From Dehalococcoidia bacterium (lineage in GTDB: Bacteria; Chloroflexota; Dehalococcoidia; UBA2979): a stretch of 47,042 nt of DNA. Each line of letters begins with the position of its first letter. Position 1 is the stretch's first letter. The notes beneath the pieces were generated by a model. The model had not been told where the DNA came from and made no database searches. It saw only the letters and a list, made by a program, of their open reading frames with translations. The position numbers and the translations under genes were made by a program. Below are positions 1-47,042 of this stretch, piece by piece. Location of the stretch: positions 1-47,042 of the forward strand of contig SHYQ01000004.1 of NCBI GenBank assembly GCA_009692765.1, given 5' to 3'.

Positions 1-261
1 GACGCGTCGACGGGGCAGAACGGGCTGTCGCAGGCGAAGGCGTTCGCGGAGACGGCGCAGGTGACGAGCGTCATGCTCACCAAGCTCGACGGCAGCGCGA
101 AGGGCGGCATCGTCTTCGCGATCGCGCGCGACTGCGGCCTGCCGGTGCGCTTCGTCGGCACCGGCCAGCAGGGCGGCGACCTCGCACCGTTCGACCCGCA
201 CGGCTTCGTCGCGGCGCTGCTCGGCGACCCCGCCGTCGAGCATGCCGGCGCCGAGGCGTAG
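1..261 (+). CDS. ftsY: Signal recognition particle receptor FtsY, 3' end (partial)
   Basis: Frame 1 from base 1 reads DASTGQNG...LTKLDGSAKGG...FVGTGQ...DLAPFDP, the SRP-GTPase C-terminal motifs; the protein ends shortly after, as FtsY does, with no Ffh M-domain. Confidence 0.9.
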   Translation, partial: DASTGQNGLSQAKAFAETAQVTSVMLTKLDGSAKGGIVFAIARDCGLPVRFVGTGQQGGDLAPFDPHGFVAALLGDPAVEHAGAEA

Positions 262-273
262 CAGCCCCGCGCG

Positions 274-2610
274 ATGCTCGACGACGTGCTCCTCGACAGC
301 GTGCTGGCGGCGGCGCGGTGGTACCTCGCGCTGATCGCGATCGGCGCGGCGGGGCTGCTGCCCGCGGCGCTGCTCTTCGACCGCCTCTCCTCGCGGGGCG
401 TGCTCTACGCGCGGCCGCTCGCGCTCGCGGTGATCGCGCTCGCCGCGTGGCTCGTCGGGTGGTCCGGCGTCGCGGCGTACGGCACGCCCGTCGTCGCCGG
501 CGCGCTCGCCGCGCTGCTCGCATGCAGCGCGGCGCTTGCGTGGCAGCGGCGCGACCTCGTCGAGGACGTGCGCGCGCGCTGGCGGTGGCTGCTGGCCGGC
601 GAGGCGCTGTGCCTCGCCGTCTTCGCCAGCGTCGCGACGGCGCGCGCGTTCGCGCCGGCGGCCGTCGGCACCGAGAAGCCGATGGACCTGATGCTGATCG
701 TGGCGGTCAACCGCGCGACGCAGCTGCCGCCGCCCGACCCGTGGCTCTCCGGCCACACCGTGTCGTACTACCACCTCGGCCACCTCGCCGCGGACGCGGT
801 CGGCCGCCTCGCGGGGGTGCCGCCCGAGATCGCGTTCAACCTCGTCACCGCCAGCGCTGGCGCGCTGGCGGCGCTCGCGGCGGCCGCCGTCGCGGTCGAC
901 ATCGTGGGCCTCGGCGCGGTCCGTCGCCGCGCGTCGCGGTGGGTCGCGGGCGGCGTCGCCGTCGCCGCGCTGCTGCTGGTGACGCCGCTCGTCGGCGTGG
1001 TGAACCTGCTCGCCGCCAACGGACTCGGCCGTGCGCTGTGGCGCGGCCTCGGCGTCGAGGGCGTCCCGGTCGTCATCGGCGCCGTCGCCGGCGTGCCGCG
1101 TTCGTTCTGGTGGTGGTGGCCGTCCTCGCGCGTGCTGCCCGGCGCGATCAACGAGTTCCCGGCGTTCACGCTGCTGCTCGGCGATCCGCACGCGCACCTG
1201 CTCGCGCTGCCGCTCGACCTCGTCGCGCTCGCGCTCGCGCTCGCGGTGTTCGAGGGCACGCGGCCGCTGACGTGGCGGCGCTGGACGATGGACCCGGCGC
1301 GGCTGGCGCTGACGGCGGCGCTGTTCGCCGCGATCTGCCTGACGAACGCGTGGGACGTGGTGGTCTTCGGCGCGGTGTGGGCCGGTGCCGGGATCGTCGC
1401 GTTCCGGCGCGCGGGGTGGCCGTGGCCGCTCGCTATCAGCGGCGTCGCGCGCTGGGCCGCCGTGCCGGCCGCGCTCGCGCTCGCGTTCGCCGCCCCCTTC
1501 CTGACGAGCATCGACCCGCCGGCCCTCGGTGTCGCGCCCGTGATCGGCGAGCACTCGGACCCCACGCGCTGGCTGCTGGTGTGGGCGCCGCCGCTGCTGC
1601 CCGCGCTGATCGCGCTCGCGCTGCTCTGGCCCTCGCTGGGGCCGCGCCTGACGCGCGGAGGCCTCGCGCGCGCGCTGCTCGTCGCGGCGCTGCCGGTCGA
1701 GGCGTGGGCGATCGCGCTGCTCGCGCGCGGGGAGGGCGGCGAGCTGCTCGCGCGCGGGACCGGGTGGATCGTGATCGCCGGGCTCGTGGCGCTGCTCGGC
1801 GTCGCCGGGGCCGCCGCCGCGGACGCCGACCGCCCGCACCGCGCGGGCGGGCGGGACGCCGCCCTCGCCGCCGCGTGCGCGCTGCTCGTCGCCGTCGTCG
1901 CGCTCGTCGGACTGACCGAGCTCGTGCGCGTCGCCGACGCCTTCCCCGGGCGGCTGAACACCGTGTTCAAGTTCTGGTTCGACGGCTGGGCGATGCTCGC
2001 CGTGGCGGCGGGCGCGCTCGCCGGGCTCGCCGCCGACCGCGTCGAGCTGCCCGCGACCACGAGCACGGCGCGGCTGGCCGCGTGGGGCTTCGGCGGCGGC
2101 CTCGCTGTCGCGCTGCTGGCCGCGACCGCGCTGTACGTGCCGGCGATGGCGATCAGCCGCGCCGGAGAGGGCCTCGGCGGCGGCCTCGATGCGCTGGCCT
2201 ACCTCGACGAGGCCGACCCCGGCCTCGCGGGGGCGATCGCGTGGTCGCGCGTACACCTCGATCCGCGCGAGGATGTAGCGGTGCAGGCGATCGTCGAGAG
2301 CTACCACGGAGGCGACGTGCTCGCGGCGGCCTCCGGCGTGCCGACGCTGCTCGGCTGGCCGAACCACCAGCGCCAGTGGCGCGGCGCCGTCCCCGAGGCG
2401 GAGCGGCGCGCCGCCGTCGACGCGATCTACACGGGCGGCGCGAGCGAGGCCACGCGTGCCGTGGCGCAGCGCTTCGGCGTGACGCACGTCTACCTCGGCC
2501 GCGAGGAGCGTACGCGCTACGGCGCGGACGTGGCGACGCGCTTCGCCGGCTGGCCCGTCGCGTTCGCCGCGGGCGGCGCGGCCGGATCGCAGCTGGTGCG
2601 CGTCCCGTGA
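274..2610 (+). CDS. DUF2298 / Chlor_Arch_YYY-type polytopic membrane protein (GT-C-like)
   Basis: 778 aa with many TM segments; motifs EKPMD, PPxDPWLSG, SYYHLG, INEFPAFT, GDxHAH, NTVFKF, GWxNHQxQWR. Confidence 0.8.
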   Translation: MLDDVLLDSVLAAARWYLALIAIGAAGLLPAALLFDRLSSRGVLYARPLALAVIALAAWLVGWSGVAAYGTPVVAGALAALLACSAALAWQRRDLVEDVRARWRWLLAGEALCLAVFASVATARAFAPAAVGTEKPMDLMLIVAVNRATQLPPPDPWLSGHTVSYYHLGHLAADAVGRLAGVPPEIAFNLVTASAGALAALAAAAVAVDIVGLGAVRRRASRWVAGGVAVAALLLVTPLVGVVNLLAANGLGRALWRGLGVEGVPVVIGAVAGVPRSFWWWWPSSRVLPGAINEFPAFTLLLGDPHAHLLALPLDLVALALALAVFEGTRPLTWRRWTMDPARLALTAALFAAICLTNAWDVVVFGAVWAGAGIVAFRRAGWPWPLAISGVARWAAVPAALALAFAAPFLTSIDPPALGVAPVIGEHSDPTRWLLVWAPPLLPALIALALLWPSLGPRLTRGGLARALLVAALPVEAWAIALLARGEGGELLARGTGWIVIAGLVALLGVAGAAAADADRPHRAGGRDAALAAACALLVAVVALVGLTELVRVADAFPGRLNTVFKFWFDGWAMLAVAAGALAGLAADRVELPATTSTARLAAWGFGGGLAVALLAATALYVPAMAISRAGEGLGGGLDALAYLDEADPGLAGAIAWSRVHLDPREDVAVQAIVESYHGGDVLAAASGVPTLLGWPNHQRQWRGAVPEAERRAAVDAIYTGGASEATRAVAQRFGVTHVYLGREERTRYGADVATRFAGWPVAFAAGGAAGSQLVRVP

Positions 2611-4586
2611 TCGCACGCGGGCGCGCCGCCCTCGGACGCATCGACGGCGTGACGTGGTGCGTGATCGCGATCACGCTCGTCGCGCTGTGGACGCGCACCG
2701 CCGACCTCGGCGCGCGCGCCTACCACCACGACGAGTCGCAGCACGCGACGTTCTCGTACTACTACGCCTCCGGCAGCGGCTACCGGCACGACCCGCTGCT
2801 GCACGGGCCGCTGCAATTCCACGCGATCGCGCTCGTCTTCAGGCTCCTCGGCGACACGGACGTTACGGCGCGCCTCCCGGCCGCGCTGGCCGGCGCCGCG
2901 CTCGTCGCCGCGCCGCTGCTGCTGCGCCGCTGGCTGGGCGGCGGCGGGACGATCGCGGCGGCGGCGCTGATCACGGTCTCGCCGTCGCTGCTGTACTTCT
3001 CCCGCTTCGCCCGCGAGGACGCGCTGGTGGCGCTGCCGACGCTGCTCGCCTTCGTCGCCGTGTGGCGCTACCGCGAGGACCCGCGGCTGCGCTGGCTCCT
3101 GCTGCTCTCCGCGAGCCTCGCGCTGTCGTTCGCGACGAAGGAGAGCGCGTACCTCACGGCGGCGGTGCTGCTGCTCTACCTCGACGCGGCGGTCGCGCAC
3201 CGGCTGTTCTGGTGGCGCGCCGCGAGCGCAGGCGCCGCGCGCGCGGGCGGAATGCGCCGGCCGTCGATGCGCGCGCAGCTCGTGGGCGCGGCCTGGCTGC
3301 TCCCGACGGCGTGGGTGTTCGCCGCGCTGTGGGGGCCGCTCGCGCGCGTCCGCGCCCGGCTGCGCCTCCAGGGAGAGGGCCTCGACGTCCGCCCCGTCGA
3401 GGCCGATCTGCTGCTCGTTACGGGCACCCTCGTCGCGCCGCTGCTCGCGGCGTTCGCGCGCGTGCCGCTGGCGCCGTTGCTGGTGGCGCCCGACCAGCGC
3501 CTCGTGCTCACGACGAGCGTGATCGCACTGCTGCTCTCGACCGTGGTGGCGATCGGCACCGAGTGGCGCGCGCGCTGGTGGCTGGCTTGCGCCGGGGTGT
3601 TCCTCGCGATCGCGCTGCCGCTGTTCACGAGCCTCGGGGCGAATCCGGCGGGCGTCGCTGGCCTCTTCTGGCACTCGCTCGACTACTGGCTCGGCCAGCA
3701 GGGGGTACGCCGCGGCAACGGCGACGTGAGCTTCTACTACGTGATGATGCTGCCGCTGTACGAGCACCTCGTGCTGATCCCCGGGCTGCTCGGCGGCGCG
3801 TGGCTGACGCTGCGCCGCCGCGACGCCTTCGCGGCGTTCCTGCTGTGGTGGTTCCTCGGCACGTTCATCGCGCTGTCGATCGCCGGCGAGAAGATGCCGT
3901 GGCTGACGATGCACATGGCGCTGCCCCTCGCGCTGCTCGCGGCCTATGCGCTCGATCGCCTCGCGCGGCCGGCGCTGGCGCGCGCGCTGCGCGGCGAGGG
4001 CTCCCCGCGCGCGTGGGCCGCCGACGGCACGTGCGTGGCCGTCGCCGGCCTCGCCGTCGCGCTGACGCTGTACACGAACTACGGCCTGAACATCGACCAC
4101 CCGGACACGCCCGTCGAGCCGCTGATCTACGTGCAGACCGCGCCCGACGTGCCGATCCTGGCCCGGGCGATCGCCGCGACGATCGCGCGAGGCGAGGCGC
4201 AGCGCGTGCTCGTCGACGACGCGAACCTCGGCCTGACGTGGCCGTGGGCGTGGTACGCGCGCCACCTGCCCCTCGGGTACGCGGGCCCCGGCGATGTCGT
4301 CGAGGGCCGCTTCGCCGACGGCTCGATCGTGATCACGCTGGCGGGGACCGTGCCCGCGGGCTCGCCGGTCTTCCAGCGGATGCGCGACCCGGTGGTGTAC
4401 CACCACCGCTGGTGGTTCCCCGAGGAGGGCTACCGCGCGACCACGCCGGCGTCGCTGTGGGAGGGGCTGCGCTCCGGCTCGCTGCCGCGGCGCTGGCTGC
4501 GCTTCGTGATCGCGCACATCGACCGCAGCGCGGTGGCGTCCCTCGACGGCGCGGTGCTGTACCCGCGCGCCCCGGCCCCGCCGTAG
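2607..4586 (+). CDS. TIGR03663/Agl23-like GT-C (PMT-2-type) glycosyltransferase
   Basis: GTG start overlaps the upstream stop (GTGA); motifs HHDESQH, YRHDPLLHGP, YFSRFARED, TKE, GEKMPWL, YVQT, WPWAWY, WWFPE. Confidence 0.8.
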   Translation: MIARGRAALGRIDGVTWCVIAITLVALWTRTADLGARAYHHDESQHATFSYYYASGSGYRHDPLLHGPLQFHAIALVFRLLGDTDVTARLPAALAGAALVAAPLLLRRWLGGGGTIAAAALITVSPSLLYFSRFAREDALVALPTLLAFVAVWRYREDPRLRWLLLLSASLALSFATKESAYLTAAVLLLYLDAAVAHRLFWWRAASAGAARAGGMRRPSMRAQLVGAAWLLPTAWVFAALWGPLARVRARLRLQGEGLDVRPVEADLLLVTGTLVAPLLAAFARVPLAPLLVAPDQRLVLTTSVIALLLSTVVAIGTEWRARWWLACAGVFLAIALPLFTSLGANPAGVAGLFWHSLDYWLGQQGVRRGNGDVSFYYVMMLPLYEHLVLIPGLLGGAWLTLRRRDAFAAFLLWWFLGTFIALSIAGEKMPWLTMHMALPLALLAAYALDRLARPALARALRGEGSPRAWAADGTCVAVAGLAVALTLYTNYGLNIDHPDTPVEPLIYVQTAPDVPILARAIAATIARGEAQRVLVDDANLGLTWPWAWYARHLPLGYAGPGDVVEGRFADGSIVITLAGTVPAGSPVFQRMRDPVVYHHRWWFPEEGYRATTPASLWEGLRSGSLPRRWLRFVIAHIDRSAVASLDGAVLYPRAPAPP

Positions 4587-4609
4587 CGCCGACGGGATGC
4601 GTCGCGAGG

Positions 4610-4970
4610 GGGGAGCCCACCCCCCGGTCCCCTCCCACTGCGCGGGAGGGGAAGAAGAAGGAGCAGTGCATGCGAGGGGGCTGCGCCCCTCGCGCTCCCG
4701 GCGGAGGCGTGCGCAGCAGGCGCGCGCCGGAACGGGGACGAAGAGAACGCGGACCGCTGATTCAGGACCCTCGCCAACGTCAGTGGGAGCGGGGAGGGCG
4801 AGGGCGCACCACGCGTCGGTGGGCGGTGCGGGCAGGGGCGCACCCTGGACGGGCGTCCGAGGGAGCAGGGGCCCATGGGGGCGCAGCCCCCATAAACAAG
4901 AACCCCCTTCCCGCGTCGGGAAGGGGGCAGGGGGATGGGCCGCCCCGCGCACACCTCGACGCCGCGCGCC
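4610..4970. repeat. Composite REP/REPIN-like element, copy 1
   Basis: Triplex-type motif at 4616-4651 and inverted at 4903-4939; triloop motif at 4672-4704 and variant ATGGGGGCGCAGCCCCCAT at 4875-4893. Confidence 0.9.
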
Positions 4971-5058
4971 GTGCTTCGAGGTGACGCGCGCGGCGCGATG
5001 CCCGAGACTGGCTCGACGGGGCGCACGAGGATCGCAGCGGACGGGCGAGGGGCTGCCG

Positions 5059-6045
5059 ATGGGACGCTGGCGGCTCGCGCTCGGGACGGCGGTCAGCGCC
5101 GCGTGCCTCGCGCTGCTACTCGCCCGCGTCGACCTCCCGGCCGTCCTCGAGGCCGCGCGCGCGGCGCGGCCGGCGTGGCTGCTCGTCGCGACGCCGCTGT
5201 TCGCCGCGTCGATCTGGACGCGCGCGATGCGCTGGCGCGCGATCCTGCGGCCGATCGCGCCGATCTCGCGCGGCGACGCCGCCGCGCTCGTGCTGATCGG
5301 CTACGCGGCGAACAACCTTCTCCCGGCGCGCACCGGCGAGGTCGTGCGCGCGGTGCTGCTGCAGCGCCGCCACGGCGCCTCCGCGGTCGCCGGCATCGGC
5401 ACGATCGTCCTGGAGCGCGTGCTCGACGGGCTCGTGCTGGCGCTGATGCTCGCCGGTACGCTCGCGCTCGCCGGCGGCTCGACGGTGCTGCGCGCGCTGG
5501 CGGGCATCGCGGGGGCGGGCTTCCTCGGCGTCGCGCTGGCGCTGGTGCTGCTCGCGACGCGGCCCGCGCTCGCGTGGCGCGTCATCGACGTCGCCCTGCG
5601 GCTCGCGCCCGCCGCGCTCGCGGCGCGCGTGCGCGCCCTCGTCGAGCGCTTCCTCGAGGGCCTGACGCTGCTGCGCGGCGCGCGCGCCTGGGGCTTCGTC
5701 GTGGCGGCCTCGGTGGGCGCGTGGGTGCTCGAGGCCGCGGCGTACTGGGCGATCGGCGAGGCGTTCGCGCTGCCGCTGGCGCCGGCGCTCTACCTGGGCG
5801 TGTCCGCCGCCGCGAACCTCGCGATCGCCGCGCCGAGCACCTCGGGCGGCATCGGGCCGTACGAGTTCTTCGCGCGCGAGGTGGTCGTGCACTTCGGCGC
5901 GGGCGTCGCGGCGGGGACGGCGTACGCGCTGGCGCTGCACGCGTTCGTGCTGCTGCCCGTGACGGTCGCGGGCATCGCGCTGCTGTGGCGGCGTCACCTC
6001 GGCCTCGCGACGCTGGCGACGGCGCGCGTGATGGCTCCCCGATGA
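5059..6045 (+). CDS. Lysylphosphatidylglycerol-synthase TM domain / flippase-like protein
   Basis: Motifs RAMRWRAIL, GYAANNLLPARTGEVVR, ERVLD, PSTSGGIGPYE; ATG at 5059. Confidence 0.85.
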   Translation: MGRWRLALGTAVSAACLALLLARVDLPAVLEAARAARPAWLLVATPLFAASIWTRAMRWRAILRPIAPISRGDAAALVLIGYAANNLLPARTGEVVRAVLLQRRHGASAVAGIGTIVLERVLDGLVLALMLAGTLALAGGSTVLRALAGIAGAGFLGVALALVLLATRPALAWRVIDVALRLAPAALAARVRALVERFLEGLTLLRGARAWGFVVAASVGAWVLEAAAYWAIGEAFALPLAPALYLGVSAAANLAIAAPSTSGGIGPYEFFAREVVVHFGAGVAAGTAYALALHAFVLLPVTVAGIALLWRRHLGLATLATARVMAPR

Positions 6046-7481
6046 AGGTCATCATCATCGGGGCGGGCGTGGGCGGCCTTGCCGCCGCGCACGAGCTCGC
6101 CAAGCGCGGCCACGCCGTCGCCGTCGTCGAGGCCGGCCCGATCGCTGGCGGCCAAGTGCGCACGTTCAACCCTGCTGGCAACCCGGCGGGCGTGGGCCCC
6201 TCCGGCGAACAGCAGGAGGCCCGCCTCGAGGCGTTTTATCACCACCTCTTCCGCTCGGACACCGACATCGTGGCGTTGATCGACGAACTGGGGCTCGGCG
6301 CCGACCTCGCGTGGATCGACTCGAACGTCGGGCTCGCCGTGGGCGGCAAGAACTACCCGTTCATCGGCGCGCTCGACCTGCTGCGCTTCGACCGCGTGTC
6401 GTGGCTGACGCGCCTGCGCCTCGGCCTCACCGCGCTGTGGCTGCGCCGCTTCGAGGACTGGCCGCGCTACGAGGGCACGCGCGCCGCCGAGTGGATCCGC
6501 CGCTGGGTGGGCCGCGAGGGCTACGACGCGGTGTGGGGGCCGCTGCTGCGCGCGAAGTTCGGCGAGCACGCGGAGGACGTCGCGCTCGTGTGGTTCTGGG
6601 GCAAGATCCACCTGCGCTTCGCGTCGCGTTCCGCCGGCGAGCGGGGCGCGGGCGGCGGCGGCCCGCTCGGCTTCGTGCGGAGCCTGCTCGCGAAGGAGCA
6701 GCTCGGCTACCTGCGCGGCTCGTTCGGACGGCTGACCGACGCCCTCGTCGCGGCGATCGCGGCGCGCGGCGGCACGCTCACGCTCGGCGCGCCCGTCGAG
6801 CGCGTGATCGTCGAGGACGGCCGCGCCGTGGGCGTGCGCCTCGGCGGCGCGCACGCGGGCGAGGAGCTGCGCGCCGACGCCGTGCTCGCGACGGTGCCCT
6901 CGGGCCTGCTCGCGCGCATCGCGCCGGAGATCGCGCAGCGCGACCCGCGCTACGGCGAGATGCTGGCCGCGGTGCAGTACCAGTGGGCGACGGTGCTCGT
7001 GCTCGCCCTCGACCGCCCGCTGTCGTCGATCTACTGGCTGACGATGACGGACGCGGACTGCCCGTTCGTCGTCGCGGTGGAGCAGACGAACTTCATGAGC
7101 GCGTCCGACTACGGCGGGCGGCACATCGTCTACCTGTCGAACTACGTCGACCCCGGCGACCCGATCATCGACGAGACGGAGGCCCAGGTGCTCGACCGCT
7201 ACGAGCGCTATCTGCGGCGGATCAACCCCGCCTTCGACCGCGCGTGGATCCTCGAGTCGTGGTGGTTCAAGGACCGCGCCGGCCAGCCGATCGTGCACTG
7301 GCGCTACCACGAGACGATCCCGCCGCACCGCACCCCGATCGCGGGCCTCTACCTCGCGAACACCGCGCAGGTGTACCCGGAGGACCGCGGCCAGAACTAC
7401 TCGATCCGCATGGGCGTCCGCGTCGCGCGCCTGCTCGAGGCGGACGCGGCGGCGGGGGCAGCGACCGAGCGCCAGGCGTGA
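6042..7481 (+). CDS. NAD(P)/FAD-dependent oxidoreductase (amine oxidase/protoporphyrinogen oxidase-like)
   Basis: ATGA overlap; N-terminal GAGVGG Rossmann motif; LEAFYHHLF; YPEDRGQNYS. Confidence 0.85.
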   Translation: MKVIIIGAGVGGLAAAHELAKRGHAVAVVEAGPIAGGQVRTFNPAGNPAGVGPSGEQQEARLEAFYHHLFRSDTDIVALIDELGLGADLAWIDSNVGLAVGGKNYPFIGALDLLRFDRVSWLTRLRLGLTALWLRRFEDWPRYEGTRAAEWIRRWVGREGYDAVWGPLLRAKFGEHAEDVALVWFWGKIHLRFASRSAGERGAGGGGPLGFVRSLLAKEQLGYLRGSFGRLTDALVAAIAARGGTLTLGAPVERVIVEDGRAVGVRLGGAHAGEELRADAVLATVPSGLLARIAPEIAQRDPRYGEMLAAVQYQWATVLVLALDRPLSSIYWLTMTDADCPFVVAVEQTNFMSASDYGGRHIVYLSNYVDPGDPIIDETEAQVLDRYERYLRRINPAFDRAWILESWWFKDRAGQPIVHWRYHETIPPHRTPIAGLYLANTAQVYPEDRGQNYSIRMGVRVARLLEADAAAGAATERQA

Positions 7482-8027
7482 GCGCGCAACCGTCGGTGGA
7501 GTTGCGGACGGCGCGGCTGCTCCTCCGTCCGTTCCGCGCGGGCGATGCTCCCGATGTGTTCGCCTACGCAAGCGACCCCGAGGTCGCCTTCTTCGCGAAC
7601 GACGCTCCCCCCCTGACGATCGAGGGTGCGCGGAAGTTCGTCGAGCGCGCACTGGCGACACCATGGTCCGAGCGCCAGCGGTTCGCGATCACGGTGGACA
7701 ACGCCGTCATCGGCGCGGTCGATCTTCAACCGGACTGGCCGAACGCCTCGGCGAACGTGGGTTACGAGGTGGCGCGGACGCACTGGGGCCAGGGCATCGC
7801 GACAGAGGCGACCGAGGCCGTCGTCCGCTACGGCTTCGAGGTGCTCGGGCTCGCTAAGATTCACGCCCGCGCCGATCCGAGGAACGCAGCCTCGATGCGG
7901 GTGCTGGAGAAGATCGGCATGTCGCGCGAGGGGCTGCTCAGGAGCCACCTCGTCCGGCGCGGCGAGCGCGTGGATCAGAGTGTTGTACGGCATCCCGCGC
8001 AGCGAGTGGGAGGCCCGCACAAGGTAG
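7478..8027 (+). pseudogene. RimJ/RimL-type GNAT acetyltransferase with a +1 frameshift near the 3' end
   Basis: GTGA overlap; LRTARLLLRPF, HWGQGIATEA, NAASMRVLEKIGM; the expected C-terminus RVLYGIPRSEW continues in another frame from ~7977. Confidence 0.7.
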
Positions 8028-8121
8028 GACACCGTCGGCTACGCCGCGCCTTGAGCGCCCTCCGAGGCGCCCCTATAGTGGCCGGAGCGCCACACACGCC
8101 CGCAGCAGCGAGGGGCCGCCG

Positions 8122-8712
8122 ATGCCGCTGGAGACCGAAGCGAAGGCCCAGGTGCGCGCGCTGCTCGCCGACCTGCGGCCGGGGCACGGCGACCTGCTCG
8201 CCGCGCTCCACCGCGTCCAGCACGAGTTCGGCTACCTCTCCGGCGACGCCATCGAGGTGACCGCGCAGCAGCTCGGACTCTTCCCCGCCCACGTCTACGG
8301 CGTAATCACCTACTACGCGGAGTTCCGCCTCGAGCCGCCCGCGCGCGTCGACATCCGCTGGTGCTCCGGGCCCGCCTGCCGCGCGCGCAACGGCGGCGGC
8401 ATCCGCGACGCCATCCTCGCCACGCTCGGGTGCGCGATGGACGGGATGACCGCGGACGGGCGCGCGGGGGTGCGCCTCGGGCAGTGCAACGGCACCTGCG
8501 AGCTCGCGCCGCAGGTGTGGGTGGAGGAGCGCGCGACGCACACCAACGCGATCGTCGGCGGCCTCACCGCCGCGCGCGCGGTGCGCCTCGCGCGCGCGCT
8601 GCGCGACGGCGCGACGGCGGCCGCGGTGCTCGCCGACAGCACCATCACCGGAGGGGCGATCGTCGGCGACGCACTGCCGGACACCGTGACGGCCGGGGCG
8701 ACGCATGCCTAG
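8122..8712 (+). CDS. NuoE/HoxE-like [2Fe-2S] subunit
   Basis: LHRVQHEFGYL, VYGVITYYAEF, CSGPAC...CNGTC. Confidence 0.85.
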   Translation: MPLETEAKAQVRALLADLRPGHGDLLAALHRVQHEFGYLSGDAIEVTAQQLGLFPAHVYGVITYYAEFRLEPPARVDIRWCSGPACRARNGGGIRDAILATLGCAMDGMTADGRAGVRLGQCNGTCELAPQVWVEERATHTNAIVGGLTAARAVRLARALRDGATAAAVLADSTITGGAIVGDALPDTVTAGATHA

Positions 8713-10621
8713 CCCGCTCGAGTTGTACGAGGCGCTGCGCGCGCCGGCCGCGGCGGCGTACGCCGCGTGGCGCAAGCCCGTGCGCCCGCGCATCGACGTC
8801 GCGCTGGACACCTCGTCGCTCGCCAACGGCGCGGCGAAGACGCGCGCCGCGATCGCGGACGCCGTGCGCGCGCGCAACGCCGCGGTCGACCTCGGACGGG
8901 TGCACGGCTACGGCATGCAGTGGTGCCAGCCGCTGGTGACCGTGACCTTCCCCGACGGCGCCTCCGTGATCTACGGCCCCGTGGCCCCCGCCGACGCGCA
9001 GACGATCGTCGACATCGCAACGGGCGCGCTCCCCGCGCGCCACCGGCTCGCCCTCGGCACGGTGGCGGGCGCGGTGGCGGGCGTGCCGAGCATGCGCGAC
9101 CACCCCTTCTTCGCGCTCGAGCCGCGCGAGCGGCGCGTGTTGGCGAGCATCGGGCTGACCGACCCGGAGTCGCTCGACCACGCGATCGCAAACGGCGCGT
9201 ACCACGCCGCCGCGCGCATGCTCGACCGCCACCAGACGCCCGCGCAGGTGCGCCAGGCGCTCGTCGATGCCGGCGTCGGCGGCCGCGGCGGCGGCAACTT
9301 CCCCGCCGGCACGAAGTGGAACTTCCTCGCCACCACGCCCGGCGAGGAGCACTACGTGATCTGCAACGCCGACGAGGGCGACCCGGGCGCGTGGGTGAAC
9401 CGCGTGATCATGGAGGGCGATCCCCACCTGCTGATCGAGGGGCTGCTGATCGCCGCCTACGCCACGGGCTCGCGCGGCGGCTTCATCTACATCCGCGACG
9501 AGTATCCGCTGGCGATCACGCGCATCGAGCAGGCCGTGCGCGACGCCGAGGCCGCCGGCCTGCTGAGCTCCGGTGGATCGGGCGAGGGCATCCTCGGCAC
9601 CGCGCTGCGCCTCGAGCTGCGCGTGATCCGCGGCGCGGGGTCGTACGTCTGCGGCGAGGAGACGGGGCTGATCGCCTCGATTGCCGACGACCGCGGCATG
9701 CCGCGCGTGAAGCCGCCGTTCCCGGCGACCTCGGGCGTCTTCTTCAAGCCCTCGAACGTGAACAACGTGGAGACCTACGCCAACGCGCCGCTGGTGCTGC
9801 GGCACGACGCGCCGTGGTACCACCGCTACGGCACGGAGCGCATGCGCGGCACGCGGCTGTTCTCCTTCTCGGGGGACATCGTGCGCGTCGGCTTCATGGA
9901 GGTGCCGTTCGGCGTGCCGCTGGCGGGCGCGCTCGAGGCGTGCGGAGGGATCGTGCCCGGGCACGCGCTGAAGGCGGTGCAGTCGGGCGGCCCGCTCGGC
10001 TCGATGCTCTCCGCGGAGCTGCTGCCGCAGCTGGACATGGAGAACGCGCCGTTCACCGCGCTGGACGCGCTGCTCGGCGGCGGCGGCATCGTCTTCCTCT
10101 CGGACGCCGTGTGCACGATCCACATGGGTGAGATGTTCGCCGAGTTCGTCGAGGACGAGTCGTGCGGCCGCTGCACCACGTGCCTGCGCGGCAACCAGCG
10201 CATGACCGAGATCTACCGCCGCACGATCGCCGGCGGCGGCCGCCGCGAGGACCGCCACAACCTCGAGCTGATCGACCGCACGCTGCAGTTCTCGAACTGC
10301 ATCCACGGCCAGTTCAGCCCGAAGATCATGCGCAACACGCTGCGCTTCTTCCCCCAGGAGTACGAGCGCCACGCGCTGGGCCACGCCTGCGACGCGCTGA
10401 CGTGCGCCGGGCTGATCCGCTTCCGCGTCACCGACCAGCGCGACCCCGCCCTCGCCGAGGCGCAGGCAATCTGCCCGGTGGGCGCGATCACCGGCGCCCC
10501 CGGCGCGCGCGCCGTGGACGACGCGACGTGCATCCGCTGCGGCGCGTGCACGGACGTGGCGCCGCGCGGCATGGCGCGCGAGGCGGCCCCCGCCGCGCCG
10601 CGCGTGATCGCGCTGGCGTAG
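8705..10621 (+). CDS. NuoF/HoxF/HydB-like FMN NAD(H)-binding subunit
   Basis: GRGGGNFPAGTKW, CNADEGDPG, YVCGEETGL, NNVET, ESCGRCTTC...C and a C-terminal ferredoxin motif CIRCGAC. Confidence 0.9.
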   Translation: MPSPLELYEALRAPAAAAYAAWRKPVRPRIDVALDTSSLANGAAKTRAAIADAVRARNAAVDLGRVHGYGMQWCQPLVTVTFPDGASVIYGPVAPADAQTIVDIATGALPARHRLALGTVAGAVAGVPSMRDHPFFALEPRERRVLASIGLTDPESLDHAIANGAYHAAARMLDRHQTPAQVRQALVDAGVGGRGGGNFPAGTKWNFLATTPGEEHYVICNADEGDPGAWVNRVIMEGDPHLLIEGLLIAAYATGSRGGFIYIRDEYPLAITRIEQAVRDAEAAGLLSSGGSGEGILGTALRLELRVIRGAGSYVCGEETGLIASIADDRGMPRVKPPFPATSGVFFKPSNVNNVETYANAPLVLRHDAPWYHRYGTERMRGTRLFSFSGDIVRVGFMEVPFGVPLAGALEACGGIVPGHALKAVQSGGPLGSMLSAELLPQLDMENAPFTALDALLGGGGIVFLSDAVCTIHMGEMFAEFVEDESCGRCTTCLRGNQRMTEIYRRTIAGGGRREDRHNLELIDRTLQFSNCIHGQFSPKIMRNTLRFFPQEYERHALGHACDALTCAGLIRFRVTDQRDPALAEAQAICPVGAITGAPGARAVDDATCIRCGACTDVAPRGMAREAAPAAPRVIALA

Positions 10622-10626
10622 CGCCG

Positions 10627-10809
10627 ATGCTCGACGGGCGCTGGCGCTGGACGCGGGTGTGGGTGCTGTTCGCGCTGGCGAGCGTGCTGGCGTTGACGGC
10701 GTGCGCGACGGGCGCGGCCCCGTGCGCGATCACGCGCCCGCTCTCCGTCGTCACGACGCTGCTCGCCGCCGGCATCTCGCTCTTCGACGGCTCGCCCTCG
10801 GCGTACTGA
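10627..10809 (+). CDS. Small hydrophobic protein, possible lipoprotein (60 aa)
   Basis: ATG 5 nt after the nuoF-like stop; basic N-terminus, hydrophobic stretch and LTAC lipobox-like motif. Confidence 0.4.
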   Translation: MLDGRWRWTRVWVLFALASVLALTACATGAAPCAITRPLSVVTTLLAAGISLFDGSPSAY

Positions 10810-10839
10810 CGAGCGCGACGCGCGCACCCGGGCGTAGCG

Positions 10840-11320
10840 ATCGAGGACTGATGGGCGCGGCTCATCCCCCTGCCCCCTTCCCGGCGCGGGAAGGGGGTTC
10901 CGAAAGCAGAAACAGAAAGAGGTGCGAGGGGGCTGCGCCCCTCGCGCTCCCGGCGGAGGCGTGCGCGGCAGGCGCACGCCGGAGCGGGGGACGCGACCCC
11001 GGCCCGTTCAGAACCCCCTCCCCGCAGGGGGAGCGGGCAGGGTGAGGCGCGCCTGCCGCGCGCCGTTCCACCGGGAGCGCGAGGGGCGAGCTTCGACGAC
11101 TGCCCGGCCGTGCGACACAGGCGCACACCGGAGCGGGGGACGCGACCCTGGCCCGTTCAGAACCCTCTCCCCGCAGGGGGAGCGGGCAGGGTGAGGCGCG
11201 CCTGCCGCGCGCCGTTCCGCCGGGAGCGCGAGGGGCGCAGCCCCCTCGCAACCAACTCTCCTCATCTTGAACCCCTCCCGCGCCGGGAGGGGGCAGGGGG
11301 CGGGCCGCCCCCGTCAGTCC
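10840..11320. repeat. Composite REP/REPIN-like element, copy 2, with an internal duplication (149-bp period)
   Basis: Inverted ends at 10861-10956 and 11218-11304; direct repeat 10969-11088 vs 11118-11237. Confidence 0.92.
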
Positions 11321-11349
11321 GCGGACGCGCGGCGCCTCGGACGCCCCGC

Positions 11350-11988
11350 TCAGCCCTCGAGGTCGGCGCGCTCGGAGTAGACGAAGCCGAGCAGGCGGTA
11401 GCGGCCCTTGCGCAGCGCCACCTCGTCCCACGGCATCAGGCGGGTGGCGACGATGCCCCAGCCGGTGGTGCGCCAACGCGGCTGGCCGGGGCAGGCGTCG
11501 CCGGCGTTCATCTCGCTCACCACCAGGCCGTCGTCGGTGACCGCCTCGACCCAGGCGCAGTGGCCGTTGAAGGCGCGCGGGCTGGAGACGCCGTCCCAGT
11601 CGTCCCACACCACGATCGTCGAGACGCGCGCGCCCTCGAGGTCGGCGCGCACGCGCCAGCCGGCGGCAGCGGCGTTCCAGAACCAGGTGCGCGCGCCACC
11701 GGACCAGTTCACGCCGGGCTCGGGCGCCACCGTGTCGAAGCGGCGCGCGGCGTACGTGGTGCACTGGCCGCCGCTGCCCTCGCGCACGCTGGCGAAGCCC
11801 TTGTACGGGCGCGCGTCGCGGCCCTCCATGTCGCACGCGCCCGCCGCCCCGGCCACGTGCTCGCCGCGCCCGCGGCCGAGCGGCGCCAGCAGCAGCGCGC
11901 CCGCCGCGGCGCCCGCCAGCGCGCCGGCGAGCCGGCCGAGGAAGGCACGGCGGGAGGCGGGCGCGGGGAGGGCGGGGGCGGTGGACAT
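11350..11988 (-). CDS. Tat-exported CHAP-domain amidase
   Basis: SRRAFLGRL Tat motif; GQCTTYA (catalytic Cys), GHCAWVEAV (His), VSEMN. Confidence 0.8.
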   Translation of the reverse strand: MSTAPALPAPASRRAFLGRLAGALAGAAAGALLLAPLGRGRGEHVAGAAGACDMEGRDARPYKGFASVREGSGGQCTTYAARRFDTVAPEPGVNWSGGARTWFWNAAAAGWRVRADLEGARVSTIVVWDDWDGVSSPRAFNGHCAWVEAVTDDGLVVSEMNAGDACPGQPRWRTTGWGIVATRLMPWDEVALRKGRYRLLGFVYSERADLEG

Positions 11989-12176
11989 GAAGCGAGAGCC
12001 TACCGGGCCGGCGGCCCGCTGTCACCCCCGGTCGCCGGGCACCATCGCCGGCGGCCGGGGCGCGTGCGGCCCGTCCGGCGGGCCCGTCCGCGGGGGCCTT
12101 CCGAGGGGAGCGGCGGGCGCGTAGACTGAGCGGGTCGGGCCACCCCGCGTCTCCCCGCGGAAGCGCAGCACCCACC

Positions 12177-14951
12177 GTGGCCACGTCTCCGCGCTCCAGC
12201 ACCGGCGGCTCCGCGCGCTCTGGCGCCCACACGCCCGCGCGGCAGCAGTACCTCGATCTCAAGGCGCAGCACCCCGACGCGCTCCTGCTGATCCGCATGG
12301 GCGACTTCTACGAGACCTTCGACGCCGACGCCGAGACGGCGGCGCGCGTGCTCGGCATCGTGCTGACCTCGCGGCCGATGGGCGGCGCCGCGGGTGGGGC
12401 GGAGGCGCGCGTGCCGCTCGCGGGGATCCCCCACCACCAGCTGGAGCGCTACCTCGACCAGCTGGTGGCGGCGGGGCTGCGCGTCGCGATCGCCGACCAG
12501 ACCAGCGTGCCGCCGTCGAAGGGGGGCGCGCCGGGGCTCGTGGAGCGGCGGATCACGCGCGTCGTGACGCCGGGGACGGTGGACCGCGGGGCGCTGCTCA
12601 CCGAGCGCGGCAACAACTGGCTCGTCGCGATCGCCCCCGTCGGCGCCCCCGCGGGCGAGGCCCCCGGGGAGGGCGCGCGCTGGGGGCTCGCCGCGTGCGA
12701 CGTCACCACCGGGGAGCTGGAGCTCTCGCTGGCCGCCACGGAGGCGCTGGCGGGCGAGTGGGCGCGCCTCGCGCCGCGCGAGGTGCTGCTGGCCGAGGGC
12801 ACGCCGGCGACGGTGCTCGCCGCCGCGCTGGGGGCGCTGCCCGACGGGGCGCTGCGCACGGAGCGGCCGGCGCGCGAGTTCCGGCCCGACCGCGCGACGG
12901 CGGCGCTGGCGGAGCGGCTCGGCGTCGCCAGCCTCGAGGGGTACGGGCTCGAGGCCTTCGCGGCCGCCGTGGGCGCGGCGGGCGCGATCGTGGCGTACCT
13001 CGCGGCGACGTGGCCGCAGGCGCTGGCGCACCTGCGCGCGCCGCGCGCGGTGCGCGCCGCGGACGTCGTCTACCTGGACCCGCAGACGCGGCGGAACCTG
13101 GAGCTCTTCGCCCCTTCAGCGGGCGGAGGCGCACCGGGCGGAGGCGCGGCCGGCGCGGGCTCGCTGGTGGAGACGCTGGACCGCACGCTGACGGCGATGG
13201 GGGCGCGGCTGCTGCGCGCGCGCCTGGGGCGGCCGCTGCGCGCGGCGGCAGCGGCCGACGCGCTGCTGGACGAGGTGGCGGCGTTCGTGGACGCGCCGCT
13301 GCCGCGCAGCGCGCTGCGCGGGGCGCTGCGCGGCCTGCCGGACTTCGAGCGGCTGCTGGGGCGCGTGCGCGCCGGCAGCGCGGGGGCGCGCCAGCTGGTG
13401 CAGCTGCGGCGCGGGCTGGAGGCGCTGCCGGCGCTGCGCGCGCGCGCCGTGGAGGCCGGCGCCGCCGCCGCGGCGATGGCGCGCGGGCTCGCCGGGGGCG
13501 GCGAGGCGGCGGCGGCGATCGCGGCGGCGCTGGACGACGACCCGCCGGCGGAGGTCGGCGAGGGCGCGACGGTGCGCGACGGCTTCGACGCGGAGGTCGA
13601 CCGGCTGCGCGCGCTGGCCAGCGGCGCGCGCGACGCGCTCGCCGCGCTGGAGACCGCGGAGCGCGCGCGCAGCGGCATCGCCACGCTACGCGTCGGCTAC
13701 CACCGCGTCTTCGGCTACTACCTCGAGTGCGGGCGCGGGCAGGCGGAGCGCGCGCCGGCGGACTACGAGCCGCGCCAGACGCTGGCGAACGCGCAGCGCT
13801 TCCGCTTCGCGGCGCTGGCCGCGCTGGAGACGGAGATCCTCGGCGCGAAGGAGGCGCTGCTCGAGGCGGAGCGCGGCGTGCTCGACCGCGCGCGGGCGCA
13901 GGCGGCGGCGGCGGGCGCCGAGATCGAGCGCGCGGCGGCGGCGGTGGCGCGGCTGGACGTAGCGGCCGCGCTGGCCGAGGCCGCCGCGGACGGCGGCTAC
14001 GTGCGCCCGGAACTGGCCGAGGGCGGCGCGATCGTGATCGAGGGTGGCCGCCACCCGGTGGTGGAGCGCGGCCTGCCGCGCGGCGCCTTCGTGCCGAACG
14101 ACGTGTCGCTTGGCGGCGGGGCGGGCGGCGGGATGGGCGGCGGGGCCGACATCATCGTGCTCACGGGGCCGAACATGGGCGGGAAGTCCACCTACCTGCG
14201 GCAGACGGCGCTGATCGTGCTGATGGCGCAGTGCGGCGTCTACGTGCCCGCGACGCGCGCCCGGGTGGCAATGGTCGACCGCATCTTCTCGCGGGTGGGG
14301 GCGCAGGACGACATCGCGTCGGGGCGCTCGACGTTCATGGTGGAGATGCTCGAGACCGCGACCATCTTACATAACGCGACAGAGCGGTCGCTGGTGATCC
14401 TGGACGAGGTCGGGCGAGGCACCGCCACCTACGACGGGCTGGCGATCGCGCGCGCCGTGCTCGAGCACCTCCACCACCGGCCCGGCGGGACGCCGAAGAC
14501 GCTGTTCGCGACGCACTACCACGAGCTGACGGCGCTCTCCGGCACGCTGCCGCGCGTGGCCAACCGCGCCGTCGCGGTGCGCGAGGAGGAGCAGGAGATC
14601 GTGCTGCTGCACCGCGTCGTCGAGGGCGGCGCGGACCGCTCGTACGGCGTGCACGTGGCGGCGCTGGCGGGGCTGCCGCGCCCCGTGGTAGCGCGCGCGC
14701 GCGAGTTGCTCGCCGACCTCGAGGCAGCACCGCTCGCTGGAGCGTCCGCCGCGCCGTCCACGGGGGGGCGCGGCGCAGCGCGCGCGGTGGCGGCGGGCGC
14801 GCAACTGGCGCTGGTGGCGGCGGCGGCGGACGAGGCGCTGCTGCGCGAGCTGGCAGCGCTCGACGCCGACGCGCTGACGCCGCTCGCGGCGCTCCAGCGG
14901 CTCTACGAGCTGCGCGCGGCGGCGCGCCGCCGGCTGGGCGTCGAGGGATGA
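12177..14951 (+). CDS. mutS: DNA mismatch repair protein MutS
   Basis: TPARQQYLDLK, RMGDFYETF, GRHPVVE, TGPNMGGKSTYLRQ, STFMVEM, DEVGRGT, FATHYHEL, SYGVHVA. Confidence 0.98.
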   Translation: MATSPRSSTGGSARSGAHTPARQQYLDLKAQHPDALLLIRMGDFYETFDADAETAARVLGIVLTSRPMGGAAGGAEARVPLAGIPHHQLERYLDQLVAAGLRVAIADQTSVPPSKGGAPGLVERRITRVVTPGTVDRGALLTERGNNWLVAIAPVGAPAGEAPGEGARWGLAACDVTTGELELSLAATEALAGEWARLAPREVLLAEGTPATVLAAALGALPDGALRTERPAREFRPDRATAALAERLGVASLEGYGLEAFAAAVGAAGAIVAYLAATWPQALAHLRAPRAVRAADVVYLDPQTRRNLELFAPSAGGGAPGGGAAGAGSLVETLDRTLTAMGARLLRARLGRPLRAAAAADALLDEVAAFVDAPLPRSALRGALRGLPDFERLLGRVRAGSAGARQLVQLRRGLEALPALRARAVEAGAAAAAMARGLAGGGEAAAAIAAALDDDPPAEVGEGATVRDGFDAEVDRLRALASGARDALAALETAERARSGIATLRVGYHRVFGYYLECGRGQAERAPADYEPRQTLANAQRFRFAALAALETEILGAKEALLEAERGVLDRARAQAAAAGAEIERAAAAVARLDVAAALAEAAADGGYVRPELAEGGAIVIEGGRHPVVERGLPRGAFVPNDVSLGGGAGGGMGGGADIIVLTGPNMGGKSTYLRQTALIVLMAQCGVYVPATRARVAMVDRIFSRVGAQDDIASGRSTFMVEMLETATILHNATERSLVILDEVGRGTATYDGLAIARAVLEHLHHRPGGTPKTLFATHYHELTALSGTLPRVANRAVAVREEEQEIVLLHRVVEGGADRSYGVHVAALAGLPRPVVARARELLADLEAAPLAGASAAPSTGGRGAARAVAAGAQLALVAAAADEALLRELAALDADALTPLAALQRLYELRAAARRRLGVEG

Positions 14952-15019
14952 GTGCGCGTCGAGGGATGGGTGGGCGGGGCGGGGTGAGCGCGCCTCGCGG
15001 GGCCGGTCGCCTCCACTCC

Positions 15020-15170
15020 CGCGTGCGCCTGCCGCGCACGCCTCCGCCGGGAGCGCCTCCGCCGGAAGAGCGAGGCGCGCAGCCCACTCGCATCACCTGC
15101 TGCTGTCGGAACCCCCTCCCGCGCAGGGAGGGGGCAGGGGGTGGGCCGCGCCCCGCGTGCCTCGACGCCA
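15020..15170. repeat. Decayed half-element of the repeat family, copy 3
   Basis: Degenerate triloop motif with a CGCCTCCGCCGG duplication (15039/15054), followed by an intact triplex-type motif at 15112-15145. Confidence 0.85.
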
Positions 15171-15196
15171 CGCGCGCGTCGCGCGAGGCGCGCGGC

Positions 15197-16699
15197 TCAG
15201 CGCGGGGCGGGGCCGGGCGGGGCGCCGGCGTCCCCGGCGCGCGTCGCGCCGGGGACGCCGGCGCGATAGAGCGGCGCCTCGAGCGCCGCGCCGATGTCGA
15301 GCAGGCCGGGGTCGCCGGGGAGCGCGCCGGGCTGGCGGCTGTTCAGCAGCAGCATGCGCAGCAGCGGCGCGGCGGCCTCCGGGAAGCGCGCGCGCAGCAG
15401 CGCGGCGGCGCCCGCGACGATCGGCGTGGCGAAGGAGGAGCCGCTGGCGGAGGCGTAGGGGCCGTCCGTGCAGATCCAGCCGTGCGTGCCGCAGAACTCG
15501 CGCGGCACCGCGCTGAGCACGTTGACCCCCGGCGCCATGACGTCGACGGCGCCGAAGTTCGTGAAGGCGGCGAGTGCGCGGTAGTCGATGCCCGTCGGGC
15601 CGACGCGTCCGCTGGCGGCGACCGAGATTACGCCGGGGTAGGCGGCGGGATAGGTGATGCCGGGGCGGCCGTCGTTGCCGGCGGAGGCGACGACGAGCGC
15701 GCCGCGCGCCTGCGCCTCCAAGATCACCTCGCGCAGCACGAGCGAGTCGTTGGTGGTGCCGAAGGAGACGTTGATCACGTGCGCGCCCATGCGCGCGGCG
15801 TAGCGGATGCCGGCGGCGGCGTCAGCGATGCGGCCGGTGGCAGTGCAGTCGAGCACCTTGACGGAGAGCAGCCGCGCCTGCCAGGCGACCCCCGTCATGC
15901 CGGTGGCGTTGTCGCCGGCGGCGGCGGCGAGGCCCGCGACGAAGCTGCCGTGGCCGTCGTCGTCCCAGGCGCGCGCGTTGGGCGGCGGCACGTCGTAGCC
16001 GCAGTCGGGGTCGGCGGTCGCCAGCGTGACGAAGTTGCACCCGGCGAAGTCGGCGACGCAGCCGTTGCCGTCGTCGTCGCGGCCGGACAGCGGCTGCTCG
16101 CGCGGGTTGCGGTAGATGCGCTCGCGCAGGTCGGGGTGATCGAAGCCGATGCCGGTGTCGATGATCGCGATGAGCACGCCCACCCCGCCGGTGGAGATCT
16201 CCCACGCCGCCGGCGCGCGGATCACCTCGAGGTAGCCGGACTGCCGCGCGTACATCGGGTCGTCGGGGAGGCGGGCGGCGCGCACGATGGCGTCCGGCTC
16301 GACGCCGCGCGCGAGCCCGCTGGCGGCGAGGCGCGCCGCCAGCGCGGTGGCGTCGCCGCCGCGCGGGACGCGCACGCGCACGGCGGCTTCGCCGGCGCCC
16401 GGGCGCAGCGCGTCGAAGCCGGCGGCGGCGAGCCGTGCGTGCGCCGCGGCGACGTCGAGGCCGCGCGCCGGCGAGACGAGCACGACGTCGGTGTCCGCCG
16501 GGACCGGGAACAGCTCGACGCGGCGCGCGGCGGCGTCCGCGGAGCGCGCGGCCGGCGCAGCGTTGTGCGGCGCGAGCACGGCGAGCACCGTGGCTCCGCG
16601 GGGCGCGGGGTCGTGCGGCGCGAGCACGGCGACGGCGGCCAGCGCGACGAGCGCGGACAGGCGGAGCAGACGCGGCGGCGCGTGGCGCTGGGTAGCGAT
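15197..16699 (-). CDS. Secreted S8 (subtilisin-like) serine peptidase; start codon uncertain
   Basis: Triad motifs IIDTG, GHGSFVAG and GSSFATPIVAG; oxyanion SAGN; the signal-peptide-like frame extends upstream of GTG 16627 to ATC 16699. Confidence 0.9.
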   Translation of the reverse strand: MATQRHAPPRLLRLSALVALAAVAVLAPHDPAPRGATVLAVLAPHNAAPAARSADAAARRVELFPVPADTDVVLVSPARGLDVAAAHARLAAAGFDALRPGAGEAAVRVRVPRGGDATALAARLAASGLARGVEPDAIVRAARLPDDPMYARQSGYLEVIRAPAAWEISTGGVGVLIAIIDTGIGFDHPDLRERIYRNPREQPLSGRDDDGNGCVADFAGCNFVTLATADPDCGYDVPPPNARAWDDDGHGSFVAGLAAAAGDNATGMTGVAWQARLLSVKVLDCTATGRIADAAAGIRYAARMGAHVINVSFGTTNDSLVLREVILEAQARGALVVASAGNDGRPGITYPAAYPGVISVAASGRVGPTGIDYRALAAFTNFGAVDVMAPGVNVLSAVPREFCGTHGWICTDGPYASASGSSFATPIVAGAAALLRARFPEAAAPLLRMLLLNSRQPGALPGDPGLLDIGAALEAPLYRAGVPGATRAGDAGAPPGPAPR

Positions 16700-16815
16700 C
16701 GTGTCCCGCCCGTCTGGGGAGGCCGTGGTGAAAGGCTCGCGCTCATGCTAGCCAGCGGCCGATCGGCGGGCAACCGCGCGGGCCGAGTCCGCCGCGCCCC
16801 GGTGCGGGGGACGCG

Positions 16816-18624
16816 ATGACCGCGCCCGCGCCGCCGCGCCGCCCGCAGCCGCGCGCGCGCATCGCCGTGCTGCCGCCGGAGGTGGCGGCGCGCATCGCCG
16901 CGGGCGAGGTGATCGAGCGCCCGGCGAGCGTGGTGAAGGAGCTCGTCGAGAATGCCATCGACGCCGGCGCGGCGCACGTCGCAGTGGAGATCGTCGGCGG
17001 CGGCGGCGACCGCATCCGCGTCAGCGACGACGGCTGCGGCATCCCGCCGGAACAGGTGGCGGACGCCTTCGAGCGCCACGCGACCTCGAAGCTGCGCAGC
17101 GAGCACGACCTCTTCGCGGTGCGCACGCTCGGCTTCCGCGGCGAGGCACTCGCCGCGATCGCCGCGGCGGCGGAGGTCGACCTCGTGTCGCGGCCGGCGG
17201 GGCAGGACGCCGCCGCAGCGGCGCACCTGCGCGACGGCCGCCTCGAGCGCGTCGGGAGCGCCGCGGCCGCCCCCGGCACCAGCGTCGAGGTGCGCGAGCT
17301 GTTCGCGGCGCTGCCGGCGCGGCGGCGCTTCCTACGTCCGCCGCGCGCGGAGGCGCGCGCGGTCGTCGAGCTGATCGCCGCGCTCGCGCTGGCGCACCCG
17401 GAGGTCGCGTTCCGGCTGGTGAGCGACGGGCGCGTCGCGCTCGCGTCGCCTGGCACGGGCGACCCGCGCGACGCCGTCGCGGCGGTGCACGGCGTGGAGG
17501 TCGCGCGCGCGCTGGTGCCGGCCGGCGCGCGCCGCCAGGAGGCGGACGGCGCGGCCGTGGACGTGACGGCGCTGGTCGGGCCTCCGTCGCTGCACCGCGG
17601 CAGCCGCGGCGCGATCCACCTCGTCGCGAACGGGCGCACGATCGGCTCGCGCTCGATCGCCTACGCGATCGAGCAGGCGTACGCCGGGCTGATCCCGGCC
17701 GGCCGCCACCCCGTCGCGATCGTGCGTATCGACGTCCCGCCGGAGCAGATCGACGTGAACGTGCACCCCACGAAGGCGGAGGTGCGCTTCCGCCACGAAC
17801 GCCTCGTCTACGCCGCAGTCGCCGAGGCCGTGCGCGGCGCGCTGACGGACGCGCCGATCGCCTTCGCGCCGCTGACGGCGGGCGCGTGGCCCGCGCGTGG
17901 CGCGAGGGAGGCGCCCTCCGAGCACGCGGAGGATGACGGCGCGGCGGGCGCGGCCGGGCGCGCGGTGATCGCAGGCGCGCGGCCCGCGCCGATCTTCGCG
18001 CCACCGCTGACGATGGCGGCTGGGGCAGCGCAGGCGGGGCTGGCGATCGAGGCGCGCACGCCGGCGCTGCGGCCGCTCGGGCAGATCGACCGCACCTACC
18101 TGGTCGCCGAGAGCGCGGATGGGTTGTACCTCGTCGACCAGCACGCGGCGCACGAGCGCGTGCTGTACGAGCAGGCGCTGGCGGCACGCGCGGCGGGGAG
18201 GCCCGCATCGCAGCCGCTGCTCGCGGCGCTGGCCGTGCCGCTGTCGGCGTCGCAGGCCGCGCTCGCGGCGGCGGAGGCGGAGGCCCTCGCGGCGATCGGG
18301 TGGGAGGTCGCGCCGACCGACGGCGCGGCGGTGCTGCTGCGCGCGGTGCCGGCGGCGCTCGCCGGGCGCGACGCCGCCGCCGCGCTGCGCGACTACCTCG
18401 ACCGGCTCGACGCGGAGGAGCGCCTCACCGGCCCGGACCGCGCCGCCGCGACGCTCGCCTGCCGCGCGGCGGTGATGGCGGGCGACCCGCTCGACGGCGA
18501 GCAGCAGCGCGCGCTGCTGCGGGCGCTCGAGGCCTGCGCGACGCCGCACACCTGCCCCCACGGCCGCCCGACGATGCTGCACCTCAGCCGCGCCGCCCTC
18601 GAGCGCTCCTTCGGCCGGCGGTAG
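16816..18624 (+). CDS. mutL: DNA mismatch repair endonuclease MutL
   Basis: IAAGEVIERPASVVKELVENAIDAG, LGFRGEAL, DVNVHPTKAEVRF, DQHAAHER, ACR, CPHGRP. Confidence 0.98.
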   Translation: MTAPAPPRRPQPRARIAVLPPEVAARIAAGEVIERPASVVKELVENAIDAGAAHVAVEIVGGGGDRIRVSDDGCGIPPEQVADAFERHATSKLRSEHDLFAVRTLGFRGEALAAIAAAAEVDLVSRPAGQDAAAAAHLRDGRLERVGSAAAAPGTSVEVRELFAALPARRRFLRPPRAEARAVVELIAALALAHPEVAFRLVSDGRVALASPGTGDPRDAVAAVHGVEVARALVPAGARRQEADGAAVDVTALVGPPSLHRGSRGAIHLVANGRTIGSRSIAYAIEQAYAGLIPAGRHPVAIVRIDVPPEQIDVNVHPTKAEVRFRHERLVYAAVAEAVRGALTDAPIAFAPLTAGAWPARGAREAPSEHAEDDGAAGAAGRAVIAGARPAPIFAPPLTMAAGAAQAGLAIEARTPALRPLGQIDRTYLVAESADGLYLVDQHAAHERVLYEQALAARAAGRPASQPLLAALAVPLSASQAALAAAEAEALAAIGWEVAPTDGAAVLLRAVPAALAGRDAAAALRDYLDRLDAEERLTGPDRAAATLACRAAVMAGDPLDGEQQRALLRALEACATPHTCPHGRPTMLHLSRAALERSFGRR

Positions 18625-18649
18625 CAGCGCGCGCGAGGGCGTCGCGGCG

Positions 18650-18990
18650 GGTGCTGCGTGGCGATCGCGTTGCTTGCGCGGGGCGGCCCACCCCCTGCCC
18701 CCTCCCGGCGCGGGAGGGGGTTCTGAAACAGCAGGGGATTTCTCCCATCCCCCCGGCCCCCTTCCCTCCGGGAAGGGGGAGTTCGCCTCGACGCTTCGCG
18801 CGAGGGATTGGAGGGAGGCGCCCGCCCGTCTTCGCTCCGGCGTGCGCCTACCGCGCGCGCCTCCGCCGGGAGCGCGAGGGGCGCAGCCCCCTCGCACCAA
18901 CGTTCCTCATTCTGGAACCCCCTCCCGCGCCGGGAGGGGGCAGGGGGTGGGCCGCCCCGCGCAAGCAACGCGATCGCCGCGCATCACCGC
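18650..18990. repeat. Composite REP/REPIN-like element, copy 4, with 64-bp perfect terminal inverted repeats
   Basis: 18660-18723 is the exact reverse complement of 18915-18978; internal triplex motif at 18744-18779 and triloop motif at ~18864-18896. Confidence 0.95.
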
Positions 18991-19033
18991 GAGGGCGCCG
19001 CCCGCACGGTCATCGACGCCTGCGCGGTGCGCG

Positions 19034-19939
19034 CTACCCCAGCGGCACGAAGATCGCGCGCGCGGCTTCCATCAGCGTGAGCGGGGGCTTCGGCGTGGGG
19101 GCGTCGCGCGCGACGGCGTCCGCCAGCTCGAGCAGCCAGCGTTCCTCGGCGGTGGCGGGGGGGAGCGCGTGGCCGGCCACGCGCACGGCGCGCACCACGG
19201 CGGGCTCCTCGACGGGGAGCAGCAGCGCCGTGGCGCCCGCGCCCGTCGCCGCGGCGGCGTAGACGACGCGCAGCGCGGCGGCCAGGGCCGCCGGCGCCGC
19301 TGCGCCGGCGTTGCCCACCGCCGCGAGGCGCTCGACGTTCGGCACGGCGCGCAGCAGGCGCAGCACCGCCAGCGAGCGGCGGCAGCCGTCGGGGTCGATG
19401 AGCGCCGGGTAAGTCAGCGCGTCGAGGTAGAGCGGCTCGTTGAGGCCGGCCTCGCGCGCGCGGATCGCCCCCGCGACGGCGGCGTCCACGACCGCCTGCG
19501 CGCTGGCGGCCGCCTCGCCGCCACCGTCCACGAGACGCGGCGAGACGACCAGCGCGGCGCGCGCGCGCACGACCGCGCGCAGCAGCCCCGCGACCGCATC
19601 GTCGTCGACGCTGCCGGGCGGGCCGCCGACCGGCAGCGCGTTCGCCGCGAGCGGGCGCGGCACGCCCTCGCGCTCGCACAGCTCGAAGGCGAGCGCGATC
19701 GTCGCGGGGGAGGCGGTATCGAGGAACAACGGCCGCCCGTACGTCGCCGGCCGGATCGCCTCGGCGATCCACGCGAGATCGATCGCCGCGCCGCCGACGC
19801 CGGCGTTGAGGTCGAGCGCGTCCGCGCCGGCGGCGAGCTGCGTCTCGGCGCGCGCGATGATCGGCGCGGCGTCGCGCGCGCGCAGCGCCGCCGCGAGCGG
19901 CTCGCGGTGGAACTCGAGCGACTGTCCGATCAGCAGCAC
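19034..19939 (-). CDS. Pterin-binding (dihydropteroate synthase/AcsE-like) protein, divergent
   Basis: Starts MLLIGQSL; AGADALDLNAG; PLFLDT; LYLDAL; AVGN. The longer ORF call simply runs into the repeat. Confidence 0.65.
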   Translation of the reverse strand: MLLIGQSLEFHREPLAAALRARDAAPIIARAETQLAAGADALDLNAGVGGAAIDLAWIAEAIRPATYGRPLFLDTASPATIALAFELCEREGVPRPLAANALPVGGPPGSVDDDAVAGLLRAVVRARAALVVSPRLVDGGGEAAASAQAVVDAAVAGAIRAREAGLNEPLYLDALTYPALIDPDGCRRSLAVLRLLRAVPNVERLAAVGNAGAAAPAALAAALRVVYAAAATGAGATALLLPVEEPAVVRAVRVAGHALPPATAEERWLLELADAVARDAPTPKPPLTLMEAARAIFVPLG

Positions 19940-20019
19940 GAGGGTACGGTAGCCAGCGCACGCCCCCGGGGCGAGCGTGCGCTTGGCCTCGAGGCAGCGC
20001 GCCCGTGCGGTGTGCCCGT

Positions 20020-20660
20020 GGGGAGGAGACCCACCCCCCGGCCCCCTCCCGCTCCAGCGGGAGGGGGAGAGGAAGAAGCATGAGGATGCGAGGGGGCTGC
20101 GCCCCTCGCGCTCCCGGTGGAACGGCGCGCGGCGGGCGCGGCTCGGAGCAGAGGGGGCGGCGCGCTCCCACATCAGAACCTCTCGCCGCCCCGGCGGAGA
20201 GGGGCAGGGGCAAGGCTCCCTTCCCGGCGCGGGAAGAGGGTTCTGCCAGAGCAGAGGGTGATGCGAGGGGGCTGCGCCCCTCGCGCTCCCGGCGGAACGG
20301 CGCGCGGCGGGCGCGCCTCGGAGCAGAAGGGGCGGCGCGCTCCCGCGTCAGAACCCCTCGCCGCCCCGGCGGAGAGGGGCAGGGGCAAGGCCCCCTTCCC
20401 GGCGCGGGAAGGGGGCCAGCAGGGAAGGTGGCTTCCACCCATCCCCCCGGCCCCCTTCCCGCGCGGGAAGGGGGAGCTGGCGAGAGCGTTGCGCGCCTCG
20501 CCCCAGACCCGCAGGCGAAGCCTCCCGCTCGCGATCCGGCGTGTGCCTACCGCGCACGCCTCCGCCGGGAGCGCGAGGGGCGCAGCCCCCTCGCATCTCC
20601 CTCCGTTTCCGACCCCCCTCTCCCGCTCCGCGGGAGAGGGGACGGGGGTAAGGGTCCCGC
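20020..20660. repeat. Composite REP/REPIN-like element, copy 5, with a 175-bp tandem unit
   Basis: Units start at 20085 and 20260; triplex motifs at 20030, 20438 and 20613; inverted triloop motif at ~20562-20595. Confidence 0.93.
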
Positions 20661-20694
20661 TCCCTCCCCCCGCCGCGAGCGAGTGGCCGCGCCG

Positions 20695-21927
20695 CTACGC
20701 CTCGACGGCGCGCGCCTGGCCGCGGTAGCGCTCCGGCACGCCCTGCGCCACGGCGCGCTCGACGAGCTCCGCGACGCGGTCGACCTCGCCCTCGGTGTTG
20801 TAGACGTGCAGCGAGAGGCGCACCGAGCCCATCTCGCGCACCGACCGCGCGATCACCCCGCCGTCGCCCTGGAGGTAGTCGACGAGGTGGGCGGGGTCGA
20901 CGCCCTCCACCGCGAACAGGAAGAGGCCGCTGCGTGTCGCCTCGCCGGCTGCGCCGCTCACGCGCACGCCGCGCAGCGGCGCGAAGCGCGCCTCGGCGTA
21001 GCGGCTGAGCGCGCGCACGCGGTCCCACACGGCGGCCGGGCCCGACGCGAGGTACTGCTCGACGGCGGCCAGCGTCCCCGCCATCAGGGGCGTCGAGGTC
21101 GTGGTGAGCTCGAACTTCGTCACCTTCTCGCGCTCGGCCTCGAAGTGGCCGGCGAAGTCCCACGACGCGGCGGCGTGCCCGCTCACCTTCACGGGGTCGA
21201 GGTCGGCGATGCGGTCGCGGCGCACGTAGAGCATGCCGAGGCCGTCGGGCCCGCACAGCCACTTGTGCGACGGCACCGCGTAGGCGTCGATGCCCAGCGC
21301 GTGCGCGTCGATCGGCAGGTGCCCCGCGGTCTGCGCGCCGTCGACGACCACGGTCGCGCCGCGCGCGTGCGCCAGCCGCGTGATCTCGGCCAGCGGCAGC
21401 AGGCCGCCCGTGGAGTAGGAGATGCCCGAGAGGATCACGAGCGATGCGGCGGGCGAGAGCGCCTCGTCGAACCGCTCGAGGATCGCGCCCGGCCCGTCGT
21501 CCACCGCGATCGGGACGATCGCGACCTCGGTGCCGTACTTCCGGCGCGTCCAGTAGGCGGGGACCATGCCGCTGCTGTGCTCCACGCTGGTCGTCACCAC
21601 GCGGTCGCCCGGTTTGAGCGCGACGCCGTTCACCGCGATGTTGACGCCCTCGGTGGTATTGCCGGTGATCGCGATCTCGTCGGCGTCCGCGCCGAGCATC
21701 CGGGCGGACGCCTCGCGCAGCCGCGCGACGATCGCGGTCTTGTCCTCGTTCGCCACCTTCGCCACCGGCCCGTACGTGGCCTCGAGGTCGATGCGGCGCT
21801 TCATCGCCTCGACGACCGGGAGCGAGAGCGGGCCGGACCAGCCGGCGTTGAGGTAGGTGAAGCGCCGCGTCACCGGCGTGATCTCGCGCAGGTGCGCCCA
21901 GCGTGCCGCGTGTGGATCCTCGGCCAT
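20695..21927 (-). CDS. Class V PLP-dependent aminotransferase/C-S lyase-like enzyme
   Basis: YLNAGWSG, NTTEG, VEH, VDGAQTAG, SHKWLCGP (PLP Lys), VRLSLHVYN; no desulfurase persulfide Cys motif. Confidence 0.85.
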   Translation of the reverse strand: MAEDPHAARWAHLREITPVTRRFTYLNAGWSGPLSLPVVEAMKRRIDLEATYGPVAKVANEDKTAIVARLREASARMLGADADEIAITGNTTEGVNIAVNGVALKPGDRVVTTSVEHSSGMVPAYWTRRKYGTEVAIVPIAVDDGPGAILERFDEALSPAASLVILSGISYSTGGLLPLAEITRLAHARGATVVVDGAQTAGHLPIDAHALGIDAYAVPSHKWLCGPDGLGMLYVRRDRIADLDPVKVSGHAAASWDFAGHFEAEREKVTKFELTTTSTPLMAGTLAAVEQYLASGPAAVWDRVRALSRYAEARFAPLRGVRVSGAAGEATRSGLFLFAVEGVDPAHLVDYLQGDGGVIARSVREMGSVRLSLHVYNTEGEVDRVAELVERAVAQGVPERYRGQARAVEA

Positions 21928-22072
21928 CGGTCGCCCCATCGTCCTGCCCGGTCGCGCCATCCTATACCCGCCTCGATCACCGCAGGACGCCGGCGTGTCG
22001 CGCGTACGTCGCGGGACGTACACTGTCTCGCGGACACCGCCCGCGACGACGGGCGGGCGCGGAGGGGGAGAC

Positions 22073-22894
22073 ATGGTCGAGCAGTCCGCGAGCCGCGGCA
22101 GCGGGTGGCAGCCCGCGCAGTACGCCCAGTTCCGCGACGAGCGCAGCCGCCCGTTCTACGACCTCGCCACGCTGGTGGAGCGCCATGACGTCGCAGCCGG
22201 GCCGGCGATGCGCGTCGCCGACCTCGGCTGCGGCACCGGCGAGCTCACCGCGTGGCTGCACGAGGAGCTCGGCGCGCGGGAGACGGTGGCGATCGACTCC
22301 TCCTCGGTGATGCTCGCCGAAAGCGCGCCGTACATGCGGCCGGGGATGCGCTTCGAGCAGGCCGACATCATGGAGGAGGCGGGGCGCTACCAGGGCGCGT
22401 TCGACCTCGTCTTCTCGAACGCAGCGCTGCAGTGGATCCTCGACCACGAGACGATGCTGCCGCGCGTCGCCTCGATGGTGCGGCCGGGCGGACAGTTCGC
22501 GATCCAGGTGCCCAACAACGGCGCGCACTTCAGCCACCAGGTGCACGCGACGATCGCGCGCGAGGAGCCGTACGCCAGCGCCCTCGGCGGTCTGGTGCGC
22601 GAGGACCCCGTCGAGTCGCCCGAGTGGTACGCGACGTTCCTGCACGACCGCCTCGGCTGCACCGAGCAGCGCGTCCGCCTCGAGGTCTACGCGCACCCGA
22701 TGCAGTCCACGCGCGGCATCGTCGAGTGGGTGAAGGGCTCCGTGCTCACGTGGTACCGCGAGCGCCTGTCGGCGGAGCTGTACGCGCGCTTCCTCGCGGA
22801 GTACGAGCGCCGCCTCGTCGAGCGCCTCGGCGACCGCTCGCCGTACTTCTACACGTTCAGCCGCATCCTCATGTGGGGCCGCGTGCCCGCGTAG
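22073..22894 (+). CDS. tam: Trans-aconitate 2-methyltransferase-like SAM methyltransferase
   Basis: WQPAQYAQFRDERSRPFYDL, DLGCGTG, FSNAALQW, WVKGS; GGAGG SD. Confidence 0.8.
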   Translation: MVEQSASRGSGWQPAQYAQFRDERSRPFYDLATLVERHDVAAGPAMRVADLGCGTGELTAWLHEELGARETVAIDSSSVMLAESAPYMRPGMRFEQADIMEEAGRYQGAFDLVFSNAALQWILDHETMLPRVASMVRPGGQFAIQVPNNGAHFSHQVHATIAREEPYASALGGLVREDPVESPEWYATFLHDRLGCTEQRVRLEVYAHPMQSTRGIVEWVKGSVLTWYRERLSAELYARFLAEYERRLVERLGDRSPYFYTFSRILMWGRVPA

Positions 22895-22924
22895 CGCGCG
22901 GCGTCGAGGTCGCGCGCGCGACGC

Positions 22925-23530
22925 GACGGAAGCGGATCCTTCGACGTCCCAGTCGGCGTCGAGGTGCTGCGTGGGGCGGCCCACCCCCTGCCCCCTCCCT
23001 CGCGGGAGGGGGTTCAGATTCCAGAAGGAAATTTCTCCCATCCCCCAACCCTCTTCCCTGGCGGGAAGGGGGCTCGGACCTCGGCGCTACGCGAGAGTGC
23101 TCGGACGAGGCAGCGCGAGGGGCGGGCGCGAGCGCCGAGCGGTGAGCCGTGCCGCAGCGCGGCCGCGCTTTCAGATCCCGCGAGGCGAAGCTCTCGCGGA
23201 TCCCCCTTCCCGGTGGGAAGGGGGCCGGGGGGATGGGCGATCTCAACTTCTGGTCTCGGAACCCCCTTCCCGCGCCGGGAAGGGGGCCTCACCCCTGTCC
23301 CTCTCCGCCGGGGCGACGAGGGGTTCTGACGCGGGAGCGCGCTGCCCCCTCTGCTCCGAGGCGCGCCCGCGGCGCGCCGTTCCGCCGGGAGCGCGAGGGG
23401 CGCAGCCACCTCGCATCACCCGCTGCTCTTGCAGAACCCCCTTCCCGCGTCGGGAAGGGGGCAGGGGGATGGGCCGCCCCACGCAGCACCTCGACGCCGC
23501 GCGAGAGCTCGAGTGCTCCGCTTCCGCCGC
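22925..23530. repeat. Composite REP/REPIN-like element, copy 6 (nested)
   Basis: 30-bp perfect IR 22954-22983/23470-23499; triplex motifs at 22980, 23037, 23202 and 23437; inverted copy of the 175-bp unit at ~23260-23435. Confidence 0.93.
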
Positions 23531-23545
23531 CGCTCAGCGCGCCAA

Positions 23546-24532
23546 CTAGCGAGAGGGCAGGCCCGCGGCGGTGCGGATCACGCGGCGCAGGTCGCGCTGC
23601 GCGGCCTCGGCCGCCATCGCCGCGTCCACCGTCGCGAGGGCGGGCGCGTCGACGGCGCTGCCCGCGGCCGCCGCGGCGAGCGCGTCGACGGCGCGGCGCA
23701 CCGCGAGCGCGGTCATGACCGTCGGGATCATGCCGACCTCCGCCTCCGTGAGCGGCGGGTCGGCGTGCGCGACGTAGCCTGCCACCCAGCGGTGCACCCG
23801 CCAGCCATCGTCACGGTCGGCCTCGACGAGCAGGCTCGCGCCGATATCGGCGATGCGCGCGTCCGGCCGCGCGCCGTCGAAGTCGAGCAGCGCCGTCACG
23901 TCGTCGCCCTCGTAGAGCACGTGCGGCGCGGTGCAGCCGCCCCACGTCGCCACCTCAGGCAGATCGTCGTAGCCGAGGCGCACGAGCATGTCGGCGTTGC
24001 GGTCGCCCAGCGACGCCAGCTGCGCCGCGCGCGCCGCGTCCGCCGCGGCGACGCGCGCGATCAGCGCGTCGTACGAGGCGTGCCCGCGCGCCACCGCGAT
24101 CGCGTAGAGGTCGTCGAGGCGCGGGAAGGCCCCGCTCGCCTCCGGCCCGTCGGGGCCGCTCCACGAGGCGAGGTCGCGGTGCAGCAGCGCCAGCAGCGCG
24201 CCGCGCCGCTGCACGAAGATCGGACGGTCGGGCGGCTGCGCACCGGCGGGCGCGGGGAAGAGCGCCCACGGCGCGCCCTCGGCCTCCACCAGCGTCGCGC
24301 CGTCGGCCGCGCGCACCGGGACGAGCACCGGCCACGCGTCCTCGGCGAGGAACGCGAGCATCGCGTGCTGGTAGGCGATCGCCTCGGCGTCGAGCGCGGC
24401 GTAGCGGTGCAGCAGGTAGCCCGGCGCCGCGGCGACGCGCCACTCCGCCGCGCCGAGGTGGGGCGCGCGCTGTTGCAGCGCAGGCGCGACGTGCGCCTCC
24501 GCCAGTCCCCACGCCGCCAGCGCAGCCCGCAT
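23546..24532 (-). CDS. APH/homoserine-kinase-II-like phosphotransferase fold with a degenerate catalytic loop
   Basis: YLLHRY, EAIAYQHAMLAFL, GALLALLH, LLDFD, RIADIG; the HxDxxxxN motif is replaced by WGGCTAPH. Confidence 0.75.
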   Translation of the reverse strand: MRAALAAWGLAEAHVAPALQQRAPHLGAAEWRVAAAPGYLLHRYAALDAEAIAYQHAMLAFLAEDAWPVLVPVRAADGATLVEAEGAPWALFPAPAGAQPPDRPIFVQRRGALLALLHRDLASWSGPDGPEASGAFPRLDDLYAIAVARGHASYDALIARVAAADAARAAQLASLGDRNADMLVRLGYDDLPEVATWGGCTAPHVLYEGDDVTALLDFDGARPDARIADIGASLLVEADRDDGWRVHRWVAGYVAHADPPLTEAEVGMIPTVMTALAVRRAVDALAAAAAGSAVDAPALATVDAAMAAEAAQRDLRRVIRTAAGLPSR

Positions 24533-24624
24533 CGCGTCTCCCTCGCCGGCCCACGCCGCGGTTCGCCACTCGTGCGATCGAGGTTAGCGCGCCGCCGCAC
24601 GCGAGGCGAAAGCCGTCCGCTGCA

Positions 24625-24741
24625 CTCCCCCTTCCCGCCGGGAAGGGGGCCGGGGGGATGGGAGGATACCCCTCTGTTCCTATACTCCCCTTCCCGCGAA
24701 GGGAAGGGGCAGGGGGATGGGCCGCGCCGCTCAGTCCTCGA
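24625..24741. repeat. Half-element with two tandem triplex-type motifs, copy 7
   Basis: Motifs at 24627-24662 and 24687-24721; outer tail TCAGTCCTCGA is shared, inverted, with copies 2 and 8. Confidence 0.85.
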
Positions 24742-24786
24742 ACGCCGCACCGCCATCGCGATCGTCCGGTCGAGCCGCGAGCGCGG

Positions 24787-27069
24787 CTACTTGAACGTGC
24801 GCAGGAAGTTCACCAGGTGCCACATCTGCTCGTCGGTCAACGCGCCCCGGAAGGCCGGCATCGCGCTGCCGGGGAAGCCGCCCGCGACCAAGCCGAAGAG
24901 CACCCCGTCCGTGTGCAGCGGGACGTGCGTGCGCAGTTCCGCCGGCGGCGGCACGAGGGCCCGCGCCGCGGGGCCGTCGCCCAGACCGGTCGGGCCGTGG
25001 CAGGTCACGCATTGCGCGGCGAACAGCTCGCGCCCGATGGCGATGGAGGCCTCGTCCGGCGCGATCGGGTTGACGTTGCCCACCACCGCCGGGGCCTCGG
25101 GCGGCTGGCCGGCGTCGATGTGCCCCACGCCGTAGACGACGAGGATGCCGGCGATCGCGAGCGACGCGCCGCCCCAGTCCGCCACTCGCCCTACGCGCGA
25201 GCGCGACCACCACGCCATCGACACGCCGAGCAGCAGCAGCGCGAGCGCCACCAGCTCCCACCCGAAGGCGAGCAGCGCCGCCTGCCGCGCGGGCACGCTG
25301 ACGGGCGGCCCGCCGGCCGCCGCCGAGGGCGCGACCGGGAAGCGGAACGCCGTGCGCGCGTCGAAGCCGTCCGGGCGGCTCACCGTCACCTCCACCTGCC
25401 AGGTGCCGCGCAGGCTCAGCGCCGCGCCCTCGGCGACGTAGCGGCCCGGCCCGCCCGGGAGCACCTCGAGGTCGATCGCGCCGAGGTCGGCCTCGGCGAA
25501 CTGCACGCGGACGCCGACGCCCGTGGCGTTCGTCAGCGGCGTGCCGTCCGCGCGCGCGAGGTCGACGCTGACGCGGTTGACGCCGACGCGGCCGGGGTCG
25601 ATCGCGGTGCGGATGCGCACGCCCTCGACCGTGCGCTCCGCGCTCGGCGCGCGGGCCAGCAAGGCCTCCGCGTGCTTCGCCGGCTGGAGGCTCGCGAGGA
25701 ACCCCGCCGCGAGCAGCGCGGCCGCGACGAGCGCCATCTCGGCGGCGACGGTGCGCGTGAGCACGCGCGCGGCGGTGCGCCTCGCGGCGCCGCTCGTCGA
25801 TCGGCCCCGCGTGGCGGGGGCGGCGTCGCGCAGCCGCGGGATCGCCCAGCGCAGGTTGACCGCGCCGAGCGCGACCAGCGCGGCGAAGATCGCCGCCTTC
25901 GCCAGCACGGCGAGGCCGTACGGCGTCGCGAGCGCGGAGACGCGCGCCACCGCGATCCACGCGGCATACGCGCCGGTCACCGCGATCGCGCCCGCGGCGA
26001 GGAACGCGATCGGCGAGAAGCGCGGCGCGACGGCGGCGAGCAGGCGGCGGCGCTGCTCGACGGGCAGGCGGCGCGCGCCGAGCGCGAGCGCCAGCAGCGC
26101 GGCGAGCCCACCCGTCCACACGCCCGCGGCGACGAGGTGCATCACCGCGTTCGCGACGCCGGGCAGCGCGAGCAGCCGATCAGCGGCGGCGTGGCTCGAC
26201 AGCGCGACCGTGACGAGCGCACCGCCGAGCGCAGCGCACGCGGCCGCGCCGGCGAGCGTGCCTCGACGCACGCGGGGCGCGAGCGCCAGCAGCGCGGCCG
26301 CGAGGACCGTGAGCGCGGCGCGCGCGGCCCACATGCGCCCCCACTGGCTCGTGCCCAGCACGCGCGCCATCGGCTCACCGATCGCCGCGAGCGGCGACAC
26401 GCCGTCCCGCAGCGACGCCTGGAGCACGAGGTGCGCCAGCGACGCGAGCACCAGCAGCGCGAGCGCGCCGAAGCGCAGCCGCGCGAGCGCGCGGCGTGCC
26501 GCGGCCAGCCCCGTGCGGACGTCATCACCCGCGGCGGCGCGCGCGGCCGGAGCGAGCACCGCGAACTCGAAGAGCAGCGTGCCGAAGGCGACGAGCAGTC
26601 CGGCGAGCGCGAGCCAGCGCGCGAACGGCTCCACCGGGGAGAGCAGCGCGGGGGGCCGCGTCGCGGAACTGGCCGGCGCGTCGGGCGGCCGCGCGCCGAC
26701 GTAGAACACGTACGTGCCGCTGAGCGGATGCCCGTCGACCGTGGAGACGTTCTTCCAGACGACAGTGTAGGTGCCGCTGGGCAGTTGCGGCAGCGTCACC
26801 GTCATGCGCTGCCGGTCGGCGAGGTCGACGGCGGCGTCGCCGCCGTCGACGCGCCGGCCGGCCGTGTCGAGCACCGTCAGCGCGGAGAGCGCGGGCGCCA
26901 GCGGCTCGGAGAAGTACGCCTCGACGCGCGGGGGCGCCTGCGCCGTCGCGCTGTCGGGCGCGGGCACCGCGCGCACGAGGTTCGCGTGCGCGTGCGCGAC
27001 GCCGGCCAGCGCCGGCGCGAGCAGCGCGACCGCGAGGGCCAGCACGAGCGGCACCACCCTGGGCGTCAC
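24787..27069 (-). CDS. CopC-CopD-(YtkA/FixH-like)-cytochrome c fusion, copper resistance/uptake
   Basis: Signal peptide then HANLVRAVP, FSEPL and VDGH (CopC); SHAA, HLVAAGVWTGGL and RFS (CopD); C-terminal CVTCHG and MPAF (heme c). Confidence 0.9.
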   Translation of the reverse strand: MTPRVVPLVLALAVALLAPALAGVAHAHANLVRAVPAPDSATAQAPPRVEAYFSEPLAPALSALTVLDTAGRRVDGGDAAVDLADRQRMTVTLPQLPSGTYTVVWKNVSTVDGHPLSGTYVFYVGARPPDAPASSATRPPALLSPVEPFARWLALAGLLVAFGTLLFEFAVLAPAARAAAGDDVRTGLAAARRALARLRFGALALLVLASLAHLVLQASLRDGVSPLAAIGEPMARVLGTSQWGRMWAARAALTVLAAALLALAPRVRRGTLAGAAACAALGGALVTVALSSHAAADRLLALPGVANAVMHLVAAGVWTGGLAALLALALGARRLPVEQRRRLLAAVAPRFSPIAFLAAGAIAVTGAYAAWIAVARVSALATPYGLAVLAKAAIFAALVALGAVNLRWAIPRLRDAAPATRGRSTSGAARRTAARVLTRTVAAEMALVAAALLAAGFLASLQPAKHAEALLARAPSAERTVEGVRIRTAIDPGRVGVNRVSVDLARADGTPLTNATGVGVRVQFAEADLGAIDLEVLPGGPGRYVAEGAALSLRGTWQVEVTVSRPDGFDARTAFRFPVAPSAAAGGPPVSVPARQAALLAFGWELVALALLLLGVSMAWWSRSRVGRVADWGGASLAIAGILVVYGVGHIDAGQPPEAPAVVGNVNPIAPDEASIAIGRELFAAQCVTCHGPTGLGDGPAARALVPPPAELRTHVPLHTDGVLFGLVAGGFPGSAMPAFRGALTDEQMWHLVNFLRTFK

Positions 27070-27719
27070 CGCCGGCGCAGCGCGAGCAGGCCGAGGCCCG
27101 CGCCCGCCGCGCCGAGCGCGAGGCCAGCGAGCGCCAGCATCCGCGCGGTCGAGGCGGCGTCAGAGGCCGACTTCGCTGCTGCGCTCGCGGAGGCGGCCGC
27201 GTCAGCGGCACCCCTCGCCGCGCCCTGTATCTCGCGGGTGCTGGCCACGGCCTGCGGGAACTGGATCGCGGTGGCCGGTTCGATCAGCGCGAACGTGTTC
27301 GGGCTCGCCGTGAACGTCTGGTCGACGTTGACCGCGTCGAGCGTGCCGGTGAAGCGGAACTTGTAGACGCCCGTCGCCGTGGGCAGCAGGTCGGCGGTGT
27401 ACGCGCCGGGCGAGTTGAAGATCGTGCGGAGCGTGAACGCCTTCGTCGTGTTGCTCTCGACGTGCGTCACCTCGAGCCTCAGCGTCTGCTCGGCGCCCTC
27501 GACGGGCCTGCCGTCCTTCGTGATGCGCAGGTCGACGCCGTTCTTCTGGCTCTCGAGGGCGGGCTCGACGATCCAGCCGACGACGAACTGGTAGCCGCTC
27601 ACATCGCGGCGCTCGTGCGCCAGCGCGACTGCGGGCGTCCCGACCAAGACGGCGAGCGCGAGCAGCGCCGCGGCGGGGAGCGCACCGCGCGGGCGCATGC
27701 CAGAGCGAATCGGGGTCAC
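27066..27719 (-). CDS. Exported membrane-anchored protein with mature N-terminal His (putative copper chaperone)
   Basis: GGAGGAG-6nt-GTG start; signal peptide ALA|HE; VGWIVEP; beta-rich domain; C-terminal TM + RRR; GTGA-coupled to the copCD fusion. Confidence 0.8.
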   Translation of the reverse strand: MTPIRSGMRPRGALPAAALLALAVLVGTPAVALAHERRDVSGYQFVVGWIVEPALESQKNGVDLRITKDGRPVEGAEQTLRLEVTHVESNTTKAFTLRTIFNSPGAYTADLLPTATGVYKFRFTGTLDAVNVDQTFTASPNTFALIEPATAIQFPQAVASTREIQGAARGAADAAASASAAAKSASDAASTARMLALAGLALGAAGAGLGLLALRRR

Positions 27720-27725
27720 GGGTAT

Positions 27726-27795
27726 CTCCTCCACGCGGTGCGCATGATCGACGTGCCGCCCGCGGGCGGCCGCGGTCATGCGCGCGGCGGAGGAG
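27726..27795 (-). promoter_or_regulatory. SD-sequestering mRNA hairpin (anti-SD inside the Pro codons of the leader ORF)
   Basis: On the mRNA, CTCCTCC (27795-27789) pairs with SD GGAGGAG (27732-27726); GCGCATGA (27783-27776) pairs with TCATGCGC (27747-27740); inner palindrome at 27755-27770. Confidence 0.75.
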
Positions 27796-28189
27796 CGGGC
27801 ACCGCCGCCACGATGCCGGGCGGCCGCGTGGGGAGCGCGGCGTCGACGACGATCGACGGCGCGCCGGCGATGGCGAGCGGCGCGGGCGTCGCGAGGGCGA
27901 GCGCGCCGGCGACGCCGGCGTCCGCCGCGGTGAAGACGACGTCCGTCGAGGCCTCGGCGGCGCCCGCATCGCGGGCAGCGGGGGCGTCGCCGGGGTGGCG
28001 GTGAGCAGGGACGGCGACCGCGAGCTCGCCGCCATCGCGGAAGACGTGGCCGTGGTCGGGGCGCCGACCCAGCAGCCCCGGGTCCACCACCAGGGCCAGC
28101 GTCGACGGCATCAGCGCGGCCGCCGCGAGCGCCGCCAGCAGCGCCGCCACCAGGCGCGAGGAGGGCTGTCGAGGCTGCGCAACGACCAT
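27776..28189 (-). CDS. Putative regulatory leader/arrest peptide (137 aa; TM, HGH/HRH, C-terminal PAPPPRA)
   Basis: N-terminal hydrophobic helix, two HxH motifs and a Pro-rich end; TAGAGT -10 box 6 nt before the ATG. Confidence 0.65.
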   Translation of the reverse strand: MVVAQPRQPSSRLVAALLAALAAAALMPSTLALVVDPGLLGRRPDHGHVFRDGGELAVAVPAHRHPGDAPAARDAGAAEASTDVVFTAADAGVAGALALATPAPLAIAGAPSIVVDAALPTRPPGIVAAVPAPPPRA

Positions 28190-28326
28190 CGTCGAACTCT
28201 AGCCGCTGCCACCGGGGGTGGGTAGTGGTCGTTGGGCATCCGCCAGCGGGACGTTCGGCCCCCCGGCGAGTACGCTGGGCTGCCGCGCGGGATCGCCACG
28301 CGACACGTTGGAGAGGATACCGATCG

Positions 28327-29046
28327 ATGACGACCGACTGGCCGGCGCTCGCCACGCGCCTTGAGGCCGCGCTGGGGCTGCAAACGCCCCCCATCGCGAT
28401 CACGTTCGCCGCCGCCGCCCCCGCCGGCGTTGCGCCCTTCGCCGCGCCGATGCCCACGCCCGCCGACGACGGGCGGACGGGACGCGTCGCCGCGGGCTGC
28501 GTCTTCTGGATGCACGGCAGCGAACGCACCTTCGCCACGGTCGCGGAGGACCACGCGAACTGCTCGGTGGGCAGCATGACCCACGGCTTCAAGACGCTCG
28601 ATGAGGTCGCGGGCAACGGCGACGTCGCGGCGCTGCTGGAGGCGGGCTGGGTGACGCTGGATGTCGTGCCGCAGATCCCGGTGGTGCGCGAGCGCCCCGG
28701 CGCGGTGGTGTACGGCCCGCTGGCGCAGACCGCGGAGGACCCCGACGTGGTGATGCTGCGGATCAGCGGCCGCCAGCTGATGGTGCTGAGCGACGCCTAC
28801 CCGGGCCTGCGCATCGAGGGCAAGCCGCAGTGCCACATCATCGCGATCGCGAAGGAGCAAGGCGAGCTCGCGGCGTCGGTCGGCTGCCAGCTCAGCCGCG
28901 TGCGCACCGGCATGCCCAACGGCGAGATGACGTGCGCGATCCCCGCCGCCCGGCTCGCCGAGGTGGTCGACCGCGTCGAGCTTACGGGGGTCGCCGACAA
29001 CGCGGTCGCGCGCTACGCGGCGGCGGACATGCAGCGCTTCGCCTAG
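28327..29046 (+). CDS. DUF169-family protein
   Basis: LGLQTPPIAITF, AGCVFW, DHANCSVG, VVYGPL, PDVV, KPQCH, SVGCQLSR. Confidence 0.75.
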   Translation: MTTDWPALATRLEAALGLQTPPIAITFAAAAPAGVAPFAAPMPTPADDGRTGRVAAGCVFWMHGSERTFATVAEDHANCSVGSMTHGFKTLDEVAGNGDVAALLEAGWVTLDVVPQIPVVRERPGAVVYGPLAQTAEDPDVVMLRISGRQLMVLSDAYPGLRIEGKPQCHIIAIAKEQGELAASVGCQLSRVRTGMPNGEMTCAIPAARLAEVVDRVELTGVADNAVARYAAADMQRFA

Positions 29047-29069
29047 CGATCCCGCGAAGCCGAGCGCGC

Positions 29070-29335
29070 GCCTCGAGGACTGAGCGGCGCCCGCGCCGGG
29101 CGCGTCGAGTTGGGCGCGGGGGCGGCCCTTCCCCCTGCCCCCTTCCCGGCGCCGGAAGGGGGGACTTCTTTCTTGTGGGGGCTGCGCCCCCACGGGCCCC
29201 GCGCCACGAAGCGAGCCGCCATCGGGTCGGTGCACCTGGAGCGATCCGAGGAGCCCATCGCCCCGCGCCCCTCCGAGGCGCGCCCACCGCGCGCCGTTCC
29301 GCCGGGAGCGCGAGGGGCGCAGCCACCTCGCATCA
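29070..29335. repeat. Composite REP/REPIN-like element, copy 8
   Basis: Triplex motif at 29126-29162; triloop variant at 29175-29193; inverted triloop motif at 29299-29332. Confidence 0.9.
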
Positions 29336-29367
29336 TCCTCTCGCGCGCCGTACAGCAGCCGGACGTG

Positions 29368-29393
29368 CGCAGGGGGCCCGGAGGCCCCCTGCG
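29368..29393 (-). terminator. GC-rich hairpin downstream of the CHRD gene
   Basis: CGCAGGGGGCC-CGGA-GGCCCCCTGCG, a perfect 11-bp stem with no U-tract. Confidence 0.5.
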
Positions 29394-29416
29394 GTCGTGG
29401 CGTGCTCGGCGCGCCG

Positions 29417-30127
29417 CTAGCGGCGGCCCGCCTCGCGCGTGGCGGCGCGGCCACCCGCGACCACGGCGAACGCGAGCACCAGCAGCAGGCCCACCTCGAA
29501 CGGGCTCGTGCCCGCGCCCATGCCGACGAGGCCGGCGTTGCCGGTCTTCGACGGCGCGGGGGAAGCGGCCGGGGCCGCAGCCGGGGCCGCCGCAGCCGCC
29601 GCCGGAGCGGGCGCGGCGGCCGCGGCGGCGACCTGCGCGCGGATCTCGCCGCCTGCGTTCGCCGAGGTGTGCACGTTCACGTACAGCCCGCCGGCCTTCA
29701 GCGCCGTCACGAAGCCGGCGAAGTTGCCGGCAAGCGGGCCCGTGAGATCCGCCACCCGGGAGGTGCCCGATGCGTTCACCGAGGCCGTGGGCGCGCCGGT
29801 TGGCGCGGCGAACAGCGACAGCACCACCGGGGCGTTCACGCCAGCGGCGCCCGCGTGCAGGTGCGCCGCGGTGGCGCTGGTGATCGACGGGACGCTCAGC
29901 GTCCACGTCAGCGTGCCCGCGGCCTCGTCCAGAGTAGCCGTGAAGGCGCCGGTGGCCGTCGTCGTCACCGCCGGGACCTCGTTCGCGCCGGACGCCGTGG
30001 CCGACCAACGCGTGGTGGCGGCGGGCGTCTGCGCCGCCGCGATCGCGGGCAGCACGACGGCGACCGTCGCCGCCGCCAGCCCCGCGCCGACCCAGCGCCA
30101 TATGCTGCGAGTTGTCCTAGTCTTCAT
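29417..30127 (-). CDS. Secreted CHRD-domain protein with a sortase-like C-terminal signal
   Basis: SGANEVP, AAHLH, LYVNVHT, GEIRAQ; Ala/Pro linker; PSKTGNAGL + TM + basic tail. Confidence 0.85.
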   Translation of the reverse strand: MKTRTTRSIWRWVGAGLAAATVAVVLPAIAAAQTPAATTRWSATASGANEVPAVTTTATGAFTATLDEAAGTLTWTLSVPSITSATAAHLHAGAAGVNAPVVLSLFAAPTGAPTASVNASGTSRVADLTGPLAGNFAGFVTALKAGGLYVNVHTSANAGGEIRAQVAAAAAAPAPAAAAAAPAAAPAASPAPSKTGNAGLVGMGAGTSPFEVGLLLVLAFAVVAGGRAATREAGRR

Positions 30128-30190
30128 CGAGCGGTTTCCCCCTGATACTTCGAGTACTGATTGCCCCGTGCTTCGAACGCGGCCGATGGT

Positions 30191-30235
30191 AGCCCCTGCC
30201 CGCCAGCCTCTGCCCGCCAGCCTCTGCCCGCCAGC
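30191..30235. repeat. 14-bp tandem repeat, 3 copies
   Basis: AGCC(C/T)CTGCCCGCC three times plus AGC, directly upstream of a TACCAT -10-like box (30191-30186, minus strand). Confidence 0.85.
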
Positions 30236-30254
30236 GCGGTCGCCGTCGCGTCGG

Positions 30255-31211
30255 TTAGCCCTGGTCGTCTGCCGCGGGGTTCCCCGCGGCGTCCAGGCGG
30301 CGCTTTGCCTCAGCGTAGACGTCCGCGGGCAGGGGGCCCTGCCGGAGCACGGCGATGTTGTCGTGCAGGTGCGCGATCTGGCTCGTGCCGACGATCGCCG
30401 TGTCCATGTCGGGGTGGCTCAGCGTGTAGCGCAGCGTGAACGCCATCCGCGTCGCGCCGTCCAGCAGCTCGTCCAGGCGGGCGCGCTCCCACGTCGAACG
30501 GGAGGCCTCCTCCGACACGGGCAGCGAGGTGACGGACCACTGCTTCTCCTCGGAGGTGATGCCGCGCGCGGCGCCGCCGCGGATCACGGTGCCCGCGCCG
30601 CCCCGGCGCGCCTGGCTGATGTCGGTTTCGTGGGCACGCTGCAAGAGCGAGTAGGGGATCTGGAAGGCGTCGAACACGCCGAGGTCGACCAGCGGGCGCA
30701 GATTGGCGCCGAACGCCGAGGCGCCGATAAAGCGCACCTTGCCGCTCGTCTTCAGCGCCCGCAACGCGTCGAGGCCGCCGTGCTCCGCGAGGTTGGCCTT
30801 CGACGGTGCGCCGTGGAACTGCACGAGGTCGAGGTAGTCGGTGCGCATGCGCCGCAGGCTCTGCTCCACGGCGGCGTTGATGTTCTCCGCGGTGTAGGCA
30901 TGCCCCGCACGGTCGTTCCCGCCCGCCGGGACGGTGACCGGACAGCCGGCCTTCGTCGCCAGGAAGTATTCCGACCGCCGGCCGGCCAGCCAGCGCCCGA
31001 TCATCTCCTCCGAGTTGCCGTAGTCCGGCGAGGTGTCGATGAAGTTGATCCCCGCGTCGAGGACCGCGTTGAGCAGCTCGCCCGCGAAGGTGTCCGTGAC
31101 GCGCCGCGCCTCCGGCCGCGCCCAGCGGATCTCGACGGCGCCGTAGCCGAGGCGCGTCACAGGCATGCCTGTCTGTCCGAGCTCGCGCGTCGGGAGGCCG
31201 GTGTCCACCAT
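30255..31211 (-). CDS. Aldo/keto reductase
   Basis: RELGQTG, LGYG, GINFIDTSPDYG, ATKAG, SLRRMRTDYLDLVQFH, GKVRFIGAS; AAGGAG SD. Confidence 0.92.
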   Translation of the reverse strand: MVDTGLPTRELGQTGMPVTRLGYGAVEIRWARPEARRVTDTFAGELLNAVLDAGINFIDTSPDYGNSEEMIGRWLAGRRSEYFLATKAGCPVTVPAGGNDRAGHAYTAENINAAVEQSLRRMRTDYLDLVQFHGAPSKANLAEHGGLDALRALKTSGKVRFIGASAFGANLRPLVDLGVFDAFQIPYSLLQRAHETDISQARRGGAGTVIRGGAARGITSEEKQWSVTSLPVSEEASRSTWERARLDELLDGATRMAFTLRYTLSHPDMDTAIVGTSQIAHLHDNIAVLRQGPLPADVYAEAKRRLDAAGNPAADDQG

Positions 31212-31455
31212 TGCCGTCTCCTTCGTGCCGCCCGAGCGCCGCCGGCTCGCACGGGCGTGCGCTGGCGCGGGCGGGCGTGTCGGGCGAGGCCGCCCGGACG
31301 GCACAGTATCCCCTGGACGCCCGCGCGACAAACCGCGAGGCTGGCGCGATCGGGCGATGGTGCCCGCCCAGCGAGGCGCGTATCGTCACCCAGTCCCGGC
31401 CAGCCGATCCCTGCGAGACGATCCCCGCCGTCCGCGCGGAGCGAAGGGTGAGTCG

Positions 31456-32730
31456 ATGCCGAGCCGGATGGGGAGCCGCATGCCGTTCGCCGGTACGCTC
31501 GCCTCGCTCTCGGCGCAGCGCACCTTCGTGGCGCTGCTCGCGCTGATCATGGTCAACCAGATCGGTTTCGGGCTGATCACGCCCGTGCTGCCGGCTTACG
31601 CGAAGTCGTTCGGGCTCGGCGCGGGCGACATCGGGCTGGTGATCGGCGTGTACGGCTTCGCGCGCTTCGTGGCGAACGTCCCCGCCGGGCAGGTCGCGGA
31701 CCGCTACGGGCGGCGGCCGGTGCTGATCATCGGCACGGCGATCACCGCGGTGGCCTCCGCTCTGATCGCGACGGCAGGGGACCTGCCGCAGCTGCTGGTG
31801 TACCGGCTGCTGGCCGGCCTCGGCGCGGCGACGGTGCTCACCGGCGGGCAGATCATGGTGGGCGACATCGCCAGCCCGGAGAACCGCGGCCGCATGATGA
31901 GCACCTACCAGGGCATCTTCCTGGCGGGGGTCGGGCTCGGGCCGCTGCCCGGCGGGCTGCTCGCGGACCACTTCGGGCTGCGCGCCCCGTTCATCGCGTA
32001 CGCGGCGTTCTCCGCGCTGGCGTGCGTGTGCGCGCTGTTCCTGATCCGCGAGACGCGCCCATCGGCGAGCGAGGCGGCCACGGCGCGCGAGTCGGCCTCG
32101 GCGCAGACGGGCAGCCTGGGCGCGACCGCGACGAGCGCCGCGTTCCTGCTGATCGGCTTCGTGACGTTCTCGCAGTTCTTCGGGCGCACGGGCGCGATCT
32201 TCGCGATCGTGCCGCTGCTGGGCAGCGAGCGCTTCGCGCTGAGCGCCAGCGCGATCGGGTTCGCGCAGACGATCATCAACGTGCTGAACCTCTCGATGGT
32301 CTACTTCTCGGGGTCCCTCGCCGACCGCTTCGGACGCAAGATCGTGATCGGCCCGGCGAGCATCGTCGAGGGGCTCGCGATGTTCCTGTGGGCGTGGGGC
32401 CCGACGCCGCTCACGTACTTCGCCGCCGCCGCCGTGTGGGGCACGGGCGCGGGCCTGACGGGGCCGACCCCCGCGGCGTACGTCGCCGACCTCTCGCCGC
32501 CGGACGTGCGCGCGCGCATCTTCGGGATGTGGCGCTCCGTCTCCGACGGCGGCTACATCGTCGGTCCGGTGCTCCTCGGGTTCCTCGCGGGCCGGGTGGG
32601 GTTCAACCCGCCGCTGCTGCTGACGGGCACGATGGTGATCCTCTCGGGCGTGCTGTTCTGGGTGTTCGCGCCGGAGTTCCACACACCGACTGCGCGGCGC
32701 GCCCCCGCCGAGGCGCCCCGCCGCACGTAA
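31456..32730 (+). CDS. MFS transporter (DHA1-like)
   Basis: About 12 TM segments; GQVADRYGRRP and GSLADRFGRK motif A. Confidence 0.92.
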   Translation: MPSRMGSRMPFAGTLASLSAQRTFVALLALIMVNQIGFGLITPVLPAYAKSFGLGAGDIGLVIGVYGFARFVANVPAGQVADRYGRRPVLIIGTAITAVASALIATAGDLPQLLVYRLLAGLGAATVLTGGQIMVGDIASPENRGRMMSTYQGIFLAGVGLGPLPGGLLADHFGLRAPFIAYAAFSALACVCALFLIRETRPSASEAATARESASAQTGSLGATATSAAFLLIGFVTFSQFFGRTGAIFAIVPLLGSERFALSASAIGFAQTIINVLNLSMVYFSGSLADRFGRKIVIGPASIVEGLAMFLWAWGPTPLTYFAAAAVWGTGAGLTGPTPAAYVADLSPPDVRARIFGMWRSVSDGGYIVGPVLLGFLAGRVGFNPPLLLTGTMVILSGVLFWVFAPEFHTPTARRAPAEAPRRT

Positions 32731-32809
32731 GGGCCGGCGGTCGCGACGGCCCCCCGTGCCTGGCGAGCCAGTGTCCGGGACGCGCCTCGACGGTGCTAGA
32801 TTGCGCCGC

Positions 32810-33082
32810 GTGAGCGACGACACCGCCGACCGTGCCGCCTCCGAGGGCGCCGTCCCCGCGCCGCTGGTGATGCTGGTGCGCGCGGTCTGCCTCAAATGCG
32901 GGGAGGAGCCGCGCGGCATCAACGGCCCAAACGGCGAGGACTGGCGCTTTCCCGCGCTCGTGCCCGCCTCGTGGCTGCACGACATCGGCGCGCGCCGGCC
33001 GCACTCGTTCCTGTGCGACGGCCAGGTCCAGCTCGAGAGCCAGCCGCACGCGGGCGATCCGCCGGAGCGGCCGCCGGCGTAG
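32810..33082 (+). CDS. Small putative zinc-binding protein (90 aa)
   Basis: CLKC...HSFLC; TAGATT 7 nt before GTG; GC-biased codons. Confidence 0.5.
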   Translation: MSDDTADRAASEGAVPAPLVMLVRAVCLKCGEEPRGINGPNGEDWRFPALVPASWLHDIGARRPHSFLCDGQVQLESQPHAGDPPERPPA

Positions 33083-33159
33083 CGCCCAACGCCAGGCAAG
33101 CCCGCCCCACGATCGTTTCGCGTCGCGTACAATCGGGCCGCGCTCGTCGGAGGCGCGAC

Positions 33160-34908
33160 ATGGCCGATCTCCGCTCCCGTGCGTGGCCGCTGTTGCTGAT
33201 CGTGGCGCTCGGCGTCGCCGCGTGCACGGCAGCGAAGCCGCCTCCGTTAGCCCCGCCCGCGCCCCCAGCGACCGCCCCCGCCGCCGCTCCCGTCGTGGGC
33301 GCGAGCAACCTCATCGACGCGACGAACCTGCTCGCGCCGGGGGCGGGCTGGGAATGCGTCAGCGGCGCGCGCGTCGCGGACGGCAAGGTCGTGATCGAGG
33401 CCGACCCGGCGCCGCAAGAGGCCACCGTCTTCATCAACGACTACCGCATCCGGCTCCAGCCGCGCGAGGATATCCGCCTGTCCCTGACGCTCGAAGCCGA
33501 CGCGCGGCCCGGCCTCGCCGGGATCAAGGTCTGGAACTCGCTTCCGCCGCCGCAGGAGGCGCACATCTGGTATCCGAACTCGCCGCAACTCGCGCTTGGC
33601 GTGAGCGGTGGCCGCGCCTACATGGCGCTCCACGACGGCAGCGGCCCGAAGCCGGTGTTTCAACAGTCCAGCAAGCCGCTGGCCCCCGGCCCGGTCGCGC
33701 TGGTGCTGCAACGCAGCGGCAACGCGCTGGTGCTGCGGGTCGGCGACTCCGAGGAGATGCGCACCACCGTCCTCGGTCCGTTCGCGAGTGGGCCGCTGCA
33801 CCTCGGCGCGAGCGTGCAGCCGGGCAGGACGCTGACGATGCACCGGCTCGAGGTCACCGAGGGCTCGCCGCCGCGGCCCGTCGAGGTCGTGCCCGCGCTC
33901 GCCGCGCGCGTATCGCGCGGCGCCGTGCCGGGGCTGCGCGACGCCCCGGGGGCGGGCGGGAAGATCGGCGTGTTCCTCACCGCCAACCACCTGCGCTGGA
34001 ACGAGCCCTACCGGGAGATCGGCGGTCGTGAGTTTGGCGTCTTCTCGGCCAATGACGGCATGCCCTGGCCGCAGTTGCGGCCGGCGCGCGATCGCTTCCA
34101 GTTTTGCAAGCTGGATCAGCTGGTCGGGTTCGCCGAAGCGAACGGGATGCGCGTACACGCCGGGCACCTCTCGTGGGACAGCCACAACCCGGCGTGGCTC
34201 ACCGAGGGCAAGTTCAGCCGCGACGAGCTCATCGCCATCCTGCGCGAGCACATCCAGACGGTGGTCGGTCGCTACCGCGGGCGCGTGCACGTGTGGAACG
34301 TCACGAACGAGGTCTTCGACTACAACGACAGCGGCCGCCTCCGCAGCGCGAACACGCTCTGGTCGCGTGGGATCGGCCCGGAGTACATCGATATGGCGTT
34401 CCGCTGGGCGCACGAGGCCGACCCGCAGGCGGTGCTGCTGCTGAACGAGCCGGATGCCGAGGGGCTGAACCCGAAGTCGAACGCCGTGTACGAGCTGGTG
34501 AAGGCGATGCGCGCGCGCGGTGTGCCGATCTCGGGTGTCGGCATGCAGATGCACTGGGGAGCGCGCCAGCGCGTCTCCGCCGTCTCGACGGCCGCCGATG
34601 TCGCCGCGAACATGAAGCGGCTGGGTGACCTCGGCCTCGAGGTGTACATCACCGAAATGGATGTGCCGATCCGCGAGCCGGTGACGCCGGAGAAACTCGC
34701 CGCGCAGGCGCAGACCTACCGCGAGATCGTGGGCGTATGCCTCGACGCGGCGAACTGCAAGGCGCTGATCGTGTGGGGCCTGTACGACGGCGACTCGTGG
34801 TTCCGGGAGCCCCGCTTCAGGGGCCTGGCGGCGCCCCTGCTCTTCGACGAGGCGTACCGGCCGAAGCCGGCCTATCGGGCGATCGCCGACCTCCTCAACG
34901 AGCGGTAG
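33160..34908 (+). CDS. Lipoprotein with a C-terminal GH10 (endo-1,4-beta-xylanase-like) domain
   Basis: VAAC lipobox; WNVTNE (acid/base Glu), GMQMH, ITEMD (nucleophile Glu), LLFDEAYRPKPAY. Confidence 0.88.
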   Translation: MADLRSRAWPLLLIVALGVAACTAAKPPPLAPPAPPATAPAAAPVVGASNLIDATNLLAPGAGWECVSGARVADGKVVIEADPAPQEATVFINDYRIRLQPREDIRLSLTLEADARPGLAGIKVWNSLPPPQEAHIWYPNSPQLALGVSGGRAYMALHDGSGPKPVFQQSSKPLAPGPVALVLQRSGNALVLRVGDSEEMRTTVLGPFASGPLHLGASVQPGRTLTMHRLEVTEGSPPRPVEVVPALAARVSRGAVPGLRDAPGAGGKIGVFLTANHLRWNEPYREIGGREFGVFSANDGMPWPQLRPARDRFQFCKLDQLVGFAEANGMRVHAGHLSWDSHNPAWLTEGKFSRDELIAILREHIQTVVGRYRGRVHVWNVTNEVFDYNDSGRLRSANTLWSRGIGPEYIDMAFRWAHEADPQAVLLLNEPDAEGLNPKSNAVYELVKAMRARGVPISGVGMQMHWGARQRVSAVSTAADVAANMKRLGDLGLEVYITEMDVPIREPVTPEKLAAQAQTYREIVGVCLDAANCKALIVWGLYDGDSWFREPRFRGLAAPLLFDEAYRPKPAYRAIADLLNER

Positions 34909-35076
34909 CCACGCATCGCGCGGGGGCCGCCGCTTGCTCAGCATCAGTGACTGGCCGCGCGCCGCGCGCATGCCTCGCGCAGCGCGCTAGAGTACCGAAG
35001 ACTTCGCGGGCGGTGAGCGACGGGGACGCCTCGCCGCCGGCGCCCGGCGACCACGCACAACGAGGGGGGGACGACG

Positions 35077-36492
35077 ATGGCCGATTCGATCAGCAGGCAG
35101 TTCGCGCGATGGGCGGCGCACCTCACGTACGAGGATCTGCCGCCCGCCGTCGTGGACAAGGTGAAGGCGCTCGTGCTGCAGCACCTCGTCGCCGCGACGA
35201 TGGGCGCGCCGATGCCGCGCGCGAAGGAGATCGTCGAGCTCGTGAAGCGCGAGGAGGGCAAGGCAGACGGCGCCACGATCATCGGCGACGGTGCGAAGGC
35301 GACGCGCAACGGCGCGACCATCGCGAACTGCGAGGTGCTGCACGTCTCCGGGCTGTACGACTCGTACCGCATGATCACGCACCCCGGCCCCGTCGTGATC
35401 GCGGTGGCGCTGACGAACGCCGAGCTCGAGCACAAGTCCGTGAAGGAGATGATCACCGCGCTCGCCGCCGGCTACGAGTTCGAGTGCCGCCTCGCCAACG
35501 ACTTCGTCCCGAGCACCTCGGCGCACGGGTACCGGCCCGCCCCGATCTTCTCGACGATGGGCGCGGTGATGGTGGCGGCGAAGCTAATGGGGCTGCACGA
35601 GGACGGCATCGTCGCCGCCATCGCGATCGCGACGAGCAGCGCCTCCGGCCTCAACGAGGCGGGGCGCGTCGGCGGTGGCGAGCAGGCGTTGCACGAGCCG
35701 AATGCGGCGAAGCAGGGCGTGTGGGCGGCGACGATGGCGCGCACCGGTCACGTGAAGGGCTCGGAGACCTCCATCGAGGGTGACGCGGGGTTCTACAACG
35801 CCTACGCCGGCAGCCGCAACGGGAAGCTGTCGTACAACTTCCAGGGGCCGATGCAGACGGACCTCGCGAAGATCACGGCCGGCCTCGGACAGCACTACGA
35901 GATGCTGACGGTGATGTTCCGTATGTACTCCACGGCGGGCTTCAACCAGCCGGTGATCGACCTGATCAAGGAGATGCGCGAGCAGCACCACATCGACCGG
36001 GCCAAGATCGACCGCGTCACGCTGTTCATGAACTACCTCGAGACGCTCTACCCGAGCCCGGAGTTCCCGCGCGTGCCCGACCCCTCGCAGGCGTACCCCG
36101 GCAGCACGCAGTACTTCGCCGCGCACGCCGCCGTGCACGGCGGCTACCCGGTGGTGGGCGGGCGGCGCTACGGCCCGCAGAGCGGCGAGCTGCTCGAGGA
36201 CCGTGCGGTGCTCGACTTCATGATGCATCACGTGCGCCTCGTCGGCGTGCACGACCAGCCGATGTTCTCGCCAGAGATCACGATCCGCATGCAGGACGGC
36301 ACGACCTACACCGGCGCGTACCCCTACCAGCGCATGGAGTGGAACTTCGACCAGATCGTCGAGCGGCTGCAGGAGTGCGTGCCGGGCATCCCCGGCGGCC
36401 AGGGCCAGCTCGACGCGCTCGTCGAGCTGATGCGCACCGCGGAGACGCTGCCCTCGACGGTGCGGATGCTCGAACTCACCGCCTCGAAGTAG
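35077..36492 (+). CDS. MmgE/PrpD family protein
   Basis: LTYEDLPPAVV, THPGPVVI, AAGYEFECRL, IEGDAGFY. Confidence 0.88.
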   Translation: MADSISRQFARWAAHLTYEDLPPAVVDKVKALVLQHLVAATMGAPMPRAKEIVELVKREEGKADGATIIGDGAKATRNGATIANCEVLHVSGLYDSYRMITHPGPVVIAVALTNAELEHKSVKEMITALAAGYEFECRLANDFVPSTSAHGYRPAPIFSTMGAVMVAAKLMGLHEDGIVAAIAIATSSASGLNEAGRVGGGEQALHEPNAAKQGVWAATMARTGHVKGSETSIEGDAGFYNAYAGSRNGKLSYNFQGPMQTDLAKITAGLGQHYEMLTVMFRMYSTAGFNQPVIDLIKEMREQHHIDRAKIDRVTLFMNYLETLYPSPEFPRVPDPSQAYPGSTQYFAAHAAVHGGYPVVGGRRYGPQSGELLEDRAVLDFMMHHVRLVGVHDQPMFSPEITIRMQDGTTYTGAYPYQRMEWNFDQIVERLQECVPGIPGGQGQLDALVELMRTAETLPSTVRMLELTASK

Positions 36493-36564
36493 CGCGCGGC
36501 CTCGAGACGCGGGCGGGGGCGGCCTCGGCGTTGCATCGCGGCGGCGCGGGTCGCTCGACAAGCT

Positions 36565-36690
36565 GCGGGGGGCGGCCCACCCCCTGCCCCCTCCCTGCGG
36601 GGGGGGGGTGCAGGAATCGGAAGTGATGCGAGGGGGCTGCGCCCCTCGCGCTCCCGGCGGAGGCGTGCGCGGTAGGCGCGCGCCGCGGTG
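36565..36690. repeat. Half-element of the repeat family, copy 9
   Basis: Triplex motif at 36576-36608, then triloop motif at 36628-36660. Confidence 0.88.
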
Positions 36691-36866
36691 GCGCTCCACC
36701 CGGCCCCTCGCTTGCGAGGCAGGCGGAGGGCGGGGCGTGAGGGCGCGCCCACGACTCGGCCCCCCGCCGTCGACACGGCCAGAAGAGACATAACGTCTGG
36801 CCCCACCTCGACGCGAGCAGGAGCGGCGCAGCCCGCAAACCGGCCGAAGGCCGCGAAGGCCGCGCG

Positions 36867-38261
36867 TTAGCGGGCGATGACGGTGACCTCGAGGGCGGGC
36901 GGCAGGCCCGCGGGGAACGCCCGCAGCACCGCGGCGTTTGCGGGGGCGTCCCTGGGCAGGGACGCGCCCACGACATAGAGGCGCCACGCGCCGCCGGAGT
37001 CCTGGAGCCACGCCGCGGCGCCGCCGGCATCCGCGATCGCCGCGTCGAGGTCCGCGAACGAGCCGCCGTTGAAGGTGGCCGCCGCTGTGCGCCCGGCGGC
37101 GAACACCGGCGACGTCACGAAGGTGCCCCGCGCGTTCTGTTCGAGGGGTCGCGTCACGACCTCCCCGGCGCCCGCCGGAGCCTCGGCGGACAGGGACTCC
37201 GCAACGCCGCTGACCACGCCCTCCGACACGGCCCCCGGGCCCACCCCCAGCGCGACGAAGCGGTAGTACAGGGTGCGGGTCGGGACGATGGCGAACGCGC
37301 CCACGCCGGCGTCGTCCGTCGTTCCCGCCGCGATGGTCGTCCAGCGCATGCGATCCGCGGAGCTCTGCAGCACGATCGGCGCCTCGCGCGCCGCGCTCCC
37401 CGTAGAGGTGACGAGGACCGAGCGCCCGCGTGCGGTGGTGAACGCAGTGTGCACGGGCGCGTCGGTCTGCGGCGCCTGCCGGGTCGCGGCGTCCCGGTAG
37501 AAGTCGAGCATCCTCGTATCGGCGCGCACGCCCACCTCGACGGCGCCGCTGCGCAGCGTCACGCCCGCGGTCACGATGCCGACCGCGCGGTGGCCGCTGG
37601 CGGTCGACTCGAAGATCGGCGCGCCGCCGCGCACCGTGCCCCAGTCGTACACGAGCAGCGAGGGGTCGGAGCCGAGCAGCGGCCGCGGCCTGGCCATCCG
37701 CCACTGCGTCCCCCACGTGACGTTCGAGGCGTACCCCGCCGTCTCGAAGCGCCCCAACTCCAGCCGCTGGTCCGACTCGCGGCTGAGCTCGAAGTGCCCC
37801 ACGGCGGCCCCCAGCACCTCCGTGGGCAAGGTGATGGCGGCGTAGTCGAAGCTGGGGTTGCCCGTCGCGATGTATTCCGGGGCGGCGGCAAAGACGGTCG
37901 ACACCTGGCGCGCGAACGGGGCGGTCACTCCGTGGACGCCGGGCGTGACCGCGATCGCTCTGGCCCAGCCGCCATCCTCGGCGCTGTAGACGCAGTGCGC
38001 GGCGGTCGCCACCGTCCGCGGCCCGACGAGGAACCCGGTGCAGGTGCCGCGCAGCCGAGGGAACGCGACATCGAGGAGCACCACCATCTGGTAAGGCGTG
38101 GCGATCTCGTCCGCCGCGCCGGCGGCCGGACGCTGCTCCGCCAGGAGCGGGGCGGCGAGGGCCGCGAGCAGCAGCGCGGCCGCCAGGGCGAGGCGTCGCG
38201 CCGTCCTCGACGGGGGGAAGGGGTGACAGCGGTCAGCCCGGCCGCGATCGCGGGCGCGCAA
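36867..38261 (-). CDS. Secreted trypsin-like (V8/glutamyl-endopeptidase type) protein lacking the catalytic Ser motif; start uncertain
   Basis: Signal peptide; CTGFLVGPRTVATAAHC and FDYAAI present; GTVRGGAP where GxSGSP is expected; extra C-terminal domains. Confidence 0.75.
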   Translation of the reverse strand: MRARDRGRADRCHPFPPSRTARRLALAAALLLAALAAPLLAEQRPAAGAADEIATPYQMVVLLDVAFPRLRGTCTGFLVGPRTVATAAHCVYSAEDGGWARAIAVTPGVHGVTAPFARQVSTVFAAAPEYIATGNPSFDYAAITLPTEVLGAAVGHFELSRESDQRLELGRFETAGYASNVTWGTQWRMARPRPLLGSDPSLLVYDWGTVRGGAPIFESTASGHRAVGIVTAGVTLRSGAVEVGVRADTRMLDFYRDAATRQAPQTDAPVHTAFTTARGRSVLVTSTGSAAREAPIVLQSSADRMRWTTIAAGTTDDAGVGAFAIVPTRTLYYRFVALGVGPGAVSEGVVSGVAESLSAEAPAGAGEVVTRPLEQNARGTFVTSPVFAAGRTAAATFNGGSFADLDAAIADAGGAAAWLQDSGGAWRLYVVGASLPRDAPANAAVLRAFPAGLPPALEVTVIAR

Positions 38262-38395
38262 GGCATCGTCGTGCCGCGCTGGCGGCGCGCGAGGAGAACC
38301 GCGGCCGCCCCGGTGACCCCGAGCAGCCTCACGTCGCCGCCGCCGAACCCGCCACGCGCCGCCAGCGCCAGCGCGATGCCGACGGCGGCCTCGTC
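38222..38395 (-). pseudogene. Prepilin peptidase (A24) C-terminal remnant
   Basis: Reads LAARGGFGGGDVRLLGVTG...AVLLARRQRGTTMPCAPAIAAG, matching the GxGD(V)KL and PFxPxLxxG motifs with an internal deletion. Confidence 0.55.
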
Positions 38396-38459
38396 CCTTA
38401 CAGCGGCAGCGCGGAGGGGCGTTCGCGTACCCTCGACGGACGCGGACGACGGACGCGGA

Positions 38460-38483
38460 AGAGCCCGCCTTGCGGCGGGCTCT
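38460..38483 (-). terminator. Terminator-like hairpin after the binding-protein gene
   Basis: AGAGCCCGCC-GCAA-GGCGGGCTCT on the minus strand; 10-bp perfect stem with a GNRA loop. Confidence 0.6.
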
Positions 38484-38533
38484 GCGCTCTGCGGCTCGTT
38501 GCGCGGTTCGCCGGGCGCTTCGGAGGGCGGCGG

Positions 38534-40366
38534 CTAGAGGCCCTTGCCGTCCGCGAACCAGTACTCCGGAAGCAGGTACATGTTTGCCGCCGTACCGAAC
38601 GGCACGGTCGTGGTCCACGGTTTGAAGACCTGCGGCCCGCGCAGACCCTTCCACACGAGGTCGATACCTTCCATGCCGGGGCCGACCGGAATCACGATCA
38701 TCTGCTCGGTCGAGTAGCGCTGCATGTCGTGCACCGCCGCGACGCGCTCCTCGAAGTTCGTGATGCCCTTGGCCTTCACGATCTTCGCATCGAGCTCCGG
38801 GAACTTGTCCCCCACCTGAGACTGCCCGCCGGTGCTGCTCAGGAATCCGCTGTAGTAGTTCACCGGATCGATGTTCGCCCCGCCCGGCGGGAACTGCACC
38901 GCCGGCTTGCCGTCGCGCAGGTCGTACTTTGCCTTCGCTGTGAAGTACTTCGGAATGTAGTCGGTCGCGTAGTCGACCGAGATGGAGTTCATCTTCATGC
39001 CCGCGTCGCGCATCATCGACTGCAGCACCTCGACCCGGGTGGGCCAGTCCTGTCCGTAGTAGACGCCGGCGTAGACGTTGCCAAACTCCAGCGGCTTCTG
39101 CGCGTTGTACCCCGCGGCGTCGAGGAGCTTCTTCGCCTCGGCGATGTTGTGCTGCACGTACGCCGACGACGGACCGAACTTGGCGGTGTCCTTCGGGTCG
39201 AGCCAGTACGCCCCGTACCCACCTGCGATCGGAGCGTTCCAGCGCACGGTGAGCTTCACGCCCATCGCGTCGAACTGCTTCTTGTTGTAGACGACCTCCG
39301 CCAACTGGTCGCGGTTGATCGCCATCGACAGGGCGTGGCGGACGCGGATATCGTTCCACGGTTGGTTCGGCAGCCACGACATGCCCAGCAGCGGGCTGCG
39401 CACGTCGGGATTGCCGATGGCGATCTCCGTGTCCTTCAGGTCCTTCGAGAACTGCGGGATGTTCGGCAGCGCCACGGAGGCCCACTGCAGGTTCTTCGCG
39501 CGGAACTGCGTCTCCGTCTGCGCCTGGTCCGGGATGACCTTGATCTGGAGGTCCGCCCAAGGCCGCCCACCGTCGGACAGGTGCCAGTTGGGGTTGCGCT
39601 TGTAGTTCAGTTCGACCGATGGCTTGTACGAGTCGAAGAGGTACGGGCCGCTGCCGCGCTGCTCCTTCTGGAAGTCGATCTTGCCGCTCAGGCCCTCCAC
39701 AGGCATCACCCAGAGGCTGCCGCAGAGCAACGCCAGCACGGTGCTGTCGGAGACCGCCATCTTCACCTGCACGGTGCTCTTGTCGATCGCCGTGATCTTA
39801 TCGATGGGAGCCAGCTTGTTGACCGCGTTGACGAGGTTCGCGCGGTCGTACGACTCCTTGGCGAAGCGGTTGTACGACGTCACGACATCCTCGGCCGTCA
39901 CCTGGCGGCCGTTCAGCGGCTCCTTCTGGTCAAACTTCGCCGCCGGGTTCAGTTTGATGTTCAGCGTGAGCGGGTCCACCTGCTCCCACGACTGAGCGAG
40001 GTCGCCGATGATCTTCCCGCTCGCCGGCCTGTTCACGCCCGGCTCGAGCGTGAACAGCTTGCTGTAGGCGTTGACGGCGGCCCAAGTCCCGCCCGTCGCG
40101 AACGCCAGACGATACGGGTCGAGGCTGTCCGGATCCTTTGGCTGGGGGTACCGCAGCACGCCACCCGGCTTCGGCTTGTCGTCCGCGGGCGCCGCCGGAG
40201 CGACCGCCACGGCGGGCCGGCCAGCGTCCGCGGCGGGCTTCTTGCTGCTCGAGGAGCAGCCGACGAGGGCGGCCCCGGCGACGCCGGCGAACCCTGCGCC
40301 GGCCGCGGTCAGCGCGCGCCGCCGCGTCATGGATGCGTACAACGGGTTCCTCTGCGATGGTTCCAC
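38534..40366 (-). CDS. ABC transporter family-5 substrate-binding protein, Tat lipoprotein
   Basis: GGAGGAG-7nt-GTG; TRRRAL...LVGC; DPDSLDP, GDLAQSWE, GSGPY, DIRVRHALSMAINR. Confidence 0.92.
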   Translation of the reverse strand: MEPSQRNPLYASMTRRRALTAAGAGFAGVAGAALVGCSSSSKKPAADAGRPAVAVAPAAPADDKPKPGGVLRYPQPKDPDSLDPYRLAFATGGTWAAVNAYSKLFTLEPGVNRPASGKIIGDLAQSWEQVDPLTLNIKLNPAAKFDQKEPLNGRQVTAEDVVTSYNRFAKESYDRANLVNAVNKLAPIDKITAIDKSTVQVKMAVSDSTVLALLCGSLWVMPVEGLSGKIDFQKEQRGSGPYLFDSYKPSVELNYKRNPNWHLSDGGRPWADLQIKVIPDQAQTETQFRAKNLQWASVALPNIPQFSKDLKDTEIAIGNPDVRSPLLGMSWLPNQPWNDIRVRHALSMAINRDQLAEVVYNKKQFDAMGVKLTVRWNAPIAGGYGAYWLDPKDTAKFGPSSAYVQHNIAEAKKLLDAAGYNAQKPLEFGNVYAGVYYGQDWPTRVEVLQSMMRDAGMKMNSISVDYATDYIPKYFTAKAKYDLRDGKPAVQFPPGGANIDPVNYYSGFLSSTGGQSQVGDKFPELDAKIVKAKGITNFEERVAAVHDMQRYSTEQMIVIPVGPGMEGIDLVWKGLRGPQVFKPWTTTVPFGTAANMYLLPEYWFADGKGL

Positions 40367-40529
40367 GAAGGCACTCCTCCACTCACGCCCGCACCCCGGA
40401 CGGGGCCGCGAGCAGCGACAGGGCGTCAGCATAACAGCCGTCATGGGCACGGCGCCCCGGCGCTCGAGGATGCATCACGCGGACGCGACGGCCGCCGGCC
40501 GGCGGCGCCGCGGCCCGATGCCCCGCTCG

Positions 40530-40573
40530 GGGAGAACCCGCATCAGGGAGAACCCGCGTCCGGGGGAACCCCG
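40530..40573. promoter_or_regulatory. Three direct repeats with a 16-bp period (putative operator)
   Basis: GGGAGAACCCGC at 40530 and 40546; GGGGGAACCCCG at 40562. Confidence 0.5.
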
Positions 40574-40654
40574 AGGCGCGAATCTGACGGGGCTCCGACC
40601 ATGACGGGGAAGCACTCGTCGCGCCTGCGCCTGCGTGCGCCATCGGAGGTCTCA

Positions 40655-40987
40655 TTGCGTCTCACCATTCGCCTGAAGCTGCTCGGTGGATTCGCGGCTG
40701 TCGTCGCGCTGGCGCTCGTGATCAGCGGCGTGAGCTGGCTCGAGGCGTCCGCGCAGGAGGCGCGCACGAGCGACCTCATCGAGCGGCGGTTCGCCGCCCG
40801 TACCGTCGCGGCGGCGAACCCGCTGTGGGTGCGCTCCGCGGACGACGATGGCGCCTGCTACCCGCCCGCCGCGGGGGCCGATTGCCGTGCGGTCACGTCC
40901 GCGATCATCCCGTTGAAGTGCGCCTCGACCTCACGCTCGAAATCAGCTTGCATCCCGTACACGTCTGTGAACTCGGCAAACGCCTAG
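40655..40987 (+). pseudogene. N-terminal fragment of a chemoreceptor/sensor (four-helix-bundle type)
   Basis: GGAGG SD + TTG; MRLTIRLKLLGGFAAVVALALVISGVSW TM1; similarity is lost at ~40860. Confidence 0.55.
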
Positions 40988-41025
40988 CGCCCCCCGTTGC
41001 CGAGGTGGTTCACCCCCGGCACCCT
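40858..41025 (-). pseudogene. C-terminal remnant of a type III restriction (Res) subunit-like gene
   Basis: VPGVNHLGNGGR*AFAEFTDVYGMQADFEREVEAHFNGMI; resembles a recalled WVPGVNxLGxxGRWAFAEF C-terminus, with Trp changed to TAG. Confidence 0.55.
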
Positions 41026-41475
41026 GTCTACAGATCGGCATGACTACACGCTCGCGTGAAAAGGGATGCATGCCGTTCCGGGTTGTGCTGTTGCTGTAAA
41101 GGTTGCCCACTGAGTCCAGAGCGTGCCGCTCCGGGCTGTTCAGAAGGCGACGGTGCGGATCGGATGGTGTTAGGAATGCACTGCGATCGCCTCTGGATAC
41201 AGGCCGCGGCGTGCGCTTCCTCGAATGACGGGCCGTAGGCGAGTTCGCTGGTGTCGCGCACCGGCCGCCTGTCGATGGTCGCGACTCGTTCGCCAGGAAG
41301 CGGCACGAGTGCGTCCGATGAACACGAGCCAACGCACGCGCTCCGACGCGGCTTCCGCTGCGCGGGCTACCACCATGCCGCCGGCGTTTCGCGCGACCCA
41401 TTCGCGGAGATATCGAAGAGGCGCCCCGGAAGGGACGTCTCGCTCGTTGTGCGGCGCGCTCGAACAGGCGGCGCC

Positions 41476-42051
41476 TCAGCCGAGGCAGACCACGCCGGTT
41501 TCGGGCGTGAACGAAAACTCGACGCCCGGGTTCTTCTTCCCCTCGGTCTCCCCGATGCGGACGATCCGCGCTTCGACACGCCGGTCGGGGCCGATATCGA
41601 TCAACCCGACCGTGCCCAGGCGCGTCGACCGGTGGTGCGACAGCGTCGGGCTGCCCGGGTTCATCTGGAGCACACCGCTGCGGTAGTCCAGACGCTCGAT
41701 GTGCGAGTCGCCCGAGACCATGATATCGAGGGCCTCGTCCTTGTAGTACATCCGCCGCAGTACATCGATCGGGCGGTCCTCTGGCTCGATCGCGTGCGTG
41801 ATCCCGATGCGCAACCCCTCGACATCGACGAACTGAACCGCCTTCATGCGCCGATCGTTCCAGCCGACGTCGTGGTTGCCGCGCGCGGCGATCACGGGCG
41901 CGATCTCCTGAAGCGCATCGAGAATCCCTGGCGCGTGGATATCCCCGCCATGCAGGATGAGGTCGACTCCCTTGAAAGCCGCATGGAGCTCGTCCCAGAT
42001 CGTCTGTCGGTCATTCGGTTGATGCGTATCCGACAGAACTCCAATGAGCAT
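41476..42051 (-). CDS. YfcE-type metallophosphoesterase
   Basis: SDTH, HGGDI, GNHD, TH, GDSH (in place of GHxH), NPGSP. Confidence 0.9.
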   Translation of the reverse strand: MLIGVLSDTHQPNDRQTIWDELHAAFKGVDLILHGGDIHAPGILDALQEIAPVIAARGNHDVGWNDRRMKAVQFVDVEGLRIGITHAIEPEDRPIDVLRRMYYKDEALDIMVSGDSHIERLDYRSGVLQMNPGSPTLSHHRSTRLGTVGLIDIGPDRRVEARIVRIGETEGKKNPGVEFSFTPETGVVCLG

Positions 42052-42476
42052 TGGCTGGCCTTCCGTTTCTACTGTGCATGCATACGGCGCGGGCCGTCTC
42101 GCGGGCGCCCGCTCGTCGTGTAGCGGCGCGCGACCCGAGTGTAGTATCGCTCACGACCGCAGGCAGGGCGAGAGCGCCGCTGCCTTCCGCCGGGCCGCGC
42201 CACGACAGGCCCTGCACCGGCAGGGCAGTCGCTGGAAGGAGGATGCGTGAACCGCATCGGTTTTGGAACTCACTACGCTGCGGGTGGCAGCCCCCAGGGC
42301 GGGTTCACCTCGTCCCACCGTTCGCGCCCGCCTCGTCGTTGGCAGCGCGGTGAGCAGCCGTTGCACCTGACCCTCGAAGGCGCGTCTGCCTCCGCTCGGC
42401 GGGCAGGGCGCGGTACCGGGGGACTTGCCGCACGCTGGTACAGTCACGCCGTCTCCAACAAGAGGGGGATTGTCAC

Positions 42477-43631
42477 ATGGATGCTCTAGTACTCGGCGGC
42501 ACCGGTCCTACCGGTCCATTGATCGTGAACGGCCTGCTGGAGCGGGGCTATAACGTCACCATCATGCATGGGGGCTTCCACCACGTGATGTTCGCCGGGC
42601 CGGTGGAAGATCTGCACGGCGACGTCCACTTCAAGGAGACCCTGGAGGAGACGCTCGGCAACCGCACTTGGGATCTCATGATCGCCATGTACGGTCGGCT
42701 GAGGCTGACCGCGGACGCAGCCGTCGGCAGGACCGACCGCTTCATCGGTGTCGGAGGTGGGGGCGGCAAGGCGCCGGCCAACGACGCGAGCTGGGGCCCG
42801 CTCGGACGTCAGTTCGCGCCGCCCGCCGACGAGCGACTCTACTTCGGTGCTTCCGGCGGTTTCGGGGATGGCATTGCCCGCGCCACCCAGCACGTCCTCG
42901 ATCATCACAACGCCGGTCACTACAGCGCCTCATACATCGGCTACGCGCCGGGGTACGGACCGCGGCAGCCGGGACCGGAGGACTGGAGCGTCGTGCGGCG
43001 CATCCTGGACGGCCGGAAGCAGTTCATCATTGCGGACGGCGGCATCAAACTCCACAACCGGATCTACGTCGAGAACGCCGCGCACGCCCTGCTGCTGGCG
43101 GTGGACAAGCCGAAGGAGGCCGACGGCAACTTCTTCTCCGTCGGTGAGCTCCCGCGCTACACGATGCGTCAGCGCATCGAGTTGATCGCGAAGACGATGG
43201 GAGCGGAGCTCGAACTCGTCGACATGCCCTATCCGCTCGCCTCGCTCGCGCCGGCCTGCAACTACTTCTGGCAGAGCGGGCCCGGACATGCGGCGCGCGA
43301 CGACTCGAAGATCCGCGAAGTGCTCGGCTTCAAGGAGATCGTGGACCCGGCTGAGGCCCAGATCCGCACGACGAACTGGCTCCTGGAGAACAAGAAGGAG
43401 TTTCGCGAAGAGTGGGAAATGCAGATGGCCGACACGTGGGACTACGCGGGGGAGGATGAACTCATCCGGCGCTGGAAGAAAGCGTACGAGGACGTAGCGA
43501 GCGTCAAGATCGAGCCGCTGCTCCGCGTACACCGCTACCGCCACCCAAAGGCGCCGAACGAGCCCTGGCAGCGGCCGGAACCCGAGGCCGTAGAACGCTT
43601 CGCGGGCCGTCGGGAGATCGACTACTACTAA
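42477..43631 (+). CDS. NAD-dependent epimerase/dehydratase-like (atypical SDR)
   Basis: LVLGGTGPTG, GYGP, YVENAAHALLLA; SD and a TACAGT -10 box upstream. Confidence 0.8.
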   Translation: MDALVLGGTGPTGPLIVNGLLERGYNVTIMHGGFHHVMFAGPVEDLHGDVHFKETLEETLGNRTWDLMIAMYGRLRLTADAAVGRTDRFIGVGGGGGKAPANDASWGPLGRQFAPPADERLYFGASGGFGDGIARATQHVLDHHNAGHYSASYIGYAPGYGPRQPGPEDWSVVRRILDGRKQFIIADGGIKLHNRIYVENAAHALLLAVDKPKEADGNFFSVGELPRYTMRQRIELIAKTMGAELELVDMPYPLASLAPACNYFWQSGPGHAARDDSKIREVLGFKEIVDPAEAQIRTTNWLLENKKEFREEWEMQMADTWDYAGEDELIRRWKKAYEDVASVKIEPLLRVHRYRHPKAPNEPWQRPEPEAVERFAGRREIDYY

Positions 43632-43674
43632 TCGTACTGATCGCGAGCCTCGACACGCGCCGAGGTTCAGGACG

Positions 43675-43714
43675 CACCCTCACGAGCACAGGCCGTCCCT
43701 GTCTCGTGAGGGTG
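43675..43714 (+). terminator. Long hairpin after the SDR gene
   Basis: CACCCTCACGAG-C-ACAGG...CCTGT-CTCGTGAGGGTG followed by TTGT. Confidence 0.5.
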
Positions 43715-43821
43715 TTGTCAGTGCGGCCTCGGAGCGTCCAACGCTCGAACCTCATGCGCCGCAGGCTGGTCGTGCGCACGATCCCCCGGCCGGGGCCATG
43801 GGGAGACTCAGCACCGACGGA

Positions 43822-43849
43822 TTGACTTGCGGACAGGCCTCTCTATTCT
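43822..43849 (+). promoter_or_regulatory. Sigma-70-type promoter
   Basis: TTGACT-16 bp-TATTCT, 50 nt upstream of ATG 43900. Confidence 0.6.
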
Positions 43850-43899
43850 GACGCGGGACTCGGTCCGGGTGGGCTGGCCCGGAGTCGAAGAGTGCCGTC

Positions 43900-44817
43900 A
43901 TGTACCTCAACCAGTTCGCGTCCGACCTCAAGCCCCTCGACCTCACGCAGGGTGAGGAGTTCGAGAACCTCCTCGCCAGCGCGCGAGACCTCGGCATCGG
44001 GGCCGACCCGCGCGTCACGTGCGTCTCGCGGCATCGGGTCGTTAACGGGGTGCGCTTGCACTTCCTCGAGTGGGGCGACCCGGCGGCTCCGCCGATCCTG
44101 CTCGTCCACGGCGGCGGCCAGACGGCTCACTCATGGGATCTCGTCAGCCTCGCCCTGGCCTCGCGTTTCCACGTCGTCGCGATGGACATGCGCGGGCATG
44201 GCGACAGCGAATGGCCCCGCGACGGGGAGATGGCGACGCGCGCGATCGGCGAGGACATCGCGGCGCTGGCCGCCGACCTGGAGCTCGACCGCCCGGTGAT
44301 CGCCGGTCACTCGCTCGGCGGCCTCGGGACGATGTTCGCGCTGGTCGCCGATCCGCAGCTCGCCCGGCGCGCCGCATTCGTCGACACCTCGCCGCAGATG
44401 GAACCGAACGAGCAAGAGCGCCCACGCGTGGCGCGCGAAGAGGTCACCTTCGACTCGGTCGATGACTTCGTCGACGAGGTGGTGAAGCGCGAAACCGGCC
44501 GATCGCGGGAGCACGTCCGGCGCACCGCTCGTTACAACATTATGCAGCGCACGGACGGCAAGTGGGTGCAGAAGCCGTTCCGCAGTCGGACGCAAGCGCC
44601 GGTGCGCGCGCCGCTCGCGCAGGTGCGCCAGCTCGAGTTGCCGGTGCTGCTGCTCCACGGCGCGGAGAGCACGAACCTCTCGGCCGACCGTGCGGAGCGC
44701 TTCGCTGCCGCCATGCCCGACTGCCAGATCGTGCACGTGCCGGACTGCGGCCACAACGTGCACTCGCAGAACACGCCGGGATTCCTCGCCGCGTTCGTAC
44801 CCTTCGTGACCGCCTAG
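43900..44817 (+). CDS. Alpha/beta hydrolase
   Basis: LVHGG, DMRGHGDS, GHSLGG nucleophile elbow, GHNVH. Confidence 0.92.
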   Translation: MYLNQFASDLKPLDLTQGEEFENLLASARDLGIGADPRVTCVSRHRVVNGVRLHFLEWGDPAAPPILLVHGGGQTAHSWDLVSLALASRFHVVAMDMRGHGDSEWPRDGEMATRAIGEDIAALAADLELDRPVIAGHSLGGLGTMFALVADPQLARRAAFVDTSPQMEPNEQERPRVAREEVTFDSVDDFVDEVVKRETGRSREHVRRTARYNIMQRTDGKWVQKPFRSRTQAPVRAPLAQVRQLELPVLLLHGAESTNLSADRAERFAAAMPDCQIVHVPDCGHNVHSQNTPGFLAAFVPFVTA

Positions 44818-44876
44818 AGACACCGCCAGCGGGCGGCCCCCCTCGAAGGCGGGGGCGACCGGGCCTACCGCTACGC

Positions 44877-44990
44877 GACCCCGGCCCGGGCGCCGGCCGC
44901 GACGGCGGCCGGATCGTCTTCGAGGGCACACTTCGCGACCGCGCCGCCGTACGCTCCACCCTCGCCGGCGAGCACCTCGCGGCCTGCGGT
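44877..44990 (+). pseudogene. C-terminal remnant of a UvrA-like (class II/DrrC-type) ATPase
   Basis: DPGPGAGRDGGRIVFEGT...RSTLAGEHLAA, matching the DLGPGAGxDGGRIVFEGTP...STLTGEHL ending. Confidence 0.7.
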
Positions 44991-45109
44991 ACTGATCCCC
45001 AGATACCGGAGTCCTATCCGAAGACGACAAGGGATCCACAGATGTGATATTCATGCGATATTGGTGAGAGCGCGGCCTCCAAAGCGTCGCGAACAAGGAG
45101 GGAACGGAC

Positions 45110-46804
45110 ATGACGGACACCAGCTATTGGACGCAGCTACGATCCCGTGCCGTCACTCGGCGCTCGGTGCTGCGCGGCACCATGGCCGGCGGCGTGGGGC
45201 TGGCGGGCGCGGCGCTGATCGGATGCGGCAGCGGCGGGGGCAAGCCCGCCGCGCCAGCGGGCGGCAGTTCCGCGGCAGTGGCGCAGAACACGGCTGAGAA
45301 GCCGGTCGTCAGCGACTCCGTCATCGCCATCCAGACGCGTGACGCGACGAGCCTCGACCCCGGGGCCTCGACCGTCTACACCATCGCCGAGCGGGTGGGG
45401 CTGGTCTACCCGCGGCTGTTCGCCTCGGTGCTGGAGAACAACACCGACCAGAACTCGAACAAGCTCGCGCTGTCCTACATCACTCAGGCGTGGGAGGCGG
45501 CGGGCGGGGGCACGCAGCTCACCTTCAAGATCAAGCAGGGCGTGAAGTACCACAACATCGCCCCGCTGAGCGGCCGCGAGTTCACGTCCGAGGACGTGAA
45601 GTTCGCCATCAACCGGTACGCCACGGACCCGAAGAGCCTGTTCAAGGCCTCCTTCAGCGACATCTCAGCAATCGAGACGCCGGACAAGTACACCGTGGTG
45701 ATGAAGCTGAAGGCGCCGTCGCGGTACATCCTTGCCGCCCTGGCTTCGGAGACGGCGCTGATTACGCCCCCGGAGACGGCGGACAAGTACAAGGAAGTGG
45801 CGATCGGCCCGGGCCCGTTCATCCACGAGGAGACTCGACAGGGTGAGAGCGGCACGTTCAAGAAGAACCCGGACTTCATCGACGCCGCGAAGATCTACTA
45901 CAACCGCTTCCTCTTCAAGGTGATCACGGACGCCGCTGTCCGCAACGCGGCCATGAAGTCCGGCCAGGCGGACTTCATCGTCGGCGGCGGCGGGCTCTCG
46001 GCGACGGACATGAAGACCGTCGAGGGCCCGACGATCAAGTCGTACGCGGCGATCGAGCAGAGCGGTTCGGTGGTCAGCTGGAACGGGAAGAACCCGAAGT
46101 GGAAGGACTACCGCACCCGGGTGGCCATGTCGAAGGCGTTCGACCGCCAGGCGCAGATCGACCAGACGCTGCAGAAGTCCGGAAAGTGGCAGGGCCCCGT
46201 GCCGGTCGACTTCGGCAGGTACGCCATGACGCAGGAGGAGGCCAAGGCGCACAACACCAACAAGTACGACCCGGCCGAGGCGAAGAAGCTGTGGGAAGCG
46301 GCCGGCAACCCGGTGGGCTTGCCCGTCGAGTACTACTTCAGCTCGAACGGCACGCTGGACGGCGTGCAGACGGAGCTGATCGCGAAGCAGTGGGAGACCA
46401 ACCTCGGCATCAAGATCACCCTCAAGACCGAGGACTACGCCGTCTTCCTGCCGAAGAAGAACACGGGCGGCTACCTAGACATGTCGACCAATGGGTACGG
46501 CCTGCCGAACTGGATGGACCACCTCTTCTTCGCGTACCTGCCGGGCGGCGCCCGTAACGGGTCGCTCTTCGATAACGCGGAGGTGACCGCGATGCTGAAT
46601 GACCTGAGGGGGACGCTGGACGACAAGCAGGCGGCGGAGAAGTCGCGCAAGATCCAGATGTTTATCCTGGATAAGCACCTGCCGATCGCCTACCGCCCCA
46701 ACGGGTATAGCTTCGGCATCTACAGTCCCAAGTTGCGCAACTTCTACCCGGGCAACCACCCGGTCGGCGTCGAGTGGATGCTCGGCTCCTGGAAGGTGAA
46801 GTAG
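45110..46804 (+). CDS. ABC transporter family-5 substrate-binding protein, Tat lipoprotein
   Basis: AGGAGG SD; YW...VTRRSVL...LIGC; ATSLDP, GPGPF, DYRTRVAMSKAFDR. Confidence 0.92.
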   Translation: MTDTSYWTQLRSRAVTRRSVLRGTMAGGVGLAGAALIGCGSGGGKPAAPAGGSSAAVAQNTAEKPVVSDSVIAIQTRDATSLDPGASTVYTIAERVGLVYPRLFASVLENNTDQNSNKLALSYITQAWEAAGGGTQLTFKIKQGVKYHNIAPLSGREFTSEDVKFAINRYATDPKSLFKASFSDISAIETPDKYTVVMKLKAPSRYILAALASETALITPPETADKYKEVAIGPGPFIHEETRQGESGTFKKNPDFIDAAKIYYNRFLFKVITDAAVRNAAMKSGQADFIVGGGGLSATDMKTVEGPTIKSYAAIEQSGSVVSWNGKNPKWKDYRTRVAMSKAFDRQAQIDQTLQKSGKWQGPVPVDFGRYAMTQEEAKAHNTNKYDPAEAKKLWEAAGNPVGLPVEYYFSSNGTLDGVQTELIAKQWETNLGIKITLKTEDYAVFLPKKNTGGYLDMSTNGYGLPNWMDHLFFAYLPGGARNGSLFDNAEVTAMLNDLRGTLDDKQAAEKSRKIQMFILDKHLPIAYRPNGYSFGIYSPKLRNFYPGNHPVGVEWMLGSWKVK

Positions 46805-47042
46805 CCGCTCGCGCCCGGTGACGGCCCGGTGAGGGATCGCCTTCGGCTCGCGGAGTAGCCGAGACTGCCGGGCAGGGATATCTTGCGGACGCTCCGGCCG
46901 TGTTGCGCGCAAGCGCAGACGGCCGGGGCGGATGCCGCCATGTTGATGCACACGACGGCGGCTGGCGTGATCACCACTCGCGCCGAGCACCACGCGGGCC
47001 GGGCAACATGACGACACCCGAGAGGGGACCCCGCGATGTTGA

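Follow-up and report, generated by a model that had tools for sequence, protein, structure and literature searches.

REP and BIME elements are dispersed, GC-rich extragenic hairpins found in mosaics, and their RAYT enzyme (Y1 HUH) is encoded by a single-copy gene that is bracketed by inverted repeats. The BoxC and PIT elements of E. coli are reportedly the subject of Hoyne et al. 2000 and Bergler 1992. BoxC, PIT and TMECO are class II Y-R-H intrastrand triplex motifs, in which a pyrimidine arm (Y), a purine arm (R) and a third arm (H) follow one another; they occur in E. coli, other Proteobacteria and cyanobacteria (Holder 2015, PMC4666352). They have been known since the 1990s, and a function, a partner protein and proof of selection for the triplex are unreported in the text of Holder 2015 drawn on here. 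According to that text, TMECO oligonucleotides formed a triplex by CD and NMR, in vivo DMS footprinting in E. coli showed no protection, and the PIT elements had earlier been reported to be without promoter, terminator or replication effect (Holder 2015, PMC4666352). The ITxF definition of class II comprises Y, R and H in this order on one strand, stems of 6-15 nt and short loops (Holder 2015); its base rule is a homopurine R and an antiparallel H that places G against each G of R, and either A or T against each A. H-DNA consists of homopurine/homopyrimidine mirror repeats in duplex DNA and contains reverse-Hoogsteen triplets (Holder 2015, PMC4666352). Repeats also accompany the Ssn nucleases: one or more are present at 71% of the homologues, and 42% are flanked on both sides. 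Neither triplex nor BoxC, DUF559 or Vsr is mentioned in the text of that report drawn on here (Chenal et al. 2025, PMC11893778).

The repeat described here is new, but its kind, the class II purine-motif triplex repeat, is already known. It was studied in a window of 47,042 nucleotides, the whole stretch of DNA that was analyzed, from a Dehalococcoidia lineage. The initial annotation had claimed about 19 copies with first loops varying freely from 3 to 8 nt. All 19 coordinates that it listed hold the three-part unit, with the order Y, loop, R, 2-3 nt and H on the G-rich strand, and two degenerate extras complete the window total (Table 1). In the 19 listed copies the arms are 8-12 nt long, the second loop measures 2-3 nt and the first loop, as claimed, 3-8 nt. 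The ITxF order is thus present in 19 of 19, although the first loops at 4616, 20030 and 20613 exceed the limit of 6. Among the listed copies the base rule is broken at 11272, which has a C, and at 20613, which has A opposite G. Copies 10861, 23037 and 36576 carry one arm mutation each. The R-spacer-H core occurs 6 times per main type in the window, against 0.00 expected from 100 dinucleotide shuffles, and the reversed pattern gave no match across 41 genomes.

Table 1. Repeat copies and hairpins in the window. Group a, single-A stems with GGGGGTGGG; group b, AA stems with AT in H; group c, degraded or variant AA-stem copies (n=3). F1 to F3 are backbones.
Position	Strand	Group	Stem / H	Backbone	Remarks
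4616..4651	-	a	single-A / G6-T-G3		spacer ACC; first loop 7-8 nt
4903..4939	+	b	AA / G5-AT-G3	F1	
10861..10897	-	c	AA		degraded; last G run of H broken
11014..11047	+		AGA-like		degenerate; C within R arm; absent from initial list
11163..11196	+		AGA-like		degenerate; absent from initial list
11272..11304	+		single-A / C		rule broken
15112..15145	+	a	single-A / T	F1	
18687..18720	-	a	single-A / T	F1	~410-nt composite, outer left end
18744..18779	-	b	AA / AT	F2	spacer CC, short loop
18918..18951	+	a	single-A / T	F1	same ~410-nt composite as 18687, outer right end
20030..20067	-	a	single-A / T	F3-type	spacer CC, 8-nt loop
20438..20474	-	b	AA / AT	F2	
20613..20654	+		AGA / TAA		one G>A off the genome's usual TGA; first loop 7-8 nt
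22980..23012	-	a	single-A / T	F1	
23037..23072	-	c	AA / AT	F2	one G>A in R arm
23202..23237	+	b	AA / AT	F2	
23437..23473	+	b	AA / AT	F1	
24627..24662	+	b	AA / AT	F2	first member of same-strand F2-F1 doublet
24687..24721	+	b	AA / AT	F1	second member of doublet with 24627
29126..29163	-	c	AA / AA		H permitted by triplex code; Y arm degraded
36576..36608	-	a	single-A / T		T>C in Y arm
20391..20415			AA-type hairpin		without third arm
23262..23286			AA-type hairpin		without third arm

The partial genome to which the window belongs (G000; 1.26 Mb, 75.57% complete) contains 241 homopurine-arm hairpins, of which 205 have a parseable third arm. The mirror-image third segment, whose interruption length had been said to follow the stem, was found in exact form in 188 of the 205 copies (A with T in 53, AA with AT in 87 and AGA with TGA in 48), and these agree exactly with the ITxF base rule; chimeras between R and H account for only 2 of 205. 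Ten backbone clusters were defined without using the arms, and two arm types were present within 7 of these. On the F2 backbone, a single-A copy retains the F2 loop and spacer; on the F3 backbone, single-A copies retain F3-type loops. Since the arm types switch while loops and spacers remain backbone-specific, separate changes in the three arms are indicated rather than one block swap.

The same layout forms the ends of small DUF559 genes in many phyla; these ends are inverted and their third arms point inward. We know of no published biochemistry for DUF559. By profile it is predicted to be a Vsr / EDxHD-type PD-(D/E)xK nuclease, and its PDB matches include 3hrl ('endonuclease-like protein', E 7e-36) and 3r3p ('mobile intron protein', 2e-6). 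A scan with a 4-protein alignment gave at least 543 relatives, and the motif counts cover 80 loci. A motif lies within 150 nt of the DUF559 gene in 18 of 20 loci from the same class and in 63 of the 80 loci, which represent many phyla; 41 of the 80 have it on both sides, and in 17 none was found. Elsewhere than near DUF559 genes, only 33 matches occurred in 206 kb. In E. coli K-12, where ycjD is a DUF559 gene, one of the 23 TMECO copies is located 168 nt past the stop of ycjD and a remnant at the stop itself. The window contains no DUF559 gene, and its copies are gene-less. The sole DUF559 match in the genome, on contig C46, is intact, retains the conserved D, E-x-D and H residues and is flanked by one pair of repeats on the left and another on the right. 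A separate idea was that the outer flank of the F1 copies is a relic of a DUF559 3' end; when 85 F1 copies were compared by blastn with all DUF559 loci, essentially the motif alone was matched (best, the right end of locus L015), giving no support to this idea.

The DUF559 loci extend the covariation well outside this genome. Among 144 hairpins at these loci that were selected on the hairpin only, H matches the mirror code exactly in 93 (65%), whereas pairing with the arms of other loci fits in 8%. The exact arm pairs comprise 21 different ones. Across 40 phylogenetically independent pairs of sister loci, the R arm showed 23 differences, of which 16 were matched in the third arm and 7 were left uncompensated; permuted tails gave a mean of 9.1 and attained 16 in 1 of 500 runs, and slid registers gave 4, 1 and 2 of 23. 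At least one compensated change was found on 12 independent pair-sides. When the left and right ends of a single DUF559 element were compared, 32 of 35 differences were compensated. All three arms thus covary position by position, with independent compensatory changes included.

Descent by itself might be thought sufficient, with about three amplified subfamilies whose arms match by chance being inherited or block-converted free of selection. Three arm pairs do account for 188 of the 205 copies, block conversion is conceivable for a core of just ~35 nt, and copies of the A and AA types on the large F1 backbone have their loop and spacer in common. However, arm types switch while the loops and spacers between the arms stay put, the 21 exact arm pairs are located at homologous DUF559 genes, the compensated changes fall on 12 independent pair-sides, and permutation reaches the observed count in just 1 of 500 runs; we regard unselected descent as extremely improbable. 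The initial annotation had named a reduction of the covariation to two or three ancestral subfamilies, without compensatory change, as fatal to its reading. Such a reduction is not what the copies show: 7 of 10 backbones switch arm type, there are 21 arm pairs, and 16 of 23 changes are compensated.

Both layout and base rules are those of class II Y-R-H, which supports the antiparallel purine-motif triplex proposed for the window. In such a fold, the homopyrimidine and homopurine arms on the G-rich strand would form a hairpin, and the G/A/T third arm, 2-3 nt beyond, would fold back antiparallel to the purine arm; G.G-C, A.A-T and T.A-T triplets would then be possible. Like the initial annotation, we only infer that cells contain this triplex and that selection acts on it. 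The four G runs of the R and H arms could also form a G-quadruplex (G4) in competition with the hairpin, the mirror symmetry then being incidental. A G4 motif (four runs of at least three G, with short loops of 1-7 nt) is present in R plus H of all window types, and the single-A type has mixed hairpin and G4 optima in a model with a G4 term. The predicted G4 energy of R plus H alone is -9.6 to -14.5 kcal/mol, calculated with RNA G4 parameters, versus -11 to -16 for the DNA hairpin, a prediction of roughly equal stability. Nearest-neighbour energies of this kind do not discriminate among hairpin, triplex and G4, since a triplex term is missing from the model. CD alone likewise cannot distinguish triplex from G4 (Holder 2015, PMC4666352). 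A G4 has no need of equal interruption lengths, interruptions of A and T only, or a mirror register, yet all of these are kept, as seen in the 188 of 205 exact copies and in the slid registers, which give 1-4 of 23 against 16. The canonical four-run motif is found in only 8 of the 21 exact arm pairs and in 56 of 93 copies at DUF559 loci, so G4 potential is not a conserved property there. For TMECO, 18 imino signals were seen by NMR and interpreted as triplex rather than G4 (Holder 2015, PMC4666352). As an explanation of the repeat, a G4 switch appears very doubtful.

When copies were mapped relative to genes, which were called from codon statistics, 203 of 205 were intergenic, and gaps that separate convergent genes were strongly favoured. 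The motif is present in 53 of 164 convergent gaps (32%), 51 of 782 tandem gaps and 12 of 158 divergent gaps, and a gene 3' end faces 145 of 201 copies at a median distance of 64 nt. Convergent-gene gaps in this genome are ~380 nt long instead of ~70 nt because the repeat occupies them. In co-directional gaps the two orientations number 49 and 38. A search of Rfam gave no family at the gathering score; seven sub-threshold matches to microRNA or viral hairpins had E values of 0.035 to 0.83.

This placement would also suit an RNA-level element, in which the hairpin ends transcription or, like REP, stabilises the 3' end of the mRNA upstream of it, with the third arm as a passenger. The hairpins are stable, and gene 3' ends face 145 of 201 copies, with 32% of convergent gaps occupied. 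However, a scan for intrinsic terminators (GC-rich hairpin plus T-rich tail) flagged only 1 of 18 copies in the region 10000-29999, which had 2 sites against 1.9 by chance, and the co-directional bias is only 49 versus 38. Nor would an RNA role account for the conservation and covariation of the third arm. The E. coli PIT elements are reported to lack terminator activity, and purine-motif triplexes are stated not to form in RNA (Holder 2015, PMC4666352). All told, we consider an RNA element quite improbable. The triplex would more plausibly fold on transiently single-stranded DNA, because most transcripts reading through from the genes nearby would contain the complement, which is C-rich.

In the window, the composite repeat of ~410 nt lies between mutL and its convergent neighbour; these genes abut in G001, G002 and G003. 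The composite is therefore an insertion relative to same-genus genomes. At 85% likeness, one contig each in X1, X2 and X3 joins position 18624 to 19248 (shorter side, 29 letters), and one X3 contig joins 18646 to 19008 across 8 letters of other sequence. These joined contigs look like empty sites in relatives; since they may come from other organisms, the insertion claim rests on the comparison with same-genus genomes. Copies are embedded in mosaics with other hairpins. A long, locus-specific inverted repeat bounds composites in both window pairs and in one other pair. As a general feature, such a bounding repeat was rejected, because among 19 pairs the median identity of partner flanks (0.40) equalled that of non-partner flanks (0.40). 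Summed contig depth over the repeat bins was ~100-fold that of the flanks, which indicates no more than the presence of multiple copies of the repeat in the sample.

Judged from sequence, the copies are probably gene-less (MITE/REP-like) BoxC-type class II intrastrand triplex-motif repeats with DUF559-linked relatives. The DUF559 nuclease may recognise or cut the triplex fold, and the window copies may be spread or maintained in trans, as REP is by RAYT and the NTS/SRM hairpins by Ssn nucleases. A more tentative extension, which we hold possible but would not presume, is that DUF559 nucleases recognise or cleave the triple-stranded fold as their substrate and that BoxC-type repeats are non-autonomous offspring of a pan-bacterial element, not described before, made up of a nuclease and structured ends. 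The triplex code could also be real with DUF559 not acting as mobiliser; DUF559 would then be a host or domesticated nuclease that processes the structures, or a passenger gene that often lies between the repeats, and the repeats would have spread in some other way, for example by replication slippage or by template switching at the fold. Several observations favor this. The single DUF559 gene of this genome is syntenic in 4 same-genus genomes and therefore did not move recently. Within the genus, copy number does not follow DUF559 presence: AA/AT copies range from 2 to 77 and DUF559 matches from 0 to 5 without tracking one another, and G002 (completeness 91%) has repeat copies and no DUF559 match. 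Arms in the window composites are oppositely directed, with the F1 copies mostly facing outward, toward gene ends, the opposite of the DUF559 elements. The Ssn nucleases, the nearest working analogue, act by modulating transformation and not by transposing their repeats, according to the text of Chenal 2025 drawn on here (PMC11893778). On the other hand, tight, inverted, two-sided bracketing was seen in 41 of 80 loci across phyla, and arm sequences are specific to the gene lineage; both are expected of a unit travelling together. A DUF559 without a mobilising role is, in our estimate, unlikely.

If the proposed link between triplex fold and DUF559 is true, it would add a third pairing of repeat and enzyme to REP/RAYT and SRM/Ssn, the first in which the DNA signal is recognised in triple-helical form. 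Such a link would, in addition, provide the clearest evolutionary evidence to date for natural selection of an intramolecular DNA triplex. The arm variants on shared backbones and the DUF559 relatives amount to a natural compensatory-mutation experiment. The candidate partner is a small, easily purified nuclease with a homologue, YcjD, in E. coli, so that an old question would become testable at the bench. We found no publication linking BoxC-type repeats to DUF559; for Holder 2015 and Chenal 2025 this applies to the main text drawn on here.

Of the known systems, BoxC and TMECO are the most similar, with the same class II order on one strand, the same triplet code and G/C-rich arms of 9-10 nt. 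The AGA/TGA subfamilies of this genome have in common with TMECO the arm core, a CC(G)-type second loop and the position at which a mismatch is tolerated (TCN against AGA), and in both cases the elements are intergenic and occur in inverted pairs of unlike types. The strict TMECO pattern, CCCTCNCCC N3-6 GGGNGAGGG N3 GGGNGAGGG, has no match in the genome; relaxing the loops yields 50, but not one on the window's contig, where the A/T and AA/AT arms are other variants. The repeat also differs from TMECO in its density of ~1 per 6 kb (205 in 1.26 Mb, versus 23 TMECO in the E. coli K-12 MG1655 chromosome), in its strong bias to convergent gaps, which E. coli TMECO lacks, in its mosaics with other hairpins and in its Dehalococcoidia host. 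H-DNA has the same reverse-Hoogsteen triplets and the mirror relation of R and H, but in the present repeat a hairpin arm of the same strand provides the pyrimidine partner; thus one single strand suffices and a supercoiled duplex is unnecessary. The REP/RAYT system is similar in its dispersed GC-rich extragenic hairpins, its mosaics and its bracketed single-copy enzyme gene; REPs, however, have no mirror third arm, and the Y1_Tnp profile (PF01797) had no match in the 75.57% complete genome while control genomes were matched. The SRM/NTS-Ssn system, as far as the text drawn on here describes it, likewise combines a small nuclease gene flanked by a repeat with dispersal of that repeat in hundreds of copies, and the frequencies may be compared: 79% of DUF559 loci have the motif and 51% have it on both sides, versus 71% and 42% for Ssn. 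The enzymes are of different kinds, Ssn being a GIY-YIG single-strand nuclease and DUF559 having a predicted PD-(D/E)xK Vsr-like fold, and the repeat described here differs from the Ssn repeats in its covarying third arm.

At all 19 positions in the window where the initial annotation had placed a three-armed motif, the G-rich strand carries a pyrimidine arm (Y), a loop, a purine arm (R), 2-3 nt and a third arm (H), with the arm interruptions as claimed. Two further copies are degenerate and two hairpins lack the third arm (see table). In this sequence of 74% G+C, the two main types of R-spacer-H core occur 6 times apiece versus 0.00 expected from shuffles, and the reversed motif pattern gave 0 matches across 41 genomes. 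An Rfam search matched the repeat to no known RNA family.

The assembly containing the window (1.26 Mb, 67 contigs, 75.6% complete) was scanned for hairpins with a homopurine arm, and a third arm was parsed within 0-4 nt. Such hairpins numbered 241, and 205 had a parseable third arm; most of the other 36 are copies with a single mutation in the third arm. An exact rule relates the R and H interruptions in 188 of the 205 copies: A with T (53 copies), AA with AT (87) and AGA with TGA (48). All 7 same-genus genomes carry the AA/AT type; of 33 genera sampled, three others do. As judged from home-made gene calls (1171 genes, 83% coding), 203 of the 205 copies are intergenic, and copies are found in 53 of 164 convergent, 51 of 782 tandem and 12 of 158 divergent gaps; the median length of gaps is about 380-425 nt with copies versus 48-195 nt without. 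A gene 3' end faces the third arm in 145 of 201 copies, at a median distance of 64 nt. A rival reading makes the hairpin a transcription terminator, but a T-rich tail was seen in 1 of 18 copies and termination leaves the third arm without explanation. A Y1 transposase, as expected of a REP/RAYT system, was not found in the 75.6%-complete genome.

The covariation described in the initial annotation was weighed against subfamily structure by clustering the 205 copies by their 5' and 3' flanks, loop and spacer, with the arms excluded, and it held up: at the tightest cut, two arm types occur in 7 of the 10 clusters having at least 4 members (for example, 17 A/T with 14 AA/AT, 5 A/T with 9 AGA/TGA, and 1 A/T with 6 AA/AT). 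A single-A copy on the F2 subfamily backbone retains the short F2 loop and CC spacer, and single-A copies on the F3 backbone retain F3-type loops of 6-8 nt. Because the arms are separated by loop and spacer, a single block exchange from F1 copies of single-A type cannot account for these switches. Chimeras of R and H types account for 2 of the 205 copies.

The triplex-motif copies are embedded in mosaics that also contain a second hairpin module and linkers richer in A/T. The second module is a GC-rich hairpin, G4-5 C (3 nt) G C4-5, within a longer conserved stretch; it lacks a third arm and accompanies F1 and F3 copies, on the side of their Y arm. One composite unit of about 175 nt, present twice in tandem, comprises a second-module hairpin, a conserved GC-rich stretch, a degenerate AGA-like motif and a hairpin of AA type that lacks the third arm. 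Frequent arrangements are same-strand F2-F1 doublets, or pairs with outward-pointing third arms, 10 of 19 of which combine A and AA types. The inverted repeat of the window's two outward-facing pairs continues 25-35 nt past the third arm into sequence absent from other copies, as it does in only 1 of 17 other such pairs genome-wide. One composite repeat occupies the junction of mutL and its convergent neighbor, genes whose stop codons abut or are shared in three same-genus genomes (G001, G002 and G003), compared with window 18600-19040; in G005 no such neighbor was located between mutL and the aminotransferase gene.

Coordinates of features in the window and at loci of DUF559, a family of small Vsr-like nucleases
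Feature	Location	Remark
Degenerate copy	window 11014	
Degenerate copy	window 11163	
Hairpin without third arm	window 20391	
Hairpin without third arm	window 23262	
Outward-facing pair, inverted repeat	window 18660-18690 with 18950-18985	partner identity 88%
Outward-facing pair, inverted repeat	window 22960-22982 with 23470-23500	partner identity 82%
Second-module hairpin	window 4676-4689	
Second-module hairpin	window 4877-4891	
Second-module hairpin	window 10928-10941	
Second-module hairpin	window 11232-11245	
Second-module hairpin	window 18878-18891	
Second-module hairpin	window 20092-20105	
Second-module hairpin	window 20267-20280	
Second-module hairpin	window 20577-20590	
Second-module hairpin	window 29177-29191	
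Second-module hairpin	window 36632-36645	
Tandem composite unit	window 20070-20420	
Composite repeat at mutL junction	window 18625-19033	~410 nt
Single long ORF	window 24787-27057 (-)	fuses CopC, CopD, YtkA-like and cytochrome c domains (Pfam)
DUF559 gene (L007)	contig C46 ~5880-6475	124 aa
Partial copy of ycjD end (E. coli K-12, L107)	record 1351040-1351410	between ycjD and fabI
Gene-less motif pairs / tandem array (L033)	452-725	
Gene-less motif pairs / tandem array (L024)	1255-2034	

The genome's only DUF559 gene retains catalytic-type residues. On each side it is bordered by an inverted pair of AGA/TGA motifs, and these flanks of about 100 nt are near-identical and directly repeated. Against PDB, the protein profile hit 3hrl (endonuclease-like protein, E 7e-36) and 3r3p (mobile intron protein, E 2e-6); the NCBIfam model "DUF559 domain-containing protein" also matched, below its equivalog cut-off. 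Among 41 relatives, the class II motif adjoins the small DUF559 ORF in 18 of 20 loci, usually as [Y-R-H], 10-40 nt, ORF, 5-15 nt, [H'-R'-Y'], with the third arms inward. A one-genome-per-species scan yielded at least 543 DUF559 relatives, and the best 80 of 543, from many phyla, were analyzed; a motif lies within 150 nt of the gene in 63 of these 80 loci (left 46, right 58, both sides 41), against 33 matches elsewhere in 206 kb. A DUF559 nuclease is a candidate partner of the repeat. The DUF559 locus is syntenic in four same-genus genomes, which speaks against the putative autonomous copy having moved recently, and within the genus repeat copy number does not track DUF559 matches.

Several DUF559 loci show variant arrangements. 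In L009, L010, L012 and L014 the DUF559 frame reads through the right-hand repeat, which encodes a Pro/Gly/Ser-rich tail before the stop. At L033 and L024, DUF559 loci of other Chloroflexota, the gene is accompanied by a tandem array of 5 copies with identical arms (period ~82 nt) and by gene-less pairs of left-type and right-type motifs about 20 nt apart; these MITE-like pairs have inward third arms, arranged as in the inverted pairs of TMECO (BoxC), the class II repeat of E. coli.

Covariation was examined among 144 hairpins found near the best 80 of at least 543 DUF559 genes through their Y and R arms alone. The best-placed third arm matched the mirror code exactly in 93 of 144 and with at most one mismatch in 107; with R arms from other loci these figures fell to 8% and 45%. 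At every variable column the third arm has A or T where R has A, and G where R has G. Forty edge-disjoint sister pairs from the DUF559 protein tree gave 41 comparable ends and 23 R-arm differences, 16 matched in H and 7 unmatched. When tails were permuted between loci and the offset was re-optimized, a mean of 9.1 matched (sd 2.2), and 16 was reached in 1 of 500 runs; sliding the register by -1, +1 and +2 left 4, 1 and 2. Between the left and right ends of single elements, 32 of 35 differences were matched. A mirror relation would be predicted by base-to-base contact between antiparallel strands, whereas a two-fold symmetric protein would require a direct one. The window's copies could possibly form a G-quadruplex, but a G4 motif occurs in just 8 of the 21 different exact arm pairs among the relatives, and a G4 gives no reason to expect a mirror register. 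Evidence for a maintained three-arm code is strong at the sequence level; triplex folding, a function and a role for the nuclease are inferred.

One hairpin position often has a conserved G in the Y arm opposite A in the R arm, H still being A or T; this mismatch was seen in the F4 subfamily genome-wide, at L066 and L088, and in the "mm" type of TMECO. The mismatch nuclease Vsr is a relative of DUF559.

Holder et al. 2015 (PMC4666352) defined four classes of intrastrand triplex motif and described TMECO/BoxC, which forms a triplex in vitro by CD and NMR; in vivo DMS protection was not found. Their main text makes no mobile-element link and contains none of covari-, compensat-, endonuclease, DUF559 or ycjD. 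Among the matches listed, DUF559 stands in no title or abstract of the literature mentioning it, and ycjD is absent from that on BoxC, triplexes or repeats. In E. coli K-12, ycjD is annotated as DUF559, with a TMECO copy 168 nt beyond its stop and a motif remnant at the stop. The last ~30 nt of ycjD recur as a partial copy between ycjD and fabI, which together with the remnant suggests old duplication or decay of the element. The strict TMECO pattern has 0 matches in the present genome. The repeat described here is real, very abundant, and a new member of class II, a kind of triplex-motif repeat already known. The main text of Chenal et al. 2025 (PMC11893778) makes no reference to triplex, BoxC, DUF559 or Vsr. 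The Ssn/SRM nuclease-repeat partnership, as set out there, is analogous to the pairing of DUF559 with the motif, and a DUF559 nuclease is a testable candidate partner for these repeats.

Follow-up and report, generated by a model that had tools for sequence, protein, structure and literature searches.

Nascent-chain metal sensing is so far worked out in Proteobacteria, with leader peptides that carry cysteine motifs (CutF and CruR). For CutF of Rhodobacter capsulatus, the available text gives the motif as P109-EPEGPPPRL-118 and states that changing PPP to PAP abolishes regulation and that EF-P is involved (bioRxiv 10.1101/2025.02.05.636593); the proline motif alone was no strong staller in LepB fusions (bioRxiv 10.1101/2022.11.11.516240 and 10.1101/2025.02.05.636593). 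CutF-like proteins from Chloroflexota were called "scarce" in the same line of work (Ozturk et al., mBio 2023; bioRxiv 10.1101/2022.11.11.516240). In the CruR (DUF2946) family, as described in the accessible part of PMC9426467, the arrest keeps expression of the genes behind it switched on under copper scarcity, the neighbouring genes encode PepSY_TM, Sco, PCuAC, YcnI and CopC, and the metal motif and the arrest motif are about 45 residues apart, within one or two. Leaders with RAPP or RGPP motifs, including SLIV_16130 and SLIV_18480 of Streptomyces lividans, were reported to precede genes for YcnI, PCuAC, PepSY and thioredoxin-like proteins (PMC12992588).

The ORF analyzed here lies in a 47,042-nt contig of a Dehalococcoidia bacterium (SHYQ01000004.1; the whole stretch is called the window), and the sequencing runs tied to this genome (three entries, all of DNA) are from freshwater metagenomes. 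Judged by the comparison given below, the leader family to which this ORF belongs appears to be a new, histidine-based counterpart of CutF and CruR, the copper sensors that stall ribosomes.

The leader ORF and its junction with the copper genes

A Cys-free ORF of 137 aa with HGH, HRH and a terminal PAPPPRA-stop, 56 nt upstream of a copper operon, had been described in the initial annotation; all of these elements were found on the minus strand, and the GTG of the next gene was located at 27719, exactly 56 nt past the leader stop codon. The parts of the ORF are as follows.

27776-28189, minus strand: leader ORF of 137 aa, starting with ATG and free of Cys, with a membrane anchor, a four-His (His4) site and a C-terminal PPPRA-stop
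28085-28156, minus strand: predicted transmembrane (TM) anchor, N-in/C-out, residues 12-35, from an AF2 helix and a positive-inside charge bias
28046-28054, minus strand: first His pair, H46-G-H48, family motif P-x-H-G-H, invariant in alignments A2 and A4
27995-28003, minus strand: second His pair, H63-R-H65, family motif H-x-H-P-W-D, invariant in alignments A2 and A4
27776-27793, minus strand: Pro133-Pro134-Pro135-Arg136-Ala137-stop, proposed polyproline arrest site, P134 and P135 invariant and P133 nearly so

The C-terminal residues VPAPPPRA are followed by TGA, and GC content by codon position was gene-like (0.87/0.62/0.91, with GC3 of 0.92-0.97 in the adjoining genes). An AF2 helix was obtained at residues 12-35 with a pLDDT of about 90; for the "N-terminal export/TM helix" noted earlier, a membrane anchor with N-in/C-out topology is the more fitting description. 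The AF2 model is otherwise mostly coil, with a small three-stranded sheet holding the His pairs (pLDDT 71). No Pfam family matched the 137-aa protein at E<=0.1, and NCBIfam gave no match for four members of the family.

All four features by which CutF-like proteins were defined in the available text of Ozturk et al. (mBio 2023) were found in this ORF: it is 137 aa long, its PPP occupies residues 133-135, an N-terminal TM segment or signal is predicted, and the next gene follows on the same strand after a 56-nt gap. The likeness to CutF is even closer than had been proposed, since CutF, ending in PPP-R-L according to the published motif, has the same PPPRx-end.

The start of the operon and the genes following the leader were assigned as below.

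28196-28201, minus strand: -10-like hexamer TAGAGT, 6 nt upstream of the leader ATG
27066-27719, minus strand: exported YtkA-like protein of 217 aa, with a signal peptide ending in AxA, a mature N-terminus H-E-R-R and a C-terminal TM anchor
24787-27069, minus strand: CopC-CopD-YtkA-cytochrome c fusion of 760 aa, whose start overlaps the stop of the 217-aa gene by 4 nt

No SD was found between the hexamer and the leader ATG, and TAGAGT at 6 nt before an ATG without an SD points to an mRNA of the leaderless type, with the promoter of the operon at this hexamer; the mRNA probably begins at the leader ATG itself, a transcription start predicted from the sequence. Across the family, TANNNT was found 4-9 nt upstream of a candidate start in 22 of 71 copies (1.27 expected), at exactly 6 nt in 15 of these 22, and it was present in 17 of the 28 YtkA-linked leader copies. 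A scan for promoter-like sites returned none in 27720-27780, and likewise none across 27600-28400 and in shuffles, the DNA being too GC-rich for such a scan.

The 217-aa protein gave a weak match to YtkA-like PF13115 at E = 0.021 (15.9 bits, below the cut-off of 25.9), and no NCBIfam match above cut-off was obtained for it. It was found in 18 of 41 related genomes, its mature N-terminus H-E-R-R is invariant in alignment A3, and it is probably copper-binding. In the 760-aa fusion, Pfam identified CopC (2.3e-20), CopD (4.2e-16), Cytochrome_CBB3 (3.6e-11) and YtkA (1.2e-5). The operon seems to serve the uptake of copper or the maturation of cuproproteins, and not resistance.

Between the leader and the YtkA-like gene, the following RNA elements were located.

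27789-27795, minus strand: anti-SD CTCCTCC, in the codons of Ala132-Pro133-Pro134, built from the rare codons GCT and CCT
27726-27732, minus strand: SD GGAGGAG of the YtkA-like gene, 6 nt before its GTG, with a predicted pairing probability of 1.00
27726-27795, minus strand: predicted long hairpin of 70 nt, which takes in the last six leader codons and the stop codon and masks the SD of the next gene

Anti-SD and SD are exact complements, as had been claimed, and GCGCATGA (27776-27783) is complementary to TCATGCGC (27740-27747), a pairing that does enclose the perfect inner palindrome reported before (16 nt, 27755-27770). Folding of 27700-27830 with RNAfold gave the anticipated structure, a single long hairpin from 27795 to 27726 with -74.2 kcal/mol; the mean of shuffles was -65.3 (sd 3.6; z = -2.46), and 1 of 200 folded as well. 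In the predicted ensemble, pairing of the SD falls wholly on the last 8 codons of the leader and its stop codon. When these 8 codons were recoded synonymously, none of 25 variants reached the observed SD pairing (1.00 vs a mean of 0.30), and in the closest orthologous locus (G006) 23 helix pairs are kept, two of them through changes on both sides. The anti-SD pairing, whose covariation had been set as a check, is backed by codon choice, by compensatory changes and by the locus-specific complementarity described below. The computational checks set in the initial annotation all favoured its interpretation.

Distribution and conservation of the leader family

The 137-aa ORF is a member of a real family that is recognised by neither Pfam nor NCBIfam. 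A search for related loci with a single protein returned 4 loci (Dehalococcoidia/Chloroflexi). Of 99 genomes of this Dehalococcoidia order, 48 carry the family, some with as many as 5 copies, and a search of 1.84 billion database proteins gave 376 representative clusters at a cut-off of E<=1e-3, against 168 at one of E<=1e-10. Among 17 other loci with homologues of the 217-aa gene, the leader lies directly upstream in 12; one of the remaining loci lacks upstream DNA, and four distant ones lack such an ORF. In the ESM Atlas, the nearest clusters were Chloroflexota and Myxococcota proteins without a name, and a CzcI cluster at rank 30 (score 0.94) serves as a lead only.

Family members were aligned as sets of 16 (A2) and 60 (A4) sequences. 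In A4, with a mean column identity of 25%, the only invariant columns are H46, H48, H63, H65, P134 and P135, and P133 and P102 are nearly invariant; the expected conservation of the TM segment, the two HxH motifs and the terminal PPP was borne out. Two HxH motifs 8-22 residues apart were present in 146 of 147 further representatives from the database; the spacing between the first and second pairs has a family median of 12 (IQR 12-12) and is 17 in the window copy. The motif xPP[RQK] within 8 aa of the end was found in 65 of 71 locus copies and in 132 of 147 representatives; of the 147, 102 end one residue past the motif and 12 directly on it. The N-terminal side of the TM segment is the more positive one in 137 of 146 members, with a median TM hydropathy of 2.12. 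Of 65 copies, 43 contain no Cys, as do 80 of the 147 representatives.

The distance from the second His pair to PPP has a median of 76 in the loci (range 63-111) and also in the representatives (minimum 62). Tight spacing of the kind seen in DUF2946 was sought, and a lower bound only was found; this gap, never below 62-63 residues, would leave room for the ribosomal tunnel and for crossing of the membrane. A second, moderately hydrophobic segment is centred a median of 30 residues before PPP; it was considered as a force generator and set aside, since at that distance most of it would still be within the tunnel when the ribosome pauses. This segment and the small predicted beta-sheet leave room for a stable folded membrane protein. 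A C-terminal sorting signal was also considered, and the order of elements does not fit the arrangement of motif, TM segment and basic tail typical of such signals.

To define the genomic context, 68 copies with a same-strand downstream ORF were collected, the downstream proteins were clustered by blastp, and one or two representatives per cluster were searched against Pfam. A YtkA-like HERR protein followed in 28 cases and SCO1/SenC in 21, and the others identified were a His-rich lipoprotein (6), CopC (3), PepSY_TM (2) and PCuAC (1). One type of sensor placed before many different targets argues for a regulator and not for a dedicated partner protein.

This bears on whether the leader might be an ordinary small membrane protein, one that persists at its anchor, binds copper through His4 and serves exported cuproprotein-maturation factors, for example as their chaperone or accessory subunit. 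PPPR would then have a role in structure or interaction, and the hairpin would reflect mere translational coupling. The AF2 model with its TM helix and His-bearing sheet, the presence of the second hydrophobic segment, a family length of 110-190 aa, which is that of many real proteins, and the 24 of 60 junctions that are free of specific SD masking (see below) would all suit such a protein. Against it, conservation is limited to the four His and the terminal prolines while the remainder drifts to 25% column identity, at least six unrelated families lie downstream, which is unexpected for a dedicated partner, and the anti-SD is created by codon choice. Moreover, PPP[R/Q/K] is followed by 0-1 residue and the stop codon in 56 of the 65 motif-bearing copies, as in validated arrest leaders. 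Taken together, this explanation is considered unlikely.

RNA pairing across the family

Pairing of the SD with the stall-site window (last 8 codons, stop codon and 15 nt) was computed for 60 junctions and averaged 0.53, compared with 0.22 in dinucleotide shuffles; it was 0.5 or more in 36 junctions and below 0.5 in 24, and the SD-masking helix is not universal in the family, which counts against the leader reading. Overall pairedness of the SD was dropped as a measure (0.72 vs 0.68 in shuffles), since shuffled sequences pair almost as much overall and only the location of the partner discriminates.

Compared with synonymous recodings, observed SD pairing was higher (means of 0.354 vs 0.175; Wilcoxon p = 2e-4), and in 16 of the 24 strong loci no more than 1 of 25 recodings matched it. 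Within the motif, the rare codon CCT is used for Pro more often than elsewhere (37 of 190 codons vs 126 of 1814; Fisher p = 1.5e-7). Cognate arms paired at a mean of -20.35 kcal/mol and non-cognate arms at -17.81, and none of 5000 permutations was as low; individually, just 6-7 of the 60 cognate pairs fall in the best 5%, which speaks against the leader reading. All of these p-values overstate the significance because related loci are not independent.

PPPR is kept also in loci whose anti-SD lies past the stop codon or that have no anti-SD, and its retention without a coding-region anti-SD indicates that the peptide motif is selected in its own right. The same observation weighs on a purely RNA-based element, in which PPP would arise as a side effect of selection for a C-rich anti-SD, while the hairpin would serve as a translation-independent terminator, attenuator or processing site. 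Pro codons are indeed C-rich and pair naturally with GGAGG, and the hairpin is very stable; but PPPR is retained with CCG and CCC codons, which make a poor anti-SD, and the His motifs and the TM segment are conserved at the protein level. Furthermore, no U-tract follows the hairpin at the leader/YtkA-like junction, and no terminator-like site was found in 27600-28400 by a scan that is uninformative in DNA this GC-rich. An element acting through RNA only is thus regarded as highly improbable.

Since the stop codon lies within the hairpin, plain termination would also unmask the SD, and constitutive coupling was accordingly weighed. Here, any terminating ribosome would open the hairpin, PPP would lengthen its occupancy, the His would have another role in the released peptide and metal would not modulate the pause. 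EF-P, which normally relieves PPP pauses, is encoded in the same genome, and the His-to-PPP spacing is not tightly fixed; both the presence of EF-P and this loose spacing (63-111) also count against the leader reading itself, as does the lack of strong stalling by the CutF proline motif in LepB fusions. Constitutive coupling is nevertheless judged improbable, in that the prolines are invariant together with all four His, a minimum distance of 62-63 residues links both modules, the identified targets are all copper-related, and the metal motif was reported to be required for regulation in both CutF and CruR.

Proposed mechanism and its relation to known leaders

From what was computed here (how the parts are conserved, which genes surround them and how the RNA pairs), we infer stalling, metal binding, the identity of the metal, dependence on copper and the direction of the response. 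The preferred reading, to which a probability of about 0.65 is assigned, takes the 137-aa ORF for a metal sensor that works in cis through its nascent chain, i.e., a regulatory leader of the CutF/CruR kind. Briefly, the mRNA would be leaderless and begin at the leader ATG, and the nascent chain would be anchored N-in/C-out, with its four His (HGH, then HxH about 12 residues on) exposed outside the membrane at least 62 residues before the ribosome arrives at Pro-Pro-Pro-Arg-x-stop. A ribosome lingering on PPP or on the adjoining stop codon would cover the hairpin's 5' arm, which comprises the PPP codons, the stop codon and the first nucleotides past it, and would unwind this arm, and the opened hairpin would free the SD of the YtkA-like/CopCD genes; without a lingering ribosome, the hairpin would re-form and the SD would be masked. 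A metal, most likely copper, at the His4 site would alter the lingering time, and metal-induced folding of the small His/beta-strand domain might pull on the chain and shorten the pause. The controlled genes serve copper acquisition and cuproprotein maturation, so that a turn-down of the operon under plentiful copper is proposed, and this direction is a guess.

CutF, as described in the available text of the two preprints, resembles the leader family in being the first gene of a copper operon, shorter than 150 aa and exported, with a metal motif outside the membrane and a C-terminal PPP-R-x-end (PPPRL in CutF, PPPRA here). As in the window, an intergenic stem-loop masks the SD of the next gene, and a stalled ribosome is thought to open the CutF stem-loop. 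The two differ in the metal site (CxxxC and two further Cys in CutF, four His and usually no Cys here), in the export element (a cleavable signal peptide vs a probable signal anchor), in the distance from metal motif to PPP (about 45 residues vs a median of 76), in the targets (a Cu-induced, detoxifying multicopper oxidase vs uptake and maturation genes) and in the host, the present family being found in Chloroflexota and CutF in R. capsulatus. The idea of an HxH variant in a different phylum, put forward in the initial annotation, is accordingly new in detail; in concept it is not, because His-containing and His-only CutF-like proteins and a few CutF-like proteins of Chloroflexota are already mentioned in print. 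In the literature on DUF2946/Chloroflexi and on copper, histidine and polyproline arrest peptides, no description of the family was found, and some of its members may already be tabulated in the lists of Ozturk et al. (2023).

The family shares with CruR (Bp2923 of Bordetella pertussis; Roy et al., PMC9426467) the position of a leader heading copper-acquisition operons, and the response reported for CruR runs in the direction favoured here. Unlike the leader family, CruR has, by the accessible account, a CXXC motif and RAPP three residues from its end, works by Rho-dependent termination within a long intergenic stretch, can dispense with its export signal and does not involve EF-P. Of the DUF2946 features, a predicted export signal or N-in/C-out TM segment, a Pro-rich C-terminal end and a place as first gene before copper-homeostasis genes are common to both families, whereas a PF11162 match above the gathering score, a Cys motif and the spacing of about 45 residues are wanting here. 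A search of the genome itself with PF11162 gave no match at E<=10, and the Cys metal motif of DUF2946 (CXXC or CxxxC) is absent from the Cys-free window protein. Sub-threshold PF11162 matches came from a single one of the 60 locus copies (E = 0.0093) and from two of the 147 representatives, the better of them at E = 0.034, and across Chloroflexota marginal DUF2946 matches were seen in 4 of 301 genomes, all with internal stops.

The RAPP/RGPP leaders are likewise small TM or secreted proteins with a C-terminal Pro arrest motif and copper-related downstream families, and SLIV_18480 has a predicted His-based copper site like that of the present family, but four TM segments. Their motif is R-[AG]-P-P, compared with P-P-P-[RQK] here, and no RAPP or RGPP ending was found among the listed C-termini of the leader family; the survey, by its available description (PMC12992588), sought those motifs only and would therefore have missed the family. 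The downstream neighbours of the family are those reported for CruR/DUF2946 and for the RAPP/RGPP leaders (PMC9426467 and PMC12992588, in the text available). SecM, MifM, VemP and ApdA/ApdP are also cotranslationally exported or inserted leaders whose pause unmasks the next SD (PMC10987492, accessible part), but they sense translocation force and not metal, and have no sequence relationship with the family.

A wider reading is that copper handling in this Dehalococcoidia order is governed mainly at the ribosome by His4-PPPR sensors; it demands jointly leaderless mRNAs, a copper-folded His4 beta-domain that releases the pause, and an independent or very distant His-only CutF/CruR lineage, and is held as a doubtful, tentative proposal. 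If it is true, up to 5 paralogous sensors per genome would each gate a different gene (SCO1, PCuAC, CopC, YtkA-like/CopCD or PepSY_TM), many of them riding on probable leaderless mRNAs, and the signal would cross the membrane via the nascent chain itself and switch the acquisition genes off. The family would then be a His-only lineage of the CutF/CruR principle missed by current domain models.

To what is known of such sensors, the family would add a Cys-free, four-His leader with a CutF-type PPPRx end, missed by Pfam and NCBIfam and expanded to a small regulon in freshwater Chloroflexota that are uncultured; the principle may reach further, and admit more varied chemistry, than the DUF2946 model implies. 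For annotators, the signature is a TM helix, HGH, HxH about 12 residues on, then 62 or more intervening residues, and PPP[RQ] with 0-1 residue before the stop codon; it may be useful for copper-controlled operons in genomes without recognisable copper regulators. The approximately 70 copies in the genomes examined and the 376 database clusters would represent natural variation on the proposed metal-tuned polyproline pause.

The leader ORF and its relatives

The initial annotation had proposed that a cysteine-free leader with HxH motifs pauses the ribosome at Pro-Pro-Pro and thereby opens a hairpin masking the Shine-Dalgarno sequence (SD) ahead of the cop operon. All sequence features it had listed were recovered by reading the minus strand of the window and its ORF list. 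The junction and the region in front of it are arranged as follows.

28196-28201, minus: TAGAGT, -10-like, 6 nt upstream of the leader ATG
27776-28189, minus: leader ORF, ATG start, 137 residues, no cysteine
27789-27795, minus: CTCCTCC within codons GCT-CCT-CCG (Ala132-Pro133-Pro134), exact complement of the SD GGAGGAG
27776-27783, minus: GCGCATGA, complementary to TCATGCGC
27755-27770, minus: perfect palindrome of 16 nt, between the GCGCATGA and TCATGCGC arms
27740-27747, minus: TCATGCGC
27726-27732, minus: SD GGAGGAG, 6 nt ahead of GTG 27719
27719, minus: GTG start of the next gene, 56 nt past the leader stop

The leader carries HGH at residues 46-48 and HRH at residues 63-65, and ends with VPAPPPRA followed by TGA. 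This stop overlaps an ATG in the frame of the 27719 gene (ATGA, 27776-27779; TTGA in the G006 orthologue, locus L031), from which the signal peptide would be lengthened by about 20 residues. This extension is not open in the remaining orthologues, which makes GTG 27719, with its SD, the more likely start.

Because long spurious ORFs are abundant in DNA of 77% GC, the coding status of the leader had to be checked. Its GC content by codon position was 0.87/0.62/0.91, and GC3 of seven neighbouring genes was 0.92-0.97. Five homologues of 133-134 aa (E 7.7e-23 to 1.2e-7) were retrieved from a collection of 5.8 billion proteins, and no family was assigned to the leader in Pfam or NCBIfam. With a 16-member profile, at least one copy was detected in 48 of the 99 genomes from this order, which is represented by one family in the genome collection; one genome had five copies. 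When the phylum was sampled evenly, 8 of 401 genomes reached E<=0.01; beyond the window's own genome only two matches were full-length, each with a homologue of the 27719 gene downstream. A search of 1.84 billion representatives with a 60-member profile gave 376 representative clusters at E<=1e-3, of which 168 reached E<=1e-10; the 376 were 97-191 aa long throughout, and of the 150 matches listed nearly all aligned as far as the very end of the profile. Two distant relatives from another Chloroflexota family (L024 in genome G415 and L025 in G168), located upstream of a YtkA-like gene, retain the transmembrane helix (TM) and the His pairs (HEH...HEH/HLH), and have PP-rich tails without PPPR-stop.

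GC-rich intergenic repeats of 70-200 nt (20064-20620, 22923-23530, 24627-24748 and 29102-29341), from which many spurious long ORFs of the window arise, occur in both orientations, are up to 94-96% alike and are centred on the palindrome CCCCCTTCCCGCGCGGGAAGGGGG. The operon region is bracketed by two of them, one immediately past the CopCD gene and another beyond the DUF169 gene.

Leader copies (71, the window's own included) were taken from the loci. TANNNT was located 4-9 nt upstream of a candidate start in 22 of them (1.27 expected), with a spacing of exactly 6 nt in 15 of the 22, and was present in 17 of the 28 YtkA-linked copies. The window's leader ATG has no SD ahead of it, and this together with TANNNT just before the start suggests that the mRNAs are leaderless and that the operon is transcribed from a promoter ahead of the leader. 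A scan for consensus promoters and terminators gave no sites anywhere in 27600-28400.

Conserved residues and predicted topology

The proposed conservation of TM, HxH and PPP was borne out, the four histidines and the terminal prolines being the sole invariant residues. The only invariant columns of a 16-sequence alignment were H46, H48, H63, H65, P133, P134 and P135; at 60 sequences (mean column identity, 25%) H46, H48, H63, H65, P134 and P135 remained invariant, and P133 and P102 nearly so.

The motif xPP[RQK] was found within 8 residues of the C-terminus in 65 of 71 leader copies, with a tail past it of 0 (10 copies), 1 (46), 2 (1), 3 (3), 4 (1) or 6 (4) residues. The six others include truncated or degenerate copies, two with PRPRA or PRLRA ends, and the two distant phylum-level relatives. 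In the 65 motif-bearing copies, the His pairs were separated by a median of 12 residues (IQR 12-12), the second pair stood 76 residues (median; range 63-111) from PPP, and 43 were free of Cys. Among 147 additional database representatives, 146 had two HxH 8-22 residues apart and 132 had the terminal motif, several others ending PPP[ILE]x; the tail was one residue in 102, the His-to-PPP spacing had a median of 76 and a minimum of 62, and 80 had no Cys.

In 137 of 146 members the N-side of the N-terminal hydrophobic helix was the more positively charged (positive-inside bias), which would place the histidines outside, about 10 residues past the membrane. AlphaFold2 with the 60-sequence alignment (mean pLDDT 71, pTM 0.41) placed a confident helix at residues 12-35 and a small sheet of three strands (47-52, 55-57 and 84-87), with coil for the remainder. 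A second segment, of moderate hydrophobicity, precedes PPP by about 15-45 residues (about 92-116 in the window's leader; centre at a median of 30 residues, IQR 25-34). In the window's genus this segment resembles a TM (Kyte-Doolittle about 2.5), whereas other genera have it only weakly. A ribosome paused as proposed would have it within the exit tunnel or at the tunnel's mouth.

Pairing of the leader end with the downstream SD

The hairpin envisaged in the initial annotation was reproduced by RNAfold as a single structure from 27795 to 27726 uniting anti-SD, arms, palindrome and SD (-74.2 kcal/mol versus -65.3, sd 3.6, in shuffles; z = -2.46; 1 of 200 shuffles as stable). Sixty junctions were then analysed, eight of 68 being excluded (six with ambiguous or distant downstream starts, two with gaps >130 nt); the relatedness of the loci inflates all RNA-pairing tests. 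Total SD pairedness was 0.72 versus 0.68 in dinucleotide shuffles, no excess; a paired SD is meaningless by itself in RNA this rich in GC. Pairing of the SD with the stall-site stretch (last 8 leader codons, stop and next 15 nt, the expected ribosome cover) averaged 0.53 versus 0.22 in dinucleotide shuffles; it was >=0.5 in 36/60 junctions, and in 21/60 no more than 2 of 40 shuffles paired as strongly. The distinctive feature is the pairing partner of the SD, not its pairedness. At some loci, the window's among them, the anti-SD falls within Pro codons; at others it comes immediately 3' of the stop.

When the last 8 codons were recoded synonymously with the peptide fixed, mean pairing of the SD with those codons was 0.175, versus 0.354 as observed (Wilcoxon p = 2e-4, inflated by related loci). 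At 16 of the 24 loci with pairing >=0.5, related ones among them, the observed value was reached by at most 1 of 25 recodings; the window's leader paired at 1.00 versus 0.30 in recodings, none of 25 reaching 1.00. Cognate 5' and 3' arms gave -20.35 versus -17.81 kcal/mol for non-cognate arms (0 of 5000 permutations as low, inflated by related loci), individual cognate pairs being in the best 5% at only 6-7 of 60. The window and its closest orthologue have 23 pairs in common, two of which persist despite substitutions in both partners, at the codon that follows Arg.

Of 190 motif prolines, 37 used the rare codon CCT, compared with 126 of 1814 prolines outside the motif (Fisher p = 1.5e-7, inflated by related loci). 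CCA was likewise enriched, so slow decoding may also be selected. PPPR is kept whether or not its codons form the anti-SD, so selection on the RNA does not by itself account for the peptide motif.

Downstream genes and proposed mechanism

The 27719 gene encodes a 217-aa exported protein (27066-27719, minus strand) with a signal peptide ending AxA, a C-terminal TM anchor and an invariant mature N-terminus H-E-R-R (alignment A3 of this protein). No Pfam or NCBIfam model matched it above its cut-off, the YtkA-like match being weak and below cut-off, and it could represent a copper-binding family not yet described. The invariant AxA-HERR junction predicts a mature N-terminal histidine, as in CopC-/YcnI-type copper sites. 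The third gene, overlapping by 4 nt, encodes a 760-aa CopC-CopD-YtkA-cytochrome c fusion; a DUF169 gene lies upstream of the leader, divergent. A leader directly upstream of homologues of the 217-aa protein, as expected from the initial annotation, was found at 12 of 17 other loci; one of the other five was without upstream DNA, and four, all distant, had no recognisable leader.

ORFs downstream on the same strand (68 copies) were clustered by blastp (E<=1e-8, single linkage) and named via Pfam on one or two representatives per cluster.

Downstream clusters of the 68 leader copies
YtkA-like protein, 28 copies
SCO1/SenC, 21 copies
His-rich lipoprotein, 6 copies
Unnamed lipoprotein, 4 copies
CopC, 3 copies
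PepSY_TM, 2 copies
PCuAC, 1 copy
Singletons, 3 copies (one 394 nt distant, probably unrelated)

These families match the neighbours described for CruR/DUF2946 (PepSY_TM, Sco, PCuAC, YcnI and CopC; PMC9426467) and for RAPP/RGPP leaders (YcnI, PCuAC, PepSY and thioredoxin-like; PMC12992588), and point to copper acquisition and cuproprotein maturation, not resistance. The His-rich lipoprotein (L051, L052, L059, L066, L069 and L081; about 290 aa, N-terminal EHDHSTHxH) had weak DUF2846/DUF4399 matches alone and is a candidate new metal-binding lipoprotein. The leader of L090 (genome G009) precedes a 143-aa lipoprotein with C-x-x-C-H (cytochrome c-like), no recognised copper protein.

From its sequence, the leader family is proposed to work like CutF and CruR. 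By the rules that Ozturk et al. set for 'CutF-like' proteins (bioRxiv 10.1101/2022.11.11.516240), the leader qualifies. PF11162 (DUF2946) did not match the leader, with sub-threshold matches in just 1/60 and 2/147 family members, and the family fits neither the Cys motif of DUF2946 nor its distance of about 45 residues from metal motif to arrest motif (PMC9426467). Distant homology is possible, since the weak matches favour DUF2946 and a CzcI cluster is present among the Atlas neighbours of the leader. No true DUF2946 was found in 301 Chloroflexota genomes, the four marginal matches all containing internal stops.

The concept of nascent-chain copper leaders is already known and spreading fast. 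In the CutF literature (bioRxiv 10.1101/2022.11.11.516240 and 10.1101/2025.02.05.636593) His-only CutF-like clusters adjoining HupE/UreJ have been reported, the former preprint calls Chloroflexota members 'scarce', and PMC12992588 reports a His-based Streptomyces candidate. What appears to be new is a coherent Cys-free His4 family with a CutF-type PPPRx end and no domain model (members may be listed in the supplements of the CutF papers), its several copies per genome within one Dehalococcoidia order, its pairing with SCO1, PCuAC, CopC, PepSY_TM and YtkA-like/CopCD genes, and the probable leaderless start of its mRNAs.

The CutF model is the most economical reading of the leader. In CutF (bioRxiv 10.1101/2025.02.05.636593), the motif is P109-EPEGPPPRL-118, PPP-to-PAP abolishes control, the pause is counteracted by EF-P, and the cutO SD is masked by a stem-loop; an EF-P gene is present in the window's genome. 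A ribosome pausing at PPP-R-x-stop would cover the 5' arm of the hairpin and free the SD, and the exported His4 site, out at least 62 residues earlier, would tune the length of the pause by its metal occupancy, the pull coming, we infer, from metal-induced folding of the small His/beta domain. In CruR, copper shortens the pause and expression falls (PMC9426467). Since the targets here are acquisition and maturation genes, the same direction is favoured for the leader family, in which copper would shorten the pause and lower expression.
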